Assembly: GCA_021108315.1 (NCBI GenBank)
Contig: JAIORE010000354.1
Coordinates: forward strand, 27,919-91,918
Origin: Candidatus Cloacimonadota bacterium
Lineage (GTDB): Bacteria > Cloacimonadota > Cloacimonadia > Cloacimonadales > TCS61
Direction of reading: 5' to 3'
Length of the DNA: 64,000 bases
Part shown: positions 1 through 64,000 of the stretch, piece by piece
How the letters are laid out: each line of letters starts with the position of its first letter
Position numbering within the stretch: position 1 is the first letter of the stretch
The notes under the pieces: generated by a model
Seen by the model: the letters and a program-made list of their open reading frames with translations, nothing else
Told to the model about the DNA's origin: nothing
Databases searched by the model: none
Program-made: the position numbers and the translations under genes

Positions 1-1
1 A

Positions 2-877
2 AGACAAAAAGCTTTGGCTAGAGAACTTGAATGGATTAAAAGTACTCCTAAAGCCAGACACGCAAAAAACAGAGCAAGAATTACCAATTATGAAAAAATG
101 GTTTCACGAGAGTATGAAAAAGCAAATACAACCGACCAAATGTATATTCCTAATGGTCCCAAACTTGGAAAAAATGTTATTCAAGCAAATGGGATTTCCA
201 AAGGGTTTGATGAGAAATTGCTTTATGATGATTTGAATTTTATACTTCCTGCTGGTGGAATTGTAGGAATTATTGGTCCAAATGGAGCTGGAAAAACCAC
301 CCTTTTTAATATGATCGTAGATAAAATAAAGCCGGATTCCGGAACTATTACGCTTGGTGAATCGGTGAAACTTTCCTATGTAGATCAATCTAGATTTATG
401 GATAATGAAAAAACTATTTTGGAAGTGATTGGTGATGGCAGAGATATGATGATGGTTGGAGAAAAAGAAATTAATGTGCGACAATATCTTTCCCGTTTCA
501 ATTTTTCCAGTAAAGAGCATTCCAAGCCAATTCATCATTTGTCCGGTGGAGAGAAAAACAGAGCATATTTGGCACTAACCTTACAAACCGGAGGAAATGT
601 TTTACTACTTGATGAACCTACTAACGATCTTGATGTGAATACAATTCGGGCTTTGGAAGATGCTTTACAAGATTTTGCCGGTTGTGCGGTTGTGATTTCT
701 CACGATAGATATTTTTTAGATAGAATTTGTACTCATATTCTGGCTTTTGAAGGTGAAAGCACTGTAAGATGGTTTGAAGGTAATTTCTCTGAATACGAAG
801 AAGATAAATTGAGACGATTAGGAGAAAAAGCACTAATTCCTAAACGAATTACATATCGTAAACTTACTAGGATATAA
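2..877 (+). CDS. ettA: ABC-F ATPase EttA (energy-dependent translational throttle), C-terminal ~290 aa; the 5' end lies outside the window
   Basis: The frame is open from nt 2 to the window edge, so the TTG at 14 is an ORF-caller artefact. The second ABC cassette is visible: Walker A GPNGAGKTT, signature LSGGEKNR, Walker B LLLDEPTNDLD, and ISHDRYFLD. No TM segment. The stretches ELEWIK..., PDSGTITLGESVKL and FEGNFSEYEE...PKRITYRKL follow the EttA pattern as I recall it. Confidence 0.9.
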   Translation, partial: RQKALARELEWIKSTPKARHAKNRARITNYEKMVSREYEKANTTDQMYIPNGPKLGKNVIQANGISKGFDEKLLYDDLNFILPAGGIVGIIGPNGAGKTTLFNMIVDKIKPDSGTITLGESVKLSYVDQSRFMDNEKTILEVIGDGRDMMMVGEKEINVRQYLSRFNFSSKEHSKPIHHLSGGEKNRAYLALTLQTGGNVLLLDEPTNDLDVNTIRALEDALQDFAGCAVVISHDRYFLDRICTHILAFEGESTVRWFEGNFSEYEEDKLRRLGEKALIPKRITYRKLTRI

Positions 878-971
878 GGAGTTAGGAAATAGGGAAGAGG
901 AAGAAAAAAAAGTGCAAAATTTAGAATAAATGATTATAATCAATCTTCTAAGTAGCAATCAAATTAAAGAT

Positions 972-1131
972 TGTCTGAACTGTGATTTATCTGATTTTGG
1001 GATTATCTTGATTTTTTGTTTGAGTTTTTTGTGAATGTATTGAATTCAAAACTTTTTACTTTAAAGTTTATCAATAAACTTATTTCAAAATCATTGTCCA
1101 TAGGTTAATCACAAAAATCAAAGTTCAGACA
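972..1131. repeat. MITE-like element, CTGAAC/TGATT-iteron family, full copy (160 bp)
   Basis: Terminal inverted repeats TGTCTGAACTGTGATT (972-987) and AATCAAAGTTCAGACA (1116-1131) match at 15 of 16 positions. The left arm carries (T)GATT four times at ~9-10 bp spacing. The same termini occur at 17051-17233 and 25574-25687, with a half copy at 13944-14041. Confidence 0.6.
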
Positions 1132-1386
1132 TTTTGCTTATTTTTTTAGTCTGTGCTAGTCCGTGGCAAATTTTTTGCATTTCTTTTTTCTCTGTGCTTT
1201 CTGTGTTCTCTGTGGTAAATTATCTTTTCCTGTTTCAGTGAAGCTGATTTATGAAACTTGACATCATTATTTGGTAAAAAAAAATTAAAATACAGGAATT
1301 TATATGATATTTAGATACAAAAAGATACTTTTGAATTACGATCTAATCTTAAATATTCATTTTTCAATATAAAATAGTAAATAAAA

Positions 1387-3297
1387 ATGATGAACAAAAA
1401 TCTCCTCTCCTTCGAGAAAATATCGAAATCATTTGCTGATAAAGTAATTTGCAATGAGCAATCTTTTGGTATACACGAAAGTGATAAAATTGGGTTGATC
1501 GGGATAAATGGTAGCGGTAAAACAACAATCCTAAAAATGATAACAGGTTTAGAACCTGTAGATGATGGAAATATCATTCAAAGAAACAAAATTAAAATCA
1601 GCTATCTTCCACAAATTCCAGAACTAAATCCGGATTTTACAATTTATGAACAATTATATTTTAGTGAAAATCCACATTTCAAACTTCTGAGAAAATACTA
1701 TCAATTAATGAAGTTGAATGAACAATCAGCTGAACCTGAAAAACATACTGAACTGGATAAAATCGCCAAGGAATTGGATGCTTGCAATGGTTGGGATATT
1801 GAAGTAAAAGCAAAAAGTTACCTCACAAAATTGGGATTGAAAGATTGGGATAGAAAAATTGCTCAACTTTCCGGTGGTGAAAAGCGAAAATTGGATATGG
1901 CTCGAATTCTTATGGAAGAAGCTGATATCATAATTTTAGATGAACCAACAAATCATCTTGATATAGATTCCATCGAGTGGTTGCAAAACTTTTTGGTAAG
2001 CTACAAAGGTGTAATAATTTTTGTAACTCACGATAGATATTTTCTGGATTCTATCTGTAACAAAATTATGGAGATAGAAAACGGTGAAATTCGATTTTAT
2101 GTGGGGAATTATTCACATTATCTTCGTAAGAAAGAACAGGAAGATATAGATATTCAGAGGAAAGAAACCAGAAGAAAATCTCAGTTAAAAAAAGAGCTAA
2201 AATGGTTAGAAAGAGGAGCTCGAGCACGTACTTCCAAACCGAAAAATCACCTTGATAGAGTAAAAGAGCTAATCTCAAAATCATATTTAACCAATAATGC
2301 AGAACTTGATATTTCTTTTCAAACAAAGCGATTAGGCAAAACAATTTTGGAATTGACCAATGTTTCCAAATCATTTGAAGATAAACACCTAATCAATAAT
2401 TTTCAACATATTTTTCAGAAAAGAGAGCGAATTGGAATAATTGGACCAAATGGTTGTGGAAAAACAACACTTTTGAAAATGATTACCGGAGAATTAGAAA
2501 GTGATTCGGGAAAAGTGAAAAAAGGAATAAATACGGTTTTTTCCTATTTTGCTCAAGATCAGGAGGATTTTGATAAAAATATTTCGGTGATAAATTATAT
2601 TCGGCAATTTGCTGAAAACATCAGAACAGAAGATGGTATTCTCCATTCTGCGAGTGAGATGCTCAAGCGTTTTTTATTTGATGGGAAGTTGCAACAATCA
2701 AAAGTTTATAGCCTTTCCGGTGGAGAAAAAAAACGGCTCTATCTATTAAGTTCGCTGATGTTTGGAAATAATTTTATTATCTTAGATGAACCGACTAATG
2801 ATCTTGATATTCGCACTTTAGAAATTTTGGAAGATTATCTTGATGCATATCGAGGTTGTTTACTTGTTGTTTCTCACGATAGATATTTCCTGGATCGAGT
2901 TGTGGATTATTTGTTTGTTTTTGAAGAAAAAGGGATTAGAAAGTTTCCCGGAAATTATTCAGATTATCTTCTTGTAAGACGATTTCAGCAAGAAGAGGAA
3001 AAATTATTAAAAAAACAACAAGTAAAAAAAACTTCTACCAAAAAAATTGTAAAAAGTTCAAAACTAACTTTTAAACAGAAAAGAGAATTGGAAAAACTTG
3101 AACAAGATATAGAAAATTTTGAAAATGAAAAAAAGATTTTAGAAAATAGAATTGAAACGGAAGCTTCTCAACTTTCTTTTGAAGATTTTAGGATTATCAA
3201 TGAGGAACTTCAAAACCTAATTGAGAAAACAGAAAAAATTGAAGAGCGTTGGTTGGAATTGAAAGAGATTGAGGAAAAGATAGTGAATAGTGAATAA
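1387..3297 (+). CDS. ABC-F family ATPase with C-terminal coiled coil (Uup-like architecture)
   Basis: Two complete ABC cassettes: GINGSGKTT / LSGGEKRK / IILDEPTNHLD and GPNGCGKTT / LSGGEKKR / IILDEPTNDLD. Each is followed by HDRYFLD. There is a Lys/Glu-rich coiled-coil tail, no TM segment, 636 aa. Confidence 0.85.
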   Translation: MMNKNLLSFEKISKSFADKVICNEQSFGIHESDKIGLIGINGSGKTTILKMITGLEPVDDGNIIQRNKIKISYLPQIPELNPDFTIYEQLYFSENPHFKLLRKYYQLMKLNEQSAEPEKHTELDKIAKELDACNGWDIEVKAKSYLTKLGLKDWDRKIAQLSGGEKRKLDMARILMEEADIIILDEPTNHLDIDSIEWLQNFLVSYKGVIIFVTHDRYFLDSICNKIMEIENGEIRFYVGNYSHYLRKKEQEDIDIQRKETRRKSQLKKELKWLERGARARTSKPKNHLDRVKELISKSYLTNNAELDISFQTKRLGKTILELTNVSKSFEDKHLINNFQHIFQKRERIGIIGPNGCGKTTLLKMITGELESDSGKVKKGINTVFSYFAQDQEDFDKNISVINYIRQFAENIRTEDGILHSASEMLKRFLFDGKLQQSKVYSLSGGEKKRLYLLSSLMFGNNFIILDEPTNDLDIRTLEILEDYLDAYRGCLLVVSHDRYFLDRVVDYLFVFEEKGIRKFPGNYSDYLLVRRFQQEEEKLLKKQQVKKTSTKKIVKSSKLTFKQKRELEKLEQDIENFENEKKILENRIETEASQLSFEDFRIINEELQNLIEKTEKIEERWLELKEIEEKIVNSE

Positions 3298-3330
3298 TGA
3301 ATAATGAATAGGGAGTAAACCGGCTTTGCA

Positions 3331-3410
3331 AAATCTCGAGTCGAGTTTTGATACGACTCAATAGAATTAATATGCTTCCTAACTATCCATCAAAACCCGA
3401 CTCGGGATTT
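3331..3410. repeat. MITE-like element with CGAGTCG-core inverted termini (80 bp)
   Basis: The left end AAATCTCGAGTCGAGTTTTG (3331-3350) and right end CAAAACCCGACTCGGGATTT (3391-3410) are near-perfect inverted repeats. A second copy with the same ends lies at 43871-43979. Confidence 0.6.
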
Positions 3411-3434
3411 TTGGTCAGGTTCCAAAATAAAAAA

Positions 3435-3493
3435 AACCTTCCGAATCTTCTCACATTAGAAAATGTAAAAGAAAGTTTCGGAAGGTTGTTTTT
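3435..3493. terminator. Bidirectional hairpin terminator between convergent genes
   Basis: An 11-bp stem AACCTTCCGAA (3435-3445) pairs with TTCGGAAGGTT (3477-3487). It is flanked by an A-run upstream and GTTTTT downstream. It sits between the stops at 3297 (+) and 3513 (-). The loop is long (31 nt), hence moderate confidence. Confidence 0.5.
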
Positions 3494-3512
3494 AACTATT
3501 TAATGTATGAAA

Positions 3513-5954
3513 TTACTTCATCAGGATCATTTTCTTAGTAGTAGAATATCTTCCCGATTTCATTTTGTAAAAATAAATTCCGCTGGCAACAGTTTTACCA
3601 TTTGCGTCTGTTCCATTCCAATTATATGAATGAGAACCGGATTCCAATTCATCATTTATCAGCGTAACAACTTTCTTACCTTTTATATTGAAGACACTTA
3701 ATTCAACTTTGGATGCTTCAAAAGTATTAAAGCTGATGGTTGTAACCGGATTGAAAGGATTTGGATAATTTTTCAGAGCTATATTATTTGTTGGAATTAT
3801 GCCATTTTCTTCTGTAGAACTGGTTGGAATTGGATCAATATTCATATTAACTGTTCCATTTTGATTGATCAGCATTTCTTCTGTTGCAGTTTCATAAAAA
3901 ACTTTTGTAGCTTTTACTGTATAAGAACCACCAGAGATACCAAGAGCTTCAAAATATCCATCATTATTTGTCATTGCATAGCTTTCAATATTTTCAGTAG
4001 TATCGGTAATTAGAACTGTTGAATTTATAACCGGATCACCATTTGAATCACTGATAATTCCATTTAATGTGATAAGACCGTCTCGTTCTAAAGTACTTAG
4101 ATTAAAATCTATTCCAGTTATTGATCCTTCTGCAACTACAGTTGTAGCTTCTTCAAAATCATATACATTATCAAAGAACATTGGAATTGTGAAGAAAGAA
4201 TAAGCTTGAACATAATATTCAAATGGAGGTAAGTTTTCTATTGTATAATTCCCATTTTCGTCTGTGATAGCCATTCCACTGTACCAGAAATCTTCTGAAT
4301 AGGCACACACAAAAACTTCTTCTTCGGGAATTTCACCATCAATCAAAATAGTACCTGAGATAGTATTTTCATAAGTTTCATAAGGGATAAGATCAAAGTT
4401 TACATTTTCCAAATCTCCGGTAACTACAATCACATCTGCTTCACTGAAATCATTTTTATGATCAAACCATTGTGGCATATAATCATTTGCCCAGCATTCT
4501 ATCCAATATTCACCTTCAATCACAGAAAGTGTAAATTCACCGTTTTCATCTGTAATTCCAAATGGCTCAGTATTCCAATCTCTGGGATTTCCATCAAATC
4601 CGCCCATAGCCCATATTTCTGCATCAGCAACGGGATTACCGGTTTCATCAAGAACAGTTCCTGATATTGAATAAATCTCCGGTTCAATCAAAGTAAAGTT
4701 TGCTTCAAAATTACTGTCTTCCAAAACATTGAAAACAACAGCATCTTCAATATTATAAGTGTTTTCATAAAAAATCGGTAGCATCCCCCAATATTGTGAA
4801 CAGCTTACGATATGCTCACCTTGGGAAATATTTTCAATAAGATATTCTCCATTTTGATCTGTGATTCCAAGACTGTCAATTGCTCCCATCCAATATCCAT
4901 CATTTTCTTGTAATAAAAAAATCAAAGCATTTGGCACTGGTTCACCTTCTTCAGTTGTTACAGTTCCATAGAAAGAATTTTCATTAACAGGAATAATATT
5001 CAAATCGAAATCAATACTTATCGAATCGGCTACTATTGAAACTAATTCTGCATCTTCCCAATTATCTTGATGATCAAACCATTGTGGATGATAATCTTCT
5101 GCATAAGCCTCAAAATAATAATCTCCGGCAATTATATCCAAAGAATATTCACCATTTTCATCAGTGCTACCGAACTCTTCTCTTGGAGAATTTTCATCTC
5201 TTCCCCAATTTCCCCAATTTCTCATTGCCCAGACTTCTGCATTTTCTATTGGTTCACCTGTTTCCGCATCAAGCACGATACCAGTTACTACAATTGTTTC
5301 AGTTTCGTTTTCACCAAGAATGATCTCTAATCCCTCAATGATAGTTCCCTCTTCAATCACCAAAATGGTTGAATCTTCAGGACTGGTTGCATTTTCATAA
5401 TAATAAGCCGGATAGCCAAATGCCCAAACGCTAAGATAATAATCTCCTTGAGGAATTCCCTCAACCAAGAAGTTGCCATTTCCATCTGTAATTCCTGTAT
5501 AATAGAATTGTCCGTTAATTGACATCAAGTCAATATATGCATCAACAATCGGCTCACCATTTTCATTGGAAATATTTCCTGAAATGATTCCGTCACCTTC
5601 ATAAGAAATGTTTTCTAATACGAAATCAATTCCGGTAATATTCGGATTTTCTGCGCTAACTTCGATAATAGTTGCTTCGGCAGGCTCAACTACATTGTCA
5701 TAATACATTGTAAACATCGAATCTGTTGCCGCTACAATGTAATTGCCATATTCGACATCAATTGAATAGTTTCCATCTTCACCAGTATTTCCAAAATACC
5801 GAACTACACCCATAGGACTCGCATCCATAATCAAAATGAGTACGTTTGACATTGACTCACCTTCTACATTTGAACAATTTCCCGATATTGAAACGGCATT
5901 AAGAAATCCGACACTCAACATCACCATTAGGACTGCTAACATAAACTTTTTCAT
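3513..5954 (-). CDS. Secreted protein with carboxypeptidase-regulatory-like (CarboxypepD_reg-type) repeats and a T9SS C-terminal sorting domain
   Basis: The ATG at 5954 follows GGAGGA; the TTG at 5966 lies inside that RBS. Signal peptide MKKFMLAVLMVMLSVGFLNA. There are repeated G.V.D..G.P...A.V.A / TDENGEY...G.Y units. The C-terminus YPNPFNPVTTISFN...GIYFYKMKSGRYSTTKKMILMK is typical of T9SS CTDs. Confidence 0.85.
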   Translation of the reverse strand: MKKFMLAVLMVMLSVGFLNAVSISGNCSNVEGESMSNVLILIMDASPMGVVRYFGNTGEDGNYSIDVEYGNYIVAATDSMFTMYYDNVVEPAEATIIEVSAENPNITGIDFVLENISYEGDGIISGNISNENGEPIVDAYIDLMSINGQFYYTGITDGNGNFLVEGIPQGDYYLSVWAFGYPAYYYENATSPEDSTILVIEEGTIIEGLEIILGENETETIVVTGIVLDAETGEPIENAEVWAMRNWGNWGRDENSPREEFGSTDENGEYSLDIIAGDYYFEAYAEDYHPQWFDHQDNWEDAELVSIVADSISIDFDLNIIPVNENSFYGTVTTEEGEPVPNALIFLLQENDGYWMGAIDSLGITDQNGEYLIENISQGEHIVSCSQYWGMLPIFYENTYNIEDAVVFNVLEDSNFEANFTLIEPEIYSISGTVLDETGNPVADAEIWAMGGFDGNPRDWNTEPFGITDENGEFTLSVIEGEYWIECWANDYMPQWFDHKNDFSEADVIVVTGDLENVNFDLIPYETYENTISGTILIDGEIPEEEVFVCAYSEDFWYSGMAITDENGNYTIENLPPFEYYVQAYSFFTIPMFFDNVYDFEEATTVVAEGSITGIDFNLSTLERDGLITLNGIISDSNGDPVINSTVLITDTTENIESYAMTNNDGYFEALGISGGSYTVKATKVFYETATEEMLINQNGTVNMNIDPIPTSSTEENGIIPTNNIALKNYPNPFNPVTTISFNTFEASKVELSVFNIKGKKVVTLINDELESGSHSYNWNGTDANGKTVASGIYFYKMKSGRYSTTKKMILMK

Positions 5955-6006
5955 CTTATCCTCCAAAATTTTTTTTGCTCAATTATTAAGAGCTTACCAC
6001 TAATTA

Positions 6007-6022
6007 AGCAATTGAAATACCA
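6007..6022 (-). promoter_or_regulatory. Candidate sigma-54 (-24/-12) promoter upstream of the 813-aa T9SS cargo gene
   Basis: The minus strand reads TGGTAT-TTCAA-TTGCT-TA. GG and GC are at canonical spacing, and the TTGCTTA -12 block is the same as in the two stronger promoters at 25341-25356 and 37528-37543. It lies ~55 nt upstream of the ATG at 5954. The -24 element is weaker (TGGTAT). Confidence 0.4.
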
Positions 6023-6652
6023 AAGGGGAATAGTTGTGATATTTTTTTATTAATTCTATAGTTTACATTCTTAACTCTATATTTTCATAAGTGTTATGTG
6101 ATATATTTTTTCCTGATGTTTATTATTGTATTTGAAATTAAAGCTTTTATTTGAAATTCGATTGTAACATTTAATGGACAATAGTATTTAATAAATTGAA
6201 TAGCATTATTCTTTATGAATGTATATTATTTATTATTAATGTTTTAGGTTGTATGTAAAATTTATTGTTCAATTGTTTCTTATTAGTTGCACTGTAATTT
6301 TTTGAAGAGATTTTAAATAATGTCGCTACTCTGTAGCTTAATCTTGTTTTTATTACACCGAACGCTTACACATTCGGCTACAGAGATACCGTTTCTACGA
6401 AACTAATAATTTAAACCGCAGAGCACTGACTTAACGAGAGACAAAATCGAAGCAGGGCTTCTAAGAGTTATTCTGTTCCCAAGCTGGAGCTTGGGAACAA
6501 GATAAGAAGCTAAAAAATACAACCGTAGAGTGGTGAAATTTGCAATCTGTGAAATCAGTGTAATCTATCTAATCTGTAGTTCAGGCAGAATTTAACGCAG
6601 AGCATTGGAACGAGATGAAAGCATACTTTGGGAAAGAAAATTAGTAATAAGA

Positions 6653-6687
6653 ATAAAAAAATCCCTCACTAATAATAATGAGGGATT
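6653..6687 (-). terminator. Rho-independent terminator of the 703-aa T9SS cargo gene
   Basis: A 9-bp stem AATCCCTCA (6660-6668) pairs with TGAGGGATT (6679-6687). On the minus-strand RNA the hairpin is followed by a U-run (plus-strand A-run 6655-6660). It lies 21 nt after the stop at 6708. Confidence 0.7.
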
Positions 6688-6707
6688 AAAAATAGCCAAA
6701 AAATAAT

Positions 6708-8819
6708 CTATCGAAGTAAAATCATTTTTTTGGTAATAACTTTTGAAGATGTTTTCAGTTTATAAAAATAAATTCCAGATGAAACAGAATTATTTTTTTC
6801 ATCAGTTCCATCCCAAACAATAGAATTAATTTTAAATTTTAAATTTTGAATTTTAAATTCGCGAATGAGCTGTCCTTTAATGTTAAATATCTCTATTTGT
6901 ATTTCCTCATCCAAATTTGTAGTTTCAAAAAAAATAGTAGTTTCGGGATTAAATGGATTGGGATAGTTGTACAATGTAAGCTTATTAGATTCAAGAGAAG
7001 TTAATTCCTCACTCAATGACGAGCTATTGTATGTATTTATATGAAAATCCAGTGAATCGTTCTGGTTTATTGTGAGATATTCCGAATCGCTGTAATGAAA
7101 TATTTTTGACGCTAACACAAAATAATTTCCGGGTGTAATATTTATGGAATTGAAATATCCGTCATTGTTTGTCATTGCATAGCTTTCCGGTTCATTTGCG
7201 GCATTAAGGATAACGATTGAACTATTTCGAAGTGGTTCATTATCTTCATTATAAACATAGCCATTAAAAGTAATATATCCATTTAGATCAGCAAGTTGTA
7301 AAGCAAAATCAATGTTTTGGACATTTTGATTAACATTTACTAGAGTTGCATTTTCAAAATTGTAAACATCATCATAATAAGTTAAAGGTGAAGAATTCAT
7401 ATAAGCATACACATAATAATCACCCTCTTCTTGAACGCCAATTTCATAATCTCCGTTTGAGAAAACCTCTACTTCATTTTCCCAATCTTCATCACTGGAA
7501 ACTACTATAACAGTGCATTGTGACGGTGTTTCGCCATCAATTGTAACATTGCCGGAAATATAAAATTCAAACTGTGAATCAATGGGTGTTAGATCAAAGT
7601 TTACGTTTTCCAGATTTGAAGAAATATATATTACATCAGCTTCATCAAATACGTTTTTATGGTCAAACCATTGGCAATAATATTCGTTTGCATAACATTG
7701 TATCGAATATTCATCTTCATTCATTGATAATGAATATTCTCCATTAATATCGGTTGTAGCAATCCATAAACTATCATTTTGTCCGCCCCAAAAACTTCTA
7801 ACCCAAACCAGTGCATTTTCGATAGGTTCACCCGTTTCATCATCAAGAACTGTTCCGGAAATTGAGGAAGTATCAAGTTCATTTAGAATAAAATTTGCTT
7901 CAAAATTGCTGTCTTCCAACACATTGAAAACAACTGCCTCCTCAATATTATAAGTATTTTCATAAAAAAACGGTTGCATTCCCCAGTATGATGAGCAACT
8001 TACAATGCAATCACCAAGTCTTACGTTTTCGATTATATATTCTCCATTTTCATCTGTTATTGCTCCAAAATTATATGGTTGCATCCAATATCCATCCCAT
8101 TTTTCCCAGATATCAATGGAAATATCTGGAATAGGATTACCATTTTCATTTGTAATTGTGCCAAAAAAAGAATTGTCTAAAAAAGCAATATCCAAATCAA
8201 AATTGATATTTTCTGTATCTGTATTGATTGTAACGACTTCTGCTTCTTCCCAACTATTTTGATGATCAAACCATTGTAACTCATAATTTTCTGCAAATGT
8301 TTCAAAATAATAATCACCTTCAAAAACTTCTAAAGAATATTCACCATTTTCATCAGTGAAACCTTGATCTCTTCTTTGCTGTTCATTTACTATTGGCCAG
8401 CCGGTTAATGCCCAAACTTCTGCATTTTCGATAGGTTGACCGGAACTGGCATCAAGAACGATTCCGGTAACTTCAAATATTTCCCTTTCAATCAGAACAA
8501 TCTCTAATCCTTCAATAGCTGTATCTTCTTCGAAAACTAAAATTGTTGCATCTATCGGATTAGAAGTATTCTCATAATAAGTTGGATAACCGAATGCAGA
8601 GATAATTAAATAATATTCTCCTGAGAAAATATCCTCAATTAAGAAATCACCGCTTTCATCTGTTTGCTCGGAATAGCTAAAACCATCATTAGTAGACACC
8701 AAATTAATATTAGCTATAAATATCGGTTCTCCGTTTTCAGCGGAAACATTTCCGGAAATCGAAGCTGAATGTAAAACATAGGCTGATAATAAAATAATTA
8801 TGATTATTAGGTTTTTCAT
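6708..8819 (-). CDS. Secreted CarboxypepD_reg-like repeat protein with T9SS C-terminal sorting domain (paralog of 3513-5954)
   Basis: The ATG at 8819 follows GGAGGA; the TTG at 8831 lies inside the RBS. Signal peptide MKNLIIIIILLSAYVLHSA. The repeat units are the same as in its neighbour. The C-terminus is YPNPFNPETTIFFE...GIYFYKLKTSSKVITKKMILLR. Confidence 0.85.
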   Translation of the reverse strand: MKNLIIIIILLSAYVLHSASISGNVSAENGEPIFIANINLVSTNDGFSYSEQTDESGDFLIEDIFSGEYYLIISAFGYPTYYENTSNPIDATILVFEEDTAIEGLEIVLIEREIFEVTGIVLDASSGQPIENAEVWALTGWPIVNEQQRRDQGFTDENGEYSLEVFEGDYYFETFAENYELQWFDHQNSWEEAEVVTINTDTENINFDLDIAFLDNSFFGTITNENGNPIPDISIDIWEKWDGYWMQPYNFGAITDENGEYIIENVRLGDCIVSCSSYWGMQPFFYENTYNIEEAVVFNVLEDSNFEANFILNELDTSSISGTVLDDETGEPIENALVWVRSFWGGQNDSLWIATTDINGEYSLSMNEDEYSIQCYANEYYCQWFDHKNVFDEADVIYISSNLENVNFDLTPIDSQFEFYISGNVTIDGETPSQCTVIVVSSDEDWENEVEVFSNGDYEIGVQEEGDYYVYAYMNSSPLTYYDDVYNFENATLVNVNQNVQNIDFALQLADLNGYITFNGYVYNEDNEPLRNSSIVILNAANEPESYAMTNNDGYFNSINITPGNYFVLASKIFHYSDSEYLTINQNDSLDFHINTYNSSSLSEELTSLESNKLTLYNYPNPFNPETTIFFETTNLDEEIQIEIFNIKGQLIREFKIQNLKFKINSIVWDGTDEKNNSVSSGIYFYKLKTSSKVITKKMILLR

Positions 8820-9382
8820 AAAATCCTCCAAATATCAGAATATAATTAATGAGTTTTGCAAAATAAAGTGTTGTGTCATCCTGAGCATTTCATTTTGCAT
8901 TTCTCTTGAAGGAACTCTGATTATATTGAGATTCTTCAGGAGAATATCTCTGTTGGATTCCTCAGAAAGACACTTTATTTTTATTTTGTTGAATCCTTTT
9001 GCTCTTGTTCCCAAGTTCCTGCTTCATTTTAGTTTCGCTAAGCAGGGGCTTAGCCTATTATTTCGTTACCAAACTGGGGTCGAGCTTCGCAGGTCTCCTT
9101 TTGGTCGGCTGGGAACGAGAATCAGAAATTTAAAAACTCGATAGAACTCATTCTTCTAATTATTAAAGCAAACTTCATTCCATCAAAAAAAGTTTAATAA
9201 TTTAATTTTATCTTTAAGTATAATCATAATTTATGAATTTTACTCAGGAAATTTTTTCAAATTATAGTGTTCCTTAATTGTTTCATATATTTTTTAAAAC
9301 GATATAAATAATATTCTAAGATGACTTCTCACCAATAATATCAGGCATATTATGTGGTGTACACTTGTTGTTACAATTGTTT

Positions 9383-12300
9383 CTATTTAGTGTCAACCGT
9401 ATGAAGAATTCTATATAATTGAGTTCGGCTGATATTTGCTTGTTTACTTGCCTGTAAAATGTTTCCTTTGTGTGACTTTACCAATTGTTTAGCAAAATTT
9501 CTATCTAATGTACTGATTATTCTGTTTTTATATTTCTGATATTCTTTCCAATTTCCGGGTAATTCATCCATAATGGAAAAACTGCTATCTTCTACAATTT
9601 CTTTTATTATATCAACATCTATTTGATCTGTTTTGCAGAGAAGAACAGCTTTTTCAATCTCATTTTCCAGTTCCCTGACATTACCTTTCCATTCATTATT
9701 CTTTAGATTGTGTAAAGCTTTCAAAGAAACTCCCTGAATATTTTTATTAAATTTATTGTTAAATTTTTCTATAAAATGATGGATCAATAAAGGTATATCA
9801 GATTTCCGTTCGCTCAGATTTGGAATATCTATTTTAATGACTTTGAGTCTGTAATAAAGATCTTCTCTAAATTCTTTTACTAATATTTTTTCCTCTAAAT
9901 CTGAATTTGTAGCAGTTATTACTCGAATAGAAACCGGAATTTCGTTAGAGTTTCCAACAGGAATAACAATTCTTTCCTGTAAAACTCTGAGCAGTTTTGC
10001 TTGCAGTGTCATTGGCATATCTCCAATTTCATCTAAAAAAAGTGTACCATTATTTGCTAATTCGATTTTTCCACGTTTATTAGCAAAAGCTCCCGTAAAA
10101 GCACCTTTGGTATGTCCAAATAATTCACTTTCCAATAAGTTTTCGGGAATCGCAGCACAATTAACGGCTACAAAAGGAGCATTTTTAGCATATTCCCGAT
10201 GTAATGCTTTCGCTATCAATTCTTTTCCGCTTCCGGTAGGTCCGGTAATCAAAACATTAACATTATGTTCACCAACCATTTTCATAAGTGAAAAAATTTC
10301 CATTATCTGAGGGCTTTTACCAATGATTTCCGAAAATTCATTTTTAACCCCGGAATACTGCAAAATTTCTGATTCTCGCTTTAAATTCTCAAACAAAAGG
10401 GATTTCCCCAAAGCAGAACAGGCTTGCACAAAGATAGCTTCCAAAATACTCTTTTCTTCTTTTTCAAACTCCTTATCTCCTTTAGCATCAGAATATATTA
10501 CACCTTTGATTTCGTGATTAATAATTAGCGGATAACAAACAGCAGTTCGTAATCCCAGCCCTAAAATACTGGAATGAATATCAAATTGTACATCCTCTTG
10601 TAGATTCGTCAAAAAGCGGATTTGTCCAAGTTGAATGGTTTCTTTCAAAATAGTTTTACTAACTTTCAAATCTGTTATATCAAGCTCATTATCATTACCA
10701 TAAAATCCTTGTTTTGCTTGTAAATTTCCATTTTGAAACTCAAAAAAAACAGCTCGCTCCAAACCACTTATTTTCAAAATACCTTGCAAAACAGCTTTCA
10801 TTGTTTTTTCAAATTCCACATCACCGTGAATTAGATTTATTATTTCCCAGAATATTGGAAGTGCTGAGTGCATAGTAGGATTATGATTTTTTTTAAATAG
10901 AAGCATTTCTAAAGGCTTATATGAATTCAATTGTAAATAATTTTTTATCTCGTTGCTAAGTTCTTCATATTTAAGGAAATATCCGCTGTAAACTATTTGA
11001 GTAGCATAATATAGATATTTATCTACATCTCCTTCAATAGCCAATTCCCGGAGATAATTGATCATATTTTTTTTATCAGCTGTAAAAATTGCTTTAATAA
11101 TCGGATATTTTTTTTGAATTTTGTGATAATATTGAGTACATTTAAGAAATTCAGCTCGATGATAATAATAGAAAAACATCTCAATTTGAAGTTCATCATC
11201 CTCAATTTGGGAGTAATTTTTTTCTATTTCGTCGGCATATTCACTTGAATTCAATTGGTCTGTGAATTTGCTAATATAAAGAAATTTCACTAATATATCA
11301 ATGTATCTTTGGATATTTTGTTTAATATCCTTAGTGTTTGAAACTTCTAAAATCATCTCTGGCAAATTCTCAATATTTCCTAAGGCAAAATTGGCATAAA
11401 TAATTGAAAGATCAGCAACTACTTGAATACTTAATTTTTTATATTTTCTACCGAGTTCCAAGGTATTTTTGGCAAAATGCAAGCATTTTTTCCATTCTCC
11501 GACTTGTTTAAATATTTCTGTAAGATTCAGATAAGAAAGTGTTATATATTGAGCTTTATTATTTTCATTAGAAAGTTTTAGTAACTGTTTAAATGTTTCT
11601 TTGGCATCTTTATATTTTTTTATCAGGAAATAGGACGCTCCAATATTATTTAAAGTTCTGAGATATTCATTGATTTTGTTATTTTTATGGAAAATTTCAG
11701 CAGTTTCTTTATGAATCTCAATTGCTTCAAGATATTTTTGTTGTTCGTGCAAAACGGTCGCTTTATCAGAAAGAACTGTGGCAAGCTCAATTCCAGATAA
11801 TTTCTGTTCGATACTTTCATAAAGTTCTACAGATTTTTGAAGAAAGAGACATTTTCGATATAAAAAGGCTTTTCTTTTCTGCAAGTTAATCGGTAAATCT
11901 TTAATTCTATGCCTATTTTGAATCCATTCAAATATCTCTAAAGCTGAAGAATAATATTCTTTTTCAATAAGTTCAAAGGTATGTAGGTTAAAATGTTTCA
12001 AAGCTTTTATTTGATTGGTAAGTAGAAATTCTATTTGAGTAGAAATTAGATTAAGATTTAATTTTTGAGTTTTCTGAAGTGCTCTTTGCATAAGTTTCTG
12101 AGGAACTTTTTGAGTCTTAGTTTTTTTACCTGTAAATATCAAAGAATTTCCTTGAATCGAAATTAGTTTTGAATTGATAGCTTTTTGAAACAATTGCTGC
12201 CAATTTTCCCACATCTCAACGATCAAGGTGAAGGGAACTTGCAATTCGACCAGAGCAAGAAATTCAACAAGCTCATTTTGGCTGTCTTCCTCTTTCTGTT

Positions 12301-12673
12301 GAAAATCCTTAACGATGAACTGTTTAACATATTCTTTTACTAAAAAAGGTTTAGCTTCATTGAATCTATTTTTAATATCAGTTTTTATAGTCTTTTCAAT
12401 CTCTATCTTTTCCAGAAACTCAAGAAAATCTTTATTTGTAACATTGGATATGTCACTATTATCGGTTTGGTAGATAACATAAGAATTTTGAAGTTCGCTC
12501 AGTTCATTGAAAAGGGAAGTTGCGTGATATTTAGACGATCTTTTTAACATAAGATTAACGTCTTTTGAAATAATTTTTTTAAAATTTTTTGATGATTTTA
12601 TCGGTTTATCAAAAATCAGAGATACATCTCTAAAAAATTGTTCAGGATCGAGAATAAAAACCGATTCATCCAA
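9383..12673 (-). CDS. Sigma-54-dependent transcriptional activator (bEBP) with a long TPR-like N-terminal region and a GAF domain; no receiver domain
   Basis: The AAA+ sigma-54 interaction module has Walker A GPTGSGKE, ESELFGHTKGAFTGA (GAFTGA loop) and LFLDEIGDM. The C-terminal Fis-type HTH is GNILQASKQANISRTQLYRILH. A GAF-like segment (...RAVFFEF...TAVCYPLIINHEIKGVIYSD) precedes the AAA+ core, and ~600 aa of helical TPR-like repeats come before that. The TTG start lies 2 nt after the kinase stop. Confidence 0.9.
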   Translation of the reverse strand: MDESVFILDPEQFFRDVSLIFDKPIKSSKNFKKIISKDVNLMLKRSSKYHATSLFNELSELQNSYVIYQTDNSDISNVTNKDFLEFLEKIEIEKTIKTDIKNRFNEAKPFLVKEYVKQFIVKDFQQKEEDSQNELVEFLALVELQVPFTLIVEMWENWQQLFQKAINSKLISIQGNSLIFTGKKTKTQKVPQKLMQRALQKTQKLNLNLISTQIEFLLTNQIKALKHFNLHTFELIEKEYYSSALEIFEWIQNRHRIKDLPINLQKRKAFLYRKCLFLQKSVELYESIEQKLSGIELATVLSDKATVLHEQQKYLEAIEIHKETAEIFHKNNKINEYLRTLNNIGASYFLIKKYKDAKETFKQLLKLSNENNKAQYITLSYLNLTEIFKQVGEWKKCLHFAKNTLELGRKYKKLSIQVVADLSIIYANFALGNIENLPEMILEVSNTKDIKQNIQRYIDILVKFLYISKFTDQLNSSEYADEIEKNYSQIEDDELQIEMFFYYYHRAEFLKCTQYYHKIQKKYPIIKAIFTADKKNMINYLRELAIEGDVDKYLYYATQIVYSGYFLKYEELSNEIKNYLQLNSYKPLEMLLFKKNHNPTMHSALPIFWEIINLIHGDVEFEKTMKAVLQGILKISGLERAVFFEFQNGNLQAKQGFYGNDNELDITDLKVSKTILKETIQLGQIRFLTNLQEDVQFDIHSSILGLGLRTAVCYPLIINHEIKGVIYSDAKGDKEFEKEEKSILEAIFVQACSALGKSLLFENLKRESEILQYSGVKNEFSEIIGKSPQIMEIFSLMKMVGEHNVNVLITGPTGSGKELIAKALHREYAKNAPFVAVNCAAIPENLLESELFGHTKGAFTGAFANKRGKIELANNGTLFLDEIGDMPMTLQAKLLRVLQERIVIPVGNSNEIPVSIRVITATNSDLEEKILVKEFREDLYYRLKVIKIDIPNLSERKSDIPLLIHHFIEKFNNKFNKNIQGVSLKALHNLKNNEWKGNVRELENEIEKAVLLCKTDQIDVDIIKEIVEDSSFSIMDELPGNWKEYQKYKNRIISTLDRNFAKQLVKSHKGNILQASKQANISRTQLYRILHTVDTK

Positions 12674-12675
12674 AA

Positions 12676-13551
12676 TTATGAGTTTTTTAGAGAAGTCAAT
12701 TGGAGGATTTTATCAATTTCATCATAAGCTTCATAATTAAGGATTTTTTTTCTCCAAAGTTGTTCAATCGCTTCAAAATGTGTATTGAAAATATGATTGC
12801 TTACGACAAATTCATTAATATTCCCGATATTGAAATTATATAAATCAGAAAAATATTTTGCGATTTGAAGTGCTGACGGACGCTCACTTGCATCAAAAGC
12901 CAACATCTGTTTTAGAAAACTATCCTCTGTAAAATTTACTAAGCAATCATTCCATTTCTTTTGATTTTTGATTATTTCTAAATATTCGCTAACATTGTGA
13001 TCATCTGCCGGAATTTTACCATTTAGCATTTTTAATAATATCATCCCAATTGCAAAAACATCACTTGCTTCGTGATTTGTTTTCCGTAAAATCTTTTCTG
13101 GAGCAGCATAAGAGACGGTTCCTCTAAAATATTTATCATTATAAAGATTCAATGTAGATAAACCCAGATCAAGAATGACCGGTTCATCGTTTCTTAAAAT
13201 GATATTAGCTGGCTTTAGGTCATTCAAGCAAATTCCCAGAGAATGTATTTTTGCAACTGAAAACGACAACTTGGTAATGATACTATGAATCTTTTTTAGA
13301 TTGGATTCCTGAAATTTGTCTAAACCGATTCCATCAATGAATTCTAACCGTAAGTTTAGCTTTTCCTCTTCATTAAAAGATATAGCTTTCACTACATTAG
13401 CATCATCAATAGCATTTAGAAAGAGATATTCCCGTCTGGCTTCGTGAATGAAACCGCTCTTAAATTCTTTTTGAACAAATTGCTTCCCATTATCTTCTTG
13501 AATCAAATAAACTTCCGAGAATTTACCTTCTCCAATTTTTTTCTTGATCAT
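12676..13551 (-). CDS. Hanks-type Ser/Thr protein kinase, catalytic domain only
   Basis: Gly-loop IGEGKFSEV, Lys in FVQKEFK, catalytic loop LNDLKPANIIL, DLG (the DFG equivalent), SYAAPE (APE). 291 aa with no sensor or TM domain. Confidence 0.8.
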   Translation of the reverse strand: MIKKKIGEGKFSEVYLIQEDNGKQFVQKEFKSGFIHEARREYLFLNAIDDANVVKAISFNEEEKLNLRLEFIDGIGLDKFQESNLKKIHSIITKLSFSVAKIHSLGICLNDLKPANIILRNDEPVILDLGLSTLNLYNDKYFRGTVSYAAPEKILRKTNHEASDVFAIGMILLKMLNGKIPADDHNVSEYLEIIKNQKKWNDCLVNFTEDSFLKQMLAFDASERPSALQIAKYFSDLYNFNIGNINEFVVSNHIFNTHFEAIEQLWRKKILNYEAYDEIDKILQLTSLKNS

Positions 13552-13653
13552 ATTATTTCCCCATATATGTTACAATGTTATTAATTTGTTACAATGCAAT
13601 AAATGAACCAATTTTCTTAAAAAATGAAACCACTAATTAACACTAATTATCAC

Positions 13654-13702
13654 GAAAAAAAAGCAAAAAAAAATACCTTTGTGAAATATTCCACAAAGGT
13701 AT
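13654..13702 (-). terminator. Strong rho-independent terminator (minus strand) upstream of the kinase operon
   Basis: An 11-bp stem ATACCTTTGTG (13673-13683) pairs with CACAAAGGTAT (13692-13702). On the minus-strand RNA it is followed by U9-GC-U8 (plus-strand A-runs 13654-13672). It insulates the kinase/EBP operon from the upstream cassette array. Confidence 0.7.
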
Positions 13703-13943
13703 CAGATATGTAATATATTTTTCTTGTTTTTTGGAGTAAACCAAACTGTGTTGGTTTTTTAGTAACAGAGTCACTTTCAAAAGAAGATTGTAAAATCGCG
13801 ACTTGAGATAAAAGGCAAACTCCAAAACAAAAAAAACAATTTGTAGACTTGGGAAGACTATTTGAAGTAGTTAGCAGAGGATTTACAAAGAAAATATTGT
13901 TAAAATTAATAAATGTATTGATTGCTGATTAATAGATGCTTTC

Positions 13944-14041
13944 AATTCTTTAAAATACTCAAGTCGCACTCACTCTGTTCGTAACAACTCAAGTATTTTA
14001 ATCATAGCTTATCATTTAATCAAGAAAATCAAGGTTCAGAC
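13944..14041. repeat. Right half of a CTGAAC/TGATT-family MITE
   Basis: Near-identical to 17136-17233 (AATTCTTTAAAATACTCAAGTCGCACTCACTCTGTTCGTAACAACTC...AATCAAGAAAATCAAGGTTCAGAC). No matching left terminus lies upstream. Confidence 0.6.
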
Positions 14042-14246
14042 TTTTCTCTTTCTTCACTTCATTATTGGATGTTCCGTGTTGGATATTGGATATTTATTTA
14101 ATTCTTCGTTAATTTCAACCATTGAAAAGGCTAAGATGAAAGAAATCCGCTAGCAGAAGCCATTTTCAAGGTTTTCCATTCTTCCGTTTTATTATCGCAA
14201 ACTGAACTCCACCCAAAAAGATGGATGAAGTCCAGTCTGCTTTTTC
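14042..14246 (-). repeat. Conserved ~200-bp structured element directly 3' of a surface-protein gene (copy A)
   Basis: Collinear with 25789-26033 apart from a 33-nt hairpin insert in that copy. The hairpin at 14197-14240 is fully paired only on the minus-strand RNA, where four plus-strand A:C mismatches become G:U pairs. There is a second bulged hairpin near 14119-14175. No ORF. Confidence 0.55.
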
Positions 14247-14337
14247 CTATTTCCTATTTCCTTTCTTTCCTGATCTTCCAATTACTCCAGTATTGGCAGT
14301 CACATAATAGAATCTATTCCCAACTGGAATTGTTTCA
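14247..14337 (-). pseudogene. 3' fragment of the IS-disrupted 118-aa 'mini' surface-protein paralog
   Basis: The minus strand encodes ...ETIPVGNRFYYVTANTGVIGRSGKKGNRK* (stop at 14247-14249). This is the same C-terminal tail as the giant proteins (IPATNKFYYVTANTG..., IPATNKFYYVSANTGVIGRSGKKRNRK). Confidence 0.85.
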
Positions 14338-16311
14338 CCTAAGTTTTCCACGCAAAAAAATACTCAATCTGCAACTCTTTTGTTATCAATGAGTTGCAGA
14401 TTTTTTTTAGAATTTTAGTGTAAGGTGAAAGATAATGGCTTGACATACATAATATAAAAGGATATATGGTATAGTGTAAAGTATATTAAGAATCAAAGGA
14501 GTTCGAATGAAAGAGAAAATTTATCCCAAAAACAATAATGGAAATATTTATTACTATTTTCAGCATTCTTATCGAGTTAAAATCAATCCAAAAGACAAAG
14601 GAAAAACTAAAGGAAGTGGAAAAAGTAAAGTAAAAACCAAAACGACTTATCTCGGTTCCGCTACTTCAATTCATCAAAAGCTCATTGAAGCACGCAAACC
14701 GATTGAAATTCATCATCAGGATTTTGGATTTGTAGGAGCAATTTATAATGTTGCTAAGGAAATCGGATTAATAGAGATATTACAAATGCATATTAAAGGG
14801 GAGAGATTTGGTATTCCGAATTGGAAATATTTTTTACTTGCAATCATTAACAGACTCCATCAGGCTTCTAGCAAGGAAAAGATGGGTGCTTGGGCATCAA
14901 AAACAGTATTACCGGAATTGATAGACTTTGATGCAACAAAGTTAAACAGCAAAAGTTTTTGGTATTCAACAGATGACATAATCAATGAAAAAGATTTGAA
15001 AGAGCGTCGCACCGCTAATCCATCTTTAAATGATACGATCTGCACAGGGATTAATGATGCTATCTTGAAGGAGATAGAAAAAAAGTTAATTGCGAATTTG
15101 GAAGAAAAATATGGGATATTTTCTGATGTAATCTTTTATGACACAACCAATTTTTTCACTTACTTCGAAGAACCTCTTCGCTCCCAATTAGCCCGAACAG
15201 GTCACAATAAAGCATCAAAACATCATCTAAAGCAGATAGGATTGGCAATGTGCGTAGACAGAAAGTGGGGAATTCCACTTTATCATCAAATCTATCGGGG
15301 CAATAGCCATGATTCAAAAACATTTACTGAAATAATTTCCGAGCTGATTCAACAGATGAAAGCAGGAAAACAAAATATTGAGAACCTGATTCTAATCTTG
15401 GATAAAGGCAATAATAATAAAGAAAATTTCATGAAATTAAAAGAAAATATGGAGTTTATTGGAAGCTTAGTTGTTTCTAATTACCCCGAATTGATAGAAT
15501 TGCCTTTAGAAAAATATCAAGGAAAGTATCTAAATTTCAACTACTATTCACTTAAACAGAAAGTGTTTGATATTGATGTCAAACTTGTTCTAACTTATAC
15601 TGATAAGCTTGCCCGAAAACAAAAGCATTCATTATATAGAGGGATTGAAAAATTAAAAAGAAAAATTGAGACGAAATGGTTTCAGTATAAAAAACAACCC
15701 AAAAGAGTACCAAAGGGGATAAAAAATATTTTATCAGACAGCCATTATGGGAAATACTTAAAAGTTCAGTGTCGAAAGGGAAATCCAAAATTTTCATTAA
15801 AAGATGATGCTATCACAAAAAAGGAAAAAGTTTTTGGGAAAATTCTTCTTTTTAGCAGTAATCTTGATATGGAAAGTAGCAACATAATTGAGCAATACCA
15901 TTCCAAAGATAAAGTTGAAAAAGGTTTCAAATCGCTAAAAGACCCAGATTTAATACGCTGGCAACCAATCAGACATTGGACAGATACAAAAATCAGAGCT
16001 TTTGCTTTTTGTTGTGTTATGAGTTTGATTTTGATTAGAGTTATGGAATTAAAAATAAGCAAGGCAAATCTGAAAATGAGCCATTCGGTTTTAAAAATGG
16101 AGTTAAATGATTTGAAAAAGATTATTATGATTTACAATAAAAATGAAGCAGCTATTGAAATTTCGCATCAAAGTACAGTACAAAAAAAGCTGTGGGAAAT
16201 CTTTCAATTGAATACCTTAAAAAATGACTTAACCATACACTAAGACCAAACGTTTCTCTTTACGTTAAAGAAACTTAGCAAAGGGGATATAACATAGATT
16301 GAAAACTTAGG
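14338..16311 (+). mobile_element. IS element (IS1634/IS4-like), 1974 bp, 11-bp perfect TIRs, 5-bp target duplication
   Basis: IRL is CCTAAGTTTTC (14338-14348) and IRR is GAAAACTTAGG (16301-16311). The direct repeat TTTCA flanks both ends (14333-14337 and 16312-16316). Removing the IS and one TTTCA restores an in-frame 119-codon ORF. A terminator-like hairpin lies inside the left end: CTGCAACTC (14369-14377) pairs with GAGTTGCAG (14391-14399), followed by a T-run. Confidence 0.9.
14507..16243 (+). CDS. DDE transposase, IS1634/IS4-family-like
   Basis: 578 aa, the only ORF inside the TIR-bounded element, with AAGGAG 8 nt upstream of the ATG. The N-terminal ...NGNIYYYFQHSYRVK...TTYLGSA and C-terminal ...KVEKGFKSLKD...IRHWTDTKIRAFAFCCVMSLIL blocks resemble IS1634-type transposases. 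Element size and the 5-bp duplication fit that family. Confidence 0.75.
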   Translation: MKEKIYPKNNNGNIYYYFQHSYRVKINPKDKGKTKGSGKSKVKTKTTYLGSATSIHQKLIEARKPIEIHHQDFGFVGAIYNVAKEIGLIEILQMHIKGERFGIPNWKYFLLAIINRLHQASSKEKMGAWASKTVLPELIDFDATKLNSKSFWYSTDDIINEKDLKERRTANPSLNDTICTGINDAILKEIEKKLIANLEEKYGIFSDVIFYDTTNFFTYFEEPLRSQLARTGHNKASKHHLKQIGLAMCVDRKWGIPLYHQIYRGNSHDSKTFTEIISELIQQMKAGKQNIENLILILDKGNNNKENFMKLKENMEFIGSLVVSNYPELIELPLEKYQGKYLNFNYYSLKQKVFDIDVKLVLTYTDKLARKQKHSLYRGIEKLKRKIETKWFQYKKQPKRVPKGIKNILSDSHYGKYLKVQCRKGNPKFSLKDDAITKKEKVFGKILLFSSNLDMESSNIIEQYHSKDKVEKGFKSLKDPDLIRWQPIRHWTDTKIRAFAFCCVMSLILIRVMELKISKANLKMSHSVLKMELNDLKKIIMIYNKNEAAIEISHQSTVQKKLWEIFQLNTLKNDLTIH

Positions 16312-16582
16312 TTTCATTCCAAGTTAAACCGGAAATATTTTCTTGTTGCAATATCCAACCTCCTTCTGGATCATCAGAAGAATATACTTTATAAGAATCT
16401 GCTCCGGTAAAAGCATCCCAAGTTAAAACTACATCTTCCGAAGCAGTGGGAACAGTACCTCGAGACCAATTGGCTGTCGTGTTCCAATTCCAACTGGAAC
16501 TACCATCCCAGGTATTTGTTACTGCAAAGATCGAGATTGCAGTAAGACACATTACGAGAACTAACATTGTTTTCTTGTTCAT
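16312..16582 (-). pseudogene. 5' fragment of the IS-disrupted 'mini' surface-protein paralog
   Basis: The ATG at 16582 follows GAGGAGG. It encodes MNKKTMLVLVMCLTAISIFA (signal peptide), then TWDGSSSWNWNTTANWSRGTVPTASEDVV, then LTWDAFTGADSYKVYSSDDPEGGWILQQENISGLTWNE. The apparent stop at 16307-16309 is IS sequence. Confidence 0.85.
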
Positions 16583-16951
16583 TTTTTCCTCCTCGTTTGG
16601 TTTAATAAACTTTTTTTTAACCACGAATTTTCACTAATTAAGACGAATTAAAACGAATTTTCTAAGATTTTACAATAAATGAAATTAAATAAATTGGAAA
16701 TATTTTGTCTACTTTTTTTATTAATTGAATTTAGTTCTTGTTGGAGTAGGATGTCATTTCCGGTGGTAGCAATCGGTCTTCAGTGGGCTGAGATAGCATT
16801 GTTTTTTAACTCTCTTAATCCCATCCCCGACCCTTCCCCTTCGTAAAGGGAAGGGAGTTAGTTCTCCCGTGCACTTATGTTAAGAAGTAAAACTTATAAT
16901 AAATTTAAGATTATACTTAAACATAAGTGCAGAGGAATTAGAGGGGGCTCT

Positions 16952-17011
16952 CTTCCTGCTTTTCTCATGTTCCTTCTCTTGAATTTAAGAGAAGGATATC
17001 AGGATGAGTTC
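16952..17011. repeat. 60-bp hairpin repeat (CCTTCTCTT...AAGAGAAGG core)
   Basis: CTTCCTGCTTTTCTCATGTTCCTTCTCTTGAATTTAAGAGAAGGATATCAGGATGAGTTC. A reverse-complement copy with few substitutions lies at 44739-44798. Confidence 0.6.
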
Positions 17012-17050
17012 TAAATGTAAAAACAGTTTCAAAATCAACACATCCCTTTG

Positions 17051-17233
17051 TTTGAACTCTGATTTATTTGATTCCTAAGATTACTTTGATTTCTGCATTC
17101 CCAATATCCCGAATATTTTCGGGAGAAACGAGCTGAATTCTTTAAAATACTCAAGTCGCACTCACTCTGTTCGTAACAACTCGAGTATCTTAATCATAGC
17201 CTATCATTGAATCAAGAAAATCAAGGTTCAGAC
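17051..17233. repeat. MITE-like element, CTGAAC/TGATT-iteron family, full copy (183 bp)
   Basis: The left end is TTTGAACTCTGATTTATTTGATT...GATT...TGATTT and the right end is AATCAAGAAAATCAAGGTTCAGAC. It ends 13 nt from the stop codon of the 2559-aa gene. Confidence 0.6.
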
Positions 17234-17246
17234 TTCTTCCTATCTC

Positions 17247-20200
17247 CTATTTCCTCGTTCCTCTGATCGCTCCAGTATTTGCAGTAACATAGTAAAATTT
17301 GTTTGTAGCAGGGATTGTTTTATTCCAAGATAAACCGGAAATATTTCCCTGCTCCAATATCCAACCTCCTGCGGGATCATCAGAAGAATAGACTTTGTAG
17401 GAATCTGCCCCTGTTACCGAATCCCAAGTTAAGGTGACATCATCCCCAGAAATTTCGATGGTTAAGTTTGCTGGAGCATCTGGAGGAGTGGGAGAGATTC
17501 CTGAGCCGTAAACGGGAAGCAATTGATCATCATCACCTGAAATAACTATTTGAATGTTTCCATCGTAATTCTGTATCTCAGTTGGTGAGAAAGTTACGTT
17601 ATAATCAAAACTTTCTCCGGGAAAGAGATGGTAAAATATTGAATTCCTTAAAATTCTTTTGGATGAACCCGTTCTGGTTGGGAAATCTTCTTCAACCGTA
17701 TAACCGGTAGGAGTTGTAATCTCTCCATCTAATTCCAGCGTTCCGGTGTTTTCAATAGTAAATTGTTTTACATCATTAGCTCCAACAACTATTTCTCCAA
17801 AATCCAATGAAGAAGGAGTAATCGTCATATCATAAGTTCCCACACTCAAAACAACGGGAATATTATCATAAGGATTGGAAGTATCGTTGCTAAGAAGCCT
17901 GATGTAGGCATAATAATCTCCATCAGAAAGCCCTGTACTATTGAATCCAACCGTGACATCAACATCAGGAGTTCCCACTGGAATAGTTCCATTTATATTG
18001 TATCCTGAATCCAGCGAAAGCCAAGAATATATCGGAGAAGAATCTCCGGTAATAGTTACATCGTCAATATTGATTCCGCTTCCCATCATATTATTACGAA
18101 TTCTGAAAGCAATTTTGATACTTTGTCCGGCATAAGCTCCCAGTGACAAACCTTTGAGAATGTAAACTTCCGCAAATTCATCTTGAGAATAGCTTTTAAA
18201 AGTAGTCCAATTTGATCCATCTGTAGAAATTTCAATATCAAAATATGCATCATCCCAATAGAAACTGAGATCATAGGCTCTTATCCAATATTTTAGGATA
18301 CAATCTGCTGTTGCTGTGAAGAACGGTGTGATAATACAAGCATCATCAACCATCATTGGATCTGCTAAGGCACTGTTACTTCCACTATAAGAATTCATAC
18401 TACTTTGTTCCCAATTTCCCCAAGTATCAAGGGATTCCAAACTCCATCCGGTAGGTGGAAAACCGGATTCAAAACCTTCATCTATGATCGTAGTGACCTC
18501 TCCTTCATATTCAACATAAGCGAGATAATCAATATCAAGATTTCCATCATTGCCTAGAGCGAGATTTTCATTATTAGATTCCCCAATCTCCAACACTTTA
18601 TTAAATACAGCAGGATCATAGGTTAATCTTGCTTCTACACCACTTCCAATACATTGAACAAGATAGTCATCAAATCCGGCATTATGAGAAATCACGAGAT
18701 CATTATCATAATTCTGCATAACAATAGGTTCAAAAATGACTTCATAATCTACCATATTTCCAGCAGGAATATCAAAAGAGAGAACATTTCGGAAATTTTT
18801 GTTAATCACCTTATGAGTTTTTGTATTTCCATCTCTGTAAATTATTTCTGAGGCGGTATATCCATCAGGAGTTGTGAAAGAACCGGTAAGATTTACCCCG
18901 CCGGAATTAGAAATACTCATCATCAATGTATCTGCAATTCCCACAAAAACATCACCAAAAATAAGGGAATCGGAAGGGATATATTCAATGAAAATTTCAA
19001 TCTGCGGACCTGCAATCCAATCAATGCGATTATACATATCTTCATCATAAGATTCTCCAGCAAAATCTCCGGTTGCACCTACAAAATCAACATTCCCAAC
19101 ATCAACATTCTTCATTACATTGGCATAACTTCCCCAAGTATTTTCTGGGAAGATAGCGTTAGTGATCTCCATATCCTGAGAATTATCAATTGTGAGCAGA
19201 TAACCACCACCTGTTCCATTTGTGAAAGTACAATTTGTAAATTCATAATCTCCATTAGAGCCAACTGTAGCACCACTTTTGATATGAATTCCATTATAGC
19301 CGGAGTTTTCAAAGATAGTATTTTCTGCTAAGATATTTCCGCTACTTTCTATATCAAAGATATGATATGCATTGGGATTTTCATTCTTTATATTTGCATT
19401 ATTTTCTAATGAGCCCAATGTTTCCAGAGTTCCACCACTACTCACAGCAATGCTTTTGTATTCACCCATTGTGAGAATTGAGCTTCCGTTCAAAGCAAGT
19501 GTTCCGTAGCTGATATTTAGATTGCCGGTACAATCAATATTTTTCCCATTTGCATCTAAAGTTCCATCATTTATTGTGAGATTTCCGTCATTCAAACAAA
19601 CAAGATCTGAAAGTAAAGTAAGAGTTTCGATTGCTCTATTCTCATTTTCGGTTCTTGCATCTGATTTGCTGATGATAACATTATGAAAGAAATTTGAACC
19701 ACCGATTCGATCAAAAGTGGCTTCTGCTGCTCCATCAAAATATACTGTGCCCATATTATCAAACCAACCACTATCACAAATGTAAACATCTTTTTTGAAT
19801 ACGTGATTCATAGCAGTCCAAGGATTGTACCAAACTCCATTTTGAATATTTAGATCACCTTCGATGGTTAAATCTGTATATGGAACAAAATTACCCCCTG
19901 TTTTATTAATTACGAAACTTCCAAATTGATAGTTACTTCTATTCACATATAAATTTTGTGCTGAATTGCCATCAAAAGTAACTGTAGAATTTCCCGGTAT
20001 AAAGCTAGTATAATTTGAATTATCATTATTGTAGTCATACAAATTTTGTCCGATGTTGATATTTACACCATTCACACCATCAATAATACGCATTGCTGTT
20101 CCATTTTGCATTGTAAGATTATGATCAATATCCAATGTAGAATTTTCATTGAGGAGCAATTTCCCATTGTTTATATTAAAATCATTTTCTACTTGAACTG

Positions 20201-23200
20201 TAATACCGGCAGCGAGATCAGTGTAATAAAGTTCACCTGTATATCGTTGCAATTCAAGATTATAGAATGTTTCATCAGATAATATTGTACCTTCATCATT
20301 CCCTATTAATCGAACCGTACCAGTGCCTTCCACAAAACCGAATGAGCCACGATTATTCGTCCAATTTCCACCAATTTTGACTAATTGGTCGTCAGGATCC
20401 AGAACACCCTCAACTCCAATGAAAATATCATTCATTACAGTTAGCTCATTTCCCGAGCTATTCAATGTTCCATCATCTATATAAAGATCATTATTAATTG
20501 TAATATCATCAGAAAGAGAACATACTCCGCTATAATCATATCTATAGATCATCAAATTATGAAAGTAATTCGTAGAATCCATCTCAATTGATGCAGAAAC
20601 AGGGCCATACATCTGAATAGTTCCACCTGTTGGTTGAAACCCTCCGGGAAAATTTGCCTGAAATCCCCAACCAACCCTAATAACTCCACCATCCATATTG
20701 GGAGTTGAATTAAACCTTATACCTTCTCTGCTAATTTGTAAAAAACCGTTATTCAAGATATTCAAAGTTCCTAAAAAACGCATATAATTCCCTGTGTAAG
20801 ATTTACTTAAGGTGCAGTTTCCACCATCAAGAGTCATTTCTCCGGTAGATGAAAGCAAAAAATCATCACTAGCTGTAAAACTTTCATTATCAATATTTAG
20901 ATGTCCATTACATTCGACATCGGATTCAACTGTCATACTACCCGATAATAAAGTTAACAAGCTACCGTTATCCATAAATAATTCTCCACTCACATCACAA
21001 TAGGCAGCTTGAAATTCATTATTCTCATTTAGAATTAGATCTCCATAAATAACCGTATGAGCAGAGTGAGATGTATCTCGTTTCAAATAATTTCCGGTTT
21101 TGTCTACAATCACATTTCCAAAGGCAGCATTATCAAATTCTTCAATAAACATATCTGAAACTCCATTCCCGGTGAAACGAACCGTATTTCCCGCTCCCAA
21201 TGTTGCATTACAACCCTCTTTGAAATACCAATCTCTTCCAATAGAGATTTCGCCAGCAGTTATTACTTCTGTTGAGCCACTTCTCCAAACAACATCATTG
21301 GTAATATCAATAAAATCTAAAGGGTTAATCATCTTTAGAGCTCCGTAAATTGCTAAACTACCTCCAATTTGAAGAGTATGACCAGCCAAATTGAACTGAC
21401 CGGAAGTTATTTCCATATTACCATTGATGATAAGATCATCGGATAGTCCAACCAATCCACTTCGAGTATTATTAATTTTCTCTTTTTTTCTTCTGCGGTT
21501 GTTAATTTTTGATTTCGCTTTGCGGAAAACTTGCTTATCAGAATTTCTGGATACTGTTTTGTTTATCACAAGGTGATGTAGTTTATTTTCCCAACCAAGA
21601 TCAATAGTTTCATCATCTGAACCATAGAGATGAATATATCCACCTGTAGGAGCAAAATCATGACGATATGAGGAAAATCCACCATTCATCTTAATAGTTC
21701 CACCAGAAATAACGTGTGAAAAAGAATGTCCATCATCAATATGAATTCCCCAATCTTTCACATCCAAAGTCCCGCCTTCCATATAAAGATAGGCTTCATC
21801 AGTATGAGCAAACCAGCAATCTGTTGCTCCTCCGTGAATATTAAAATTACCATCATAAATAATAATATCTCCATTAAAATCTATGTAATGGCTGGCATCT
21901 TGATGAAGGTCAATTTGACCGCTTATTAATTGATATGAACCCACAATATTGTGATGATAAAGATCATTTGCAGTAAAAGTTCCACCATTTACAGTTAAAA
22001 ATCCATCTTCCCAATTGTAACTATCACAAGAAACCGTTGAACCGGATGGGATAATGAACTCTTCAGCAGATTTGTCAATTATCAGTTCGTTAAATTGCTC
22101 TCCATAGCAATATTGATCATCGGTGCCATTGAAGGTTACAGCTCCATTAGCTTGTAAGAACCCGAGAAGTGGACCGGTATTATTTGTCCAATTTCCTTCA
22201 ATATCAATATCATTACTATTGGTTTGCAAACTTCCGAAATCAATAAGTAAATCACCCTTAATTGTAATATTAGTATTTAAATCGACAATGGTTGGTGAAT
22301 TTATAATAACATCATTAAAATAATCTCCAGAAGTTGAATTTATGTCTTGAAATGTACCGGAAAAAATAAATGTGCTTACATCTAAATGAAAATTACCATA
22401 GCAATTTATATCTCCTTTTAGAACTAAACCACAATTCGGAAAGGGATTTGTTAATGTTGAAATTGCTCCAATAGTTAAATCTCCATTAATATGAAAATCA
22501 CCGGAAAATTCAGAACCATTGCCGACTTGAGCATTTGTTTTAACAATATATAAATTGTTTACATAGCAAATTGAAGATTTTGACCATATCCAGGAATTTG
22601 AAGTACCAAATAATTTCACAGTTCCGTTTTCCATTTGAACATCTGCCCCAGAATCAAATCCAAAGTTTCCATATACATTGATGGTTGCCAGTTCAGCAGC
22701 TATAATTGAAGTCGAACCGCTATTCCATTCCATAAATCCCTGAATTGTAACATTACTATCATCATGCGTCATATTGAAGACACCATTTATGATCATATTG
22801 TCGTAAACATTTAAATTATATCCTGTAAGAGAAAGTGTTGCACCGGTATTTATAGTCAAATCATCCTGAATCACAATATCATTAAGTATAAATGCTCCCT
22901 CAGTTGAATTAATATCTAAATCATAGAAATAATCCCCTGAATTTGAGATAATTAGCTGGTTAGAACCGTCAAAAGTAAATGTTCCCGTAGCGAGATAATA
23001 ATTCCCATAACAAAGAAGATCACCTTTTAAGACGATACCACAATTTGAATATGGATTAAGTAAGGTAGAATTTGCTCCAATCGTTAAATCTCCATTAATA
23101 TCGAAGTCACCCGAAAATTCGGAACCATTACTCACTTGGGCATTCGATTTCAAAATTTTTAAATTGTTCACATAACTTACTGAAGATTTTGACCATATCC

Positions 23201-24926
23201 CCGAATTTGAACTTCCAATAAGATTGATTGTTCCATAAGTAATTTGAACATCCGCTCCGAAATCAAATCCAAAACTTCCATGCACATTTATATTTGCCAT
23301 ATCAGAAGTTATAATTGCAGTTGAACCACTATTCCATCTAATATTCCCATGAACTTCAAGTTCACTGCTTCCGCTAGTCATATTAAATCCACCATATACT
23401 TGCATATCCTCATAAACATCCAAAGAATATCCAGTAAGTGTAAGGATTGCTCCGGATTCAATATTAAGGTTCTTGCATTGAGCATTATTCAAAAAAATGA
23501 AAGGTGAATTTTGAGATACTGAGGGAATTATCACATCATCATCAAATGTAGGAACATTATTGAATAACCAGTTTCCTGCATTATGCCAATCATTTGAGGA
23601 TGCACCTGTCCAAAGGCATACACTTGGATCTGAGGGATAATCAACAAACAAAGTTGGATCACCCAAAATAAGGTTTCCATAAAACCAATGTACTTGATCA
23701 TAAGGTGCTTCCGGAGCATCAATATTATCTTGCCACCATTCATTAAAAGCCTGTCCAAATGTTTTACTTTGTGATAAGGGTTCATAAAAATCTGCAAAAT
23801 TGAGCATACTACCTGTTTTTGTTGTACCAATTACGTTTAGGCAATGGTAATTATCCATTAAATACATATTTCCCATACAATTATTATTTTCAAAGCGAGC
23901 ATTGCTACAAGCAAACAGATTATAGAAATTTGCAACCGGCTTTATTGTGACAATATCTGAATCCAATACGTGAGCGTAAGTTGTATCTGACCCGTCTACT
24001 ACTCTAAAAGAGTGATGATTAGGACTGCTGTGAGCCATTACTTGAATAAATTCATAATTCCCGATCAGCCTGTTATCCATATAATCATCAGCATTTGTAG
24101 CTTGAGAAGTATTTACCAACACAGTGTTTGAATAAACATTTTCCAATGCACTCTGATACGTTGAACCACTACTTTGCCAATCATCATCTACATAAACAAG
24201 TCCAACATCAGAAGTAATTGCTATTCCATTTCGGAAATAATGATTCCGATTAAAATAATCTATTATCATTTCTATTTCTGTTTTTGATGAAATATAAAGA
24301 TTATCTCCTTTAATCCTGCCTAACCAAATATCCGGATGTATATTCCCCGTGTGTTCATCATATATTCCATCAAGATCGTTATCTACCCACACTCCATCCA
24401 TATCAGAATAAAATAATTCACAGGGAAAATCTGCCCAAACACCATTTGGTACTCCAAGAGAATCATGTTTTTCATATTCATACCAAACAGAAGGTAAGTG
24501 CCCGATTAGAATAGCACCAACAATATTCTCACTATTATAATAATTCAAAATAATAGCTTTTAAAGCTTCACCTGTATTTCCAGAAACACTAACTAAAAAT
24601 GAACTGAGGTTTTCATTTGCTAAATCCTGTTGATAAGTCAAGAGAACAGAATTAATTTCACTTTCAATAAACTCATCGACTAAAATCAAAAAATTTTCAG
24701 TATCTTTTGCCTTTGAGCTTACATAATTCAATTCTTGATATGAATTTGCTTTAGTTAACGGATGTAATTTCCTATATTCCTCAAATGTAATGTTGGGAAA
24801 TTGTTCCGGATCTGGGTTAGTTGTCATAATCGTCGTTTCAAGATTTTCTTGTATTCGTGATTGTGCACTGATTTGAATAATACTACCCAAAATTAATATT
24901 GTTAAAATAAAAGTTCCTATTTTCAT
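17247..24926 (-). CDS. Giant secreted surface protein (2559 aa): gingipain/C25-like cysteine-peptidase head, beta-helix-like repeats, Ig-like and jelly-roll-like domains, C-terminal FN3-like module with basic tail
   Basis: The ATG at 24926 follows GGAGGA. Signal peptide MKIGTFILTILILGSIIQISA. Clan-CD-like landmarks are GAILIGHLP, WLGRIKG, VMAHSSPNHH and NLFACSNARF. The motif CLWTGASSNDWHNAGNW..NVP follows. There are two 203-aa tandem units plus further G/N-rich beta-helix-type repeats. Ig-like domains follow FGDV.VG...F.I.N.G..L.G.ITTP.GY. One EGFESGFPPTGW...INIDDVTITG domain is present. The C-terminus is ...LTWDSVTGADSYKVYSSDDP...KFYYVTANTGAIRGTRK. No T9SS CTD. Confidence 0.85.
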   Translation of the reverse strand: MKIGTFILTILILGSIIQISAQSRIQENLETTIMTTNPDPEQFPNITFEEYRKLHPLTKANSYQELNYVSSKAKDTENFLILVDEFIESEINSVLLTYQQDLANENLSSFLVSVSGNTGEALKAIILNYYNSENIVGAILIGHLPSVWYEYEKHDSLGVPNGVWADFPCELFYSDMDGVWVDNDLDGIYDEHTGNIHPDIWLGRIKGDNLYISSKTEIEMIIDYFNRNHYFRNGIAITSDVGLVYVDDDWQSSGSTYQSALENVYSNTVLVNTSQATNADDYMDNRLIGNYEFIQVMAHSSPNHHSFRVVDGSDTTYAHVLDSDIVTIKPVANFYNLFACSNARFENNNCMGNMYLMDNYHCLNVIGTTKTGSMLNFADFYEPLSQSKTFGQAFNEWWQDNIDAPEAPYDQVHWFYGNLILGDPTLFVDYPSDPSVCLWTGASSNDWHNAGNWLFNNVPTFDDDVIIPSVSQNSPFIFLNNAQCKNLNIESGAILTLTGYSLDVYEDMQVYGGFNMTSGSSELEVHGNIRWNSGSTAIITSDMANINVHGSFGFDFGADVQITYGTINLIGSSNSGIWSKSSVSYVNNLKILKSNAQVSNGSEFSGDFDINGDLTIGANSTLLNPYSNCGIVLKGDLLCYGNYYLATGTFTFDGSNQLIISNSGDYFYDLDINSTEGAFILNDIVIQDDLTINTGATLSLTGYNLNVYDNMIINGVFNMTHDDSNVTIQGFMEWNSGSTSIIAAELATINVYGNFGFDSGADVQMENGTVKLFGTSNSWIWSKSSICYVNNLYIVKTNAQVGNGSEFSGDFHINGDLTIGAISTLTNPFPNCGLVLKGDINCYGNFHLDVSTFIFSGTFQDINSTSGDYFNDVIINSPTIVDLNTNITIKGDLLIDFGSLQTNSNDIDIEGNWTNNTGPLLGFLQANGAVTFNGTDDQYCYGEQFNELIIDKSAEEFIIPSGSTVSCDSYNWEDGFLTVNGGTFTANDLYHHNIVGSYQLISGQIDLHQDASHYIDFNGDIIIYDGNFNIHGGATDCWFAHTDEAYLYMEGGTLDVKDWGIHIDDGHSFSHVISGGTIKMNGGFSSYRHDFAPTGGYIHLYGSDDETIDLGWENKLHHLVINKTVSRNSDKQVFRKAKSKINNRRRKKEKINNTRSGLVGLSDDLIINGNMEITSGQFNLAGHTLQIGGSLAIYGALKMINPLDFIDITNDVVWRSGSTEVITAGEISIGRDWYFKEGCNATLGAGNTVRFTGNGVSDMFIEEFDNAAFGNVIVDKTGNYLKRDTSHSAHTVIYGDLILNENNEFQAAYCDVSGELFMDNGSLLTLLSGSMTVESDVECNGHLNIDNESFTASDDFLLSSTGEMTLDGGNCTLSKSYTGNYMRFLGTLNILNNGFLQISREGIRFNSTPNMDGGVIRVGWGFQANFPGGFQPTGGTIQMYGPVSASIEMDSTNYFHNLMIYRYDYSGVCSLSDDITINNDLYIDDGTLNSSGNELTVMNDIFIGVEGVLDPDDQLVKIGGNWTNNRGSFGFVEGTGTVRLIGNDEGTILSDETFYNLELQRYTGELYYTDLAAGITVQVENDFNINNGKLLLNENSTLDIDHNLTMQNGTAMRIIDGVNGVNINIGQNLYDYNNDNSNYTSFIPGNSTVTFDGNSAQNLYVNRSNYQFGSFVINKTGGNFVPYTDLTIEGDLNIQNGVWYNPWTAMNHVFKKDVYICDSGWFDNMGTVYFDGAAEATFDRIGGSNFFHNVIISKSDARTENENRAIETLTLLSDLVCLNDGNLTINDGTLDANGKNIDCTGNLNISYGTLALNGSSILTMGEYKSIAVSSGGTLETLGSLENNANIKNENPNAYHIFDIESSGNILAENTIFENSGYNGIHIKSGATVGSNGDYEFTNCTFTNGTGGGYLLTIDNSQDMEITNAIFPENTWGSYANVMKNVDVGNVDFVGATGDFAGESYDEDMYNRIDWIAGPQIEIFIEYIPSDSLIFGDVFVGIADTLMMSISNSGGVNLTGSFTTPDGYTASEIIYRDGNTKTHKVINKNFRNVLSFDIPAGNMVDYEVIFEPIVMQNYDNDLVISHNAGFDDYLVQCIGSGVEARLTYDPAVFNKVLEIGESNNENLALGNDGNLDIDYLAYVEYEGEVTTIIDEGFESGFPPTGWSLESLDTWGNWEQSSMNSYSGSNSALADPMMVDDACIITPFFTATADCILKYWIRAYDLSFYWDDAYFDIEISTDGSNWTTFKSYSQDEFAEVYILKGLSLGAYAGQSIKIAFRIRNNMMGSGINIDDVTITGDSSPIYSWLSLDSGYNINGTIPVGTPDVDVTVGFNSTGLSDGDYYAYIRLLSNDTSNPYDNIPVVLSVGTYDMTITPSSLDFGEIVVGANDVKQFTIENTGTLELDGEITTPTGYTVEEDFPTRTGSSKRILRNSIFYHLFPGESFDYNVTFSPTEIQNYDGNIQIVISGDDDQLLPVYGSGISPTPPDAPANLTIEISGDDVTLTWDSVTGADSYKVYSSDDPAGGWILEQGNISGLSWNKTIPATNKFYYVTANTGAIRGTRK

Positions 24927-24973
24927 AATTTCCTCCATGTCCAAGCATTATTTCAGCCGGACTTTTTTTATTT

Positions 24974-25306
24974 TTAAATGAATTCTTTCTTCAATTCTCT
25001 TAGCATCACAGGATTGTGCAAAAGGGTATATTTTCCTGTTCTTACAATAGAAATTGCTTCTTCAAAAGGTTTATCCGAAGAAACATAGACCAATATATTG
25101 TCGAAATTATCATTTATATATTTTATAAAGCCAATATCTGAAATTGAGGTAATATTTATTAAAACAGTATCTATACAAATCTCTTCAACTATTTTAATTG
25201 CGTCAAGTATTGTTTTTGCAAAATATATTTCTGAATCTAAATTTTGGATCATATCTTCTATTTCTGATGATTGAAATTCGTTTTGATTTATTGCTAAGAT
25301 ATTCAT
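24974..25306 (-). CDS. Stand-alone pseudo-receiver (CheY-like fold with the acidic pocket replaced), 110 aa
   Basis: The ATG at 25306 follows AAGGAG; the upstream ATG at 25372 would overlap the promoter. The protein aligns to CheY-type receivers by eye. ILAINQNE occupies the ..DD.. position, TVLINITS the phospho-acceptor D position, VYVSS the T/S position, and LLHNP the KP position. The paralog at 37151-37495 keeps the same substitutions. Confidence 0.55.
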   Translation of the reverse strand: MNILAINQNEFQSSEIEDMIQNLDSEIYFAKTILDAIKIVEEICIDTVLINITSISDIGFIKYINDNFDNILVYVSSDKPFEEAISIVRTGKYTLLHNPVMLRELKKEFI

Positions 25307-25340
25307 AGAGCAACTCCTTAAATTATATTTTGAATATATA

Positions 25341-25356
25341 AGCAATAATAATGCCA
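25341..25356 (-). promoter_or_regulatory. Sigma-54 (-24/-12) promoter of the pseudo-receiver / 2559-aa gene cassette
   Basis: The minus strand reads TGGCAT-TATTA-TTGCT-TATA. This matches the TGGCAC-N5-TTGCW consensus at exact spacing and lies ~35 nt upstream of the ATG at 25306. Confidence 0.7.
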
Positions 25357-25423
25357 GAAGAATTATTTGCATATTATATAAAGAGTTAACATTTTAGAGT
25401 TTATTAAGAAAGTTGATATTAAT

Positions 25424-25437
25424 AGCCGATATCGGCT
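25424..25437 (-). promoter_or_regulatory. Candidate enhancer (UAS) site 1: palindrome AGCCGATATCGGCT
   Basis: A perfect 14-bp palindrome ~75 bp upstream of the -24 element. The same block, TTGATATTA.T..CCGATATCGGCTG..TGAAAAGT, is conserved at 37603-37635 while the flanking sequence has diverged. Confidence 0.55.
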
Positions 25438-25512
25438 GGTGAAAAGTTAAAACAATGAGTAATTTTATCATAACAGCCTTTTAAATAAGGCAGTTAGTTT
25501 AAGAAATAATTA

Positions 25513-25551
25513 CACCCACCGAAATCGGTCAGCAGCCGATTTCGGTGGGTG
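25513..25551 (-). promoter_or_regulatory. Candidate UAS sites 2+3: 16-bp inverted repeat CACCCACCGAAATCGG-N7-CCGATTTCGGTGGGTG
   Basis: Each arm contains a CCGAWWTCGG decamer (25519-25528 and 25536-25545) of the same type as site 1. It lies ~165-195 bp upstream of the -24 element and is conserved at 37702-37734 at the same distance. It could also fold as a hairpin, and a T-run follows on the plus strand. Confidence 0.5.
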
Positions 25552-25573
25552 TTTTTTTGTATTTGTATAGTGC

Positions 25574-25687
25574 CTGAACTATGATTCATTTGATTTTGAG
25601 ATTTCTATGATTTTCTTTGATTGGAATTTTCATATTGTTTTTAAATAATCAGGTTTTATCATTTAATTATAAAAATCATAGTTCAGA
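25574..25687. repeat. MITE-like element, CTGAAC/TGATT-iteron family, short full copy (114 bp)
   Basis: CTGAACTATGATT at the left end and AATCATAGTTCAG at the right end are perfect 13-bp inverted repeats. The left arm has TGATT/GATTT iterons. Confidence 0.6.
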
Positions 25688-25788
25688 TTTTAGTTTCTGA
25701 AGTTTTTTCTAACTCACCCTCGGTCCCTCTCTTTATCAAAATAGAGGGATGACGGTAATTTCATTGTTTTTGTTTCTTCTTTGAAATT

Positions 25789-26033
25789 TCTCTCTTTCTT
25801 CACTTCATTATTGGATGTTCCGGGTTGGATATTGCCTGCCCCGTAAGGAACTTGCGACTGTTCGGGGGATATTCATTTAACTCTTCGTTAGTTTCAACCA
25901 TTGAAAAGGCTAAGATGAAAGAAATCCGCTAGCAGAAGCCATTTTCAAGGTTTCCGGTTTTTCTGTTTTATTGTCACATTCTGAACTCCACCCCGAAAAG
26001 ATGGGTGAAGTCCAGTCTGCTTTTTCATATTTC
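25789..26033 (-). repeat. Conserved structured element directly 3' of the 3681-aa gene (copy C)
   Basis: Collinear with 14042-14246. It has an extra hairpin insert at ~25835-25867 (CCCCG...CGGGG). The stop-proximal hairpin at 25981-26015 again needs G:U pairs that exist only in the minus-strand RNA. One A:C position of copy A is a C:G pair here. Confidence 0.55.
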
Positions 26034-29000
26034 CTATTTCCTATTTCTTTTCTTCCCTGATCTTCCAATCACTCCGGTATTGGCAGACACATAATAGAAT
26101 TTATTCGTAGCGGGAATTAGTTCATTCCAAGTTGTTTCTATAATATTTTCCTGCTCAACTGACCAGCTTCCAATAGGTGTGTTCGGATCATCAGAGGAAT
26201 AGACTTTGTAAGAATCTGCTTCAACAACTTCATCCCAATTCAAAACAACTTGAGTTTCATTGACAGTTATTGTAATATTTAACGGTGCATCCGGTGGAGT
26301 TGCCGAAAGAGTGGTAAATGTTACCTCGTTTCCGTAAGCAGTTCCAACACTATTTGTAGCATAAGCACGTACATAATAGAAAGTTTCGGGATCGAGACTT
26401 GTGAGCGAACTGGTAAATGTTCCTGTCCCGCTGCTGTCTGTGGTGTGATCATCTGCTGTAGTGGGACTTGCTAAAGTGCTCCAGCAAACTCCCCGAGCTG
26501 TAACTGCAATTCCACCGTTTGCTGTGATATTTCCGCCACCGGTTGCTGTGGTTTGTTCGATGGCTGTGATTGCATCTGTGGTAATTGTTGCAGTTGTGAT
26601 TCCCGTTCCGCTGACAGCTACATTCTTGGTTACTGCTCCCGAGCTTATATGACTTATATTGCCGGAATAAACAGTGGCTGTTGTGGGTGAAAATCTTGCA
26701 TAAATTGTGGTTGTGGGAACTGATCCGGCGGTTGGAGTTAAAATTACCTGAGAAGAAAATGCTCTGCTGGTTTTTGAATTCAAGTTATTGCAGTTTGTTC
26801 TCATAGTTGGTGTTGTTGAAATTTCAAATCCGGTGGGTGCATCAATGGTAATATTTCCAGTTAAATTGCTTCCGGAAACAGTGTAATTCTGTTCTGATGA
26901 ATTTGTATTTATGGGAATATCTCCGAAATCCGGTAAAGAAGAAACTGAAACTGTAATTATTGGAGTGGCAGCAGTTGTAGTAAATGTAACCTCGTTTCCG
27001 TAAGCTGTTCCGACAGAATTAGTTGCATAAGCTCGCACATAATAGAAAGTTCCCGAATCGAGACTTGAGAGTGAACTGACAAATGTTCCGGTTCCGCTGC
27101 CGTCTGTGGTGTGATCATTTGCTGTAGTGGGACTTGATGAGACACTCCAGCAAACTCCTCTTGCTGTAATTTCACCATTTCCATCGTAAGTAATCTCTCC
27201 ACCACCTGTAGCTGAATCGGTTTCAATATTAGTGATACTATCTGTAGTAACATCAGGTAATTCAACGCCGTCTCCACCAACATCTACCGAAGCTCCCTGA
27301 GAATTCATACTGCTATGCGTGATTACATCAATATGTTTAAAAGCCATTTCAGGATGGAAACGAACATAAATTGTAGTTTGGGGAACTGTTCCGGTTGTCG
27401 GAATCAATATGATACTATTTCCAAAATCTCTGCTGCTGTTGATTCGTGGCATTCTTTCGGATTCATTTATTTTTCTACTTTGCCTGCTTGAGGTAAGCGA
27501 AATTTCAAATCCCCAAGGTGCGTAGATTTCTATATCACCTTCAAGATTTTCACCAGAAACAGTATAGGATTGTTCAGCAGAAACACTATTTACAGAAACT
27601 TCTCCAAAATCTGGTAAACTGTCCTGAGAGACAATAATCGTTGGACCAACAGTAATGAATGAAACCTGATTTCCATAAGATATTCCATAAAAATTTTCTG
27701 CATAAGCCCTTACATAATAAATCATTCCCGGCATTAGAGTTTCGAGATTACCGCTAAAACTTCCTGTACCGGAACCACAATTAATGAAATAATCAAAAAT
27801 TGTCGGTTCTTCCATTTCACTCCAGCAAATTCCTCTCATATATACTTCACTTCCTCCATCAGCAGTGATATTACCACCACCAGTGGCAGAAATAGTAGTA
27901 ATGTTTGTCACTGCATTTGTAGTTACAGTGGGTGATGTAGCACCGGTTCCATCGGTTTCAATAAGAACATCACTTCCTTGGGCATTATGAGTGATGACGA
28001 TATTTCCACTATATTCCACTGCTTCTGTGGGAGCAAAAGTCAAATCAAATTGCTGCATATCTCCTGTGATAATTTCATAATTTAGGGTATTTCGAGAAAG
28101 TTTATTTACTCGTTTGCTATTATTATTTCTATAAACCTGTTCGGATACTGAAAAACCTGCCGGAGTGGTGATTGTTCCGATTAAACTCATAGTGCCGAGG
28201 TTTTCAATAGCAAACATATTCGTAAATTCCTCACCAACTTGAATAGCACCAAAACCAATCGAATCGGGATAAACTGATATTTGAGGATAACCTACGTTTA
28301 ATTCCACCATAACCCAATACTGTGGCATTTGCGGATCATTGCTGTCTATTAAAATATTTGCCATATACATACATTCGGGAAGATCTGTGGAATCAAAGCC
28401 GACATTGATAATATCTGCTGTTCTGCCGGATTCGACAGTTCCGGTTACAGTTTCGCCACCATCTAAGCTCAACCATTGATCTGTAGGAGCTGATGATCCG
28501 GTAATTTCAACATCATCAATATAAACAAAATCTGCATCTCCAGGAACATTATACATTCTAAAAGCAACTTGAATACTGTTTCCATTATAAGCCGAAAGCG
28601 ACAAAACTTCCTGAGAATAAACATCAGTAAGCGTGGAAATATCAATTTCATCTATAAAACTCCAATTTGTTCCGTCAGAAGATACTTCCACACCAAAACT
28701 TCCACCAGACATTGCCCATTCATCTGTTTTGATATAATATGTAAGCTGGCAGTCATCGGTAGCAATGAATGAAGGAGTTATCAATCGTGCATCTTCAATC
28801 ATCATTCCATTTGCAGAAGCACAATACATTCCGTTATTGGGATACATTCCATCCTGCATCCAATCTTCTGTTCCGGCTACAATTTGCGATGTCCAATCCA
28901 TTGGAGGAAACATCATATCCTCAAAACCGGAAGAAACAAGAATATCCCTATTTCGAGAATACATAATTGAAGCAATGTAGTTCAAATTACTATTTCCAGT

Positions 29001-32000
29001 ATTATCAATGGTTAAATTTCGGGAGGTGGTAACATCAGGGTATTGTTCCTGAAAAATGAAATCCGGTGAAGCCATAATTTCGGGAGCTCGTCCAACACCA
29101 GTAACGGAAATCAATTCATCATCTCCACCCATACTATGAGAAATCGTTATATCACTATCGAAGTTACCATAATAAGAAGGCTCAAAAGTAACATTATATG
29201 TCCAAATGTCTTCAGGTAACAGACTATAGGAATACCCTTCCCGCTCAGGATTATTTTCGCTATTTCTTGTAGGGAAATCCTCTTCGACAGAATATCCTTC
29301 AGGTGTAGTAATTATCCCTTCAATCCACAAAGTTCCGGTATTTTCCAAAGTGAATTGCAAAACAGCATTTTCTCCCACATTCACATCACCGAATTCCAAC
29401 AGTTGGGTAGAAATTGACATTCCGTAAACACCTACTTCCAAATCGACATGAATATTGAATAAAGGATCTGATGTATCATTGCTGACTGTTCTGATATATG
29501 CCCAATAAAGATCATCGGAGAGTCCGGCAGTATCATAATCAACCTGAATGGCTACATCGGAAGCTCCGACTGCAATTTCGCCTTCGACAAACATTTTGTT
29601 ATCCAATGAAAGCCAAGAATAAAGAGGATTTACATCACCCGAAATTTTTACATCATCAATATATACTCCATTCCCCATCATATTCTCGTAAACTCGAAAT
29701 GCAACTTTGATATTCTGACCGGCATAATCTCCCAAAGAAACACATTTAAGTGTAAATTCATTGCTTAGATTTTCCTGATCATAGCTTTTCACTGAAGTCC
29801 AATTTGTTCCGTCGGTAGAAACCTCAATCCAAAATTCTCCAATATTACTTCCTTCGGGGGACATATATTCATCAGCTTTTAACCAATACTTTAAGATGCA
29901 GTTTTCCGTTGCAGTAAAAAAAGGTGTGATCAAACGAGCATCATTTACAAACATATAGCTTGCTTCCGCACATTTATTTCCGGTATGATAGTTCCATTCG
30001 TTTTGCATCCAATCTCCATAACCACCAATCGAGTGCAGAGTCCAGCCGGTCGGAGGGAAATTATTCTCGAAACCTTCCTCAAGAATTGTGTTCATATCGT
30101 TTGAGTATTCAACATACGCAAAATAATCAATATCAAGATTTCCCTCATTTCCAAATGTCAATAACTCGGAATCAGTTTGTCCGGGAGTTATGGTTTTCCC
30201 CATCGTTGTAGGTGAAATGGTAAATATCGTTTCCACTCCTCTTGCGAAACATGGAATTACAACATCACCTCCTGCCGCATTGTGAGTAATAATGATATTA
30301 TCCGAATAATCCTGTAATAAAACCGGTTCAAATATTACATTATAATTCGCAAATTCTCCAGCCGACACAACAAATGAAATACTGGTCCTATCACGAGAAA
30401 CTATTGTTTCCGCTGCATTTTCAAATTCTGATGAATTGTTTCTATAGCACATTTCCGTAACCATGAAACCGTCTGGATAACTGATGGAGCCGACAAGATT
30501 TCTTCCGCCCGGATTATTGATGCTTATTCCCAATGAATCAATTGTCCCGACAAACTGATCGCCAAAATCGAGAGTATCTGGGGAAGCTTCCATTATAGGC
30601 GGAGGAGCAGCTATTCCGTTTCCAGTCAGAAAGACAGTTTCGTCATCTCCACCAGCATTGTGGGTGATAATTACATTTCCGCTGTAAGTTTGAACTTCGG
30701 TGGGTTCAAAATCAAGAAGGAAAGTATTCGTAACGCCGGCATTAACAGAATATGTTCTTACATTTCTGTCGCTTGATTCACGCTGATCGTCTCTGGAACC
30801 GCCCAATATAGTGAAACCAACCGGAGTTGTGATTGTGCCGGAGAGAATTGCTCCGCCATCATTTTCAATATAAAATCCGCTTCTGCCAGATTGATCTACA
30901 ATGACATCACCAAAATCCTGTGAGGGAGGAGTAACGGAAATATGCGGTCCCATCGTCCAGGTAACCCTGCTGGAAGGATCATATTCATACGATGCTCCGG
31001 CAAAATCTCCGGTGGCTTCAATGAATTCAACTATTGCGGTAGAAGTGGGATGTTTGTACACATTAAAATTACTTCCCCAAGTGTTTTCAGGAAATATTGC
31101 GTTGTTGATTGTAAAATCCGCAGTATTATTAACTCTTAATAATGAACCGCCACTTACTCCATTTTGGAAAGTGCAGTTGTGGAAAGAATGGACAGGATCT
31201 ACTATTGCCGAACTCCAAAGATACACACCGTTGGAAGTCATGTTTTGGAAAATAGTGTATTCGGCACTAATTGTCCCATTATTTTTGATGTCCAAATCAT
31301 AATAATTTCCGGCAGCATAACATATAATATTCACTTCATTTCCGGCAGAACCGATTGTTTCTAATGTGCCACCCGAGTTCACAGATAATGTTTTATCATT
31401 TCCGACTTTGAGAATCGAGCCACCATCTAAAGCGAGAGTTCCTTCATTATTAATTGTTACATTTCCTGTGCAAGCTGTTTCATTTCCATTTGCGTTCAGA
31501 ATTCCTGCTTGAATTGTTAAATCACCATCCCAGATTGTTCGCCAGCCGGAAAGCAAAGTCAATTCTCCATCATTTTTACTTGAACCTGACGGCTCCTTAT
31601 CAACAATGATATTATTGAACATACAAAGACCAGCCTGCTGAAAAGTTGCATTTGCAGAACCGGAAAAAATTACAGTTGAATATCTGGCACTCCACCCGCC
31701 TTCACAAATTGCCACATCGCCGAGAAAATTGTGAGTCATTCCATAGGCATGATCACTCCAATAACCATTCGTTACCGATAAGTTTCCACCAATTGTAACA
31801 TTTAAATACGGTATGAAATGACTGGAAGATTTATTGATAATTAAGTTATAAAACTCCGGTTGAGACCAAACTGTGGAAAATATTTGCTCTTCTGTCCCAT
31901 CGAAAGTTACCGTAGAATTTCCGGGATGAAAGCTGGTGAAATCATCATTATCATCGTTATTATCACTCCAATGACCACCAACGTAGATGTTCACACTATT

Positions 32001-35000
32001 TTCATCATCAAATATCCTCATTGCAGTATCATTCTGTAAAGTCAGATTATTATCCACATCAAGAGTAGAATTCTCGCGAAGCAACAATTTCCCATCATTA
32101 ATGAAAAAATCATTTTCAACGTGAACTGTCTTTCCGGCTACAATGTCTGAGTAACTCAAACTTCCGGTTGTTTTTTGCAGAGTCAAATTATAAAATGTTT
32201 CATCTGATAAAATATCTGATTCATTCCCACCGAAAAACTTAACAGTTCCGCTTTCTTCATAGAAACCTGCTGTTCCACGCAAATTTTCCCAATCTCCGGC
32301 AACTAAGATCAAACCGGAATCAGAATCCAAACAACCATCTGTACCAATAGAAACATCATTATTTACGGTAAGATTATTGGAACTTGTCCGCAAAACGCCA
32401 TCAAGTAAAGTCAGGTTATTATTGATTACACAACTATTGGTTAATGTTATGGAACCCGGAGTTCCTGTTTTATTGATAATAACATTATTAAACCAATTAT
32501 TATTTGCGAGATAAATTGTAGCACTGCGAGTTCCAATAAATTCTATCGTTCCGGTATCTTGTTGGAAAACATCAACACTTAAAGCTCGAAGCCCCCAGCC
32601 GATTTTAATCGTTCCACCAAGTTGCTGGAAATTTGATGCGGCACCGAACTGAATTCCATTATAGGTTATTTGAAAACTACCGTCATTAATAATGGTCGTT
32701 CCCGAAAATGATTTATGACTTCCTTCATACGGAGTATCAATTATAAAGTTTCCGTTATTTATAACCAATTCGCCTGTAGAATACTGACCGAAATCATCCG
32801 CAATAGCGAGATTACCACCATTCATGGTAACTTTTCCATGTATAAAAAGATCTTCCGTGGTAACTTCGGCATCAGCATCAATAATTAGTTCAGCATCAGC
32901 ATAAATACTTATCCTTCCGGAAATATCAAGTTCATTTTCGTTTACATCAAAAATACTATTGGGATTAATCAGTAAATCTCCGGTTACGGTGACAGATTGG
33001 TCACCGTAATCACTAATTTCACAGTAATAATCGTCTTTATCTATTGAAATAGTTCCAAAGCTTGCTGTAGCAGAATATGAAAATATTCTTGATCGATTGC
33101 TTCCTTCAAAGAATACAGTATTGTCAGTACTAAACTCACAATTGCATCCATTGGAGAAAAGCCAGTCTCTTTTTGTATGAATTTCTCCATTTGTTATATT
33201 TGCAGTAGAATTCAGTTGCCAGTAAAAATAATTATTTACTGTAAGCTTATCATCAGGATCAGTCATTGATAAAGTGCCGAATACTTCCACATCGCCACCA
33301 ACATTGATCGTATTGCCATTCATAGTAAATGTCCCATCCTGAATAATAAGATCACCAGCCAAATTAAGATCTAAAGTTGAAAGTACATTTGCATTACCTG
33401 TTTTATTGATAATAATATTTCCAAAATCATTTCCTGCGTGACAAGTAATCGAGGACACGTTTGACCCATATAATTCAAAAGTAACATTTTCAGGAGAAAA
33501 ATCGTTTCTCTCACACAAAATATTTCCGATAGTGCGAATTCTCCCTCCATTGATATTTTCTGTAAATTGGTGGATAGATGAATTAACAATTCTAATTCCA
33601 TTATCTTTAAAATCCAGAATACCTCCGCTCATGTCAATCCTGGCATTCCCATATTGGGGCCAATAGCTATCGCGGGTACCTCCATAAATGTTAAAAATCC
33701 CACCTTGAATGGTCAGTTCACAAAATAAATCAATACATGCCCCTGTTCCCTGATGGAAATTTAATTCACCGTCCATAACATAAATTCTGCCTTCAATTCC
33801 ATTAGCAACTATATCATTAGCTGTAAATGTTCCACCATCGATGTATAATGCTCCGTCAATCCAATCGTAACTCTCGCAAGTGGTAATACCTGAAGGAAAT
33901 TGTAATACACAATAATGTCCATCAAGAACGATATTATTGAATTCTTCTCCATAGCAATATGATTGATCGTCTCCATTAAAATATACAGTGTTTGTCCCTG
34001 GGTTGAACCAGCCGGATCCTGCATTATTTTGCCAATTTCCACCAATATAGATATCATGGTTATAGGCTAACAATCCGCCGCTATTAATAGTCAAATCCCC
34101 ATGAAGATATAACTCAGTATTTAATCCAATAACTCCGGAAGTACTAATATCAAGACTATAAAAATAATCTGTAGAACTACAGCTTAAATTCGAATGTCCA
34201 CCAGTTAGTTTAAATGTTCCTGCATCAATTTCGAAATTGCCATTATTTGTGAAAGCATCTCCAATTTCTATTGTTTGATATGAGCTTGAGTGAAACATCG
34301 TTCCTGTTCCAATTGTGAGGTCTCCCAGCATAATCCAGTCCTCCGTGGAAAAAATATGATAGTCAAATACGCCCCCGTTCTTATTTATTATCACATTATA
34401 AAATGTTGTATTGGAATCATTATTAACAAGATAAGCATTCTGATTTGAGACAAAATAAACAACTCCACGATCCATTTGAACATCTGCTCCATTATAAATT
34501 GTCCAATTATTATAACATACAATCATGCCATTCATCAATTCAACATTCACAATTGACCCTTCGTGGCTGGTGATGTTCCCCTGACACTCAACAGAACTGG
34601 ATGAACTTGATAATCTTAGTTCACCAAAAATATCCAAATCTCCGTAAACGTTAAAATATTCATCTTGAACTGTTACCATTGCCCCACTTTCTATTGTTAA
34701 ATTTCCACTATATGCCGTATCATTTTGAATAACAGGATTATATGTACAACCGGATGGTATTACAAGATCATGGAAATTTTCAGGAACAGCATTATTTGAC
34801 CAATTTCCAGGTTCATGCCAATCAGTGGAAACATCTCCTTCCCACAATCCGGCAGGATAGATAGAAAGGGTAAAATCTCCGGAATATAAACCACTATTTG
34901 ACACAATACATAACCCGTAATTTCCCGCTTGAGTAGGAGAATAATGAAATGCTTCATCTGCTCCTGCACCTATATTCTCTGATGAAGCCACACTATTATT

Positions 35001-37079
35001 CTTAGTAAAATATCCGTCTCCTCCCCATTTGAATAATGCAATATCAAGATCTAAATTATTTTCGCTCGAAATCAATAATTCAAAATAATAATCATCAGGA
35101 GTTAAATGAATATCCCACATTCTCACAATATCCGTATCCCAGCTTAGATTATGAGTTGTATTAATTGTTAAAGTCTCTGGAGTACCATCAAATCCAATTC
35201 CTCCCGTATATACTTCATCATTGCAATTTACTTTAATTCCAAATTCTTCTTCTGTTGCATGATAACCATCAATGACGATATAATTTACCTGTTGCCAAAG
35301 ATGTGATTCTATGATTTCATTTGTAAAGCTCAAATCATCAAACATTTTCATATACCAAAATACAGTTGGACTATTATGTAGTGTGCCGACAATTCCCCAA
35401 GTTTGTTCAGTGTGATTTATTGAAAAAAAATCTGGTGTGGTTTCAATATATTCTGTGTTCAAACTTGAAATTTCCTGCAAACTACCGCCCGGTTGCATTT
35501 TAAAATTTCCGTAACTGCCGTCCATAGCCATTATCATATCGGTGGTGCTGCTACAAACTTCAATCTTAACACGACAGAAATCTGATTGACCCTCAGGAAA
35601 AATTGGATTATCAATTTCCGGAACTACCCAATCATAATTTCCATCATTTTCTGTGTTTTCATCAATAAGAACCCATCCGCAAAGAATGTCGTCTAAATCG
35701 CCCGATCCTTCCAATCCATACATAAAATTATAATATAGTTTGCAATATCTATCGGGTTCATCAAGATCCCCAGTCCAGGAAATTTCCCAGAAATCATTTG
35801 CTTCTAATATCTCACTACCTGAATTGGAATTGAATACGGTTCCACCATTCGGTGAGGAAATTTCTACCTCATCCCCGTAGTTATATGAAAGAGATACCCA
35901 ATAATGCCCTTCCAGCATTGATCTTGTGATTGTTCGAATGGTACTAAGATTTGGATCGTGAGTATGAACCTGTGCCGGTGAAGATATATAGCCTACTCCG
36001 ATTATCGAATGTTCATCAATGCTGATATGGCAAGGTCTTTGATTATTGATGGAGCCTTTAATCTCATCAAATAATTCTCGTACTGTCCACCACGCTGCAT
36101 AGTGTCCGTCTGAACTGCATACGTATCCTCTGTCTTCTACTGCCTCAATATATCCATCACAGATATTCCATCTTTGTGTTGATCCATCGCTATCGGTATC
36201 CATCGTCTGATGTAGACGATATTGAATCATTGGTATATGATGATCATAATGTCCAACCGGTTCCTGAATGCCATCAGTTTCCGAAAAATGGTAATCTATC
36301 AAATTGCCAAAGCCGCGATAATGATCCCACCAGGCGAGCAGCATCGCTGCTGAAGTTGGAGTACATCCATAATGCCATTCCAGAAACGGCATATATTCTT
36401 CACCCGGTATCCAAACTGTTGATCTGGACATTGTTTCTCTATTTGTGTGAAATCTCTGCCAATCTTCTTCGAAATTATCACGTTCCCAAAAGTAGTTTTT
36501 TTCATCTGCAAATCTCCAAAACTCCTCTTCCGTTTTTACTTTTACGAGCGGATCAATATTTATGTATTTTTTTATATTACTACTTGAAACACAATACCAT
36601 ACATTCACCAACCCGAAATAATAGATTTTCTCTAATTTGTATTCTCCTTTAAATTCTTTATTTGCAATTCTTTCCAACTTTTTGCCATAAGCATATTGAG
36701 GAGAAAGGCATTTTGCATATTCGATAAATACAGGCATATACGTCTTTGCACCAATTACCATGTTTGCAAATTCATCATCACCCCAACCTGATTTCCTTTC
36801 ACCATTTTTAAATGCCTGATCACATTCTTCTTTGAGATTTTCTGCATCAGGAAAATTTCCATTTAATGAATAATTAAAATGATATGCAATGATTTCATCG
36901 TCGGGTCCATAATACGGAATCGGATCTGCAGGGTAAACATCTCCCCACAAAACTTTTGCATTTCTTAAGGCAATTTCTGCAACTTCGTCCAATGGTATTT
37001 CTTTAATTTCAGCATTTAGAACTACTGATAGACTAACTAATAACACTAAATATAAAATAAACATAATTTTCTTTCTCAT
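26034..37079 (-). CDS. Giant secreted surface protein (3681 aa): papain-like (C39_2/C10-like) cysteine-peptidase head, beta-helix-like repeats, Ig-like and jelly-roll-like domains, three FN3-like YYVRAYA repeats, C-terminal FN3-like module with basic tail
   Basis: The ATG at 37079 follows AAGGAGA. Signal peptide MRKKIMFILYLVLLVSLSVVLNA. The head has WHYGCTPTSAAMLLAWW (Cys), DEHSIIGVGY (His) and HDPN. The motif GLWEGDVSTDWHEPGNWSNNAVP follows. The body is homologous to 17247-24926. There are three EGFE..FPP.GW...IDDV.I.G domains and three ...RG(V/I)CWS...YYVRAYA(T/E)N...YGN.V.F.T repeats. The C-terminus is ...LNWDEVVEADSYKVYSSDDP...KFYYVSANTGVIGRSGKKRNRK. No T9SS CTD. Confidence 0.85.
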   Translation of the reverse strand: MRKKIMFILYLVLLVSLSVVLNAEIKEIPLDEVAEIALRNAKVLWGDVYPADPIPYYGPDDEIIAYHFNYSLNGNFPDAENLKEECDQAFKNGERKSGWGDDEFANMVIGAKTYMPVFIEYAKCLSPQYAYGKKLERIANKEFKGEYKLEKIYYFGLVNVWYCVSSSNIKKYINIDPLVKVKTEEEFWRFADEKNYFWERDNFEEDWQRFHTNRETMSRSTVWIPGEEYMPFLEWHYGCTPTSAAMLLAWWDHYRGFGNLIDYHFSETDGIQEPVGHYDHHIPMIQYRLHQTMDTDSDGSTQRWNICDGYIEAVEDRGYVCSSDGHYAAWWTVRELFDEIKGSINNQRPCHISIDEHSIIGVGYISSPAQVHTHDPNLSTIRTITRSMLEGHYWVSLSYNYGDEVEISSPNGGTVFNSNSGSEILEANDFWEISWTGDLDEPDRYCKLYYNFMYGLEGSGDLDDILCGWVLIDENTENDGNYDWVVPEIDNPIFPEGQSDFCRVKIEVCSSTTDMIMAMDGSYGNFKMQPGGSLQEISSLNTEYIETTPDFFSINHTEQTWGIVGTLHNSPTVFWYMKMFDDLSFTNEIIESHLWQQVNYIVIDGYHATEEEFGIKVNCNDEVYTGGIGFDGTPETLTINTTHNLSWDTDIVRMWDIHLTPDDYYFELLISSENNLDLDIALFKWGGDGYFTKNNSVASSENIGAGADEAFHYSPTQAGNYGLCIVSNSGLYSGDFTLSIYPAGLWEGDVSTDWHEPGNWSNNAVPENFHDLVIPSGCTYNPVIQNDTAYSGNLTIESGAMVTVQDEYFNVYGDLDIFGELRLSSSSSSVECQGNITSHEGSIVNVELMNGMIVCYNNWTIYNGADVQMDRGVVYFVSNQNAYLVNNDSNTTFYNVIINKNGGVFDYHIFSTEDWIMLGDLTIGTGTMFHSSSYQTIEIGDAFTNNGNFEIDAGTFKLTGGHSNLSCSSTDYFYSLDISTSGVIGLNTELYLHGDLTINSGGLLAYNHDIYIGGNWQNNAGSGWFNPGTNTVYFNGDDQSYCYGEEFNNIVLDGHYCVLQFPSGITTCESYDWIDGALYIDGGTFTANDIVANGIEGRIYVMDGELNFHQGTGACIDLFCELTIQGGIFNIYGGTRDSYWPQYGNARIDMSGGILDFKDNGIRIVNSSIHQFTENINGGRIRTIGNILCERNDFSPENVTFELYGSNVSSITCHAGNDFGNIIINKTGNANVLSTLDLNLAGDLIIQDGTFTMNGNTINVGGDVEVFGTLSMTDPDDKLTVNNYFYWQLNSTANITNGEIHTKRDWLFSNGCNCEFSTDNTVFFEGSNRSRIFSYSATASFGTISIDKDDYYCEISDYGDQSVTVTGDLLINPNSIFDVNENELDISGRISIYADAELIIDADAEVTTEDLFIHGKVTMNGGNLAIADDFGQYSTGELVINNGNFIIDTPYEGSHKSFSGTTIINDGSFQITYNGIQFGAASNFQQLGGTIKIGWGLRALSVDVFQQDTGTIEFIGTRSATIYLANNNWFNNVIINKTGTPGSITLTNSCVINNNLTLLDGVLRTSSNNLTVNNDVSIGTDGCLDSDSGLILVAGDWENLRGTAGFYEESGTVKFFGGNESDILSDETFYNLTLQKTTGSLSYSDIVAGKTVHVENDFFINDGKLLLRENSTLDVDNNLTLQNDTAMRIFDDENSVNIYVGGHWSDNNDDNDDFTSFHPGNSTVTFDGTEEQIFSTVWSQPEFYNLIINKSSSHFIPYLNVTIGGNLSVTNGYWSDHAYGMTHNFLGDVAICEGGWSARYSTVIFSGSANATFQQAGLCMFNNIIVDKEPSGSSKNDGELTLLSGWRTIWDGDLTIQAGILNANGNETACTGNVTINNEGTLALDGGSILKVGNDKTLSVNSGGTLETIGSAGNEVNIICYAAGNYYDLDIKNNGTISAEYTIFQNMTSNGVYLWSSAIVDPVHSFHNCTFQNGVSGGSLLRVNNTADFTINNAIFPENTWGSNFNVYKHPTSTAIVEFIEATGDFAGASYEYDPSSRVTWTMGPHISVTPPSQDFGDVIVDQSGRSGFYIENDGGAILSGTITTPVGFTILGGSRDDQRESSDRNVRTYSVNAGVTNTFLLDFEPTEVQTYSGNVIITHNAGGDDETVFLTGNGIAAPPPIMEASPDTLDFGDQFVGTIDSLGISINNPGGRNLVGSISYPDGFMVTEMCYRNNSSEFENAAETIVSRDRTSISFVVSAGEFANYNVIFEPVLLQDYSDNIIITHNAAGGDVVIPCFARGVETIFTISPTTMGKTITPGQTDSELLTFGNEGNLDIDYFAYVEYSNDMNTILEEGFENNFPPTGWTLHSIGGYGDWMQNEWNYHTGNKCAEASYMFVNDARLITPFFTATENCILKYWLKADEYMSPEGSNIGEFWIEVSTDGTNWTSVKSYDQENLSNEFTLKCVSLGDYAGQNIKVAFRVYENMMGNGVYIDDVKISGDVNPLYSWLSLDNKMFVEGEIAVGASDVAIQVDYDTAGLSDDLYWAYIRTVSNDTSDPLFNIHVDLEVGVYGMSISTQLLEFGDVNVGENAVLQFTLENTGTLWIEGIITTPEGYSVEEDFPTRNSENNPEREGYSYSLLPEDIWTYNVTFEPSYYGNFDSDITISHSMGGDDELISVTGVGRAPEIMASPDFIFQEQYPDVTTSRNLTIDNTGNSNLNYIASIMYSRNRDILVSSGFEDMMFPPMDWTSQIVAGTEDWMQDGMYPNNGMYCASANGMMIEDARLITPSFIATDDCQLTYYIKTDEWAMSGGSFGVEVSSDGTNWSFIDEIDISTLTDVYSQEVLSLSAYNGNSIQVAFRMYNVPGDADFVYIDDVEITGSSAPTDQWLSLDGGETVTGTVESGRTADIINVGFDSTDLPECMYMANILIDSNDPQMPQYWVMVELNVGYPQISVYPDSIGFGAIQVGEEFTNMFAIENLGTMSLIGTITTPAGFSVSEQVYRNNNSKRVNKLSRNTLNYEIITGDMQQFDLTFAPTEAVEYSGNIVITHNAQGSDVLIETDGTGATSPTVTTNAVTNITTISATGGGNITADGGSEVYMRGICWSEMEEPTIFDYFINCGSGTGSFSGNLETLMPGMIYYVRAYAENFYGISYGNQVSFITVGPTIIVSQDSLPDFGEVSVNSVSAEQSYTVSGENLEGDIEIYAPWGFEISLTSSRQSRKINESERMPRINSSRDFGNSIILIPTTGTVPQTTIYVRFHPEMAFKHIDVITHSSMNSQGASVDVGGDGVELPDVTTDSITNIETDSATGGGEITYDGNGEITARGVCWSVSSSPTTANDHTTDGSGTGTFVSSLSSLDSGTFYYVRAYATNSVGTAYGNEVTFTTTAATPIITVSVSSLPDFGDIPINTNSSEQNYTVSGSNLTGNITIDAPTGFEISTTPTMRTNCNNLNSKTSRAFSSQVILTPTAGSVPTTTIYARFSPTTATVYSGNISHISSGAVTKNVAVSGTGITTATITTDAITAIEQTTATGGGNITANGGIAVTARGVCWSTLASPTTADDHTTDSSGTGTFTSSLTSLDPETFYYVRAYATNSVGTAYGNEVTFTTLSATPPDAPLNITITVNETQVVLNWDEVVEADSYKVYSSDDPNTPIGSWSVEQENIIETTWNELIPATNKFYYVSANTGVIGRSGKKRNRK

Positions 37080-37150
37080 AATTCTCTCCTTGTCTCGGCA
37101 TATTTTTTGAAGCCGGACGAATTTTCACATTTTACGTTTTACATTTCCCA

Positions 37151-37495
37151 TTATTTATATTGTTTTCTGAATTTTTTCTTAAGCTCTCTGAGCATCACAG
37201 GATTGTGCAAAAGTGTATAATTACCTGTTTTCATAATTGAAATTGCCTCTTCCATAGGTTTATCAGACGAGATATAGATTAAAATACTTTTGAAATTATC
37301 ATTGATATATTTAATAAAACCAATATCAGAAATTGAAGTAATATTTATTAGTACTGTAAATATGTTATTTTTTTCAATTATTTTAATTGCGTCAAGTATT
37401 GTTTTTACAAAAAATATTTTTGAATTAATATTTTTAATCATATCTTCAATCTCTAATGATTGAAATTCGTTTTGTTTTATAGCTAAGATATTCAT
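37151..37495 (-). CDS. Stand-alone pseudo-receiver, 114 aa (paralog of 24974-25306)
   Basis: The ATG at 37495 follows GAGGAG. The sequence MNILAIKQNE...TVLINITSISDIGFIKYIND...ILIYISSDKP...YTLLHNPVMLRELKK has the same Asn/Gln-for-Asp and Asn-for-Lys pattern as the paralog. Confidence 0.55.
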   Translation of the reverse strand: MNILAIKQNEFQSLEIEDMIKNINSKIFFVKTILDAIKIIEKNNIFTVLINITSISDIGFIKYINDNFKSILIYISSDKPMEEAISIMKTGNYTLLHNPVMLRELKKKFRKQYK

Positions 37496-37527
37496 TAACA
37501 ACTCCTCATCAAATTTTGATTATTATA

Positions 37528-37543
37528 AGCAACAACAGTGCCA
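37528..37543 (-). promoter_or_regulatory. Sigma-54 (-24/-12) promoter of the pseudo-receiver / 3681-aa gene cassette
   Basis: The minus strand reads TGGCAC-TGTTG-TTGCT-TATAA, a perfect consensus at exact spacing, ~33 nt upstream of the ATG at 37495. Confidence 0.8.
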
Positions 37544-37611
37544 AACATATTATCTCATTGTTATATATAGAGTTATCGTTTTTCTGCTTTGCTGAAACAT
37601 TTGATATTACT

Positions 37612-37625
37612 GACCGATATCGGCT
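37612..37625 (-). promoter_or_regulatory. Candidate UAS site 1 (GACCGATATCGGCT)
   Basis: The core CCGATATCGG (37614-37623) lies ~75 bp upstream of the -24 element. This is the same position and flanking block as 25424-25437. Confidence 0.55.
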
Positions 37626-37701
37626 GAGTGAAAAGTAAAGAAAGATATTTTGTATCGTAATCGCTTTTAAAATATGGGAATTACATAATGTATAATTTTT
37701 A

Positions 37702-37734
37702 CCACCGAAATCGGACAGTAGCCGATTTCGGTGG
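37702..37734 (-). promoter_or_regulatory. Candidate UAS sites 2+3 (CCACCGAAATCGG-N7-CCGATTTCGGTGG)
   Basis: The decamers CCGAAATCGG (37705-37714) and CCGATTTCGG (37722-37731) are at the same distance from the promoter as in the other cassette. No upstream minus-strand gene needs terminating here, which argues against a purely terminator role. Confidence 0.5.
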
Positions 37735-37818
37735 GTGATTTTTTAATTTGACAGGATTTTATAATTAAAAGATTTATAATTTTGTTAAAATAGAAAAAAT
37801 AAATTAAAGGATATTGTA

Positions 37819-38160
37819 TTGTTAGAATTTCTAAATAAGAAAATAAAGATCGAATCTCATTGTTATGGTTTTATAGGATCAAAAAAAAATCCAATTGAGT
37901 TGGCAAAATTATTTGTGGACAATAATATTCCAGCAATAGCCAATAAATTTAGCATTCGTTTGGAAAACTTTGAATATTTCAAGTTAGAATATATTGAAGA
38001 AAAACAAGAATACGAAATTAATTTTGATGCGGATTCTTCTGATGAATTGATAAAATCCATTCAAAAAATAAAGCCTGTTTTAGAAAATATCGTTGATTGG
38101 TTTGATTTTGAAATTTATAATGATGAAAAGTTAGTTTTTCATCTAAAAAAGGGTTGCTAA
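37819..38160 (+). CDS. Small acidic hypothetical protein (113 aa)
   Basis: The TTG start follows AAAGGA. The stop abuts the next start (38160/38161). No recognisable motif. Confidence 0.5.
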   Translation: MLEFLNKKIKIESHCYGFIGSKKNPIELAKLFVDNNIPAIANKFSIRLENFEYFKLEYIEEKQEYEINFDADSSDELIKSIQKIKPVLENIVDWFDFEIYNDEKLVFHLKKGC

Positions 38161-38787
38161 TTGTCTAATTCAATAAACAAAAGAGAAATTATATTTGATA
38201 TTATTGCTTTTTGTATTACAATAATTGTGGTAATAATATTTGATTGGCAAGTTCGAGATGTTATCTGGAGTCTCTGGACAAGTAGTCTTTGTGTGGGATA
38301 TGCTTTCATTGTCACGTTAATAATCTCATCTATTTATTTTGCTAATAGCACAGAACGCCTTCAAAATACTGTGGGAGGAGTTTTTTTACTTGCTTTTTTT
38401 ACTTTCCATTTTGGTATGTTTCATTTTGTTCATAGTGTATTTCTTAATGGATTTTTTCCACTGATTCAGAAAAGCAATAAGTTTCCAAATTTCTTTGTTA
38501 CCATTATTACAGCCTTAAAATCATATTGGCCATTTGTTCTTACTACTTTTGTTTCACGATTTTCTGATTTCCAGTTCAACAAAGGGAATTTACTAGAGAG
38601 TAAAGATATGATTATGAAACCATATGTAAATGTAGTTCGAATGCATCTTCTTATTTTTGTTTTTGCTGGATTATATGCTCTAAGAATAGCTCATTTTGCG
38701 ATCTATCCGGTATTGTTTACTTACTTTCTTCCGTGGAAGAAACTTTTGCAACATTATAAATATTATTTAAAACAGAGGAGTAATTAA
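38161..38787 (+). CDS. Polytopic membrane protein (about six hydrophobic segments), unknown function
   Basis: The TTG start is directly after the upstream TAA. Hydrophobic helices run throughout, and there is a His/Phe-rich segment FFTFHFGMFHFVHSVF. The stop abuts the rhomboid ATG. Confidence 0.6.
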   Translation: MSNSINKREIIFDIIAFCITIIVVIIFDWQVRDVIWSLWTSSLCVGYAFIVTLIISSIYFANSTERLQNTVGGVFLLAFFTFHFGMFHFVHSVFLNGFFPLIQKSNKFPNFFVTIITALKSYWPFVLTTFVSRFSDFQFNKGNLLESKDMIMKPYVNVVRMHLLIFVFAGLYALRIAHFAIYPVLFTYFLPWKKLLQHYKYYLKQRSN

Positions 38788-39633
38788 ATGTTTATACCTT
38801 ACAAGACAGATGTCCCTTTTACAGATTTTCCATATAGCAATATTTTAATTATTATTTGTACTGTACTCTTTTCTTTTGTAGCACCTTTTTTGAACGAATC
38901 AACAATTAATTCACTTATTTTAAGCAATTGGAATATCAGTGGGTTAATCGGTCATCTTTTCCTTCACGCTGGATTTTGGCATTTAATTGGAAATATGCTT
39001 TTTCTTTGGGTATTTGGGAATGCGATTTGCTCAAGGTTTGGAAATATTAAATTCCTAATATTTTATTTTATTCTAGGATTTATCGCAGCAGCTTCACACT
39101 TAATTATTGATGGGAATCCTGCTGTGGGAGCAAGTGGAGCAATTAATGGCATATTAGGTTCATTTTTAGTATTATATCCCAAGAATAAAGTAAGTCTGTT
39201 CGTCTGGTTCTTTTTCTTATTCTCACCTAAAACTATTTATATGCCAAGTATAATACTAATTGTAATTTGGTTTATTTTTGATATTTTGGGAGCAATACAA
39301 GGTCAAGGACAAGTTGCATTTATGGCACATATTGGAGGCTTAATTGGTGGTGTGATAATTACCTTCTTAGCTCTGAAAGTTGGCTTAATAAATTATGATA
39401 CTACGGGAGTTGCTCTATTCGAAAACTCAAATAATCAACGAATGAAAAAGAAACGAACAAAAGCATTGAAAAAAAGACTTTCTGAAAATTCAACTAATTT
39501 AGTAACAAATTATAATGAAAAAATTGTGATCCGTTGTCCATTTTGTGATAATCGAATTAAAGCATCGAAATCATTAATTGGTAAAAGAGTTAAGTGTCCA
39601 ACCTGCTCATCAATGTTTTTCATAGCTGAATAA
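38788..39633 (+). CDS. Rhomboid-family intramembrane serine protease with C-terminal zinc-ribbon tail
   Basis: Rhomboid landmarks are HAGFWHLIGNMLFLWVFG (HxxxN), GASGAINGILG (catalytic Ser) and AHIGGLIGG (catalytic His). After a basic linker comes CPFCDN...CPTCSSMF (CxxC-N18-CxxC). Confidence 0.85.
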   Translation: MFIPYKTDVPFTDFPYSNILIIICTVLFSFVAPFLNESTINSLILSNWNISGLIGHLFLHAGFWHLIGNMLFLWVFGNAICSRFGNIKFLIFYFILGFIAAASHLIIDGNPAVGASGAINGILGSFLVLYPKNKVSLFVWFFFLFSPKTIYMPSIILIVIWFIFDILGAIQGQGQVAFMAHIGGLIGGVIITFLALKVGLINYDTTGVALFENSNNQRMKKKRTKALKKRLSENSTNLVTNYNEKIVIRCPFCDNRIKASKSLIGKRVKCPTCSSMFFIAE

Positions 39634-40265
39634 TTGAAAACATCACATTATAATGTATAAGGGACGACAAAACAATAACTTGGATTTTCCGGCATCACTC
39701 TAACAATTTCTTCTGCGTTAGTAAAATGCTGTATAGCTTAGGCTATGAAACATTTTACTGCCTTGAATAAAATGTTATAGTATCCCCCCAAATCTCCAAT
39801 TTATTATTTTGTCATCCCTAAATGTATCTGTTGATTAACTCGGATTTTTCAAAAATTCATGAAAATCCGTAATCTTTTTGCATTTTTAAGTGGAGTTTAC
39901 AATCATTATGACTACTTATAGAGTTCAAAATAAAATCTCCAAATCTCCAAATCTCCAAATGAATAAATCTACAGATTCATAACAGACTCATAAATGAAGA
40001 ACTTTATAGCAAATTTGAGAATGGATCATTTAATAATAATACTAACATTTCTCACTTCGATTATGCTTTTTAACTTTTGAAATATTTTTTCTTGTATTGT
40101 TTTACTAAATTTTTTTATGTGTCGTGACTGTTCAAATTAACTCATTGCTATTTATAGAATTAGGTATTTATGGGAATAAAAAGTGAACATTTTGATTTGA
40201 AAAGATGTATTCAACTAATTGACATAAAAGTTAAAACTTATTTTTTCACCAATTTAATTGAGAAA

Positions 40266-40284
40266 CCCACGATTTTAATCGTGG
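40266..40284. repeat. REP-like hairpin (CCCACGATT-TT-AATCGTGG)
   Basis: The stem family is the same as CCCACAAAT-TC-ATTTGTGGG, which flanks the RAYT-like gene (49858-49877 and 50532-50551). A further copy, CCACGATT-GA-AATCGTGG, lies at 40421-40438. Confidence 0.5.
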
Positions 40285-40812
40285 TAATATTATACGGTAA
40301 CAACAATAGCCGACTCTATTCGTAAAAACTTCACAATATCCATCATAATTATTCTACATTGTTTTCAGTGTCTATTTTATTTTAACGACTAAAGTCATGT
40401 AGGAATGATTCGTGATTGCCCCACGATTGAAATCGTGGATTTCTTAATAGAGCATTTTTCTTTTAGATTTTTAACTACCAAAAGAATTTCAAGATAACAT
40501 AAAAATGTGCAATATCACCAAATATATTGTCGCTAACTTATTGGAAAAGTTGGCGTAAGATGTGAATAGGCTCGAAATGAGTTTGATTAAATTGTTTGCT
40601 TTTGTTGATTGACAAATCTTGAGTCATACCTTATTCAATATTATTAATTTTATATTGACTCAATGAATTACTCTTTTTTATTTAACTTATACTTTTATCA
40701 CTTTTTTGGATTATTTATTTTGGAACTGAGAATATACAATACTACTATAAAAATCCAGAATGGATAAGCAAAATCATAAATCGTTCAGGGTATGCATTAG
40801 AAGGGAAAAATT

Positions 40813-43557
40813 ATGAATCTAAAAAAAACAATTATACTGATAACACTGTTGTATTTTACCGGATTACTTCATGGGGATTTCAATATAGAGACAATAAAAT
40901 CAAAATCATTCGCAGATTCACTATATTCAATTGGTAAAATATCTCAATTGAATAATGAACCTGAAAAAGCACTGCAATATCTTACACTTGTAAGAGAATA
41001 TTATTTTCAGAATGGATTTCTTAAAGAACTTGGAAATACTCTCAATCGAATTGCATTAGTTCTTGATAAAAATTATGGTGATGGACTCAAGGCTCAAGAA
41101 TTATGGTTTGAAGTACTAGAAATAAAAAATAAATTAGATGATAAAAAAGGGATAGGGATTGTAAGTAATAACTTAGCTATAACATATGTCAAAATGGCAA
41201 AATTTTCTAAAGCAGAAGAATATTACAAAGTTGCTTTGGATTACAGAAAAGAGATAAAAGACAGTTTGAATGTATGTGGGATTTTAAAAAATATTGGACT
41301 TTTAAAACTTCAGCAGGAGATGTATTATGAATCGGAAAAATATTTTTCAGAATCGCTTGAAATAGCTGAAACGAATGATTATAATCTTCTTAAAGGGAGA
41401 ATCATTAATAACATAGGTTTTCTATATTTTTCAAAAGGAGTGTACAGTGAAGCTTTTAAAAAATACACTCAAGCTTTGAAAATTCTGGGTGAACAAATCA
41501 GTAAATACGAAAAGGCTGAAATACTGAATAATCTTGGCACTATTTATTCAGCTTATGATGATACTCTTTCAGCAAGGATCTATTATTATAATGCTTTGGA
41601 ACTATGTGAGGAAATAAAGCATAAAGACTTGAAAGCAAGAATACTTAATAATTTAGGTAACTTTTATCAAAAAGAAAAAGAATATGAAAAAGGATTAAAA
41701 TATCTACTTGAGTCACTTGAGATAAAAAAAGAGATTAAAAACATAAAAGGAATTATTACAACTCTTTTGAACATTGGTAATCATTATAAGTTGATTAAAC
41801 AGTATCATAAAGCAGAAAAATATTTCAGAAACGCCAAAAAAATGACCCAAGATTTAGGTTTTCTGTTTTATAAAGCGAAAGCCCAATATTGTCTCGGTTC
41901 ATTAAAACTGGAAGAAGAAAAATTTACCGAAGCGATGAAATACCTTGATAATACACTATCTATTGCTGAAGACAGCTTAAGTAATTTAGTATTAAGTTAT
42001 AAGATTTATCATAAAATTGGTGAAGTATATTATGCTCAAAAAAAATTTCCGAAGGCAGAAGAAAATTTTCTGAATTCCATTGAAAATATTGAAAGTATTC
42101 GCAACGGGATAGGATTAGAAGAACATAGAGCTTCCTTTATGGCAAACGCTCAAAATATTTACCGTGATATGATAAACTTGCAAATTGAATTGAAAAATAA
42201 TGAAAAAGCTTATGAATATTATGAAAAAATGAAAACTCGAAATCTTTTGGATATTCTGGAAGGAGCATTTTTAATATTCGATGATGAAATGTCCAAAGAA
42301 GAAATTGAGCAAGAAAGGGCATTAGAAAATAATTTAAGAGTTATTAATAAAGAGATTAGTAATTATTCATTGAAAGAAGGAAATACAAGAAGTTTAGATT
42401 CTTTGGTAACTCATTTGAGAACCGTTCGTAGAGAATTCGATCAAGCTAAAAGTAATTTAATATTTAATCATCCGGAAATGAAAGATAAAATTGATGAGGG
42501 AGAACCAATAAATTCAAAAGCTGCTTTAAATTTGATAAGTAAAGATATTGAAGCAGGATTAGCATATTTAGTTTTGGAAGATGAAGTAATTTGTTTTGTT
42601 TTGCGGAATAAGGGTCGTAGAGATAAATATATAAAAACATACAAAATTGATATTGGAAAAGATGAATTAGAGAAAAAGATAATTTCCTTACTTAAAAACT
42701 GGAAAACCTCAGATTCAAAATATCTTTATAATAAATTAATCTCACCGATCGTAAATGAACTTAATGGAGTTACCAGACTTTGTTTGATACCTGATAAAAG
42801 TCTCAATTCGTTACCGTTCCACGCTTTGCTGAACGAAGAAAGTGGAAAATATCTTATAAATGATTTTTCCATATTTTATGTGAATTCCCTTAGTGTTCTG
42901 CATAAATTGCGACTTTCCAGTCCAAAAGGTAAAGAAAAATTATTAGCTTTCGGAAATCCTGATTTCGGAAAAAAAGGATTGCTTACATACAAAGGAATTT
43001 TGGAACCATTACCTGCCACAGAAGATGAAGTTTTAGCAATTGGAAAAATATACAATGAAAGAGCAAAAGTATTTATCGGGGTTGATGCTTTAGAAGAAAA
43101 TTTCAAAGAACATTCATTAGATTATGGAATTATCCACTTGGCTTCTCACGGTCTTTTAGATGAATTAAATCCAATGTATTCATCTATTTTATTAACTGCT
43201 GATGAGTATAGTGATGGATTTTTAACTGCGAGAGAGATTTTAAAATATGAATTGGATGCTGACCTTGTAGTTTTGAGTGCTTGTGAAACAGCAACCGGGA
43301 AACTAATTGAAGGTGAAGGCTTATTGGGTTTATCACGAGCTTTTTTTGGAGCTACAGTTCAATCTATTGTGGCATCATTATGGCCTGTAGAAGATCAATC
43401 TACAAGAATATTAATGGAATATTTCTATATGAATCTCAATAATGGAATGCAAATAGTGGAAGCACTCCGGTCTGCTCAGATATCTCTTATGAATGATTCA
43501 AAGTATAAGCATCCTTATTTCTGGGCTCCGTTTATATTGCTTGGAGATATTGAATAA
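40813..43557 (+). CDS. Secreted/periplasmic TPR-repeat protein with C-terminal CHAT (caspase-like) protease domain
   Basis: Signal peptide MNLKKTIILITLLYFTGLLHG. About 11 TPR-like repeats follow (..LNNLG..Y...Y.KA..Y...AL.I). The C-terminal CHAT landmarks are IIHLASHG (His) and LVVLSACETATG (Cys), ending ...HPYFWAPFILLGD. Confidence 0.85.
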   Translation: MNLKKTIILITLLYFTGLLHGDFNIETIKSKSFADSLYSIGKISQLNNEPEKALQYLTLVREYYFQNGFLKELGNTLNRIALVLDKNYGDGLKAQELWFEVLEIKNKLDDKKGIGIVSNNLAITYVKMAKFSKAEEYYKVALDYRKEIKDSLNVCGILKNIGLLKLQQEMYYESEKYFSESLEIAETNDYNLLKGRIINNIGFLYFSKGVYSEAFKKYTQALKILGEQISKYEKAEILNNLGTIYSAYDDTLSARIYYYNALELCEEIKHKDLKARILNNLGNFYQKEKEYEKGLKYLLESLEIKKEIKNIKGIITTLLNIGNHYKLIKQYHKAEKYFRNAKKMTQDLGFLFYKAKAQYCLGSLKLEEEKFTEAMKYLDNTLSIAEDSLSNLVLSYKIYHKIGEVYYAQKKFPKAEENFLNSIENIESIRNGIGLEEHRASFMANAQNIYRDMINLQIELKNNEKAYEYYEKMKTRNLLDILEGAFLIFDDEMSKEEIEQERALENNLRVINKEISNYSLKEGNTRSLDSLVTHLRTVRREFDQAKSNLIFNHPEMKDKIDEGEPINSKAALNLISKDIEAGLAYLVLEDEVICFVLRNKGRRDKYIKTYKIDIGKDELEKKIISLLKNWKTSDSKYLYNKLISPIVNELNGVTRLCLIPDKSLNSLPFHALLNEESGKYLINDFSIFYVNSLSVLHKLRLSSPKGKEKLLAFGNPDFGKKGLLTYKGILEPLPATEDEVLAIGKIYNERAKVFIGVDALEENFKEHSLDYGIIHLASHGLLDELNPMYSSILLTADEYSDGFLTAREILKYELDADLVVLSACETATGKLIEGEGLLGLSRAFFGATVQSIVASLWPVEDQSTRILMEYFYMNLNNGMQIVEALRSAQISLMNDSKYKHPYFWAPFILLGDIE

Positions 43558-43870
43558 TTAAGGAAAGTTAAATCTTGACTTAAATATATCAAAACTACTT
43601 TATTGTAATTCAAATTTGATAAGCTCCAGATTGAATTTATTCTACAGAATTAGTGTTTTACTGAAAAGTTTTAAAAAAAACGAACCGTAACAAAACAGAG
43701 ACTTATGAAACTTAATATCACAAAAGGCACAAGCAGGATTCTTTACGATACATACCCGTCATTTTAGGATTGATTAAACACTATAATATTATTTGAAATC
43801 TACCTATTATGTAGAATACTTTGAATCTAATTAGTATCTGAACGAAAAAGAAAATTTTAAAGAAAAGATG

Positions 43871-43979
43871 AAATCTCGAGTCGGGTTTTGGATAATAATA
43901 ATAAATCTATTTATATAAAATATATATTACTTAGAGATTTATTGAAATTAATTTAAGATCAAAACTCGACTCGGGATTT
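43871..43979. repeat. MITE-like element with CGAGTCG-core inverted termini (109 bp)
   Basis: AAATCTCGAGTCGGGTTTTG (43871-43890) and CAAAACTCGACTCGGGATTT (43960-43979) have the same ends as 3331-3410. The interior differs. Confidence 0.6.
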
Positions 43980-44032
43980 CAAGAATTACGGAGTTTTCGT
44001 TCAGATATTAATCATAATAAAGAGAGGGGAAA

Positions 44033-44686
44033 ATGAAAAAATATTTAATTAATTTAATATTCATAATTCTATGTGTATTATTAAATTCCGAAGAATCAGA
44101 TGTTACCTTTAAGTATGGTTTGATAGGTAAACAATCAGCAACTAACGATAGCTTATTCCTATTTGCTGAAGATGATCAATTAATAATTGGTAATGAGGTT
44201 AAATTAAATCTTGAATATCAAAAAGGCAAATATCTTTATGTCTTATACTTAACATCAGATAGTGAGTTTCAATTACTTTTTTCATCAATCAGTCAGCAAG
44301 ACTTGGCAGAAGAAAATGAAATATTTACCTCCTTACCGTGGATGAAAATTGAAGAAAAAAAACAAACCGGAAAATTGTTTATTATTTCTGCATTAAAGCA
44401 ATTACAAAATCTAGAAAAAAATATTAAAAATTATTCAAATGCTAAAGGGAAAAACAAAGCAAAATTCTTTAAGAAGATACTAAACGAGATTTCAAATTAT
44501 CATATCGGAGTTACTGAAACAAATTCGGAAAATTTTGTAAAGAGATTAGAAAAACCAATCATTGGGGGAGTTACATTTAGAAATTCTGATAAATTTAATA
44601 TAGATCTTCCTTTTCTGATAGAACAAAAATTAACACACGAATGTAAAGGTGTGAAAATTGCAGTTGTAGAAATAAAATTGTTTTAA
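44033..44686 (+). CDS. Secreted hypothetical protein, DUF4384-like N-terminal region
   Basis: Signal peptide MKKYLINLIFIILCVLLNS. The segment ...IIGNEVKLNLEYQKGKYLYVLYLTSDSEFQLLF resembles the DUF4384 pattern often linked to caspase/CHAT proteins. The assignment is by eye only. Confidence 0.45.
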   Translation: MKKYLINLIFIILCVLLNSEESDVTFKYGLIGKQSATNDSLFLFAEDDQLIIGNEVKLNLEYQKGKYLYVLYLTSDSEFQLLFSSISQQDLAEENEIFTSLPWMKIEEKKQTGKLFIISALKQLQNLEKNIKNYSNAKGKNKAKFFKKILNEISNYHIGVTETNSENFVKRLEKPIIGGVTFRNSDKFNIDLPFLIEQKLTHECKGVKIAVVEIKLF

Positions 44687-44738
44687 CAGTGAAGTGGGAT
44701 GGTTTTAAAACATTTTGATTTTTTTTGTTTTCCTCATT

Positions 44739-44798
44739 GAACTCATCCTGCTGTCCTTCTCTTAATTTCAAGAGAAGGAACATGAGAAAAACAGGAAG
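44739..44798. repeat. 60-bp hairpin repeat, reverse-complement copy of 16952-17011
   Basis: GAACTCATCCTGCTGTCCTTCTCTTAATTTCAAGAGAAGGAACATGAGAAAAACAGGAAG. It is embedded in a 350-bp hairpin-rich spacer (44687-45039). Confidence 0.6.
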
Positions 44799-45039
44799 AA
44801 TAAAGAAACCTTCCGACCTGAACCACTCACGAGTGGTCAGGCCACCTTCCTTGTTAAAGAAGGCTTGTCTCTCTTCATAAGGGAGATGTCCGCAGGACAG
44901 AAGGTTTCTTTACAAAAGGAAAGAGTTTACCCGTGAAATCTTTTCTATTTCACTGGGGGGAGAGTTTGAAAAATTGAAAATAAAATAGAGAATGTTAGTT
45001 ATTACTAAAATTTAACATATCCCTTGAGGAAAAGGAAAC

Positions 45040-46956
45040 ATGAAATTCAAAGACAAAAAACTTTTTTTTCTAAACGTAATAATTTTTTCAGTATTAGTAT
45101 TTTCTATATATCTTTTGTATGATTGGATAGAAGTTTTTGAACATAAAACCATTGATAATAGATTTAAAATGCGATGTAAATTAAATCAAAATCTTAAATT
45201 TTCTGATGATATTGTATTTGTAAATATTGATAATTATTCAAAAGAAAAGTCTGGAATGGCAATTTGGCCAAAAGAACTATATGCAAACCTAATTGACAAA
45301 ATATCACAATATGAACCTGAAACAATTGCTCTGGATGTTTTTTTCGGTACAACAAATGACACCTTGGGAAATAGGAGTGTTATAAATTCAGTAAAGGAAT
45401 CGGGAAATATCATTGCTCCTTACATTATTAAGTATTCCGAAGATCAAATATCGGGTGCAATAAATATTCCATCAGAACTATATAATGCTTATTCTTTTGA
45501 TATTCTACCATTAGTGAAAAGTAAAGATATTATTTGTGTTGAAAGAATAGTTTACTCACCTTTACAGGAGATTGTAGAATTCTCAGCAGGAATGGGGTTT
45601 GTAAATATGCAACCTGATAGCGATGGTGTTTTACGTAGGATTCCTATTGTTGCTAACTATAATAACCGTCTTATCTTATCATTTTTTTTTAGATCTGTTT
45701 GCAGTTATTTAAATTATCCACTTGAAAATATAGAAATTGTAAATAGATCGAAGGTTGTTCTAAAAGCATTTCCCATGAAAAAAGGAAAAGCTGATATTAC
45801 CATTCCTCTAGATAAGAACGGGAATATGCTAATTAATTATTCGGGTTCGGTATTTGATTTAAAAAAATCGCATAGTGCTTGGAATTTATTGATTAACACA
45901 AATTATCAATTTGATTTCAAAGATAAATTGGTAATTGTTTCAGATATTTCTTCTGCCCAAAAAGATCACCTTCCAACCCCATTTGATGAAGTTTTATGGA
46001 ATCCATATATTTTTGCTAATGCGATGAATACAGTGTTTAGTGACGGATATTTGAGGGAATTTGGAATTGGAAGTTCCATTTATATATTTATTTTGCTTCT
46101 AATATTCACGATATTAACACTTATAAACTTATATTTAAGAAACTTTATGTTCAATGTTATTTCAATTCTGCTAATCACTTTTTACATAATTCTTAATACG
46201 CTTATTTTTATTTTTGGGAATATTATCCTACCTTTTTTCCCAGTTTTATTGCCAATTTTCGGATTATATCTATTTACAAGCTTATACAAATTCTTCCAAT
46301 CAGAAAAGGAGATTGCTATCTTAGAAGGTAGTTTGACAAGCTATCTTTCACCTGTACTTATGGATAAATTCAAAAAAGATAGATCCAAATTAAAAATCGG
46401 GGGAGAAAGAAAATATATTACAGTTCTATTTTCTGATATTGTAAATTTTACCGGATTTTGTGATGAAGCAGATCCGGCAGCAGTTCAGGAAGTATTAAAA
46501 GAATATTTTGAAAAAGGTGTTGATTTGGTTTTCCATAATAACGGAATTGTAGATAAATACTTGGGAGATGGCATGCTTGCCTTTTTTGAGAACGATGACA
46601 AAACAAAACCAAGCCAGGTTTCTGCTGTAAAGTGTGCTATTGATTTCCAAAAAGTAGCAATTGAATTGAAAGAATATTTTGATAAACGAATGGATTTTGA
46701 CTTTAAAATCAGAATAGGAATTGCTACCGGTTATGCCAAAGTCGGTAACATAGGACCTGAACAAAAGATTGATTATACAATTATTGGCAGTGTTGTAAAT
46801 TTAGCCTCACGCTTAGAAGGTGTCGGAAATCCCGGAGAAATTACTATAGATGAATGGACAAAAAGAGAATTATCGGAAGATATAAAATGTCAAGATTGTG
46901 GTCATCAGGCGATAAAAGGATATAAAAATCCGGTGAAAGTATATAAAATTTTATAA
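45040..46956 (+). CDS. CHASE2 sensor-domain class III adenylate/guanylate cyclase
   Basis: An N-terminal TM segment is followed by the periplasmic CHASE2 pattern (VFVNIDNYS...WP...IALDVFF) and three or four TM helices. The cyclase core has VLFSDIVNFTGF, LGDGMLAFF, RIGIATGYAKVGNIG and IGSVVNLASRLEG. Confidence 0.85.
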   Translation: MKFKDKKLFFLNVIIFSVLVFSIYLLYDWIEVFEHKTIDNRFKMRCKLNQNLKFSDDIVFVNIDNYSKEKSGMAIWPKELYANLIDKISQYEPETIALDVFFGTTNDTLGNRSVINSVKESGNIIAPYIIKYSEDQISGAINIPSELYNAYSFDILPLVKSKDIICVERIVYSPLQEIVEFSAGMGFVNMQPDSDGVLRRIPIVANYNNRLILSFFFRSVCSYLNYPLENIEIVNRSKVVLKAFPMKKGKADITIPLDKNGNMLINYSGSVFDLKKSHSAWNLLINTNYQFDFKDKLVIVSDISSAQKDHLPTPFDEVLWNPYIFANAMNTVFSDGYLREFGIGSSIYIFILLLIFTILTLINLYLRNFMFNVISILLITFYIILNTLIFIFGNIILPFFPVLLPIFGLYLFTSLYKFFQSEKEIAILEGSLTSYLSPVLMDKFKKDRSKLKIGGERKYITVLFSDIVNFTGFCDEADPAAVQEVLKEYFEKGVDLVFHNNGIVDKYLGDGMLAFFENDDKTKPSQVSAVKCAIDFQKVAIELKEYFDKRMDFDFKIRIGIATGYAKVGNIGPEQKIDYTIIGSVVNLASRLEGVGNPGEITIDEWTKRELSEDIKCQDCGHQAIKGYKNPVKVYKIL

Positions 46957-47086
46957 CAGGGAAATTTTTTAAAAACTGTTGAGGTTTTAATCTCAACTCA
47001 ATGTTCTTTTCGAATTGATTAGTAGAATCATAAGTAGTAAGGAGCGGAACAACTTAGAAACGACTAAAAAACTGGAGGAAAAATAA

Positions 47087-48514
47087 GTGTTATCTAACGA
47101 AATTCAGAAAGGGGAATCAAAAATTCTTGAGTTCAAAGAAATGTTTCCTATCTCAGAAAATCTGATTAAAACAGTAATTGCATTTTCCAATACAGCAGGG
47201 GGAAAGATCATTATTGGAATAAATGATGATCGGGAAGTAGTTGGAATTGATGAAAACATTATTTTCGATTTGAGTGATAGAATTTCTTCAATTATATACG
47301 ATAGCTGTTCTCCAAACATTATACCTGAAATTTATACTCAACATATTGAGAATAAAACAGTATTAGTGATAGAAATTTTTAGAGGAAATCTATTACCGTA
47401 CTATATTAAATCAAAAGGGAAGAATAAAGGAACTTATATTCGCATCGGTGCTACAAATAGACCTGCCGGTGACGAGATTATCTTTGAGCTGGAAAGACAA
47501 AGAAGAAATATTAGTTTTGATGAAGAAGCAGATTATCAGATATCTTTAAAAAACAAGGATTATTTACCTCTAAAAATACAATTCAAGGCGATAGAGAAAA
47601 ATTTGAAAAAAAATGATCTTCTAAATCTGAAACTTTTAATCTTAGAAAACAAACAAATCTATCCATCCAAAGCACTATTAATTTTACTTGGAATATATGA
47701 TAATGTTAAAATGAAATGTGCCAGATTCAAAGGAAATGATACTTCGGTATTTTTGGATAGAAAAGAGTACAAAGGAGACCTTTTTGAACAACTATCTAAT
47801 GCAGAAAAATTCATAAAAAATCATATTCAACTCAGAGGTGAAATTAAAGGACTGCAAAGAACAGATACATACGAAATTCCAACTGAAGCAATCAGAGAAG
47901 CATTAGTCAATGCCATTGTTCATAGAGATTATGTGAACCAAGGGCGGGATATAAAAGTTGCCGTATTTGATGATCGTGTTTCCATAGTTTCTCCGGGTGG
48001 ATTTCCCAAAACTATTACCGAAAACGATATATTGCAGGGACGTTCGGAAATACGAAACAAAATTACTGCCAGAATTTTTAAAGAATTAAAATATATAGAA
48101 CAATGGGGTACCGGAATTCAAAGAATCATTACCGTTTGTAAAAAAGCAGATTTACCGGAACCGCAATTCAATGAAACAGGAGATTTTGTAGAAGTTATTT
48201 TATATAAAGAAACTAAGATAGACTCTGTTACTTATTATGACGGAAAACGACCGAATAAAACGACCGAAAACGACCGAAAACGACCGATTAGGACTGATTA
48301 TAATGATCTATCTAATTTTGAAAAAACTGTAATGATATACATCGAAAAGAATGAATCAATTACAAAAAAAATAGTTAAACAACTTATTAGTTGTGGTGAT
48401 ACAAAAGCAAAAGAGATATTAAAAGGTTTATTAACGAGAAAACTAATTGTAAAAAAAGGAAATGGAAGAAGTACACATTATAAAATTAATATTTCGAGTC
48501 GTAAGGAAGAATGA
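47087..48514 (+). CDS. AlbA_2 (Schlafen-type 'divergent AAA') + HATPase_c_4 + C-terminal wHTH putative DNA-binding regulator
   Basis: The GTG start follows GGAGGA. The N-terminal GESKILEFKE...IKTVIAFSNTAGGKIIIGINDD matches AlbA_2. The central EAIREALVNAIVHRDY...GGFP matches the RecG-C/HATPase_c_4 type. The last six codons and the stop lie inside a palindromic repeat. Confidence 0.75.
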   Translation: MLSNEIQKGESKILEFKEMFPISENLIKTVIAFSNTAGGKIIIGINDDREVVGIDENIIFDLSDRISSIIYDSCSPNIIPEIYTQHIENKTVLVIEIFRGNLLPYYIKSKGKNKGTYIRIGATNRPAGDEIIFELERQRRNISFDEEADYQISLKNKDYLPLKIQFKAIEKNLKKNDLLNLKLLILENKQIYPSKALLILLGIYDNVKMKCARFKGNDTSVFLDRKEYKGDLFEQLSNAEKFIKNHIQLRGEIKGLQRTDTYEIPTEAIREALVNAIVHRDYVNQGRDIKVAVFDDRVSIVSPGGFPKTITENDILQGRSEIRNKITARIFKELKYIEQWGTGIQRIITVCKKADLPEPQFNETGDFVEVILYKETKIDSVTYYDGKRPNKTTENDRKRPIRTDYNDLSNFEKTVMIYIEKNESITKKIVKQLISCGDTKAKEILKGLLTRKLIVKKGNGRSTHYKINISSRKEE

Positions 48515-48576
48515 CGACGACTCGAGAAAAAAGTTGAAATCAAATTATTCTCGACTCGACGTTCCTTTCGAGTCGA
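48494..48576. repeat. Double-hairpin palindromic element (TCGAGTCGT...ACGACTCGA and TCGACTCG...CGAGTCGA), intergenic copy
   Basis: TCGAGTCGTAAGGAAGAATGACGACGACTCGA ... TCTCGACTCGACGTTCCTTTCGAGTCGAAA. Both hairpins recur inside the giant ORF at 56353-56462. Confidence 0.65.
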
Positions 48577-48611
48577 AAAATGGAAAATATAAAAAATGTT
48601 AGGAGGAAAAA

Positions 48612-49691
48612 ATGAGCAAGAAACAATTCTTTATAAGTTTGGTAATTATTGGTTTAACGGTTATTTGCAATGCTACAGTTTGGCGTTTGAATAATATCCC
48701 GGGAGTCGATGCCGATTTTATTACAAACTTACAAGATGCAGTTGATGGTGTTACATCTGGAGATACGATTTATGTGGAGCAAAGCCCATTTAGTTACGAT
48801 GGGGCAACAATCTCGAAACAAGTAATTCTGATTGGTGGGGGATATTGGCTTACAGAAAATGATTCTACGCAAGCATCAGAAGAAGAATCGGAAATTGGAG
48901 GTTTAGTATTTAATCCAGGTAGCGAAGGTTCGATAGTTTCCGGTTTTGCCATATATCATGAGCTAACTCTTTTTATGATAACAATCAATACTGATAATAT
49001 TATCATTGAAAGATGTTTTCTTTATTTCGGTGCAAAAGATTATGATAATATTGCTCCAATTATGTATATAAATGGGAATCTAAACAATATTACGATTCGA
49101 CAAAATTGGATGTATTATTATAATGTGAGTGGAGCTGGAGTTTGTATTTATTTCAATGGGGATTCGCAAAATGTACTTATTAAAAATAATTTTATAAGTT
49201 CTAATACAAGCAACCTTAGTGGTGGTTCAATTAGAATGGAAATCGGAAGTACAGTAAACTCTCCTCAAATAAGTAATAATATAATTGAAGGGGAAATTCA
49301 TACTTTTAATTGTGTATATGTAAATAACATTCTTTTAGGAGGTAATTTTTATAATGGTTCCGGTGGAATCATTGCCAACAATCTCTGCAACGGAACTCAA
49401 TTTCCCGATACAGATAACAACCAGCAAAATGTCGATATGGCAACTGTCTTTGTAGATCACGATCTTTACATAGATAACGGCTATATTTTAGCCCCGGGTT
49501 CTCCTGCTATCGGAGCAGGATTTAATGGCGGAGATTGTGGAATGTTCAGTAATGATTATGGTGGAGTTCCTTATGTGTTATCAGGTTTACCTGCTATTCC
49601 GGCAATTTATGAAATAGATTTTAATTCTACGATATTTCCTTCCGATGAAAACACATTGGAAGTGAATGTTAAGGCAAAATCGCATAATTAA
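48612..49691 (+). CDS. Secreted right-handed beta-helix repeat protein (359 aa)
   Basis: The ATG follows AGGAGG. There is a signal peptide or anchor MSKKQFFISLVIIGLTVICNA. Successive PbH1-like turns are NITIRQNWM, VLIKNNFIS, QISNNIIEG, VYVNNILLG and IIANNLCNG. Confidence 0.7.
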   Translation: MSKKQFFISLVIIGLTVICNATVWRLNNIPGVDADFITNLQDAVDGVTSGDTIYVEQSPFSYDGATISKQVILIGGGYWLTENDSTQASEEESEIGGLVFNPGSEGSIVSGFAIYHELTLFMITINTDNIIIERCFLYFGAKDYDNIAPIMYINGNLNNITIRQNWMYYYNVSGAGVCIYFNGDSQNVLIKNNFISSNTSNLSGGSIRMEIGSTVNSPQISNNIIEGEIHTFNCVYVNNILLGGNFYNGSGGIIANNLCNGTQFPDTDNNQQNVDMATVFVDHDLYIDNGYILAPGSPAIGAGFNGGDCGMFSNDYGGVPYVLSGLPAIPAIYEIDFNSTIFPSDENTLEVNVKAKSHN

Positions 49692-49693
49692 TA

Positions 49694-49921
49694 CCGTTTT
49701 GGGAAACCATTAAAATGGTTGATGAGTGTGTATCGTCTATATCACCCATAATTGAAATTATGGGTTTCGACAAAAAGACAGAATACATTGTGTTCATCCG
49801 TAAAATGTGGTTTCGAATCAAAAAAAACTAATTTTACGGATTAGTGCAAAATAGAAGCCCACAAATTCATTTGTGGGAAAAATGATAGATAAAAAATATC
49901 GATAACCGTTTCAACGGTTTA
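49694..49921 (+). repeat. ~230-bp multi-hairpin module, left copy (direct repeat of 50364-50594)
   Basis: It starts with GTTTTGGGAAACCATTAA, homologous to the last six codons and stop of the Y1-transposase gene. It contains the hairpins AACCATT-AA-AATGGTT, CCCATAATT-GA-AATTATGGG, CCGTAAAAT...ATTTTACGG, CCCACAAAT-TC-ATTTGTGGG and AACCGTT-TC-AACGGTT. Confidence 0.7.
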
Positions 49922-49939
49922 CAAAAGGAGTAAATATCA

Positions 49940-50383
49940 ATGTCACATTCTCTGACAAGAATTTGGATTCATTCTGTTTGGGGTATAAAAAATAGATTTC
50001 CTTTTTTGAGTGATACCACAAGAAATGAGATTATTGATCATTTGAAAATAAAATTCGATGAATTCGGTTGTGGAGTCAGAATTATCAATGGGACAGAAGA
50101 TCATATATATTCTCTATTTCTTTTAAATAAGAATGATTCTTTAAAAGCTATTATGAAAAGTATTAAAGGTGAATCCTCGCATTGGATAAATGAAACTAAT
50201 TTTTATAAGGCAAAGTTTTCTTGGCAAATAGGTTATGGAGCTTTTTCTGTTAGTGAATCATTAGTGAAAAAAGTTGAACGATATATCAGAAATCAAAAAG
50301 AGCATCATAAGAAAACATCCTTCAAAGAAGAATGGGATTTGTTAATAAAGAAACATAATATTATTGTTTCGGGAAACCATTAA
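49940..50383 (+). CDS. IS200/IS605-type Y1 (HUH) transposase-like protein, RAYT-like; HUH motif reads H-I-Y
   Basis: 147 aa. The sequence LTRIWIHSVWGIKNRFPFL..., ...GTEDHIYSLFLL..., SWQIGYGAFSVSES and ERYIRNQKEHH (catalytic Tyr region) fits the family. Codons CAT ATA TAT at 50101-50109 give H-I-Y where the family has H-U-H. Confidence 0.75.
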   Translation: MSHSLTRIWIHSVWGIKNRFPFLSDTTRNEIIDHLKIKFDEFGCGVRIINGTEDHIYSLFLLNKNDSLKAIMKSIKGESSHWINETNFYKAKFSWQIGYGAFSVSESLVKKVERYIRNQKEHHKKTSFKEEWDLLIKKHNIIVSGNH

Positions 50384-50594
50384 AATGGTTGATAAGTGTG
50401 TGTTTTTGTTTTGTTTCCTATAATTGAAATTATGGTTTTCTGTAACAAAAGACAGAATACATCGGGTTCATCTGTAAAATGTTGTATTTAGTCGAAAAAA
50501 TTGATTTTACGAATTGGCGTAATAATAGAAACCCACAAATTCATTTGTGGGAAAAAGATAAATAAAAAATATAGATAACCGTTTCAACGGTTTA
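50364..50594 (+). repeat. ~230-bp multi-hairpin module, right copy
   Basis: The order of hairpins is the same as in 49694-49921, with scattered substitutions. It overlaps the 3' end of the Y1-transposase gene and ends ~6 nt before the RBS of the 3982-aa gene. Confidence 0.7.
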
Positions 50595-50613
50595 TTAAAT
50601 GAGGAGCAAAAAA

Positions 50614-53600
50614 ATGAAAAAAATAATTTTATTTTTTATAATAATTTTAATAGTATGTAAAATTTTATATCCTCAATCTCCTGACATAATTGCCCTAGAA
50701 TACTATTTCGATACTGATCCCGGTTTTGGTTACGGAACCCCCATTCCCGTAACACCTGATAGCCTTATTAACGAGAATTTTACGGTTGATATCACCAGTC
50801 TATCAACCGGAAATCACAGATTCTATGTACGCACCAAAGATGAAGATAGTAAATGGAGTTTAACCTATAAACAGGATATTTACAAATCTGATGTAACAAA
50901 CACACCTCCCGAACCTTTACCAAGCATAATCACAGCAGAATACTATTTTGATACTGATCCCGGCTTTGGCAATGGAACACCGATTTCTGTAACTCCAGAT
51001 AGTCTTATAAATAAGGATTTTACGGTTGATCTCACCAGTTTATCAACCGGAAATCACAGATTCTATGTCCGTACTATAGATGAAGATGGTAAATGGAGTT
51101 TAACCTACAAACAGGATATTTACAAAACAGATGTTACCAATACTCCTCCCGAACCTTTACCTGACATCGTCGCAGCAGAATATTATTTCGATACAGATCC
51201 CGGCTTTGGCAATGGAACACCGATTTCTGTAACTCCTGATAGTCTTATTGATAAAAACTTTACAACTGATTTAACCGGTTTATCAACCGGAAATCACAGA
51301 TTCTATATACGCACCAAAGATGAAAACGGTAAATGGAGTTTAACATATAAACAGGATATTTACAAAACAGATGTTACAAATATTCCTGCCGAACCTTTAC
51401 CTGATATTATTGCAGCGGAATACTACTTCGATACAGACCCAGGTTTCGGTAACGGCATTCCGATTACCGTCTCTCCCGATAGTCTTATCAATGAAAACTT
51501 CATTGCAGATATTTATTCATTGGATACCGGAGTGAGTATTTTCAATGTAAGAATTTTGGATGAAAACGGAAACTGGAGTTTGAATCATATTCAGGAGATT
51601 GATATTTCCTTAAATGCGGAATTCAGTGTTTCTGATACGGTAGTTGCTATGGCTCAAGAGATACAATTCAATGACCTCTCATTTGGCAATCCTTCAAATT
51701 GGAATTGGAATTTTGGTGATGGAAACACAAGTATTGAACAAAATCCGACGCATAGTTATTTACAAAATGGTACTTTTGATGTTACTCTTGAAGTTACGGC
51801 AGGAGATTCAGTTTCTTCAATAATCAAAGAAGAATTGATTTTTGTAGATAATTATATGAATGTCGGCGGAACAATTTCGGAAGACACTTTCTGGAATGCC
51901 GATACAATTAAAGTATTCAGTGAAATAAACATCCAAGACGGCGTAACCCTAACCATAGATCCCGGAACTTACGTAGAATTCCAAGGACATTACAAACTCA
52001 ATGTTCAAGGAAGGATTTTAGCAGAAGGCACTCCAGAAGAAATGATTACTTTCACCATAAATGACACAACCGGTTTCAGCAATATTGAAAGCACTGATGG
52101 CGGTTGGCACGGAATAAGGTTTGAGAATACTCCTGCTACGAATGATTCCTCGAAGATTGTTTATTGTATAATTGAGTATGGAAAGGCTATAAACGAAACA
52201 GGTGGTGCTATATCATCTGCTGATTTTTCAAAATTGTTAATTAAAAATAACTTGATTGATAAAAATTATGCTACTTCTGGAGGTGGAATCTATTGTTCAA
52301 GTTCATCTCCAATAATTGAAAGTAACATCATAAATAATAATATAGCTATTATTGGATATGGTGGTGGTATTTATTGTCCATATTCTTCTAATCCTACGAT
52401 AATAAATAATATTATTTCAAATAATTCCTCAGTATCAGGTGGAGGTATTGCCGTATCCACAAATTCTAATCCTTACATATTTAATTGCACTATTGTAGAA
52501 AATTTTGCACAATTTGGTGGGGGTATTTATGCCGATGAAGTTTCCAATCCGACAATGAAAAATACAATTATTAGAGGTAATGTTGCTTCATCTTCCGGAA
52601 ATCAGATTTATATATATGATGACAATTCAGATCCAACTTATGAATTTTGCAATATCGAAGGCGGAAGTGCCGCTTTCGGCTTAAGTGGTGGAGTAACTTA
52701 CACCGGTACCTACCAAAACAACATAGACACAGACCCAAACTTTGCAGGAACCGGAGACCATCCGTACCAACTCGGTGATATGTCATTCTGTGCCAATGCC
52801 GGAACACCGGATACAACCGGATTAAATCTACCGGAATTCGATCTTGCCGGAAATTCGCGTATTTTTAACGATAGAATTGATATTGGTGCTTATGAATATC
52901 ATGGAACGGAATTTCAACCGGATTTTGTGTGGGCAGAGAGTGCGGGTGGTGAAGAAGATGGCTCAGGAAGCGGTATTTGTGTTGATTTATCAGGAAATAC
53001 ATATGTAACCGGCAATTATAGCGGATTAGCTTCCTTTGGAGAAATAAATCTAATAAATAGTGGGGGACAAGATATTTTTGTAGCAAAGATGGATAACGAT
53101 GGAAATTGGCTATGGGCTACTCAAGCGGGAAGCAGTGGTGATGATCGAGGATATTCAATCAAAACTGATATCAATGGAAATTCCTATGTTATTGGTTGTT
53201 ATAGTGGTTCTGCTTCCTTTGGAGAAACCACTCTTCAGACTTATGGTGACTTAGATATATTTGTCGCAAAGATGGATTCCAACGGAAACTGGCTTTGGGC
53301 TACAAAAGCAGGAGGTGATGGTGCAGACACGGGATATTCAATTACAATTGATGACACAGGTAATTTATTAGTTACCGGTTTATTCAGAAATACAGCAACA
53401 TTTGGGGCATACCAGCTTACTTACAGTGGAAATTGCGATATCTTTGTAGCTAAGATGGATGCTAACGGAAACTGGCTTTGGGCTACAAAAGCAGGAGGCA
53501 ACAATACTGATGTAGGCCACTCAATTGCACTTGATGAAACTGGGAACATTTATGTTTCAGGATATTACAGAGATACAGCCAATTTTGGTTCCTATTCTTT

Positions 53601-56600
53601 GAGTGGACTTGGTATTCAAGATATTTTCGTCGCAAAAATGAATTCAAACGGAAACTGGTTATGGGCAACCAAAGCAGGTGCAAATTCCCATGATATTGGA
53701 TATTCAATCATTGTTGATAGAGTTGGCAACTCCTATACAACCGGTTATTTTTCTAATACAGCAATATTTGGGTCACATTCTCTAACGAGTAATGGAAATA
53801 CTGATATTTTTGTAGCTAAAATGGACCCTAATGGTAATTGGTTATGGGCTTCAAAAGCAGATGGAATTAGTCTTGATGGTGAAGTTGGACATTCAATTTC
53901 AATAGATAGTATTGGAAATCTTTATATTACAGGTACTTTCAAAGGAGCAACAACTTTCGATTCTATAACTATTACAAGTAATGGTAGTCAGGATGCCTTT
54001 ATATCTAAAATAGATACTTTAGGTAACTGGGTTTGGGCAATAAATATTGGAAGTATTGATTCTGATTATGGAAATAAAATCGCTGTTGATGTAGCTGGTA
54101 ATTGCTATACAACAGGTTTTTTCCGCGATTCTACATATTTTGGATCAACCGAACTAACCAGCAATGGCAACTCAGACATTTTCATCACCAAATTTGGCTA
54201 CGACACTTCTATCCCAACTTTCGAATCCGATTTCACAGCAGATAGTACAAATGTCTCTGCCGGAACTTCCATCCAATTCACCGATACTTCCGTAGGAACT
54301 CACGATGCTTGGTTATGGAATTTTGGAGATAACGCAACAAGCACGGAACAAAATCCCAACCACATTTATAATACTCCCGGAACTTACACGGTTTCTCTCA
54401 CAATTACCAAATGGCCCTTCAGCGACAGAGAAACTAAAACGGATTTCATAACAATTACAGATAATATCGAGCATGGTTTGGTTGCTTATTATCCGTTTAC
54501 AAACGGAAGTGTTGCCGATAGCTCCGGAATCGGTAACAATGGAACAAATAACGGAGCAACTCCTGCTTTAGATAGATTTGGGAATGAGAATTCTGCTTTT
54601 GAATTTGATGGTGATACAGATCACATTAATATTGGTAATGATGCGAGTTTAAGATTATCATCTTGGACATTTAGTGTTTGGTTAAATGTAGTTGATACTT
54701 CCATAACAAATTCAATAATTTCAAAAAGCCCGGGTGCGGGTGATCCTAATTCAACAAATTATTATTTAGAAATCACTACTGAAGGAAAATATTTCGGAAT
54801 TTTTGAAGACATTGACGGTAATGATTCAGGTATAGAAACTTCAAGTATTGCTCAAAATCAATCTTGGCAGCATGTATGTTATTGTTTTAGTAACAGCACA
54901 AATATTGAAGAGATTTTTGTTAACGGTCAATTAGCTGCTACTCAGGTTAATGACTTGGTTCCGGCTCCGGATGATGAATCCGTGTCATTTGATGCTTATA
55001 TTGGTTACCTCTTGGGAAATGATAGCGAATTCAATGGAAAACTTGACGATATTCGCATCTACAATAGAGCTATATCCGAATCTGAAATAGGCTTACTATA
55101 TGACAATTACGATAAATATTTAAATGCTGATTTTTCTGCAGATATCACCGCAGGTTCAGTTCCTTTTACCGTACAATATAGCGATCTTTCTTTTTCCTCT
55201 CAAGATGACATTTCTGTTTGGGAATGGGATTTTAATAATGACGGGTTAATTGATTCTTATGAGCAAAATTCTACTTGGATTTATCAAGACTCAGGAATAT
55301 TTGGAGTTTCATTAACTGTTACCGATAGTGATTCTACTGTAATCGAAACAAAAGAAAATTACATAACGGTTTCCGGTGAAGCATATTCAGAAGATTTTAA
55401 TAATTCCGGTGCTTTCCCTGTAGGATGGACAACAAATCAGGGAACAAGAGCAAGTTGGAACATAATTCTGGATAGTGGTGAAGATTACAGTGCAAAAGTT
55501 GTTGGAGAAATGACAGTTCCGACAGAAGAATGGTTAATCTCACCTGTTTATAATTGCAATGAATACACAAATATTTCTTTGGAATTTTGGCACAGCTACC
55601 TTGATGCTCCTCCGACATTTGACTCAGGAGAGCTTGGTGGTCACGTAAAATTCAGATTAAACGAAGGTGAATGGTTTGAATTAGCACATTATAATCAAAC
55701 AACTTCTGGGAATGTATCACTTCCGATTCCGGCTGCCGATTTACAAAATTCTCTTCAAATAGCTTTCTGCCATCAAAAAATAAATGCTAGTCATACGGAT
55801 TATTGGAATATTGATGATTTCTTGATTATAGTTTCAGCTATAGATAATACACCTCCGACAGTTTGCTCACCATTGACCGGTGAGAATTTATTTCAAAATT
55901 CCGTAACTTTACATTGGATACCTACTATAGAAGAACATTTTTCTCATTATGAAATCTTTTATGATACTGATATTGTTGATGTTAATTCTGCAATGTGGTC
56001 GGTAAATGAGGATTCTGCTTTGGGAGAACGCTCTGCAAACACAACCATAATTTCAGGTTTAGAATCATTAAACACATATAATTTCATCATTCGTGCTCTC
56101 GATACAAACGGATTAATTAGTGATATTTCAAATACTGCAATTGTTGATGTTGATCCTGAGTTTGATCCACCCATAATTTCAATTCCTATTCCTGCTCAGC
56201 CGTCTGATTGGTTCACAAGTCATACTGTTATTATAGGTTGCACAATTTCAGATGCAGGATTCGGAGTGGATGATACTTCTATTGAATACCGATTTGATTA
56301 TAACGGAAACGGAATTTATGATACTGCCCCCGAAGAAGATTGGCAAACATATTCGAGTCGTAAGGACGAAGGACAACGACTCGAGCAGAAGGGTAAGGAT
56401 GAAGAACAGCGATTTGAGCAAGAGGATTATTTATCTCGACTCGACGTTCCTTTCGAGTCGAAAGATAATATTTTACAAACAAGAGCTTCTCAAATCATCT
56501 GTCAAACCGAAGTAACTTATTCTGAAAGTGTAAATGATGGTGATTCTCTCCATTTTGAGTGGCGAGCATCAGACTTGCAGCAAAACGGTCCTACTTACAG

Positions 56601-59600
56601 CGGAAGCAGTAGTTTATTCGGTATTGAAGATGATTGGTACATAATAACAGATGTTACACATCCAACTACAATAACAACAATAATTCCTTTTGAATATCCG
56701 GTAACTGAAGCAACAATTTATTGGGATCCGATATCTACAGACCTGTTTTTTAATACTTATAAAATTTATTATTGGAATTATGACACGGTGGATGAAAACA
56801 GTTGGGTTTGGGATTCCTCTGACGATCCCTTACTTTCTAATGCGAGTTCTGTCACAACTATTATCCCCGGTTTAGCTCCGAACACAAATTATTATTTCAA
56901 AATAACCGGAGTAGATTTAGCAGGTAATATTGGTCAATTAAGTCCTGTATCTTCAGTTCTGGTTCTTTCGGGAGATACCGGAGCACCGACAGCACCACAA
57001 AATTTATCAGTAGTATCTTCATTGAATGACATTGAGTTGAGTTGGGATCTCGGACCTGAAGCGGATTTGGATTATTATAGAGTTTTTCGTGATACTATTC
57101 CTGAACCGACAAATGCAATTGATACGGTTTATGTTTTTCAGAAAGGTGATATTCCACAAATGAGTTATTCGGATTACAATTCCAATAATGGTGATAATTA
57201 TTATAGAATTTCCGCAGTAGATGATGACGGAGATGAGAGTGGGTATTCAGATGAAGTGAATGCTATTTGTAACAGAACATTGTATTATATTTCCATAACA
57301 GGATCGAATTCCACTGGAACCGGTTCAGAGAATAATCCATTTGCCACCATTCAGTACGGGATTGATGAAGTTGAAACCGGAGATACAGTTTTAGTTAATC
57401 CAGGAACATACATTGAAAATATTAATTATAATGGAAAAGACATAATTGTTGCATCTTTGTTTTATACGACACAAGATACTTCTTATATTTCACAAACAGT
57501 TATCAATGGTAACCAGAATGGTAGTGTAGTAACTTTTGAGAATGGAGAAGATATGACAGCTGTTCTTTGTGGAATTAAGATTAAAAACGGACATGGATTT
57601 GGTAGTACACCCTATTATACAGCAGGTGGCATTACATGTAGAAATAATTCAAGTCCGAGTTTTAACAATCTTATAATATCGGAAAATTCTGCTGTATATG
57701 GTGGTGGAATTTACTGTTCGAATTATTCTAACCCAATTTTGAGTAATATGACGATAAAAAACAATTATGCTAATTATTATGGTGCAGGGATTTACTGTTT
57801 TTATTCCAGCCCAAGTTTGGATAATGTAATAATAAAAGAAAATTCTTCTTCTATGGATGGTGGTGGAATATATTGTCGGTATTCATATCCAAATCTAACA
57901 AATGTGGTAATAATAGGAAATTGGGCTAACTACGGAGGAGGTGGTATTTGCTGTAAGTATTCAAGTCCTAATTTGAATAATGTGTCAATAATAGGAAATA
58001 TTGCTGACCAATCTCAAAACGGAGGTGGGATCACCTGTTATAATAATTCCAGTCCAAGTATTTCTAATTCTATTTTTTCAGAAAATACTAATTATGGAAT
58101 AAGTGGGGGTAATGGTAATCCATTGATACAATACTCAAATTTCTGGAATAATGGGAATGCAAATTTCTATAACTGCGATCCTTCAATTGGTGTTAATGTA
58201 AATTCAAATGCAAATGGTGATTCTTGTGATATATATAACAATATTCAATTAGATCCTTTATTTGTTGATCCCGGTAATGACGATTATCATTTAACAGCAA
58301 ATTCTCCCTGCATAGACGCAGGAGATCCAAACTCACCTTTAAATCCAGATGGCACAATAACAGATATTGGTGCATATTATTTTCATCAATCACAATCAGG
58401 TCTTGTTGCAGACTTCGAAGCCAATCCCACTTCAGGTTTAACTCCTTTATCAATAGAATTCACAGACCTGTCTTCACCAACAGATTCCATATCAACTTGG
58501 TACTGGGATTTCGGAGATGGAACAGATTCTACTTATACTTCGTTCTTAAGCTCATTTACCCATATTTATGAAAACGCAGGAATATTTACTGTTTCCCTCA
58601 CTGTGACGGATAACAGCGATTCAACCTTCACCGAGACAAAAACAAATTACATCACAGTAACCGAACCTCAGCCGATTTTATCAGTAACACCAGATAGTTT
58701 AGATTTTGAAATAACCCTTACAGAATTGGAATTGTATATCCAAAATACCGGAACAGGTGATTTGAGCTGGAGTATTACGGAAGATATTTCATGGTTATCA
58801 GCAGTACCGGAATCCAATTCAAGAAATGTAATATCACCCAATCGAACTTCTCAAAAACAAAAGCAAATATTATCTAACGGCATAAACAGAGAATTATTAA
58901 GAAGCACAATAGATACAGTACTAATTACTATAAACCGAGCAGGACTCGGAGCAGGAATTTATTCCGATTCATTACTTATTACTTCAAATGGTGGAAATGA
59001 TACAATATTTGTGAGTATGGAGATATTAGATATTTTTGCTCCTGCTGATCCTTCCGGTCTGACAGCTTATGATGGTCCCAGCGAGATAGAACTTATTTGG
59101 TCACTAAATTCCGAACCGGATTTAAGGAAGTACAAAATATTCCGTGATACAAATTCACCGGCAGTAACTTTAATTGATAGTATTATGGGAACTCCTCCCG
59201 ATACAACCTACACAGATAGCGATGTTGTTGTAGGACAAACATATTTTTATCGTATAACAGCAGAAGATTCCCTTGGTAATGAAAGTGGTTTTTCCAATGA
59301 AGATAGTGCAACACCATATTTTGTTTATACAGGTCCCGTATGGCATGTTTCAATTGCCGGAAGCGATATAATCGGGGACGGTTCAGAGGGTGATCCCTTT
59401 GCTACAATTCAATTCGGTATAGATACATCCTCTGCAATTGATACCATAATGGTTCATCCGGGAATTTATTACGAGAGTATTGATTTCACCGGGAAAAATA
59501 TCATTGTAAGTTCACTTTATAGTACAACTGCCGATACAACTTATATTTCTCAAACAAAGATCAACGGTGAAGATACCGGAAGTGTAGTAATATTCGATAG

Positions 59601-62562
59601 TGGCGAAGACTCCACAGCAGTTTTAACCGGTTTCACAATAACTAACGGTAGTGCAACAAACGGTGGTGGTATCTATTGTGCAAACTCATCACCGAAACTG
59701 CATAACCTCATCGTAAACTCAAATCTTTCAACCTATGGTGGAGGAATATATCTGTACAATTCAGAAACACAAACTTTACGAGTGACAATTAGTGGTAATC
59801 AGGCAATTGAGAAAGGTGGTGGGATTTATGTGGATGGTTCTGTACCATATTTTACTAATACTACAATAAGCGGTAATCAAGCGATACACGGAGGAGGAGT
59901 TTATTGTAAAAATTCAGATCCTGTAACATTTCGTAATTGTACCCTCTGGGGAAATGCAACATATCAGATAGCTTTTGGACATGATACTCTTCAAAGCAAA
60001 TTATATTTATATTACACTGGAGTTAAGGGTTGTATTGGTGGAATAGATTTCGGTGCCAACTATGGCACTCTTGAGACAAATGTTCAGGATATTATCACTG
60101 CAAGCCCAATGTTTGTTGAGCCATTGTATGTGAATATGTTATCTGTTCCTACAACAGATGGTAATTTTCATCTTTTCCCATTTTCAACATACATAGATGC
60201 CGGAGATCCCAATACAATTTACAATGATTCCGATGGAACGAGAAATGATATAGGAGCCTGGTATTTTGATCAAAACAATCCGCCGAATTATTTTGATAAC
60301 GTATTTTTTGTTTCTACTTCTGGAAATGATAGTAGTGGAGATGGCTCCTGCAATGATCCATTTGCAACTATTCAACATGCAGTAGATCTGGTAGAATCAA
60401 ATAGTATAGATTCGGTCATAGTATTTGAAGGAACGTATCTTGAAAATGTACAGATTAATACTTCGGTAATATTGAGCAGTCTATATTTACTTGATCCCTA
60501 TACTGCCCATATAGATTCCACAACTATTGATGGAAGCACACCAACTGATCCGGATGAAGGAAGTGTGATCGCTATCCTTAATCCCGGCATACGGGTTAAT
60601 GATTTGAATGTTACGATATTGGGATTTAAAATTGCTCACGGTTCCGGCTGGAATATACAAGATGAAATTATTTTGCCTAACGGTCAGAATTATACTCTCA
60701 ACAGATTCGTGGGAGGTGGGATATTTGTCCGAAATTGTAATCATTTTATCAAGCATAATCTGTTTTTTGAAAACGGTTTGGATAATATTGATGAAGGTGG
60801 AGGAATTTATACATATATGGAAGATGGTGATAAAACCAGAATAGTTTTGGATTATACACATAATTATTTCTACAATAATTATGCCGAAATTGGTAAAAGT
60901 ATTTCTTCAAATGGTTTTAATGGAACAATAGACCTCTCTTACAGTGAATTTGATGTTTATGCTTCATTCGGTAGAAATTCGGGAGCAGTTTCCAATTATT
61001 GGTGTGCCGGTGATTCCTCAGTGAATTATATTTTTGATGATTGCAGTGGAAGGTTAGAAGCAGAAAGGGAAGATCAATATATCTATCCTGATAGTCTGGG
61101 AACGGTTTTGAGTAAAGTTTATGCAGATTCTCTTAATCCGATTACAATAAATATCTCATCGGGAAGGATGCAGCCACAAAGAGAAGAAATAGCCACCTTT
61201 CCTTTACAAATGGTAAATTATGTTTCATTAGTAGGAGCAGGAGCGAATTCCACAATAATTGATGCCGAGAATACTGATAAAGCATTTATTTTGGATAATG
61301 TGAAAGGTGTGAATATCGAATCTTTGAAGATACAGAATGGTAACGGTGATTTGGGTGGAGGAGTTTATATCAATAATTCAGAACTCAGTTTTACAGATGT
61401 TGAAGTTGATAATAATAATGCTGAAGTTGGTGGTGGTATATATATAAAAAATTCTAATTCAACATTGAGTTCAATAGATTTTGAAGGTAATCATGCTCAA
61501 CACGGTTTTGCCGGTGGAATATACTTGGATGATTCAGATATTGAATTGTTGGATATAACTTTTACCCATAATACGGTTGCCTATATAGTAGGACTAACAG
61601 AAGATGCTTATGGGGGAGGTATTTGCAGTTACAATACCGATTTATTGATTGAGAATATCACCATTGATGGAAATTCACTTATTGGGGATAATACTAGAGG
61701 AGGTGGGATTTATTTATTTGATAGCGAGAATCAGGACTCAAATATTACAATTCGAAATGTAAATATATTGAATAATACTGCTGTTTTTGGTGGAGGAATT
61801 TTTCTTACTCGAGTAAATCCAATGTTTGAAAGAGTTCTTATCGGCTGCAATACAGCTTATATGACAGGTGGTGCGATCTATAGCTCGAATTCACATCCGG
61901 AACTTTATAACGTTACTGTAACAGATAATGATGCAAATATGGGAACCGATGGAATCTATCTCACCGGTCAAGGGCTTTCCACACCTGGATTAATCGTAAC
62001 TAACAGTATTTTGTGGTCAAATGGACTTTACCAGATCACATTAGATGGTGATCCCAAGACAGTAACAATTTCTTATACGGATATTGAAGGTGGATTAACC
62101 GGAATTTATACGGAAGGTGGAGATCAAATTAATTACCAAACGGGAAATATCAATGATGATCCTTTGTTCGTAAATCCATTAGAAAACAATTATCATTTAA
62201 CGATTAACTCTCCTTGTATTGACACTGGAAATCCTTCTGATCCTCCAGATCCGGATGGAACAATAACAGATATGGGAGCTTTTTATCATCATCAGGGAGG
62301 ATTGGAGATACCTGAGAATATAATCATAACTACAACAGTAAATGGTAATAATACAGATGTATTGATTCAGTGGGATGAAGTTTCCGGAGCAACTTCTTAT
62401 GATGTTTACTCTACCGATAATCCTGATAACTCTTTCCCAGAAGGATGGAATCTGGAAGCAAATACATTTACAAATTCTTGGGGCTATACAACCATCACAG
62501 AAAAAAAGTTTTATTGCATTACGGCATTAAGAGACAATCCTACGAGAATTAGAAGAAAATAG
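50614..62562 (+). CDS. Giant secreted surface protein (3982 aa): 4x80-aa N-terminal repeats, PKD, PbH1 beta-helix, SBBP beta-propeller repeats, LamG-like, FN3; C-terminal FN3-like module with basic tail
   Basis: The ATG at 50614 lies 7 nt after GAGGAG. Signal peptide MKKIILFFIIILIVCKILYP. It has four AEYYFDTDPGFGNGTPI...GNHRFYVRT.DE.GKWS repeats and four PKD domains (W.W.FGDG....NP.H.Y...G...V.L.VT). There are many GGGIYC..SSP.I.NN turns and about eight DIFVAKMD.NGNWLWA units. A LamG-like segment runs LVAYYPF...LDDIRIYNRAISE. The C-terminus is ...IQWDEVSGATSYDVYSTDNP...KKFYCITALRDNPTRIRRK. No T9SS CTD. Confidence 0.85.
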   Translation: MKKIILFFIIILIVCKILYPQSPDIIALEYYFDTDPGFGYGTPIPVTPDSLINENFTVDITSLSTGNHRFYVRTKDEDSKWSLTYKQDIYKSDVTNTPPEPLPSIITAEYYFDTDPGFGNGTPISVTPDSLINKDFTVDLTSLSTGNHRFYVRTIDEDGKWSLTYKQDIYKTDVTNTPPEPLPDIVAAEYYFDTDPGFGNGTPISVTPDSLIDKNFTTDLTGLSTGNHRFYIRTKDENGKWSLTYKQDIYKTDVTNIPAEPLPDIIAAEYYFDTDPGFGNGIPITVSPDSLINENFIADIYSLDTGVSIFNVRILDENGNWSLNHIQEIDISLNAEFSVSDTVVAMAQEIQFNDLSFGNPSNWNWNFGDGNTSIEQNPTHSYLQNGTFDVTLEVTAGDSVSSIIKEELIFVDNYMNVGGTISEDTFWNADTIKVFSEINIQDGVTLTIDPGTYVEFQGHYKLNVQGRILAEGTPEEMITFTINDTTGFSNIESTDGGWHGIRFENTPATNDSSKIVYCIIEYGKAINETGGAISSADFSKLLIKNNLIDKNYATSGGGIYCSSSSPIIESNIINNNIAIIGYGGGIYCPYSSNPTIINNIISNNSSVSGGGIAVSTNSNPYIFNCTIVENFAQFGGGIYADEVSNPTMKNTIIRGNVASSSGNQIYIYDDNSDPTYEFCNIEGGSAAFGLSGGVTYTGTYQNNIDTDPNFAGTGDHPYQLGDMSFCANAGTPDTTGLNLPEFDLAGNSRIFNDRIDIGAYEYHGTEFQPDFVWAESAGGEEDGSGSGICVDLSGNTYVTGNYSGLASFGEINLINSGGQDIFVAKMDNDGNWLWATQAGSSGDDRGYSIKTDINGNSYVIGCYSGSASFGETTLQTYGDLDIFVAKMDSNGNWLWATKAGGDGADTGYSITIDDTGNLLVTGLFRNTATFGAYQLTYSGNCDIFVAKMDANGNWLWATKAGGNNTDVGHSIALDETGNIYVSGYYRDTANFGSYSLSGLGIQDIFVAKMNSNGNWLWATKAGANSHDIGYSIIVDRVGNSYTTGYFSNTAIFGSHSLTSNGNTDIFVAKMDPNGNWLWASKADGISLDGEVGHSISIDSIGNLYITGTFKGATTFDSITITSNGSQDAFISKIDTLGNWVWAINIGSIDSDYGNKIAVDVAGNCYTTGFFRDSTYFGSTELTSNGNSDIFITKFGYDTSIPTFESDFTADSTNVSAGTSIQFTDTSVGTHDAWLWNFGDNATSTEQNPNHIYNTPGTYTVSLTITKWPFSDRETKTDFITITDNIEHGLVAYYPFTNGSVADSSGIGNNGTNNGATPALDRFGNENSAFEFDGDTDHINIGNDASLRLSSWTFSVWLNVVDTSITNSIISKSPGAGDPNSTNYYLEITTEGKYFGIFEDIDGNDSGIETSSIAQNQSWQHVCYCFSNSTNIEEIFVNGQLAATQVNDLVPAPDDESVSFDAYIGYLLGNDSEFNGKLDDIRIYNRAISESEIGLLYDNYDKYLNADFSADITAGSVPFTVQYSDLSFSSQDDISVWEWDFNNDGLIDSYEQNSTWIYQDSGIFGVSLTVTDSDSTVIETKENYITVSGEAYSEDFNNSGAFPVGWTTNQGTRASWNIILDSGEDYSAKVVGEMTVPTEEWLISPVYNCNEYTNISLEFWHSYLDAPPTFDSGELGGHVKFRLNEGEWFELAHYNQTTSGNVSLPIPAADLQNSLQIAFCHQKINASHTDYWNIDDFLIIVSAIDNTPPTVCSPLTGENLFQNSVTLHWIPTIEEHFSHYEIFYDTDIVDVNSAMWSVNEDSALGERSANTTIISGLESLNTYNFIIRALDTNGLISDISNTAIVDVDPEFDPPIISIPIPAQPSDWFTSHTVIIGCTISDAGFGVDDTSIEYRFDYNGNGIYDTAPEEDWQTYSSRKDEGQRLEQKGKDEEQRFEQEDYLSRLDVPFESKDNILQTRASQIICQTEVTYSESVNDGDSLHFEWRASDLQQNGPTYSGSSSLFGIEDDWYIITDVTHPTTITTIIPFEYPVTEATIYWDPISTDLFFNTYKIYYWNYDTVDENSWVWDSSDDPLLSNASSVTTIIPGLAPNTNYYFKITGVDLAGNIGQLSPVSSVLVLSGDTGAPTAPQNLSVVSSLNDIELSWDLGPEADLDYYRVFRDTIPEPTNAIDTVYVFQKGDIPQMSYSDYNSNNGDNYYRISAVDDDGDESGYSDEVNAICNRTLYYISITGSNSTGTGSENNPFATIQYGIDEVETGDTVLVNPGTYIENINYNGKDIIVASLFYTTQDTSYISQTVINGNQNGSVVTFENGEDMTAVLCGIKIKNGHGFGSTPYYTAGGITCRNNSSPSFNNLIISENSAVYGGGIYCSNYSNPILSNMTIKNNYANYYGAGIYCFYSSPSLDNVIIKENSSSMDGGGIYCRYSYPNLTNVVIIGNWANYGGGGICCKYSSPNLNNVSIIGNIADQSQNGGGITCYNNSSPSISNSIFSENTNYGISGGNGNPLIQYSNFWNNGNANFYNCDPSIGVNVNSNANGDSCDIYNNIQLDPLFVDPGNDDYHLTANSPCIDAGDPNSPLNPDGTITDIGAYYFHQSQSGLVADFEANPTSGLTPLSIEFTDLSSPTDSISTWYWDFGDGTDSTYTSFLSSFTHIYENAGIFTVSLTVTDNSDSTFTETKTNYITVTEPQPILSVTPDSLDFEITLTELELYIQNTGTGDLSWSITEDISWLSAVPESNSRNVISPNRTSQKQKQILSNGINRELLRSTIDTVLITINRAGLGAGIYSDSLLITSNGGNDTIFVSMEILDIFAPADPSGLTAYDGPSEIELIWSLNSEPDLRKYKIFRDTNSPAVTLIDSIMGTPPDTTYTDSDVVVGQTYFYRITAEDSLGNESGFSNEDSATPYFVYTGPVWHVSIAGSDIIGDGSEGDPFATIQFGIDTSSAIDTIMVHPGIYYESIDFTGKNIIVSSLYSTTADTTYISQTKINGEDTGSVVIFDSGEDSTAVLTGFTITNGSATNGGGIYCANSSPKLHNLIVNSNLSTYGGGIYLYNSETQTLRVTISGNQAIEKGGGIYVDGSVPYFTNTTISGNQAIHGGGVYCKNSDPVTFRNCTLWGNATYQIAFGHDTLQSKLYLYYTGVKGCIGGIDFGANYGTLETNVQDIITASPMFVEPLYVNMLSVPTTDGNFHLFPFSTYIDAGDPNTIYNDSDGTRNDIGAWYFDQNNPPNYFDNVFFVSTSGNDSSGDGSCNDPFATIQHAVDLVESNSIDSVIVFEGTYLENVQINTSVILSSLYLLDPYTAHIDSTTIDGSTPTDPDEGSVIAILNPGIRVNDLNVTILGFKIAHGSGWNIQDEIILPNGQNYTLNRFVGGGIFVRNCNHFIKHNLFFENGLDNIDEGGGIYTYMEDGDKTRIVLDYTHNYFYNNYAEIGKSISSNGFNGTIDLSYSEFDVYASFGRNSGAVSNYWCAGDSSVNYIFDDCSGRLEAEREDQYIYPDSLGTVLSKVYADSLNPITINISSGRMQPQREEIATFPLQMVNYVSLVGAGANSTIIDAENTDKAFILDNVKGVNIESLKIQNGNGDLGGGVYINNSELSFTDVEVDNNNAEVGGGIYIKNSNSTLSSIDFEGNHAQHGFAGGIYLDDSDIELLDITFTHNTVAYIVGLTEDAYGGGICSYNTDLLIENITIDGNSLIGDNTRGGGIYLFDSENQDSNITIRNVNILNNTAVFGGGIFLTRVNPMFERVLIGCNTAYMTGGAIYSSNSHPELYNVTVTDNDANMGTDGIYLTGQGLSTPGLIVTNSILWSNGLYQITLDGDPKTVTISYTDIEGGLTGIYTEGGDQINYQTGNINDDPLFVNPLENNYHLTINSPCIDTGNPSDPPDPDGTITDMGAFYHHQGGLEIPENIIITTTVNGNNTDVLIQWDEVSGATSYDVYSTDNPDNSFPEGWNLEANTFTNSWGYTTITEKKFYCITALRDNPTRIRRK
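50680..51639 (+). repeat. Four tandem 240-bp (80-codon) coding repeats
   Basis: Unit starts CCTGACATA 50680, CCAAGCATA 50920, CCTGACATC 51160 and CCTGATATT 51400. Units 1-3 are highly similar at the nucleotide level and unit 4 is more diverged. Confidence 0.85.
56353..56462 (+). repeat. Double-hairpin palindromic element inserted in frame within the 3982-aa ORF
   Basis: TCGAGTCGTAAGGACGAAGGACAACGACTCGA (56353-56384) and TCTCGACTCGACGTTCCTTTCGAGTCGAA (56434-56462) match the intergenic element at 48494-48576. The segment is translated as ...SSRKDEGQRLEQKGKDEEQRFEQEDYLSRLDVPFESK... Confidence 0.7.
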
Positions 62563-62931
62563 ATAAGGAGCTGTGAAGGAATAAAGTTTACAAAATAACA
62601 AAGAATTTTTTATTTATTCAAGGCGTTAAAATTGTTAATATCATTGATATTTATATTTTTAACAACAAAGAAAAAATGAATAATTCAAAGTTAGTTTTTA
62701 AAGGTTATTTCGTAATAGCGACTAAGTCTGTTGAATGAGGGATAACAAAACAAACAAAACGAACAAAAGAGTTTCACGCAGAGGACGCAGAGAAAACCAA
62801 GAAATTATCCTGTAACCCCAAAAAATCGTTGTTACAATTCTTCTATTGTTTTGCTTCTTGTATTAGTTTTTATCATGTTAATGGGGAAGAATTGGATAAA
62901 AAAGATAGAAGTTTTTACTGATAATATTATT

Positions 62932-63510
62932 TTAAAATTCCCAATTCCCAAATATAAAACATTTCTCTAATTGTTTTTCAAATATATTATTTGGCACAGT
63001 ATATGTTTTCTTAAAAATAATTCCTTCATATCTTTCAAGGTTGAATGACTCTGAGTTTTCTAAACGCTTTCTAAGCTCAATATCAATAATGTTTTTATCT
63101 TGTTCGTTTTTTTCTAAAGAAAATACAATCATTAGGTACATTTGAAAATTACAAAAAATTTCGTTTCTTTTTTGTATCAAATTTTCTTTTTCTAATAAAA
63201 CTCCCAATGCTATAACACTTTCAATTGCTTTTAAACGAATATCTTTAGATTTGATATTTTTTTCAGGTTTGTTCTTGAATTCGATGAAATAAATTGAGTC
63301 ATCAATATTACAAAAAAATAAAGCATCTGCACTTTTAAATTTGTTAGAAGTAATTTTATCAAAATCAAAAGCTTGAATTTGAGAATTTGTTACTGAATTT
63401 TTATCATCATCTCTTGATAAATTTTCAAAGCTTTTCAAATACGATGGATACTTTTTAAGAAGATGTGCATCAAACTCTTTTACTGAATATTTCACCAAGA
63501 ACTCCATCAA
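62932..63510 (-). CDS. Hypothetical protein with possible PD-(D/E)xK nuclease-like motif (192 aa)
   Basis: The start overlaps the upstream ATPase gene by 41 nt, or 38 nt from the second ATG. The segment SADALFFCNIDDSIYFIEFKNKP provides a D...ExK arrangement. No other recognisable motif. Confidence 0.5.
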   Translation of the reverse strand: MMEFLVKYSVKEFDAHLLKKYPSYLKSFENLSRDDDKNSVTNSQIQAFDFDKITSNKFKSADALFFCNIDDSIYFIEFKNKPEKNIKSKDIRLKAIESVIALGVLLEKENLIQKRNEIFCNFQMYLMIVFSLEKNEQDKNIIDIELRKRLENSESFNLERYEGIIFKKTYTVPNNIFEKQLEKCFIFGNWEF

Positions 63511-64000
63511 GTTTTTTATAGGATTTATTTAATTTTTCATAGATTAAATCAAGACGATCATTGACATTTGTAATAACTGATGAATCTCCTGCCATCTCAC
63601 TTAAATAAAAATTCGTCTTTTTTTTAATAAGGTGTTTTTCTGAGTACAATCTTATAGCTTCAATAAAATACGAGCTATGTGTGGTTATTAATATTTTTAC
63701 ACTTAGTTCTTTTGCCATCAAAACCAATAATTCTGCATACTCAACCTGCCAAACAGGATGTAAATGTACTTCCGGTTCATCTATAATTAGAATTTCATTA
63801 CTTTTGAGAGCTCCAATTTTTAATATCAAATCAATTAATGCAAAAGCTCTTATTCCGGTTGCTGTATTATTCATTTTTATTGATTTATCATTTTTAGAGA
63901 AGATCAAACTATTTAAATCTTTATTATAGTTTATTTTCCCGCCAATATTTTTTGAGATTATATCTTCAAATCGTTTTATTTTATCATTATACAATATCTC
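63470..64000 (-). CDS. AAA/ABC-type (AAA_21-like) ATPase, C-terminal part (5' end outside window)
   Basis: The frame is open to the window edge; the TTG at 63994 is not a real start. Walker B/D-loop ILIIDEPEVHLHP and H-loop ILITTHSSYFIEA are present. The Walker A must lie beyond nt 64000. Confidence 0.7.
   Translation of the reverse strand, partial: EILYNDKIKRFEDIISKNIGGKINYNKDLNSLIFSKNDKSIKMNNTATGIRAFALIDLILKIGALKSNEILIIDEPEVHLHPVWQVEYAELLVLMAKELSVKILITTHSSYFIEAIRLYSEKHLIKKKTNFYLSEMAGDSSVITNVNDRLDLIYEKLNKSYKKLDGVLGEIFSKRV

Follow-up and report, generated by a model that had tools for sequence, protein, structure and literature searches.

Tandem cassettes in a Candidatus Cloacimonetes genome pair a phosphorylation-dead receiver with a giant exported protein in a conserved, predicted sigma-54-dependent module

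Pseudo-receivers, which keep the receiver fold without its phosphorylation chemistry, include HP1043, ChxR, AmiR, FrzS and the N-terminal domain of KaiA; they either carry a fused output domain or serve as transcription factors. Anti-activators that are expressed from their own activator's sigma-54 regulon are found in the PspA-PspF, FleN-FleQ and HrpV-HrpS pairs; to our knowledge, PspA, FleN and HrpV have folds unrelated to that of the pseudo-receiver described here, none being a receiver domain. Osp of Rhodobacter sphaeroides is a receiver-like protein without the acidic pair and Lys, which is induced by CtrA, directly inhibits the kinase CckA and acts without phosphorylation (PMC9430884), while FixT of Caulobacter and Sinorhizobium closes a negative feedback loop by inhibiting FixL (PMC7078487). 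In Flavobacterium psychrophilum, the 5' sigma-54 −24/−12 promoter of remFG-sprCDBF, which encodes the giant surface adhesin SprB and its PorP-like partner SprF, has been validated by mutagenesis (PMC9723704), and RemF is annotated as an exported precursor rather than a receiver-fold protein (PMC5682007).

The locus analysed here is a 64-kb window, by which we mean the whole stretch of DNA studied, from a Candidatus Cloacimonetes MAG. It carries two tandem minus-strand cassettes, A and B, with a common order of parts: the dyad pair CCGAAATCGG-N7-CCGATTTCGG, a single CCGATATCGG, the element TGGCAY-N5-TTGCT, the gene of a receiver-fold protein of 110–114 aa, and a giant gene (Table 1). From this arrangement we infer two sigma-54-driven operons, each encoding a pseudo-receiver and then a giant exported protein.

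Table 1. Positions of the features discussed in the text, numbered from the first letter of the window.
Feature	Position	Strand	Remarks
TPR-GAF-AAA+(GAFTGA)-HTH sigma-54 activator, 1096-aa ORF	9383..12673	-	
Hanks-type Ser/Thr protein kinase, 291 aa	12676..13551	-	Pkinase E 3e-33
Intrinsic terminator, 14-pair stem + T7 run	about 13662..13703	-	
Mini paralog, 3' part (...IPVGNRFYYVTANTGVIGRSGKKGNRK*)	14250..14337	-	last 29 codons
IS1634-family insertion	about 14338..16311	+	transposase 14507-16243
Mini paralog, 5' part	16311..16582	-	signal peptide, W-rich motif, start of FN3-like tail
Giant exported protein B, 2559 aa	17247..24926	-	counted from ATG after GGAGG site
Pseudo-receiver B (P0002), 110 aa	24974..25306	-	
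Cassette B sigma-54 −24/−12 promoter (predicted), TGGCATTATTATTGCT	25341..25356	-	
Cassette B proximal dyad, CCGATATCGG	25426..25435	-	centre 88 nt 5' of −12 GC
Cassette B distal dyad pair, CCGAAATCGG-N7-CCGATTTCGG	25519..25545	-	stem lengthened to 17 bp
Giant exported protein A, 3681 aa	26034..37079	-	
Pseudo-receiver A (P0001), 114 aa	37151..37495	-	AGGAG ribosome-binding site 5'
Cassette A sigma-54 −24/−12 promoter (predicted), TGGCACTGTTGTTGCT	37528..37543	-	
Cassette A proximal dyad, CCGATATCGG	37614..37623	-	centre 89 nt 5' of −12 GC
Cassette A distal enhancer-like dyad pair, CCGAAATCGG-N7-CCGATTTCGG	37705..37731	-	

Unlike HP1043, ChxR, AmiR, FrzS and KaiA, the cassette pseudo-receiver stands alone at about 110 aa and is tied to sigma-54 operons. 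It resembles Osp and FixT in being a small stand-alone receiver-fold protein for which we propose, by analogy, induction by the very two-component system that it modulates. The losses of the acidic pair and Lys are shared with Osp, whereas Osp retains the acceptor Asp. The proposal differs from both precedents in that the response regulator would be a sigma-54 activator and the decoy would be encoded at the head of the target operon, invariably together with a giant exported protein. In this it would be like PspA, FleN and HrpV, a small product of a sigma-54 operon that feeds back on the operon's own enhancer-binding protein. The remFG-sprCDBF locus is resembled by Marinifilaceae members of the family, where a giant type-B T9SS cargo gene is followed by a PorP/SprF gene; no pseudo-receiver is reported for remFG-sprCDBF, however, and the giants of the window lack T9SS C-terminal domains. 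An earlier note on this DNA knew of no described system with such a coupling; we found no description of the pseudo-receiver family in the literature searched, and a sigma-54 giant-adhesin operon is known (PMC9723704).

The cis elements are not randomly placed. Exact matches to TGGCAYNNNNNTTGCW occur twice in the 64 kb (0.09 expected), both on the minus strand at the predicted promoters, and CCGAWWTCGG occurs six times (0.07 expected; 0 of 100 shuffles reached six), always inside cassettes A (37705, 37722, 37614) and B (25519, 25536, 25426). Confined to the two cassettes far beyond chance, these motifs bear out the common architecture that the earlier note had recognized. The dyad pair is separated from CCGATATCGG by about 92 bp, and CCGATATCGG from TGGCAY by 69–70 nt; in cassette A the distal dyad centres lie at about −190 and −210 relative to the inferred transcription start; in cassette B the proximal dyad sits inside a 14-bp palindrome, AGCCGATATCGGCT. 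Compared with each other, the cassettes repeat at 81% in the pseudo-receiver, 87% in the dyad pair and 71% in the proximal dyad, while the DNA between these elements has diverged, in agreement with the earlier note. The islands conserved in four close cassettes (A, B and those of loci L001 and L002) are the dyads, the −24/−12 element, an AT-rich block and the ribosome-binding site; the gap from proximal dyad to TGG is 69–70 nt in all four and 66 nt in a more distant relative, L037. No terminator was found between the pseudo-receiver and giant genes of the cassettes, which would probably be co-transcribed. As in the NtrC, NtrC1 and DctD systems, the promoters are of the GG-N10-GC type, sites of dyad symmetry lie at about −100 to −210, and the activator adjacent to the cassette in relatives is a REC-AAA+-HTH_8 protein with a sensor kinase. 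Unlike those described, the present system has a CCG-N4-CGG motif, a fixed three-dyad layout and an obligatory pseudo-receiver as first gene.

Pseudo-receivers A and B (80% protein identity) do not match Pfam PF00072 at E<=0.01, and no Pfam or NCBIfam model covers their family, which comprises about 160 clusters. An AF2 model (pLDDT 79) nonetheless has only receiver or response-regulator domains among its best 50 listed Foldseek PDB matches (TM 0.66–0.80), HP1043 among them. Of 128 family members, 126 have a gap in the column of the acceptor Asp; the acidic pair and Lys are likewise lost. Profile-profile comparison with the receiver domains of neighbouring activators (probability 99%, E 1.8e-18) identifies these as the closest sequence relatives, with a gap of two residues at the acceptor Asp. 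Judged by alignment and predicted structure, this is genuinely a phosphorylation-dead receiver, as had been claimed.

The giant proteins are paralogous over most of their length. In giant A, a signal peptide is followed by a head that resembles C39 cysteine peptidases, a repetitive body with choice-of-anchor J/D and Ig-like domains, and an FN3-like tail whose C-terminus is basic. Giant B has a homologous body and tail (39–47% identity, from about residue 769 in A and 667 in B), whereas its head is unrelated and yields no alignment with head A, just as the earlier note had it. Its description of both as protease-headed applies to A: scanned alone, head A matches Peptidase_C39_2 at 29.1 bits (cut-off 24), and its Cys/His/Asp-Pro-Asn set is invariant in three lineages. 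Head B has no Pfam or PDB match, and its single-sequence AF2 model reaches a pLDDT of 34. A peptidase-like head is, on these matches, demonstrable in A only. The giants had also been said to lack an export tag; by inspection, both carry typical N-terminal Sec signal peptides, and what is absent is a T9SS C-terminal domain.

The cassette grammar recurs in related and distant genomes, on independent contigs (L001, L002, L032-35, L036, L037, L040-42, L006 and the Marinifilaceae loci), where the earlier note had suggested looking for it. In most relatives with enough flanking DNA, the partner is a histidine kinase with an NtrC-type REC-AAA+-HTH_8 activator. The pair lies directly upstream in L004-L006, L009, L011, L012, L037 and L040-42; in L010 it is no more than 2.2 kb away, and none was seen near the pseudo-receivers of L007 and L008. 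In the Bacteroidales loci L007, L008 and L010, the pseudo-receiver has no recognisable −24/−12 element or CCG-N4-CGG dyad. The closest long-contig relative, L037 (pseudo-receiver 41% identical), reads TPR-kinase, REC-AAA-HTH_8 activator, CCGAAAACGG-N7-CCGTTTTCGG, CCGAAATCGG, TGGAAT-N5-TTGCA, pseudo-receiver and a giant of 3143 aa that combines a C39_2 head with the same tail. In L040-42, L006 and five Marinifilaceae loci, the upstream pair comes with dyads of a related kind, GG-N10-G(C/A) elements and, on the downstream side, the gene of a large exported protein, which in some cases carries T9SS C-terminal domains and in one is followed by a PorP/SprF gene. Even in L032-35, where the pseudo-receiver is only 21% identical to that of the window, what follows it is again a giant A homolog (head E 1e-67, body E 1e-102). 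The C-terminal signals of the cargo vary among relatives (T9SS type A, T9SS type B, FN3-like tail, Peptidase_S74), while the kinase-activator pair and the promoter grammar are the constant partners. Since the same module is found in other Cloacimonadota and in Bacteroidota, beside a two-component system that the window lacks, it is a conserved regulatory unit that has apparently not been described.

We propose that the window cassettes belong to this module, whose order is sensor histidine kinase, NtrC-type response-regulator activator, CCG-N4-CGG and −24/−12 elements, pseudo-receiver and large exported protein. Sigma-54 RNA polymerase would sit at TGGCAY-N5-TTGCT of each cassette, and an enhancer-binding protein would activate the operon from three CCG-N4(AT-rich)-CGG dyads: a single one at about −100 and, farther out, two that are 17 bp apart, at about −190 and −210. 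Transcription would then yield a message for the cytoplasmic pseudo-receiver first and the giant Sec-exported surface protein second. Because the conserved module includes an NtrC-type regulator, the cognate activator is most likely an ortholog of it encoded outside the window. The pseudo-receiver would descend from an NtrC-type receiver, its acceptor Asp, acidic pair and Lys having been lost; gene order and the analogy with known systems suggest that it is most likely a feedback modulator, of whichever sign, of the two-component system that induces its gene. As a non-phosphorylatable mimic it could dock on the kinase, as Osp and FixT act on kinases, or on the receiver domain of the activator. 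Weighing against this explanation are the three Bacteroidales loci that have the pseudo-receiver but neither recognisable element, and the fact that no NtrC-type activator, histidine kinase or rpoN was seen in the 64 kb. We hold it as a whole with moderate confidence.

Within the window, the cassettes might instead be governed by the adjacent Ser/Thr kinase and TPR-GAF activator as a dedicated control pair, the activator binding CCGAWWTCGG and the pseudo-receiver supplying the missing receiver in trans, possibly after Ser/Thr phosphorylation. The activator (1096 aa as an ORF, 1055 aa in the NCBI annotation; Sigma54_activat E 3.5e-67) is the only one for sigma-54 in the window, as had been noted, and neither an NtrC-type activator nor a histidine kinase was seen in the 64 kb; by its Pkinase match, the neighbour is a Hanks-type kinase, not a histidine kinase. 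The activator shares the strand of the cassettes and lies about 3.7 kb past the point where giant gene B ends; its GAFTGA motif, visible in the translation, is intact, and a −24/−12-like site, TGGTTCATTTATTGCA, lies 44 nt 5' of the kinase gene. An activator usually adjoins the cassette in relatives, so adjacency is informative for this family. However, over AAA+-HTH the window activator is 39–44% identical to the cassette-linked activators, which share 47–54% among themselves across phyla, and it is no closer to them than is an unrelated activator from the same loci. Its recognition helix, SRTQLYRIL, is unlike the TRQSLNRRI and TWQSLDRRI of activators paired with CCG-N4-CGG; no dyad was found near its own operon, and no homologs of its N-terminal region; and a strong terminator and an IS element lie between it and the cassettes. 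By these comparisons it is a neighbour, not an ortholog, of the activators that accompany the family elsewhere. As those are of the NtrC type and the window activator falls outside their group, control by the adjacent pair, which the earlier note had favoured, is unsupported; we think it unlikely, and the pair probably does not include the cognate regulator. Because the only activator present is non-orthologous, it may still be a replacement of an ancestral NtrC-type one.

Another possible role for the pseudo-receiver is that of a secretion or assembly accessory for the co-encoded giant, for example by docking onto the cytoplasmic portion of an export apparatus, as has been proposed for the receiver domain of PorX on the T9SS. 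The constant presence of a large exported protein 3' of the pseudo-receiver, co-inherited with it down to 21% identity, is in line with this, as are the T9SS cargo of some relatives and the neighbouring PorP/SprF gene. The variable cargo and C-terminal signals beside a constant kinase-activator pair and promoter grammar, the absence of any T9SS C-terminal domain from the window giants and the kinship of the pseudo-receiver with activator receiver domains make this role quite improbable. It could also be that the distal inverted repeat serves chiefly to terminate transcription or as an insulator, the activator using the single proximal dyad only. The distal pair is also a strong hairpin, which on the antisense strand is shaped like an intrinsic terminator in 4/4 close cassettes, and part of its conservation may therefore be structural. 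Stems are 13–17 bp (13 bp in cassette A) with folding z-scores of −5.5 to −9.4 and exceed the 10-mers in three of the four; cassette B gives terminator scores for either strand, cassette A for the + strand only; and the L037 repeat lies about 30 nt past the stop codon of the upstream activator gene. A hairpin alone, however, would not require each arm to be a near-palindrome of the proximal-site type. Only the 10-mers pair in L002, the L037 repeat is flanked by no T-run, two adjacent dyads 16–18 bp apart occur without strong stems in L032 and the Marinifilaceae loci, and no gene needs termination at the distal repeat of cassette A. We consider such a main function doubtful, and it can coexist with the explanation that we prefer. 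That the cassettes resemble each other merely through recent tandem duplication, with no functional signal, would fit their adjacency and the mosaic repeats that flank the giant genes. This is very improbable: the intergenic DNA has diverged save for discrete islands, and the same islands, in the same order and spacing, in independent metagenome contigs and L037 (proteins 41–79% identical) contradict it.

Within a mini gene downstream of the cassettes sits an IS1634-family element (261 bits; cut-off 100), bounded by the terminal inverted repeats CTAAGTTTTC and the target duplication GTTTCA, which agrees with the IS hit reported previously. The mini gene had been taken for a degenerate third cassette; since no pseudo-receiver, dyad or −24/−12 element was found 5' of it, it is, by its sequence, a truncated giant-gene paralog, the structural gene only. 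The giant-gene array is parted from the kinase-activator operon by the strong minus-strand terminator that had been placed at 13654-13702 and that we also find there.

Read on the minus strand from 37745 down to 9383, the array consists of cassette A, cassette B, a small giant paralog (the mini gene) split by an insertion sequence (IS), an intrinsic terminator, and a Ser/Thr kinase gene that abuts the sigma-54 activator gene. The G+C content of the window is about 31%, and its pseudo-receivers are 100% identical to hypothetical proteins K8S23_13290 and K8S23_13280, encoded on a 96,957-bp contig of a Candidatus Cloacimonetes MAG. With a sigma-54 promoter defined as a -24 GG and a -12 GC separated by 10 nt (pattern TGGCAC-N5-TTGCW), both cassettes carry a canonical promoter, TGGCAYNNNNNTTGCW, which in a motif scan has two matches in 64 kb against 0.09 expected. 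All six matches of CCGAWWTCGG in the 64 kb fall within the cassettes, three in each, against an expectation of 0.07 and with no shuffle reaching that count. The dyads are arrayed in a conserved layout: a pair, CCGAAATCGG-N7-CCGATTTCGG, then a third dyad, CCGATATCGG, 91-93 bp centre-to-centre from the nearer member of the pair, then a gap to the promoter TGG of 70 nt in A and 69 nt in B (distances counted by hand). The pseudo-receiver start codon follows the promoter match by 23-25 nt (32-34 nt from TGG to ATG) and is preceded by an AGGAG-type ribosome-binding site. As no terminator-like site lies between the pseudo-receiver and its giant gene in either cassette, co-transcription of the two genes is plausible. 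With motif counts so far above expectation, the dyad and promoter grammar that an earlier note had described holds, and the cassettes are likely to be activator-dependent sigma-54 operons. The rpoN gene is absent from the 64-kb window, where the one feature that implies its presence in the genome is an activator whose GAFTGA loop is intact.

Features of the window and composition of related loci
Locus	Feature	Position	Strand	Details
Cassette A	-24/-12 promoter	37528-37543	minus	exact match to TGGCAYNNNNNTTGCW
Cassette A	pseudo-receiver gene	37151-37495	minus	
Cassette A	small inter-gene hairpin	37095-37120	minus	GUCCGGC...GCCGaGAC
Cassette A	giant gene	26034-37079	minus	3681 residues
Cassette B	-24/-12 promoter	25341-25356	minus	exact match to TGGCAYNNNNNTTGCW
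Cassette B	pseudo-receiver gene	24974-25306	minus	
Cassette B	small inter-gene hairpin	24939-24962	minus	GCUUGGAC
Cassette B	giant gene	17247-24926	minus	2559 residues
Window	mini gene, beyond IS	14337-14250		last 29 codons
Window	intrinsic terminator	13672-13703		14 pairs + T7
Window	Ser/Thr kinase gene	12676-13551	minus	
Window	activator gene	9383-12673	minus	
Window	paralogous T9SS cargo genes	3513-5966; 6708-8831	minus	CarboxypepD_reg repeats; type-A Por_Secre_tail C-terminal domains
Window	-24/-12-like match TGGTATTTCAATTGCT	6007-6022	minus	intergenic; 41 nt before ORF start of 3513-5966, 53 nt before its first ATG
Window	-24/-12-like match TGGTTCATTTATTGCA	13595-13610	minus	intergenic; 44 nt before Ser/Thr kinase gene
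Window	-24/-12-like match TGGCAAATTTTTTGCA	1164-1179	plus	intergenic; ~208 nt before ABC-F gene
Window	third giant gene	50599-62562	plus	3987 aa; PKD, beta-helix, SBBP, Laminin_G_3 domains
Window	IS200-like Y1 transposase gene	49940-50383		just upstream of third giant
Window	gene cluster	40813-48514	plus	TPR-CHAT protein; CHASE2 adenylate/guanylate cyclase; Schlafen/AlbA_2-HATPase_c_4 protein
Window	61-nt repeat	16951-17011; 44739-44799		inverted orientation, 93% identity
Window	3' flanks of giant genes	25781-26042 vs 14035-14262; 17136-17245 vs 13944-14053		mosaics of common non-coding modules
L037	kinase and activator			786-aa TPR histidine kinase, then 463-aa REC-Sigma54_activat-HTH_8
L037	cis elements			CCGAAAACGG-N7-CCGTTTTCGG; CCGAAATCGG ~100 bp on; 66-nt gap; TGGAAT-N5-TTGCA
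L037	downstream			pseudo-receiver, then 3143-aa protein with Peptidase_C39_2 head and FN3-like basic tail
L040-42	whole locus			TPR kinase, activator, dyads GCCCGATTCCGGGC + GCCCATATTCGGGC, TGGCAC-N5-TTGCT, pseudo-receiver, ~1530-aa protein
L006 (Cloacimonadota MAG)	whole locus			TPR kinase, activator, TGCGAWWTCGCA dyads, TGGCAC-N5-ATGCA, pseudo-receiver, T9SS type-A cargo
Five Marinifilum/Labilibaculum loci	upstream			hybrid kinase, activator, TATCCG-N4-CGGATA-type dyads (core CCG-N4-CGG)
Five Marinifilum/Labilibaculum loci	promoter			conserved TGGTAT-N5-TTGA element, then pseudo-receiver
Marinifilum/Labilibaculum loci except L004 (contig ends after pseudo-receiver)	downstream			1587-1591-aa giant with CHU_C type-B T9SS domain, then PorP/SprF-family gene

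The distal dyad pair can be read in two ways. It forms a hairpin of 13-17 bp with z-scores of -5.5 to -9.4, and with the A-run found ahead of it in the four closest cassettes it resembles an intrinsic terminator on the antisense strand. Against a purely structural element, every arm of the distal pair is a near-palindrome in its own right and matches the proximal dyad in type, pairing in the relative L002 is confined to the 10-mers, no T-run flanks the pair in L037, and more distant relatives retain two dyads at a spacing of 16-18 bp although their stems are not strong. We read the distal pair as two predicted activator sites that may secondarily act as an insulator; an array of three dyads would be compatible with a hexamer made of three activator dimers. 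In both cassettes a small hairpin also separates the pseudo-receiver stop codon from the ribosome-binding site of the giant gene, with weak folding z-scores (-0.5 and -1.8). As for the additional -24/-12-like intergenic matches, matches of similar quality are also found inside genes, and thus these are not significant alone.

The small protein encoded ahead of each giant is receiver-derived and cannot be phosphorylated. Pseudo-receivers A and B are 80% identical, and neither Pfam (E<=0.01, PF00072 included) nor NCBIfam returns a match for them. An AlphaFold model built from four sequences (pLDDT 79) has the receiver-like beta-alpha pattern of a (beta/alpha)5 CheY-like fold, and the best 50 listed Foldseek matches in the PDB are all receiver or response-regulator domains (TM 0.66-0.80), among them the receivers of NtrC1, NtrC4, FleR and LuxO and the atypical HP1043. 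In an alignment of 128 family members with the receiver domains of neighbouring activators, the column of the acceptor Asp is a gap in 126 pseudo-receivers, the acidic pair (DD positions) is mostly N, G, K or S, and the conserved Lys is replaced in 113. When aligned profile to profile with the neighbouring activators' receivers (hhalign probability 99%, E 1.8e-18), the pseudo-receivers lack two residues precisely at the acceptor Asp. Loss of the acceptor Asp, the acidic pair and the Lys, together with the lack of a Pfam match, identifies the protein as a pseudo-receiver, and the earlier description of a phosphorylation-dead receiver is borne out. The best-conserved positions of the family are E15 in helix 1 and a KYINxN(Y/F) stretch in helix 3.

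An exhaustive profile search (E<=0.001) gathered 160 representatives of clusters defined at 50% identity, nearly all stand-alone proteins of 100-135 residues; a word-indexed profile search for the same family returned 13 proteins only. A protein-pattern metagenome scan yielded no relative among the 600 stretches returned. Scanning DNA for CCGWTATCGG-N69-TGGCAY-N5-TTGC gave 19 unrelated matches, mostly on GC-richer contigs and several visibly within coding sequence; the N69 of this pattern compares with a 70-nt gap in cassette A, and the source sample of L001 is seemingly outside the scanned collection. On the short JGI contig L003, a signal-peptide-like N-terminus is fused in frame to the last 50 residues of a pseudo-receiver; either chimeric assembly or decay of a copy is the probable cause.

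The earlier note had made its proposal depend on recurrence of the cassette grammar in other genomes, and it does recur: in L001, L002, L037, L040-42, L006, the Marinifilaceae and L032-35. In the short metagenome contigs L002 and L001, whose pseudo-receivers are 79% and 65% identical to A, a CCGRAATCGG-N7-CCGATTTCGG pair, a CCGWTATCGG single dyad, a 69-nt gap, a TGGCAY-N5-TTGCA element and the pseudo-receiver succeed one another in the order and spacing of the window, and the product of the following gene has a signal peptide at its start. Alignment of the four upstream regions (A, B, L001 and L002) concentrates conservation in the dyads, the promoter and the ribosome-binding site, and likewise in an AT-rich block between dyads and promoter. 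The -24/-12 element is conserved in L001, L002, L037, L040, L036 (by inspection) and L006. The most informative relative is L037, a 40-kb contig whose pseudo-receiver (P0006) is 41% identical to A and which carries the complete set of elements tabulated here. At L004-L006, L009, L011, L012, L037 and L040-42 the pseudo-receiver gene lies directly 3' of a kinase-activator pair and is preceded by activator-type dyads and a -24/-12 promoter. In L032-35 a pseudo-receiver just 21% identical to A stands behind CCG-N4-CGG dyads, and the protein encoded after it is homologous to giant A both in the head (25% identity across 787 aa, E 1e-67) and in the body (E 1e-102). The linkage of the pseudo-receiver to an upstream kinase and NtrC-type activator, and to a downstream large exported protein, is tight and ancient. 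In three Bacteroidales MAGs (L007, L008 and L010), no -24/-12 (GG-N10-GC) element or CCG-N4-CGG dyad is recognisable upstream of the pseudo-receiver, and control may work differently in this branch of the family. In L008 the protein that follows the pseudo-receiver has 2893 aa or more. Common to these three loci is a ATGGCGTGCA motif, ~100-300 nt upstream of the pseudo-receiver; L007 and L010 also have GTGAC/CGTGAC-type repeats, and L010 has arrays of GTGACACGTGAC-like repeats.

The identity of the activator that acts on the window's cassettes is a separate question, since the earlier note had assigned their control to the neighbouring kinase-activator pair. The strong terminator that it placed before these genes is present. 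The kinase is of the Hanks type (Pkinase E 3e-33), and the activator, with TPR, GAF and Sigma54_activat domains (PF00158, E 3.5e-67), has a predicted AAA+ sigma-54 interaction domain with a GAFTGA loop visible in the translation; PF02954 is not reported at its C-terminus at E<=0.01, and its last 40 residues align plausibly with HTH_8 regions (manual alignment). However, the activators adjoining pseudo-receivers in L037, L006, L005 and L010 are 47-54% identical over their full length across Cloacimonadota and Bacteroidota, and the window activator falls outside this cassette-linked group (L037, L040, L006, L005 and L010; REC-AAA+-HTH_8, full-length identity of at least ~47%). It has TPR-GAF in place of REC and reaches 39-44% identity in AAA+-HTH only, the level of an unrelated second activator of L010, to which it is itself 48% identical. 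Its recognition helix, ISRTQLYRIL, also differs from those paired with CCG-N4-CGG sites (ITRQSLNRRI, ITRQALDRRI and ITWQSLDRRI). The link to the neighbouring pair is thus unsupported, and control by that pair is unlikely.

Taken together, identity, helix and TPR point to an NtrC-type response regulator, encoded outside the window, as the cognate activator. A more elaborate alternative is that an ancestral histidine-kinase/NtrC pair was replaced by the Ser/Thr kinase and the receiver-less TPR-GAF activator, with the pseudo-receiver as the latter's detachable regulatory subunit, possibly gated by Ser/Thr phosphorylation. A derivation of the activator's TPR region from TPR sensor kinases was considered and rejected: the similarity is generic (21% identity, E 6e-7), like that of an unrelated CHAT-TPR match. 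The N-terminal 770 aa, used as a query, found no homologs beyond the activator itself. We regard the replacement scenario as very improbable; if true, it would amount to a hybrid Hanks-kinase/pseudo-receiver/sigma-54 pathway controlling giant peptidase-headed surface proteins that are exported via a C-terminal FN3-like sorting tail.

With an NtrC-type response regulator as the cognate activator, the activator would bind the dyads and remodel sigma-54 polymerase, and the pseudo-receiver, as the first product, would feed back on the two-component system that induced it. Cargo and C-terminal signal vary among loci while the regulatory partners stay constant, and we therefore favour a regulatory role for the pseudo-receiver over that of an export accessory. 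Feedback in particular is a tentative suggestion by analogy, for which Osp and FixT are the closest experimentally characterised precedents. Osp is receiver-like and, like the window pseudo-receivers, has neither the acidic pair nor the Lys; it is induced by CtrA and inhibits CckA directly, and its D51N mutant is still functional (PMC9430884). FixT inhibits FixL in a negative feedback loop (PMC7078487). Sigma-54 control is also found for a giant adhesin operon, remFG-sprCDBF of Flavobacterium psychrophilum (PMC9723704). RemF and RemG were considered as Flavobacterium counterparts of the pseudo-receiver and rejected: RemF, which carries the annotation of an exported precursor and was detected in cell-surface proteomes (PMC5682007), is an exported protein and not a receiver.

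As the earlier note had it, the giants share body and tail but not head: A and B are 39-47% identical from about residue 769 (A) or 667 (B) to the C-terminus, and their heads do not align. The bodies contain choice-of-anchor J, choice-of-anchor D and Ig-like domains. That the giants are protease-headed is upheld for A but not for B. Scanned alone, head A matches Peptidase_C39_2 (PF13529) with 29.1 bits against a cut-off of 24, and the Cys of YGC(T/S)xTSxAM, the His of H-x3-G-x-G and a DPN motif are invariant in the window, L037 and L032; the L037 giant also has PF13529. On this score and the conserved Cys and His, head A is a predicted C39-like peptidase. Head B has no Pfam peptidase match at E<=1 and no PDB sequence match, and its single-sequence AF2 model (pLDDT 34) is unusable; we take a clan-CD-like His/Cys pattern to be a candidate there. 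The claim that the giants lack an export tag likewise stands in part: both start with typical Sec signal peptides (judged by inspection), but neither has a T9SS C-terminal domain (Por_Secre_tail/TIGR04183 or CHU_C/TIGR04131), even with the last 99 aa scanned at E<=1. The two paralogous neighbours downstream do carry such domains, and thus the organism has T9SS cargo beside the untagged giants. An FN3-like domain, with motifs SY.VYS.D.P and KFY..TA and then a short basic C-terminus, ends giants A and B, the mini gene, the third giant and the L037 and L032 giants. It matches no Pfam or NCBIfam sorting-domain model, and we see it as a candidate module for sorting or anchoring, of a kind separate from the T9SS C-terminal domain. 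The third giant is accompanied by neither a pseudo-receiver nor a sigma-54 cassette.

The mini gene, with a signal peptide, a W-rich motif and the FN3-like tail, had been taken for a degenerate third cassette. It is better described as a truncated structural paralog, as tblastn finds no third pseudo-receiver and no dyad or -24/-12 match lies upstream of it. The insertion that cuts it belongs to the IS1634 family: the transposase scores 261 bits against NF033559 (cut-off 100), the terminal inverted repeats are CTAAGTTTTC/GAAAACTTAG, and there is a 6-bp target duplication, GTTTCA.

Full-text searches on type IX secretion, sigma-54, pseudo-receivers and Cloacimonadota found no published description of the pseudo-receiver family. 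The component classes (sigma-54 with an NtrC-type system, single-domain receiver-like feedback proteins and giant surface proteins) are known; their fixed combination and motif grammar appear to be undescribed. Together they form a compact module, common to Cloacimonadota and Bacteroidota and without a curated family model, in which an NtrC-type two-component system is combined with CCG-N4-CGG sites, a sigma-54 promoter, a decoy receiver and a giant exoprotein. Both phyla are dominant in anaerobic digesters, sediments and guts, and little is understood of their huge surface proteins. The module offers a testable hypothesis for how costly giant proteins are switched on and restrained, one that cultivable carriers (Marinifilum and Labilibaculum) make accessible to genetics. 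In addition, a family of ~160 clusters lengthens the short list of stand-alone pseudo-receivers, and the FN3-like tail is flagged as a candidate sorting signal of another kind than the T9SS domain.

Elsewhere in the window, the plus-strand TPR-CHAT, cyclase and Schlafen cluster may serve in signalling or in conflict, independently of the cassettes. The 61-nt repeat lies in GC-richer, hairpin-prone intergenic DNA and may be a MITE-like element. Rfam at gathering thresholds has no match anywhere in the window, the 3'-flank modules of the giant genes included; the repeat segments of these flanks are 89-94% identical, and one module contains a 10-bp inverted repeat.

Follow-up and report, generated by a model that had tools for sequence, protein, structure and literature searches.

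Two paralogous cassettes in the 64-kb stretch of Candidatus Cloacimonadota DNA analyzed here (the window) each begin with a -24/-12 promoter element, and upstream of both promoters lie three copies of a palindromic decamer, CCGAWWTCGG, whose sequence and spacing are conserved in two relatives. From this arrangement, we propose that the dyads are an enhancer (UAS) for a bEBP acting at a sigma-54 promoter, which is probably the correct reading. Opening of a sigma-54 promoter requires an ATP-driven enhancer-binding protein (EBP), and a gene for an EBP with the GAFTGA motif lies in the same window. If correct, the proposal would provide a defined cis-regulatory motif and a member of the sigma-54 regulon for the Cloacimonetes, an uncultivated and poorly sampled phylum that is common in anaerobic digesters. 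It would also bring giant Ig-like surface proteins, together with an unusual stand-alone pseudo-receiver, under sigma-54 control. The features and their coordinates are collected in Table 1.

Table 1. Positions in the window of the elements of the two cassettes and of the candidate activator gene
Feature	Position	Strand	Details
Candidate activator EBP	9383..12673	-	TPR-GAF-AAA+(GAFTGA)-HTH; 12-16 kb away, on the same strand as the cassettes
Giant Ig-like (HYDIN/VesB-type) gene, cassette 1	17247..24926	-	Downstream of the small gene
First gene, cassette 1	24974..25306	-	110-aa putative orphan NtrC-type pseudo-receiver
Predicted sigma-54 promoter, cassette 1	25341..25356	-	TGGCATTATTATTGCT
A/T block	25374..25387	-	AACTCTTTATATAA; about -44 to -57
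Proximal dyad with conserved ATATCAA (sense strand), cassette 1	25413..25437	.	AGCCGATATCGGCT; dyad 25424-25437, decamer 25426-25435; center ~-100
Distal dyad pair, cassette 1	25512..25552	.	Decamers 25519-25528 and 25536-25545; centers ~-193 and ~-210
T7 run directly after the hairpin	25553..25559	+	Equals the A-run upstream of the hairpin on the cassette sense strand
Giant Ig-like gene, cassette 2	26034..37079	-	3681 aa; downstream of the small gene
First gene, cassette 2	37151..37495	-	114-aa putative pseudo-receiver, 80% identical to the cassette 1 copy
Predicted sigma-54 promoter, cassette 2	37528..37543	-	TGGCACTGTTGTTGCT; inferred +1 ~37517; ATG 37495
Proximal dyad, cassette 2	37612..37625	.	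GACCGATATCGGCT on the plus strand; decamer 37614-37623; center about -101
Distal dyad pair, cassette 2	37702..37734	.	Decamers 37705-37714 and 37722-37731; 13-bp inverted repeat

Both cassettes begin with a predicted sigma-54 promoter

The pattern TGGCAY-N5-TTGCW matches the window twice, against 0.09 matches expected by chance, and one of 100 shuffled sequences reaches two matches. Both matches are on the minus strand and point leftward into small ORFs that possess a good RBS and an ATG. Taking the C of the -12 GC as position -12 (25342 in cassette 1), transcription of cassette 1 would start at about 25330, yielding a leader of 24 nt to the ATG at 25306. The corresponding promoters of the two relatives, designated L003 and L004, read TGGCACTGTTGTTGCA and TGGCATTGTTATTGCA, respectively. 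The GG and GC dinucleotides are exactly 10 bp apart, the canonical spacing of the TGGCAC-N5-TTGCW consensus, and all four sequences match the sigma-54 consensus essentially perfectly, with 12 of the 16 promoter columns invariant in the four-way alignment. The distance from the -12 GC to the ATG is 35–39 nt throughout, and 35–37 nt in the two cassettes, and the gene is always on the same strand as the promoter.

Because the consensus is nearly perfect in four sequences, the element is rightly placed before a gene, and a GAFTGA EBP is found in the window, we consider it very likely that these are genuine sigma-54 promoters. Both had been proposed, at the correct coordinates, in a preliminary description of this DNA made from the sequence alone, and they stand as good elements that are positioned ahead of a gene and kept in the relatives. 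Their strand, which that description did not state, is minus. The 64-kb window contains no rpoN gene.

Between the promoter and the dyads, the A/T block is degenerate in L004 but kept in the other three sequences. This block may be a site for bending or for an IHF/HU-type protein, or alternatively a sigma-70 -10-like TATAAT. We also searched beside the proximal dyad for the IHF consensus WATCAANNNNTTR, which gave no match beyond an ATCAA core.

Three dyads lie at fixed positions upstream of each promoter

The 64-kb window contains exactly six copies of the decamer CCGAWWTCGG, against 0.07 expected, and none of 100 shuffles reaches six. All six sites fall within two intergenic regions, each of which holds a -24/-12 promoter. 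Extended by their flanks, the sites become 14-bp dyads, RCCGAWWTCGGY, and in both cassettes the dyad centers lie at approximately -100, -193 and -210. The preliminary description had placed all six decamers correctly, and that no further copy had been found by eye agrees with the exact count.

The six decamers are not six independent events, because the two regions are paralogous and the two distal decamers, being reverse complements, make up the arms of a single hairpin. What counts independently is thus a single promoter, a single free-standing palindrome and a single hairpin with the same decamer in both arms. This is still far beyond chance, and it is backed by the conservation in L003 and L004. 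The same decamer being present both as a free-standing site and in both hairpin arms suggests that one protein recognizes all three. For the proximal palindrome, an RNA stem of only 3–5 bp is possible, which argues that it is a protein site acting at the level of DNA. The half-sites CCGA and TCGG are 6 bp apart, or ~9 bp apart for the 14-mer, versus 16–18 bp for typical EBP dyads. The distal dyads, at 17 bp from one another, would therefore occupy nearly opposite faces of the helix. No other conserved dyad is found in the ~230 bp of conserved upstream DNA.

The promoter and dyads form a four-way phylogenetic footprint

We aligned cassette 1 and cassette 2, which are paralogues within one genome, with L003 and L004; these are the only four distinct sequences that exist, and all belong to one narrow lineage. 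L003 and L004 come from independent metagenomes, and their small proteins are 88% and 62% identical, respectively; both retain the promoter and the three decamers in the same geometry. The distal decamers are set 17 bp apart in every sequence. From the proximal site to TGGCA the distance is 79, 80, 79 and 79 bp, essentially without indels, and from the second (distal) decamer to the proximal site it is 93, 91, 91 and 82 bp, where the single large indel corresponds to about one helical turn.

Invariant columns are concentrated in the blocks: 11 of 14 in the proximal 14-mer, 10 of 10 in the 3' decamer and 20 of 23 in the A-run plus 5' hairpin arm. In contrast, the three stretches of inter-block DNA hold 19 of 75, 20 of 68 and 8 of 23, such that the blocks are ~79–100% invariant versus about 25–29% between them. 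Within the hairpin, the two distal decamers hardly vary, and one of the seven loop columns is invariant. The two changes that L004 carries inside the sites are both at decamer position 4 (CCGGAATCGG and CCGTTATCGG). The fixed spacing with diverged DNA between the blocks, which the preliminary description had noticed from the two cassettes, is therefore a phylogenetic footprint that extends to L003 and L004.

Contigs L001, L002 and L032–L034, which carry the exact proteins, are identical in sequence and add no divergence; since they are independent assemblies, this identity excludes an assembly artefact. Within the window, the paralogous DNA spans 24979-25565 and 37168-37750, is 79.6% identical over ~590 bp, and ends ~13 nt past the hairpin. 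The unit kept similar between the cassettes is the regulatory region together with the small gene, because the giant genes are far more diverged.

Looking beyond these sequences, we scanned a genome contig collection that lacks the source species with the pattern CCGRAATCGG-N7-CCGATTTCGG and obtained 25 matches. Four of these were inspected and proved unrelated: a conserved coding region accounts for three, and the fourth is in a GC-rich Phycisphaerae sequence. The other 21 come mostly from Xanthobacteraceae and other Alphaproteobacteria. A scan of metagenome contigs with longer arms gave one chance match in a GC-rich CDS and did not recover the short L004 contig. A literature search for the decamer and for Cloacimonetes with sigma-54 returned nothing relevant.

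The cassettes encode a putative pseudo-receiver and a giant Ig-like protein

The small first-gene protein is identical to the hypothetical protein K8S23_13280 of a Candidatus Cloacimonetes metagenome-assembled genome, which also encodes its paralogue K8S23_13290. Searches with a single sequence and with a four-sequence profile found a family of 5 proteins among 5.8 billion. We set aside the fifth member (P0005, on contig L005), which is a chimeric remnant without the promoter-dyad module. The family profile matches the receiver of NtrC1 (1zy2) over residues 1–106 with an E-value of 9e-6, and it can be aligned end to end with the receivers of the sigma-54 activators NtrC1, NtrC4 and LuxO. Pfam Response_reg is reached by one of four family members. 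The DD of the acidic pocket is replaced by QN, the phospho-acceptor Asp by Asn (VLINI) and the Lys by Asn (HNP). Because the acidic pocket, phospho-acceptor and Lys are all replaced, we regard the first-gene product as a pseudo-receiver, and its likeness to these receivers ties the operon to the sigma-54 regulatory world.

The giant protein of cassette 1 has 2565 residues. The two giant proteins, both with Ig-like domains of the HYDIN/VesB type, are ~38% identical, their N-terminal 500 residues cannot be aligned, and one of the two possesses a Peptidase_C39-like N-terminal domain. The window as a whole is 32% G+C.

A single EBP is encoded in the window

The ORF listed in Table 1 as candidate activator, which the preliminary description had named as the possible cognate EBP, is the only EBP in the window. 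Its AAA+ domain is closest to that of NtrC4, and it has no receiver domain. The C-terminus (GNILQASKQANISRTQLYRIL) gives a sub-threshold match to HTH_8 (E 0.004), consistent with a weak Fis-type HTH. A search for orthologues in the protein database found none, and the next matches share the AAA+ part only.

Two sigma-54-like promoters are located immediately downstream of the EBP gene, at 6022..6003 and 9182..9167, and the genes behind them encode T9SS-sorted CarboxypepD_reg proteins. The first, TGGTATTTCAATTGCTTAAT, has the extended -12 region TTGCTTA in common with the cassette promoters. No CCGAWWTCGG is found upstream of either promoter, and a sequence that the two share in their upstream regions, GAAACAATTG, was not significant. 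The nearby EBP may therefore serve these promoters instead of, or besides, those of the cassettes. Next to the cassettes themselves, no candidate for a small DNA-binding regulator is found.

The distal inverted repeat resembles a terminator on the plus strand

In cassette 1 the distal inverted repeat extends over 18 bp, with a loop of 5–7 nt, and in cassette 2 over 13 bp; the cassette 1 hairpin has a folding energy of -33.9 kcal/mol. An A5-7 run upstream of the hairpin is kept in all four sequences. Read on the plus strand, the resulting T-run follows the stem directly in cassette 1 and L004, and lies 4 nt beyond it in cassette 2 (GTGA and then T6) and 8 nt beyond it in L003. On the sense strand, a T-rich tail is present in cassette 1 only and absent from cassette 2, L003 and L004. 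In the outer stem, the CACCCA of the 5' arm is invariant, whereas none of the six columns of its 3' partner is, and the pairing is lost in cassette 2 and L003 without compensation. The decamers alone stay complementary across the four sequences. In the outer stem it is thus the sequence, and not the pairing, that is preserved.

The hairpin is also not placed at the 3' end of an evident transcription unit. Upstream of it on the plus strand there is neither a gene nor a conserved promoter or structured RNA. An upstream minus-strand gene is present in cassette 1 only: none precedes cassette 2, and no gene is called in the ~240 and ~57 nt of upstream sequence available for L003 and L004. No Rfam family matched anywhere in the window, and RNAalifold on the antisense strand found no covariation (term -0.06), with the hairpin alone predicted consistently. 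Just past the T-run, on the divergent strand, cassette 2, L003 and L004 share a conserved TTGACAGGA, which may be part of a divergent promoter; in none of the three is TTGACA accompanied by a -10 element at a workable spacing. None of the sequences has a conserved sigma-70 promoter that would lead into a plus-strand terminator. We also considered a REP element, and rejected it, as there are only two copies in the 64 kb and these share one orthologous context.

The preliminary description had reported an inverted repeat of 13–16 bp followed by a T-run, and suggested that it could act as a terminator or insulator for the upstream cassette. The repeat is present, at 18 and 13 bp, and so is the T-run, but on the plus strand only. 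A full terminator shape is accordingly found on that strand in cassette 1 and L004, whereas the T-run is antisense to the cassettes and the outer stem is lost. A secondary insulator role of the hairpin in cassette 1 is possible, while a conserved role as terminator for the upstream cassette is not supported.

Discussion

An architecture in which a -24/-12 promoter is preceded by upstream dyads is textbook. The UAS of bEBPs are marked by a fixed distance to -24, dyad symmetry, multiplicity and a position 100–210 bp upstream, as at glnAp2 (NtrC), nifH (NifA), Pu (XylR) and pspA (PspF). The geometry seen here, three dyads at fixed spacing kept in four sequences, resembles such an enhancer, as the preliminary description had held. 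Under this reading, each cassette would be transcribed from its sigma-54 (RpoN) promoter, with the three dyads as the enhancer. A dimeric helix-turn-helix activator would occupy the proximal dyad and the distal pair, and the three dimers could supply the six subunits of an active AAA+ ring. The A/T-rich intervening DNA, including the block at -44 to -57, would bend and allow the ring to contact sigma-54 at -24/-12. The resulting transcript would code for the orphan NtrC-type pseudo-receiver and the giant Ig-like surface protein. As a hairpin, the distal pair may have a further role as terminator or insulator, which would be secondary to sequence-specific recognition. We infer the binding of an EBP to the dyads, the choice of EBP, the looping and the transcription start from the motifs, their conservation and spacing, and the GAFTGA EBP nearby. 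Some observations run against an enhancer: it has no need of a full plus-strand terminator shape with a conserved T-run, the half-site distance is short, the distal dyads fall on nearly opposite helix faces, the window contains no rpoN, the four sequences come from one narrow lineage, and the EBP-adjacent promoters are without the decamer.

The terminator shape raises the question of whether the proximal palindrome is the only protein site. The distal repeat would then be chiefly an intrinsic terminator or insulator against plus-strand (antisense or divergent) transcription, bidirectional in cassette 1, where it would stop read-through from the upstream giant gene. A GC-rich stem of 13–18 bp with a folding energy of -24 to -34 kcal/mol (z -5.8 to -9.7) fits this, as do the T7 directly after the stem in cassette 1, the same shape in L004 and the A/T run in all four sequences. 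Genuine hairpin and T-run terminators do exist in this genome, for example at 6687..6660, and the hairpin, with its T-rich tail, is the sole terminator-like minus-strand structure between the stop of the second giant gene (26034) and the cassette 1 promoter. However, nothing conserved on the plus strand, be it a promoter, an ORF or an RNA structure, leads into the hairpin, the T-run is displaced from the shortened stem in cassette 2 and L003 while CACCCA is invariant regardless, and the single stem change in L004 creates an A-C mismatch on the plus-strand RNA. Given also that sense-strand T tails are missing from three of the sequences, and that the decamer shared by the arms and the proximal palindrome would be left unexplained, we consider this assignment unlikely. 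The blocks could instead be parts of a small non-coding RNA or a long 5' leader, with the palindromes as RNA hairpins. The plus-strand hairpin and U-run do resemble the 3' end of an sRNA, and the L004 change in the distal arm gives a G-U pair on the sense strand. This is nevertheless very improbable: there is no Rfam match or covariation, the hairpin is all that is predicted consistently, the proximal palindrome yields a stem of only 3–5 bp, no conserved sigma-70 promoter lies upstream of the blocks in either orientation, and the strict 79–80 bp to the -24 element is a constraint at the level of DNA.

A further possibility is that the dyads are protein sites for a regulator other than an EBP, namely operators of a repressor, anti-activator or looping tetramer (bridging the proximal site and the distal pair) that modulates the sigma-54 promoter and, ancestrally, a divergent promoter as well. 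Palindromes of 10–14 bp are commoner for small dimeric repressors than for EBP sites, and the 93/91/91/82 bp between the second decamer and the proximal site retains helical phase, as in looping systems. A divergent promoter beside the distal pair is hinted at by the conserved TTGACAGGA, and the decamer is missing from the sigma-54-like promoters near the EBP. Yet a sigma-54 promoter needs an activator site, for which the ~230 bp offer no other conserved dyad; TTGACA has no -10 partner at a workable distance in the three sequences that carry it, and no small DNA-binding regulator adjoins the cassettes. We regard such operators as rather improbable. Finally, the blocks might have no function and be left over from a recent duplication or gene conversion between the cassettes. 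Homogenization is plausible for a module that is 79.6% identical when the giant proteins are at ~38%, but blocks and distances persist in L003 and L004, amid surroundings that are 25–29% invariant and with protein identity down to 62%. The four-way footprint effectively refutes this reading, to which we give almost no credence.

The enhancer proposal can be extended to a circuit that has not been described, in which a three-dyad enhancer, with its distal dyads in a terminator-shaped palindrome that also insulates the tandem cassettes from each other, drives the orphan pseudo-receiver, and the pseudo-receiver acts in trans on the receiver-less TPR-GAF EBP. That the pseudo-receiver could modulate an EBP in trans is speculation, suggested by the candidate EBP having no receiver domain, and the circuit as a whole seems improbable to us. 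If true, it would constitute a 'split NtrC' feedback loop that sets the expression of alternative giant surface proteins in Cloacimonetes. The value of the more modest enhancer proposal is a local annotation and an experimental handle, and it invokes no new principle.

Among characterized systems, one that is close to the proposed enhancer is glnAp2 of enterics, where a -24/-12 promoter is likewise preceded by several dyad sites for the activator NtrC, 100–200 bp upstream. These sites nucleate an AAA+ oligomer that reaches the promoter by DNA looping. Unlike the cassettes, the NtrC sites are ~17-bp dyads (TGCACC-N5-GGTGCA) placed three helical turns apart on one face; here, the dyads are 10–14 bp long, two of them are 17 bp apart as one long inverted repeat, and the third is ~91 bp nearer the promoter. 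Compared with NtrC, the candidate activator also possesses TPR and GAF sensor domains and no phosphorylatable receiver. The NifA UAS and IHF-assisted promoters nifH, Pu (XylR) and pspA (PspF) resemble the arrangement proposed for the cassettes: the UAS is ~100 bp from the start, the DNA between UAS and -24 has a bend that is A/T-rich or bound by IHF, and function depends on helix face, which is seen as fixed spacing. However, the cassette motif is unrelated to TGT-N10-ACA.

The product of the small first gene can be aligned over its whole length with the receivers of Aquifex aeolicus NtrC1 and NtrC4 (PDB 1zy2, 1ny5, 3dzd), but here the receiver is a separate protein of 110 residues, without the phospho-acceptor Asp, acidic pocket and Lys. 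The distal element is similar to bidirectional intrinsic terminators in its GC-rich stem, set between an A-run and a T-run, and in its location between tandem units in cassette 1. In contrast to these terminators, its T-run is conserved on the antisense strand only, two of the four sequences have lost the outer stem, and its arms carry a motif that is found elsewhere as a stand-alone palindrome.

A five-member family of pseudo-receiver proteins

The small proteins of the two cassettes (24974-25306 and 37151-37495, minus strand), each encoded between a sigma-54 promoter and the gene for a giant Ig-like protein, are orphan NtrC1-like receiver domains with no acidic pocket, phospho-Asp or conserved Lys. 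Among 5.8 billion proteins, the family has just five members. In one of them, on contig L005, the pseudo-receiver is reduced to about 50 residues from its C-terminal end, with 84% identity across the ~45% of the query that is matched, and the N-terminus is unrelated and signal-peptide-like. Upstream of this chimeric ORF there is neither a sigma-54 promoter nor a decamer (CCGAWWTCGG), and the ORF is a remnant of a cassette after rearrangement.

Additional features of the window and of related contigs
Feature	Position	Strand	Remarks
Sigma-54-like promoter TGGTATTTCAATTGCTTAAT	6003-6022	-	51 nt upstream of ATG 5954
Sigma-54-like promoter TGGAATGAAGTTTGCT	9167-9182	-	~350 nt upstream of ATG 8818
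Ser/Thr protein kinase ORF	12676-13551	-	291 aa
Strong terminator-like hairpin, then T7	13672-13703	-	upstream of kinase gene
Short conserved hairpin-like segment GTCCGGC…GAC	24931-24965; 37085-37125	-
-35-like motif TTGACAGGA	37747-37755; L003 221-229, L004 35-43	+	strand is that of the window copy; in L003 and L004 as sense-strand complement TCCTGTCAA
Direct repeat, ~245 bp, two copies	49689-49930; 50359-50603		flank ORF 49940-50383
IS200-like Y1 transposase gene	49940-50383		Pfam Y1_Tnp, E 1.6e-21
Coding repeat TGGAACACCGATTTCT	50973-50988; 51213-51228	+	240 bp apart inside 3987-aa ORF
Chimeric ORF	L005 713-1087		124 aa

Conserved elements of the cassettes

In both cassettes, the GTCCGGC…GAC segment lies after the small-gene stop and before the giant-gene RBS, and may serve either in processing or in the control of translation. 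Beyond the distal decamer hairpin, 3-8 nt past the T-run on the divergent strand, a motif resembling a -35 hexamer is kept in cassette 2 and in the metagenomic relatives L003 and L004, and not in cassette 1; there is no -10 element at a workable spacing from it. One-mismatch matches to the decamer arise from the TGGAACACCGATTTCT repeat within the 3987-aa ORF, which is a coding repeat and no regulatory site.

Surroundings of the EBP gene

The ORF of the candidate enhancer-binding protein (EBP; 9383-12673, minus strand) starts exactly where the kinase ORF ends, in a different reading frame, and the two could be an operon or a frameshifted fusion. The NCBI annotation places the EBP start later, giving 1055 aa. 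No obvious upstream minus-strand gene lies near the hairpin that precedes the kinase gene. Immediately downstream of the EBP gene, each of the two sigma-54-like promoters is followed by a gene for a T9SS-sorted CarboxypepD_reg repeat protein; CCGAWWTCGG is absent upstream of both.

A transposase unit upstream of a giant ORF

The repeat copies around the Y1 transposase gene share 74-97% identity and are dense in short hairpins (AACCATTAAAATGGTT, ATAATTGAAATTAT, CCCACAAATTCATTTGTGGG and AACCGTTTCAACGGTT). The whole unit sits directly upstream of the 3987-aa PKD/beta-helix giant ORF (50599-62562), and looks like either an insertion with duplication of the region upstream of that ORF or a REP/RAYT-like arrangement.

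Follow-up and report, generated by a model that had tools for sequence, protein, structure and literature searches.

Results

A hairpin doublet occurs twice in the window

The window, a 64-kb stretch of Candidatus Cloacimonadota DNA analysed at its full length, contains a gene for a giant multi-domain surface protein, a Schlafen-type gene and an IS200-like Y1 gene, together with copies of a short palindromic element (Table 1).

Table 1. Features of the window, with the observations on which each rests
Feature	Coordinates	Strand	Remarks
Decayed H2-H1 remnant, probable	46990-47070	+	Upstream of the Schlafen gene; nhmmer
Schlafen AlbA_2 / HATPase_c_4 gene	47087-48514	+	3' end within H1 of the sibling doublet
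Sibling doublet, mostly intergenic	48493-48578	+	H1 48493-48526, H2 48549-48578
Y1_Tnp (IS200-like) gene	49940-50383	+	Between the two doublet copies; candidate mobilising enzyme
Host gene of the coding copy (3987-aa multi-domain surface protein)	50599-62562	+	PKD, fn3 and beta-helix-like repeats; basic C-terminal tail
Ig-like beta-sandwich domain split by the element	56173-56649	+	Homology of both halves to one domain family
Intragenic H1-spacer-H2 doublet	56352-56463	+	Sequence match to the sibling; in-frame translation
H1 of the coding copy	56352-56385	+	9-bp stem, 14-nt loop; MFE
33-nt tandem duplication in the element	56360-56425	+	56360-56392 versus 56393-56425
H2 of the coding copy	56434-56463	+	9-bp stem; translated SRLDVPFESK; MFE, local-fold rank

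The element is a doublet that consists of a first hairpin (H1, 33-35 nt), a variable spacer of ~20 nt and a second hairpin (H2, 26-30 nt) that approximates the reverse complement of H1; each hairpin has a 9-bp stem, and the loop lengths in the family are 8 and 14-16 nt. One doublet (henceforth referred to as the sibling) lies at 48.5 kb, and the doublet occurs a second time within the giant ORF. The H1 sequences at 48493-48525 and 56352-56384 differ at 3 positions (30/33 identical), and the H2 29-mer CTCGACTCGACGTTCCTTTCGAGTCGAAA is identical at 29/29 positions between 48550-48578 and 56435-56463. The number of matches expected from dinucleotide-preserving shuffles was 0.00 both for the H2 29-mer and for the H1 stem pattern, so the recurrence of the two hairpins inside the giant ORF, reported in an earlier note on this DNA, is not a chance match. 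In the giant-ORF copy the 9-bp stem of H1 (TCGAGTCGT/ACGACTCGA) is perfect and AAGGAC is repeated within its 14-nt loop (MFE -13.2 kcal/mol, z -2.7), while H2 has an equally perfect 9-bp stem (TCGACTCGA/TCGAGTCGA) around the loop CGTTCCTT (MFE -13.9 kcal/mol, z -2.95) and is the second strongest local fold across the 12-kb giant ORF. The sibling (86 nt) can adopt two separate hairpins or a single long one (MFE -30.6, z -3.3).

The aligned copies end in ..TTTCGAGTCGT.. and ..GAGTCGAAAC, with no GTAG and no other conserved terminal tetranucleotide visible, and CGTC is confined to the H1 stem/loop, where it is read on the complementary strand. Inverted complementarity of the outer ends extends to 13/15 positions (TTCGAGTCGTAAGGA versus TTCGACTCGAAAGGA on the opposite strand), as expected from H1 and H2 being inverted relatives. 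In 14 aligned doublets, the 20 nt on either side showed no target-site duplication or shared direct repeat. Other identities considered for the hairpins were rejected: H2 was flagged as an intrinsic terminator on the minus strand only, opposite to both flanking genes, and the plus-strand scan flagged nothing at H1 or H2; Rfam 15 gave 0 matches at the gathering score, and no tRNA or tmRNA was found, over the whole window; and avoidance of restriction sites at the stem cores TCGA and GANTC is not apparent, neither being depleted in the window.

The giant gene reads the element in frame

The element leaves ORF 50599-62562 uninterrupted and is read there as SSRKDEGQRLEQKGKDEEQRFEQEDYLSRLDVPFESK; the ORF encodes 3987 aa if counted from the first ATG and 3982 aa from the second. 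Codons 56353-56463 (111 nt) specify a 37-aa charged segment, SSRK...PFESK, which includes the stretches SSRKDEGQRLEQK and LDVPFESK, in line with the in-frame translation proposed earlier. A fixed stop is present in only one of the six frames of the element, the other five being open, which accounts for the two short overlapping ORFs at 56252-56515 (+) and 56279-56482 (-) that had been listed as spurious and do exist. Base composition also sets the element apart, with a GC content of 46% compared to about 32-37% in its flanks.

The hairpins of the coding copy are those of the sibling. However, it is not a plain copy of that element, since it contains a tandem duplication of 33 nt. The two repeats are identical at 26/33 positions, all 7 differences being transitions, and they correspond to 11 codons each (KDEGQRLEQKG / KDEEQRFEQED), so that the 111-nt insert, duplication included, maintains the downstream frame. 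The internal duplicate differs at 7/33 positions and the hairpins at 1/59 (Fisher p = 0.003). The spacer likewise differs from that of the sibling.

The sibling provides the end of the Schlafen gene

The gene at 47087-48514 ends in ...NISSRKEE*. Its final six codons (SSRKEE) and the TGA stop fall within the H1 hairpin of the sibling, which thus provides both the C-terminus and the stop codon, as the earlier note had also observed. The TGA is a variant of the loop specific to this copy, the other copies having GGA. Upstream of the same gene, two adjacent nhmmer hits (E 0.14 and 0.23) mark what is probably, judged by sequence similarity, a decayed H2-H1 remnant; of the 7 changes in its H2-like part (23/30 positions match), 5 are G-to-A or C-to-T. 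Contigs assembled from short reads of the same organism end exactly at the 48.5-kb copy, as expected of a repeat.

The family is dispersed among Cloacimonadota genomes

The same H1-spacer-H2 architecture was found at 5 loci in 4 Cloacimonadota MAGs and at 12 metagenome loci, and all matches fall within Candidatus Cloacimonadota assemblies. No hit to H1 or H2 was obtained in scans of viral contigs. The doublets form arrays, sometimes tandem (L010, L017 and L018-L020), and lone H2 units are also present. Copies number two intact and one decayed in the 64-kb window and one or two exact-pattern hits per MAG. When coding and intergenic copies were tallied over the window and the 17 loci, as had been proposed, about 16 of 20 non-redundant sites were extragenic and about 3 of 20 intragenic. 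Neighbours of the extragenic copies are housekeeping genes (e.g. dxs, EF-Tu family, glyS, mutS, rpoC and S7), and 14/18 of these copies are co-oriented with the downstream gene (p = 0.015). These results support the assignment of segment 56352-56463 to a palindromic repeat family that is dispersed and largely extragenic, and of which we found no mention in the searchable literature.

The coding copy occupies an exposed loop of an Ig-like domain

Homologues of the insert region were identified by an exhaustive HMMER search, a word-indexed search with the 241-aa region having missed even the query protein. Both domain halves that flank the insert are homologous to one domain family, which is present in 108 other proteins; no paralogous domain was found within the 64-kb window. 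The loop at the insert site varies greatly in length among homologues, and most family members have no extra loop. Eight homologous domains can be aligned without interruption across the site, the closest (P0010, encoded on a 3.9-Mb syntenic contig) being one of them, and they have unrelated loops of 26-44 aa there, compared to 46 aa in the giant ORF. The loop DNA of P0010 has no similarity to H1 or H2. The comparison with homologues envisaged in the earlier note therefore succeeded for the flanks, which match a single domain family, and failed for the empty site, no orthologue of the giant gene lacking the insert having been found. With unrelated 26-44 aa loops in the homologues, an insertion accompanied by loss of an older loop is indistinguishable from one into an ancestor whose loop was short. 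Had the element simply been added to a long loop already present, a loop longer than the 46 aa seen would be expected, which counts against the explanation favoured below.

In an AlphaFold model both halves form one sandwich (pLDDT 94-97), and the insert is predicted, with low confidence, to be helical (pLDDT 57-76). The insert is thus modelled as an exposed, length-variable loop of an Ig-like domain whose beta-sandwich is intact around it, which answers the question raised earlier of whether it is a surface loop. Taken together, the open frame, the frame-keeping length and the loop position indicate that the protein has a 37-residue charged excursion. The idea that the S/R/N-rich loops typical of these giant proteins are decayed hairpins found no support: the loop DNA of P0041, P0015 and P0010 has no H1/H2 similarity, and the strongest local folds of four large window genes miss such loops except for H2 itself.

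Insertions of H2 into ribD

A lone H2 is present in frame within ribD of two lineages (L006/L011 and L021), and 25 orthologues have no insert. The in-frame ribD copies come from three independent records (L006, L011 and L021), and the same loop site has been hit twice, in both orientations; the L006 copy is read in the frame used by the giant ORF, whereas in L021 ribD the element has the opposite orientation. When the translated element was used as a query peptide, no candidate was returned, even though the ribD protein P0110 contains RLDVPFESK, and we regard this search as uninformative. At the level of sequence comparison, it is ribD of related genomes, and not the giant gene, that offers a clean insertion against an empty site for the family.

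The local Y1 gene is probably not the mobilising enzyme

The Y1 gene situated between the two doublets has neither H1 nor H2 at its flanks but 245-nt direct repeats of a different sequence. Its product has a degenerate HUH motif (H-I-Y in place of H-u-H) and reaches 19 bits with the RAYT model NF047646 (cutoff 80) and 53 with the IS200 model (cutoff 55). With the wrong flanks, the H-I-Y motif and a score below the RAYT cutoff, a role for this gene in moving the hairpins is unsupported, and it is probably not the mobiliser. No RAYT flanked by H1/H2 was found in the window, where this is the only Y1 gene, or in the related loci. No Y1 gene was detected by tblastn in the 19 other loci examined; the top 25 families listed when 67 ORFs of the related loci were scanned with Pfam still leave room for a single Y1 gene there.

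Discussion

We consider it likely that segment 56352-56463 represents one copy of a REP/BIME-like doublet that is dispersed mainly between Cloacimonadota genes and is carried in frame by the giant gene. The central claim of the earlier note, that a palindromic repeat copy is read in frame in this gene, is in this sense upheld by the dispersed family and by the intact domain around the insert. The copy would have arisen by intragenomic copying, either through transposition of a single-stranded hairpin substrate or through recombination or template switching with another copy, and on arrival it may have displaced the greater part of an older loop or been inserted into a short one. It would be tolerated by the protein, not functional for it, and, as with REP/REPIN elements, would most likely be mobilised in trans by a HUH/Y1 (RAYT-like) transposase. 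Against this account stand the lack of an empty-site orthologue, of a target-site duplication and of an H1/H2-flanked RAYT among the sequences compared.

Were the loop native coding sequence, the intergenic copies would derive from the giant gene, or their similarity to it would be convergent or due to chance. A long loop at the site is not foreign per se, given that 8/8 contiguously aligned homologous domains have a long polar loop there. However, identity of 29/29 and 30/33 positions to a copy 8 kb away, with 0.00 matches expected, is hard to reconcile with a native origin, as is the occurrence of both hairpins between unrelated housekeeping genes of other Cloacimonadota assemblies. The loop DNA of the closest homologue is moreover unrelated, the extra loop is absent from most homologous domains, and the GC content is 46% compared to about 35% in the flanks; a native loop is thus strongly disfavoured and the least probable of the readings weighed here. 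Scarcely more credible is an assembly artefact, in which the contig was joined or patched across the repeat and the in-frame arrangement is absent from the cell itself. The repeat family does perturb assembly, as the short-read assemblies that end at the sibling indicate, and exact-protein look-ups of the giant protein found no independent contig across 56.3 kb. A chimeric join would not, however, place the two halves of one conserved domain on either side of the element in correct order and frame, nor would it explain a copy with its own diverged 33-nt duplication and a spacer unlike that of the sibling; in-frame copies of the family are also found in ribD in the three independent records.

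A further possibility, which we regard as unlikely, is that the hairpins are retained in the ORF for a role at the RNA or DNA level: they could stabilise the mRNA internally or mark a site for its processing, make translation pause between domains of the roughly 4000-residue protein, or serve in recombination by which the surface loop is diversified. This reading would fit the perfect stems, the identity of H2 to the sibling and the decay of the internal duplicate (7/33) relative to the hairpins (1/59), and the co-orientation of extragenic copies with downstream genes suggests transcript-level selection or bias; the hypervariability of the loop site among homologues and the ribD site that was hit twice point the same way. 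Nevertheless, a recent copy or gene conversion by other copies, combined with an imperfect duplication, could produce the same conservation contrast, no hairpin encodes the other polar loops of the window's giant genes, and the loop DNA of homologues contains no H1/H2 remnant. Similarly doubtful is a DDE-type MITE with terminal inverted repeats moved by an IS transposase instead of a REP/RAYT-type hairpin. The inverted complementarity of the outer ends (13/15) and the size of 80-112 nt would suit such an element, but the 14 aligned copies have no target-site duplication, lone H2 units exist and insert alone, as expected of modular REP units rather than of a MITE bounded by TIRs, and neither the window nor, among the 25 top Pfam families listed, the loci revealed a parent IS.

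The REP/BIME-like doublet favoured here shares much with REP, BIME and REPIN elements, which are short imperfect palindromes with 9-bp stems, mostly extragenic, that form inverted heterodimers 20-50 nt apart, foldable into one long hairpin, and occasionally tandem arrays. They often lie near the 3' ends of ORFs, sometimes supplying the stop codon, and sometimes wholly within ORFs, where dimers encode 20-30 or more residues. In contrast to these elements, the Cloacimonadota element lacks the terminal GTAG (or CGTC) tetranucleotide, conserved at one end, by which REPs are recognised (PMC3733652), with CGTC only inside H1; its loops (8 and 14-16 nt) are longer than the 4-5 nt of described CGTC families, no element-flanked RAYT was found, and its copy number appears low in the window and the MAG hits. 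Cloacimonadota are not among the phyla listed in that REP survey (PMC3733652). Intragenic REP dimers were described by Di Nocera et al. 2013 (PMC3733652), and in-frame dimers encoding 20-30 aa, as well as REP-supplied stop codons, are documented for many species and phyla (PMC3733652; review PMC10969869); the idea that tolerated in-frame insertion is rare outside Rickettsia consequently has to be given up. The supply of a C-terminus and stop codon by the sibling is a consequence already known from REPs inserted at the ends of genes.

The resemblance to Rickettsia RPEs extends, as far as these are summarised in PMC10969869, to a ~100-nt palindromic repeat lying in frame in genes, a fold-compatible peptide and other copies that are intergenic. 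The description RPE-like therefore remains apt for the in-frame, fold-compatible insertion, whereas membership of the Rickettsia families does not hold, the element being REP-dimer/BIME-like with all matches in Cloacimonadota; the distinction is drawn from the unrelated host phylum of the matches and not from sequence comparison. In that summary, nearly half of the copies are intragenic in some Rickettsia families (Ogata et al. 2000, via PMC10969869), compared to about 3/20 sites here, and the conserved peptide and preferred frame ascribed to RPEs contrast with a frame shared only by the giant ORF and L006 ribD. ERIC, BOX and Anabaena MITEs (PMC10969869) are likewise small non-autonomous repeats capable of in-frame fusion to host ORFs, but their TIRs and/or target duplications, or the A-B-C modules of BOX, are not seen here.

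The event is of a known kind, and the general picture for REP and RPE elements is unchanged; the repeat family and the phylum are new. It is improbable, in our estimate, that REP-like hairpins are a recurrent source of new loops in giant adhesin-like proteins and enzymes, with stems kept by conversion or by selection acting through mRNA or recombination; if true, this would constitute a hairpin-driven mechanism of loop diversification in Cloacimonadota. In practical terms, these repeats break short-read assemblies, create spurious short ORFs and can mislead the annotation of C-termini and of 'low-complexity' loops in the giant proteins of Cloacimonadota. Overall, the results document, for an uncultivated phylum, a REP-dimer-like repeat family that had not been described before and provide three examples of a repeat becoming protein, namely the excursion from a surface domain of the giant ORF, the insertion into ribD and the C-terminus and stop codon of a gene.

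A hairpin doublet is read in frame within a giant gene

The giant ORF at 50599-62562 (3987 codons), which encodes a multi-domain surface protein, contains at 56352-56463 a palindromic doublet of two hairpins, H1 (TTCGAGTCGTAAGGACGAAGGACAACGACTCGAG) and H2 (TCTCGACTCGACGTTCCTTTCGAGTCGAAA), and both are also present, in the same order and orientation, in a mostly intergenic sibling at 48493-48578. The H2 29-mer is identical in the two copies (29/29), the H1 copies show 3 mismatches over 33 positions, and neither pattern occurred in dinucleotide-preserving shuffles of the window. H2 is approximately the reverse complement of H1, with the central stem base pair flipped. The giant ORF stays open across the element, where it is translated as SSRKDEGQRLEQKGKDEEQRFEQEDYLSRLDVPFESK, and short ORFs exist there on both strands. 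At the sibling, the last codons of the Schlafen AlbA_2 gene at 47087-48514 (...NISSRKEE) and its TGA lie within H1, and the C-terminus is thus element-derived. The earlier note had reported the recurrence of both hairpins, the uninterrupted giant ORF, the spurious ORFs and the element-derived gene end; its observation is confirmed in every detail, and its interpretation is supported with several corrections, the repeat class among them. A decayed H2-H1 remnant is probably present at 46990-47070.

The spacer of the coding copy is 26 nt longer than that of the sibling because of a 33-nt tandem duplication (56360-56392 and 56393-56425) that covers the H1 loop and 3' arm. Since 33 nt correspond to 11 codons, the frame is preserved, and without the duplication the copy would measure about 78 nt (26 codons), as doublets normally do. 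The duplicate units are identical at 26 of 33 positions and 7/7 differences are transitions. The hairpins are nearly unchanged, with 1 difference from their nearest family members in 59 positions, against the 7 in 33 within the duplicate (Fisher p = 0.003). Other copies could recently have homogenised the hairpins, the stems could be under selection, or the duplication could have been imperfect from the start. Across 14 doublets, a fixed stop is found only in the frame with TCG-TAA, the remaining five being open as a rule, so that insertions with a length that is a multiple of three are usually read through. The Schlafen gene uses the same element frame as the giant ORF (SSRK...), and its stop is a TGA in the sibling H1 that is GGA in other copies; as we read the sequence, without the TGA variant its tail would extend for about 28 more codons.

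The doublet belongs to a REP-like family

A 24-base H2 pattern, scanned against one genome per species, matched five loci, which come from four MAGs that all carry the label Candidatus Cloacimonadota, and a metagenome scan added 12 loci (10 from a single assembly); the viral contigs scanned for the hairpins gave no match. The common architecture at most loci is H1 (consensus TTCGAGTCGTAAGGAGCGAAGCGACGACGACTCGA) and H2 (TCGACTCGAYGTTCCTTTCGAGTCGAAAC), separated by about 20-25 nt of variable spacer. Head-to-tail arrays occur at L010, L017 and L018-L020, H2 stands alone at some sites, and H1 is flipped in L004. Each hairpin has a 9-bp stem (folding z about -2.7 to -3.0), and the 86-nt sibling can alternatively fold as a single long hairpin (-30.6 kcal/mol, z -3.3). 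No alternative identity for the element came from scans for Rfam families, tRNAs and terminators. Of about 20 non-redundant sites, 16 were extragenic, between ordinary genes (dxs, translation GTPases, glyS, mutS, rpoC, ribosomal protein S7 and flagellin are among those bordering them), three lay within ORFs and one, the 48.5-kb sibling, overlapped a gene 3' end. In 14 of 18 cases, the H2-side gene ran in the same direction as the element (p = 0.015). Two archives hold short-read contigs of this organism that start or end exactly within the 48.5-kb copy, as expected for a repeat.

By its anatomy, the family is REP-dimer/BIME-like. REP units dimerise, mostly 20-100 bp apart, are found mainly between unidirectional or convergent ORFs and supply stop codons from their termini; those entirely within ORFs are in more than half of the cases dimers or groups, contribute 20-30 or more residues to the protein and were proposed to occupy linkers or loops (Di Nocera et al., PMC3733652). 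The Cloacimonadota doublet agrees with this behaviour point by point, although it is a different sequence family with no GTAG tag, longer loops and a host from a different phylum, and it is therefore neither an RPE nor a new mechanism. The earlier note's view that such in-frame insertion is rare outside Rickettsia RPEs does not hold, since the same behaviour is known for REPs (PMC3733652). RPEs and other intragenic MITE-like repeats are summarised in a review (PMC10969869).

The coding copy lies at a hypervariable site of the giant protein

When the 201 residues surrounding the insert were used in an exhaustive HMMER search, the giant protein itself and 108 homologues were retrieved. A single domain family (window 56173-56649) accounts for both flanks, and the insert separates a conserved W-x-x-[YVL] motif from the strand that follows. 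Most of 123 homologous domains have no extra residues at this site (typically W..x.GYSD...), and in a subset 5 to 61 polar residues are added, compared with 37 in the window protein. In alignment A2 of these domains, long loops between W-x-x-Y and the next strand are S/R/N/K-rich and frequently have ..RNR.. or ..RD.. at their end. The AlphaFold model based on the homologue alignment (mean pLDDT 85) folds the halves flanking the insert into one intact beta-sandwich (pLDDT 94-97) and places the insert outside it as a helical excursion (pLDDT 57-76), in keeping with the surface loop that the earlier note had suggested looking for; Foldseek on the domain returned generic Ig-like sandwiches only. 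Together, homologue loop lengths and the predicted structure place the element in an exposed loop of hypervariable length.

Eight homologous domains align contiguously across the site, with loops of 26-44 residues (46 in the window protein). The closest is in protein P0010, whose gene lies on a 3.9-Mb contig that shows synteny with the CHASE2-cyclase gene; the DNA of the P0010 loop is not similar to H1/H2, and the element is therefore foreign to the loop. An empty-site orthologue of the giant gene was not found among the homologues retrieved. The coding copy may have taken the place of an older loop, or it may have been inserted into a short loop. Overall, we consider it likely that the segment at 56352-56463 represents a REP-like doublet copied in frame, the residual doubt being divided between the assembly junction and a function that the hairpins may have. 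Hairpin-driven diversification of the loops, in which the stems would be maintained within ORFs, seems to us improbable. The long-loop DNA of three homologues was inspected and held no hairpin-repeat remnant.

Mobilisation and other repeats

The IS200-like Y1_Tnp protein, when aligned with IS608 and ISDra2 TnpA, retains the catalytic Tyr and has H-I-Y as its HUH motif. Its NCBIfam scores are 53 bits for IS200 (cutoff 55) and 19 bits for RAYT (cutoff 80), its gene is flanked by direct repeats of about 245 nt of unrelated sequence, not H1/H2, and tblastn found no relatives in 19 other loci, all of which makes it a poor candidate for the mobilising enzyme. These direct flanking repeats differ from the usual IS200/IS605 or REPtron layout. 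By analogy, a trans-acting HUH transposase may mobilise the doublets. One whole REP super-family (CGTC) is without a dedicated transposase (PMC3733652). No target-site duplication was visible at the aligned doublets (n = 14).

Each direct repeat around the Y1_Tnp gene contains several small hairpins (GGGAAACCATTAAAATGGTT, CCCACAAATTCATTTGTGGG, AACCGTTTCAACGGTT); the upstream one begins right after the stop of a 359-aa gene, and the downstream one begins within the Y1_Tnp gene, giving its last codons and stop (..SGNH). In a 3.9-Mb relative (L025 1-10000), giant surface-protein genes directly follow the CHASE2/adenylate-cyclase gene. At 46957-50598 of the window, three extra genes (Schlafen AlbA_2, the 359-aa protein, which has no Pfam match, and Y1_Tnp) separate the cyclase from the giant genes, with H1/H2 copies on either side of the Schlafen gene; this stretch may be an inserted block.

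The second hairpin family listed in the table consists of AAATCTCGAGTCGRGTTTTGR, an AT-rich spacer of 36-70 nt and ATCAAAACYCGACTCGGGATTT. Inside the Schlafen-family gene, three tandem 10-nt units at 48248-48286 (CGGTCGTTTT, minus strand) encode ..KRPNKTTENDRKRPIRT.. and were flagged on the minus strand by the terminator scan. Several 4-nt palindromes are strongly depleted in the whole window relative to Markov expectation, namely GCGC (1 vs 14.7), GGCC (9 vs 37), CTAG (20 vs 78) and CATG (45 vs 168); TCGA and GANTC, the hairpin stem cores, are not.

Coordinates of the repeat-associated features (window positions unless a locus is named)
Feature	Position	Remarks
Y1_Tnp protein, 147 aa	49940-50383	between two doublet copies
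Direct repeats around Y1_Tnp gene	49685-49939 and 50355-50598	88% identical
Second hairpin family, core TCGAGTCG	3330-3411 and 43866-43985	both copies intergenic
Inverted pair, 72 nt	16951-17022 / 44728-44799	27.7 kb apart, 88% complementary
46-nt repeat family, 4 copies	1088, 13999, 17191, 25646	adjoining giant-gene ends
Repeat of about 250 nt	14088-14337 / 25867-26124	87% identical, downstream of two giant genes
In-frame H2 in ribD	L006 6230-6255; L011 961-986; L021 about 10655-10715	L022 ribD is the empty site

The family has also entered ribD

The ribD gene of locus L006, to which L011 is identical, contains an H2 on its own that reads FRLDVPFESK, in the frame used in the giant ORF. We aligned the L006 RibD with 26 orthologues (55-69% identity), of which 25 read ..IPKLDISAEQL.. 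with no insert; L006 has eight additional residues and its closest relative, P0111 from L021, has 20 at the same spot. The L021 H2 is in the opposite orientation (TCGACTTGAAAGGAACGTCGAGTTGA), starts about 8 nt further downstream than in L006 and is accompanied by a partial 30-nt duplication of its 3' half. By alignment to solved RibD structures, the insert falls where the reductase domain is variable. The inserts in these two Cloacimonadota lineages are separate events, both in frame in a conserved enzyme and at nearly the same site, which looks like either a hot spot or the only tolerated position. The ribD inserts provide independent proof of the family entering coding DNA.
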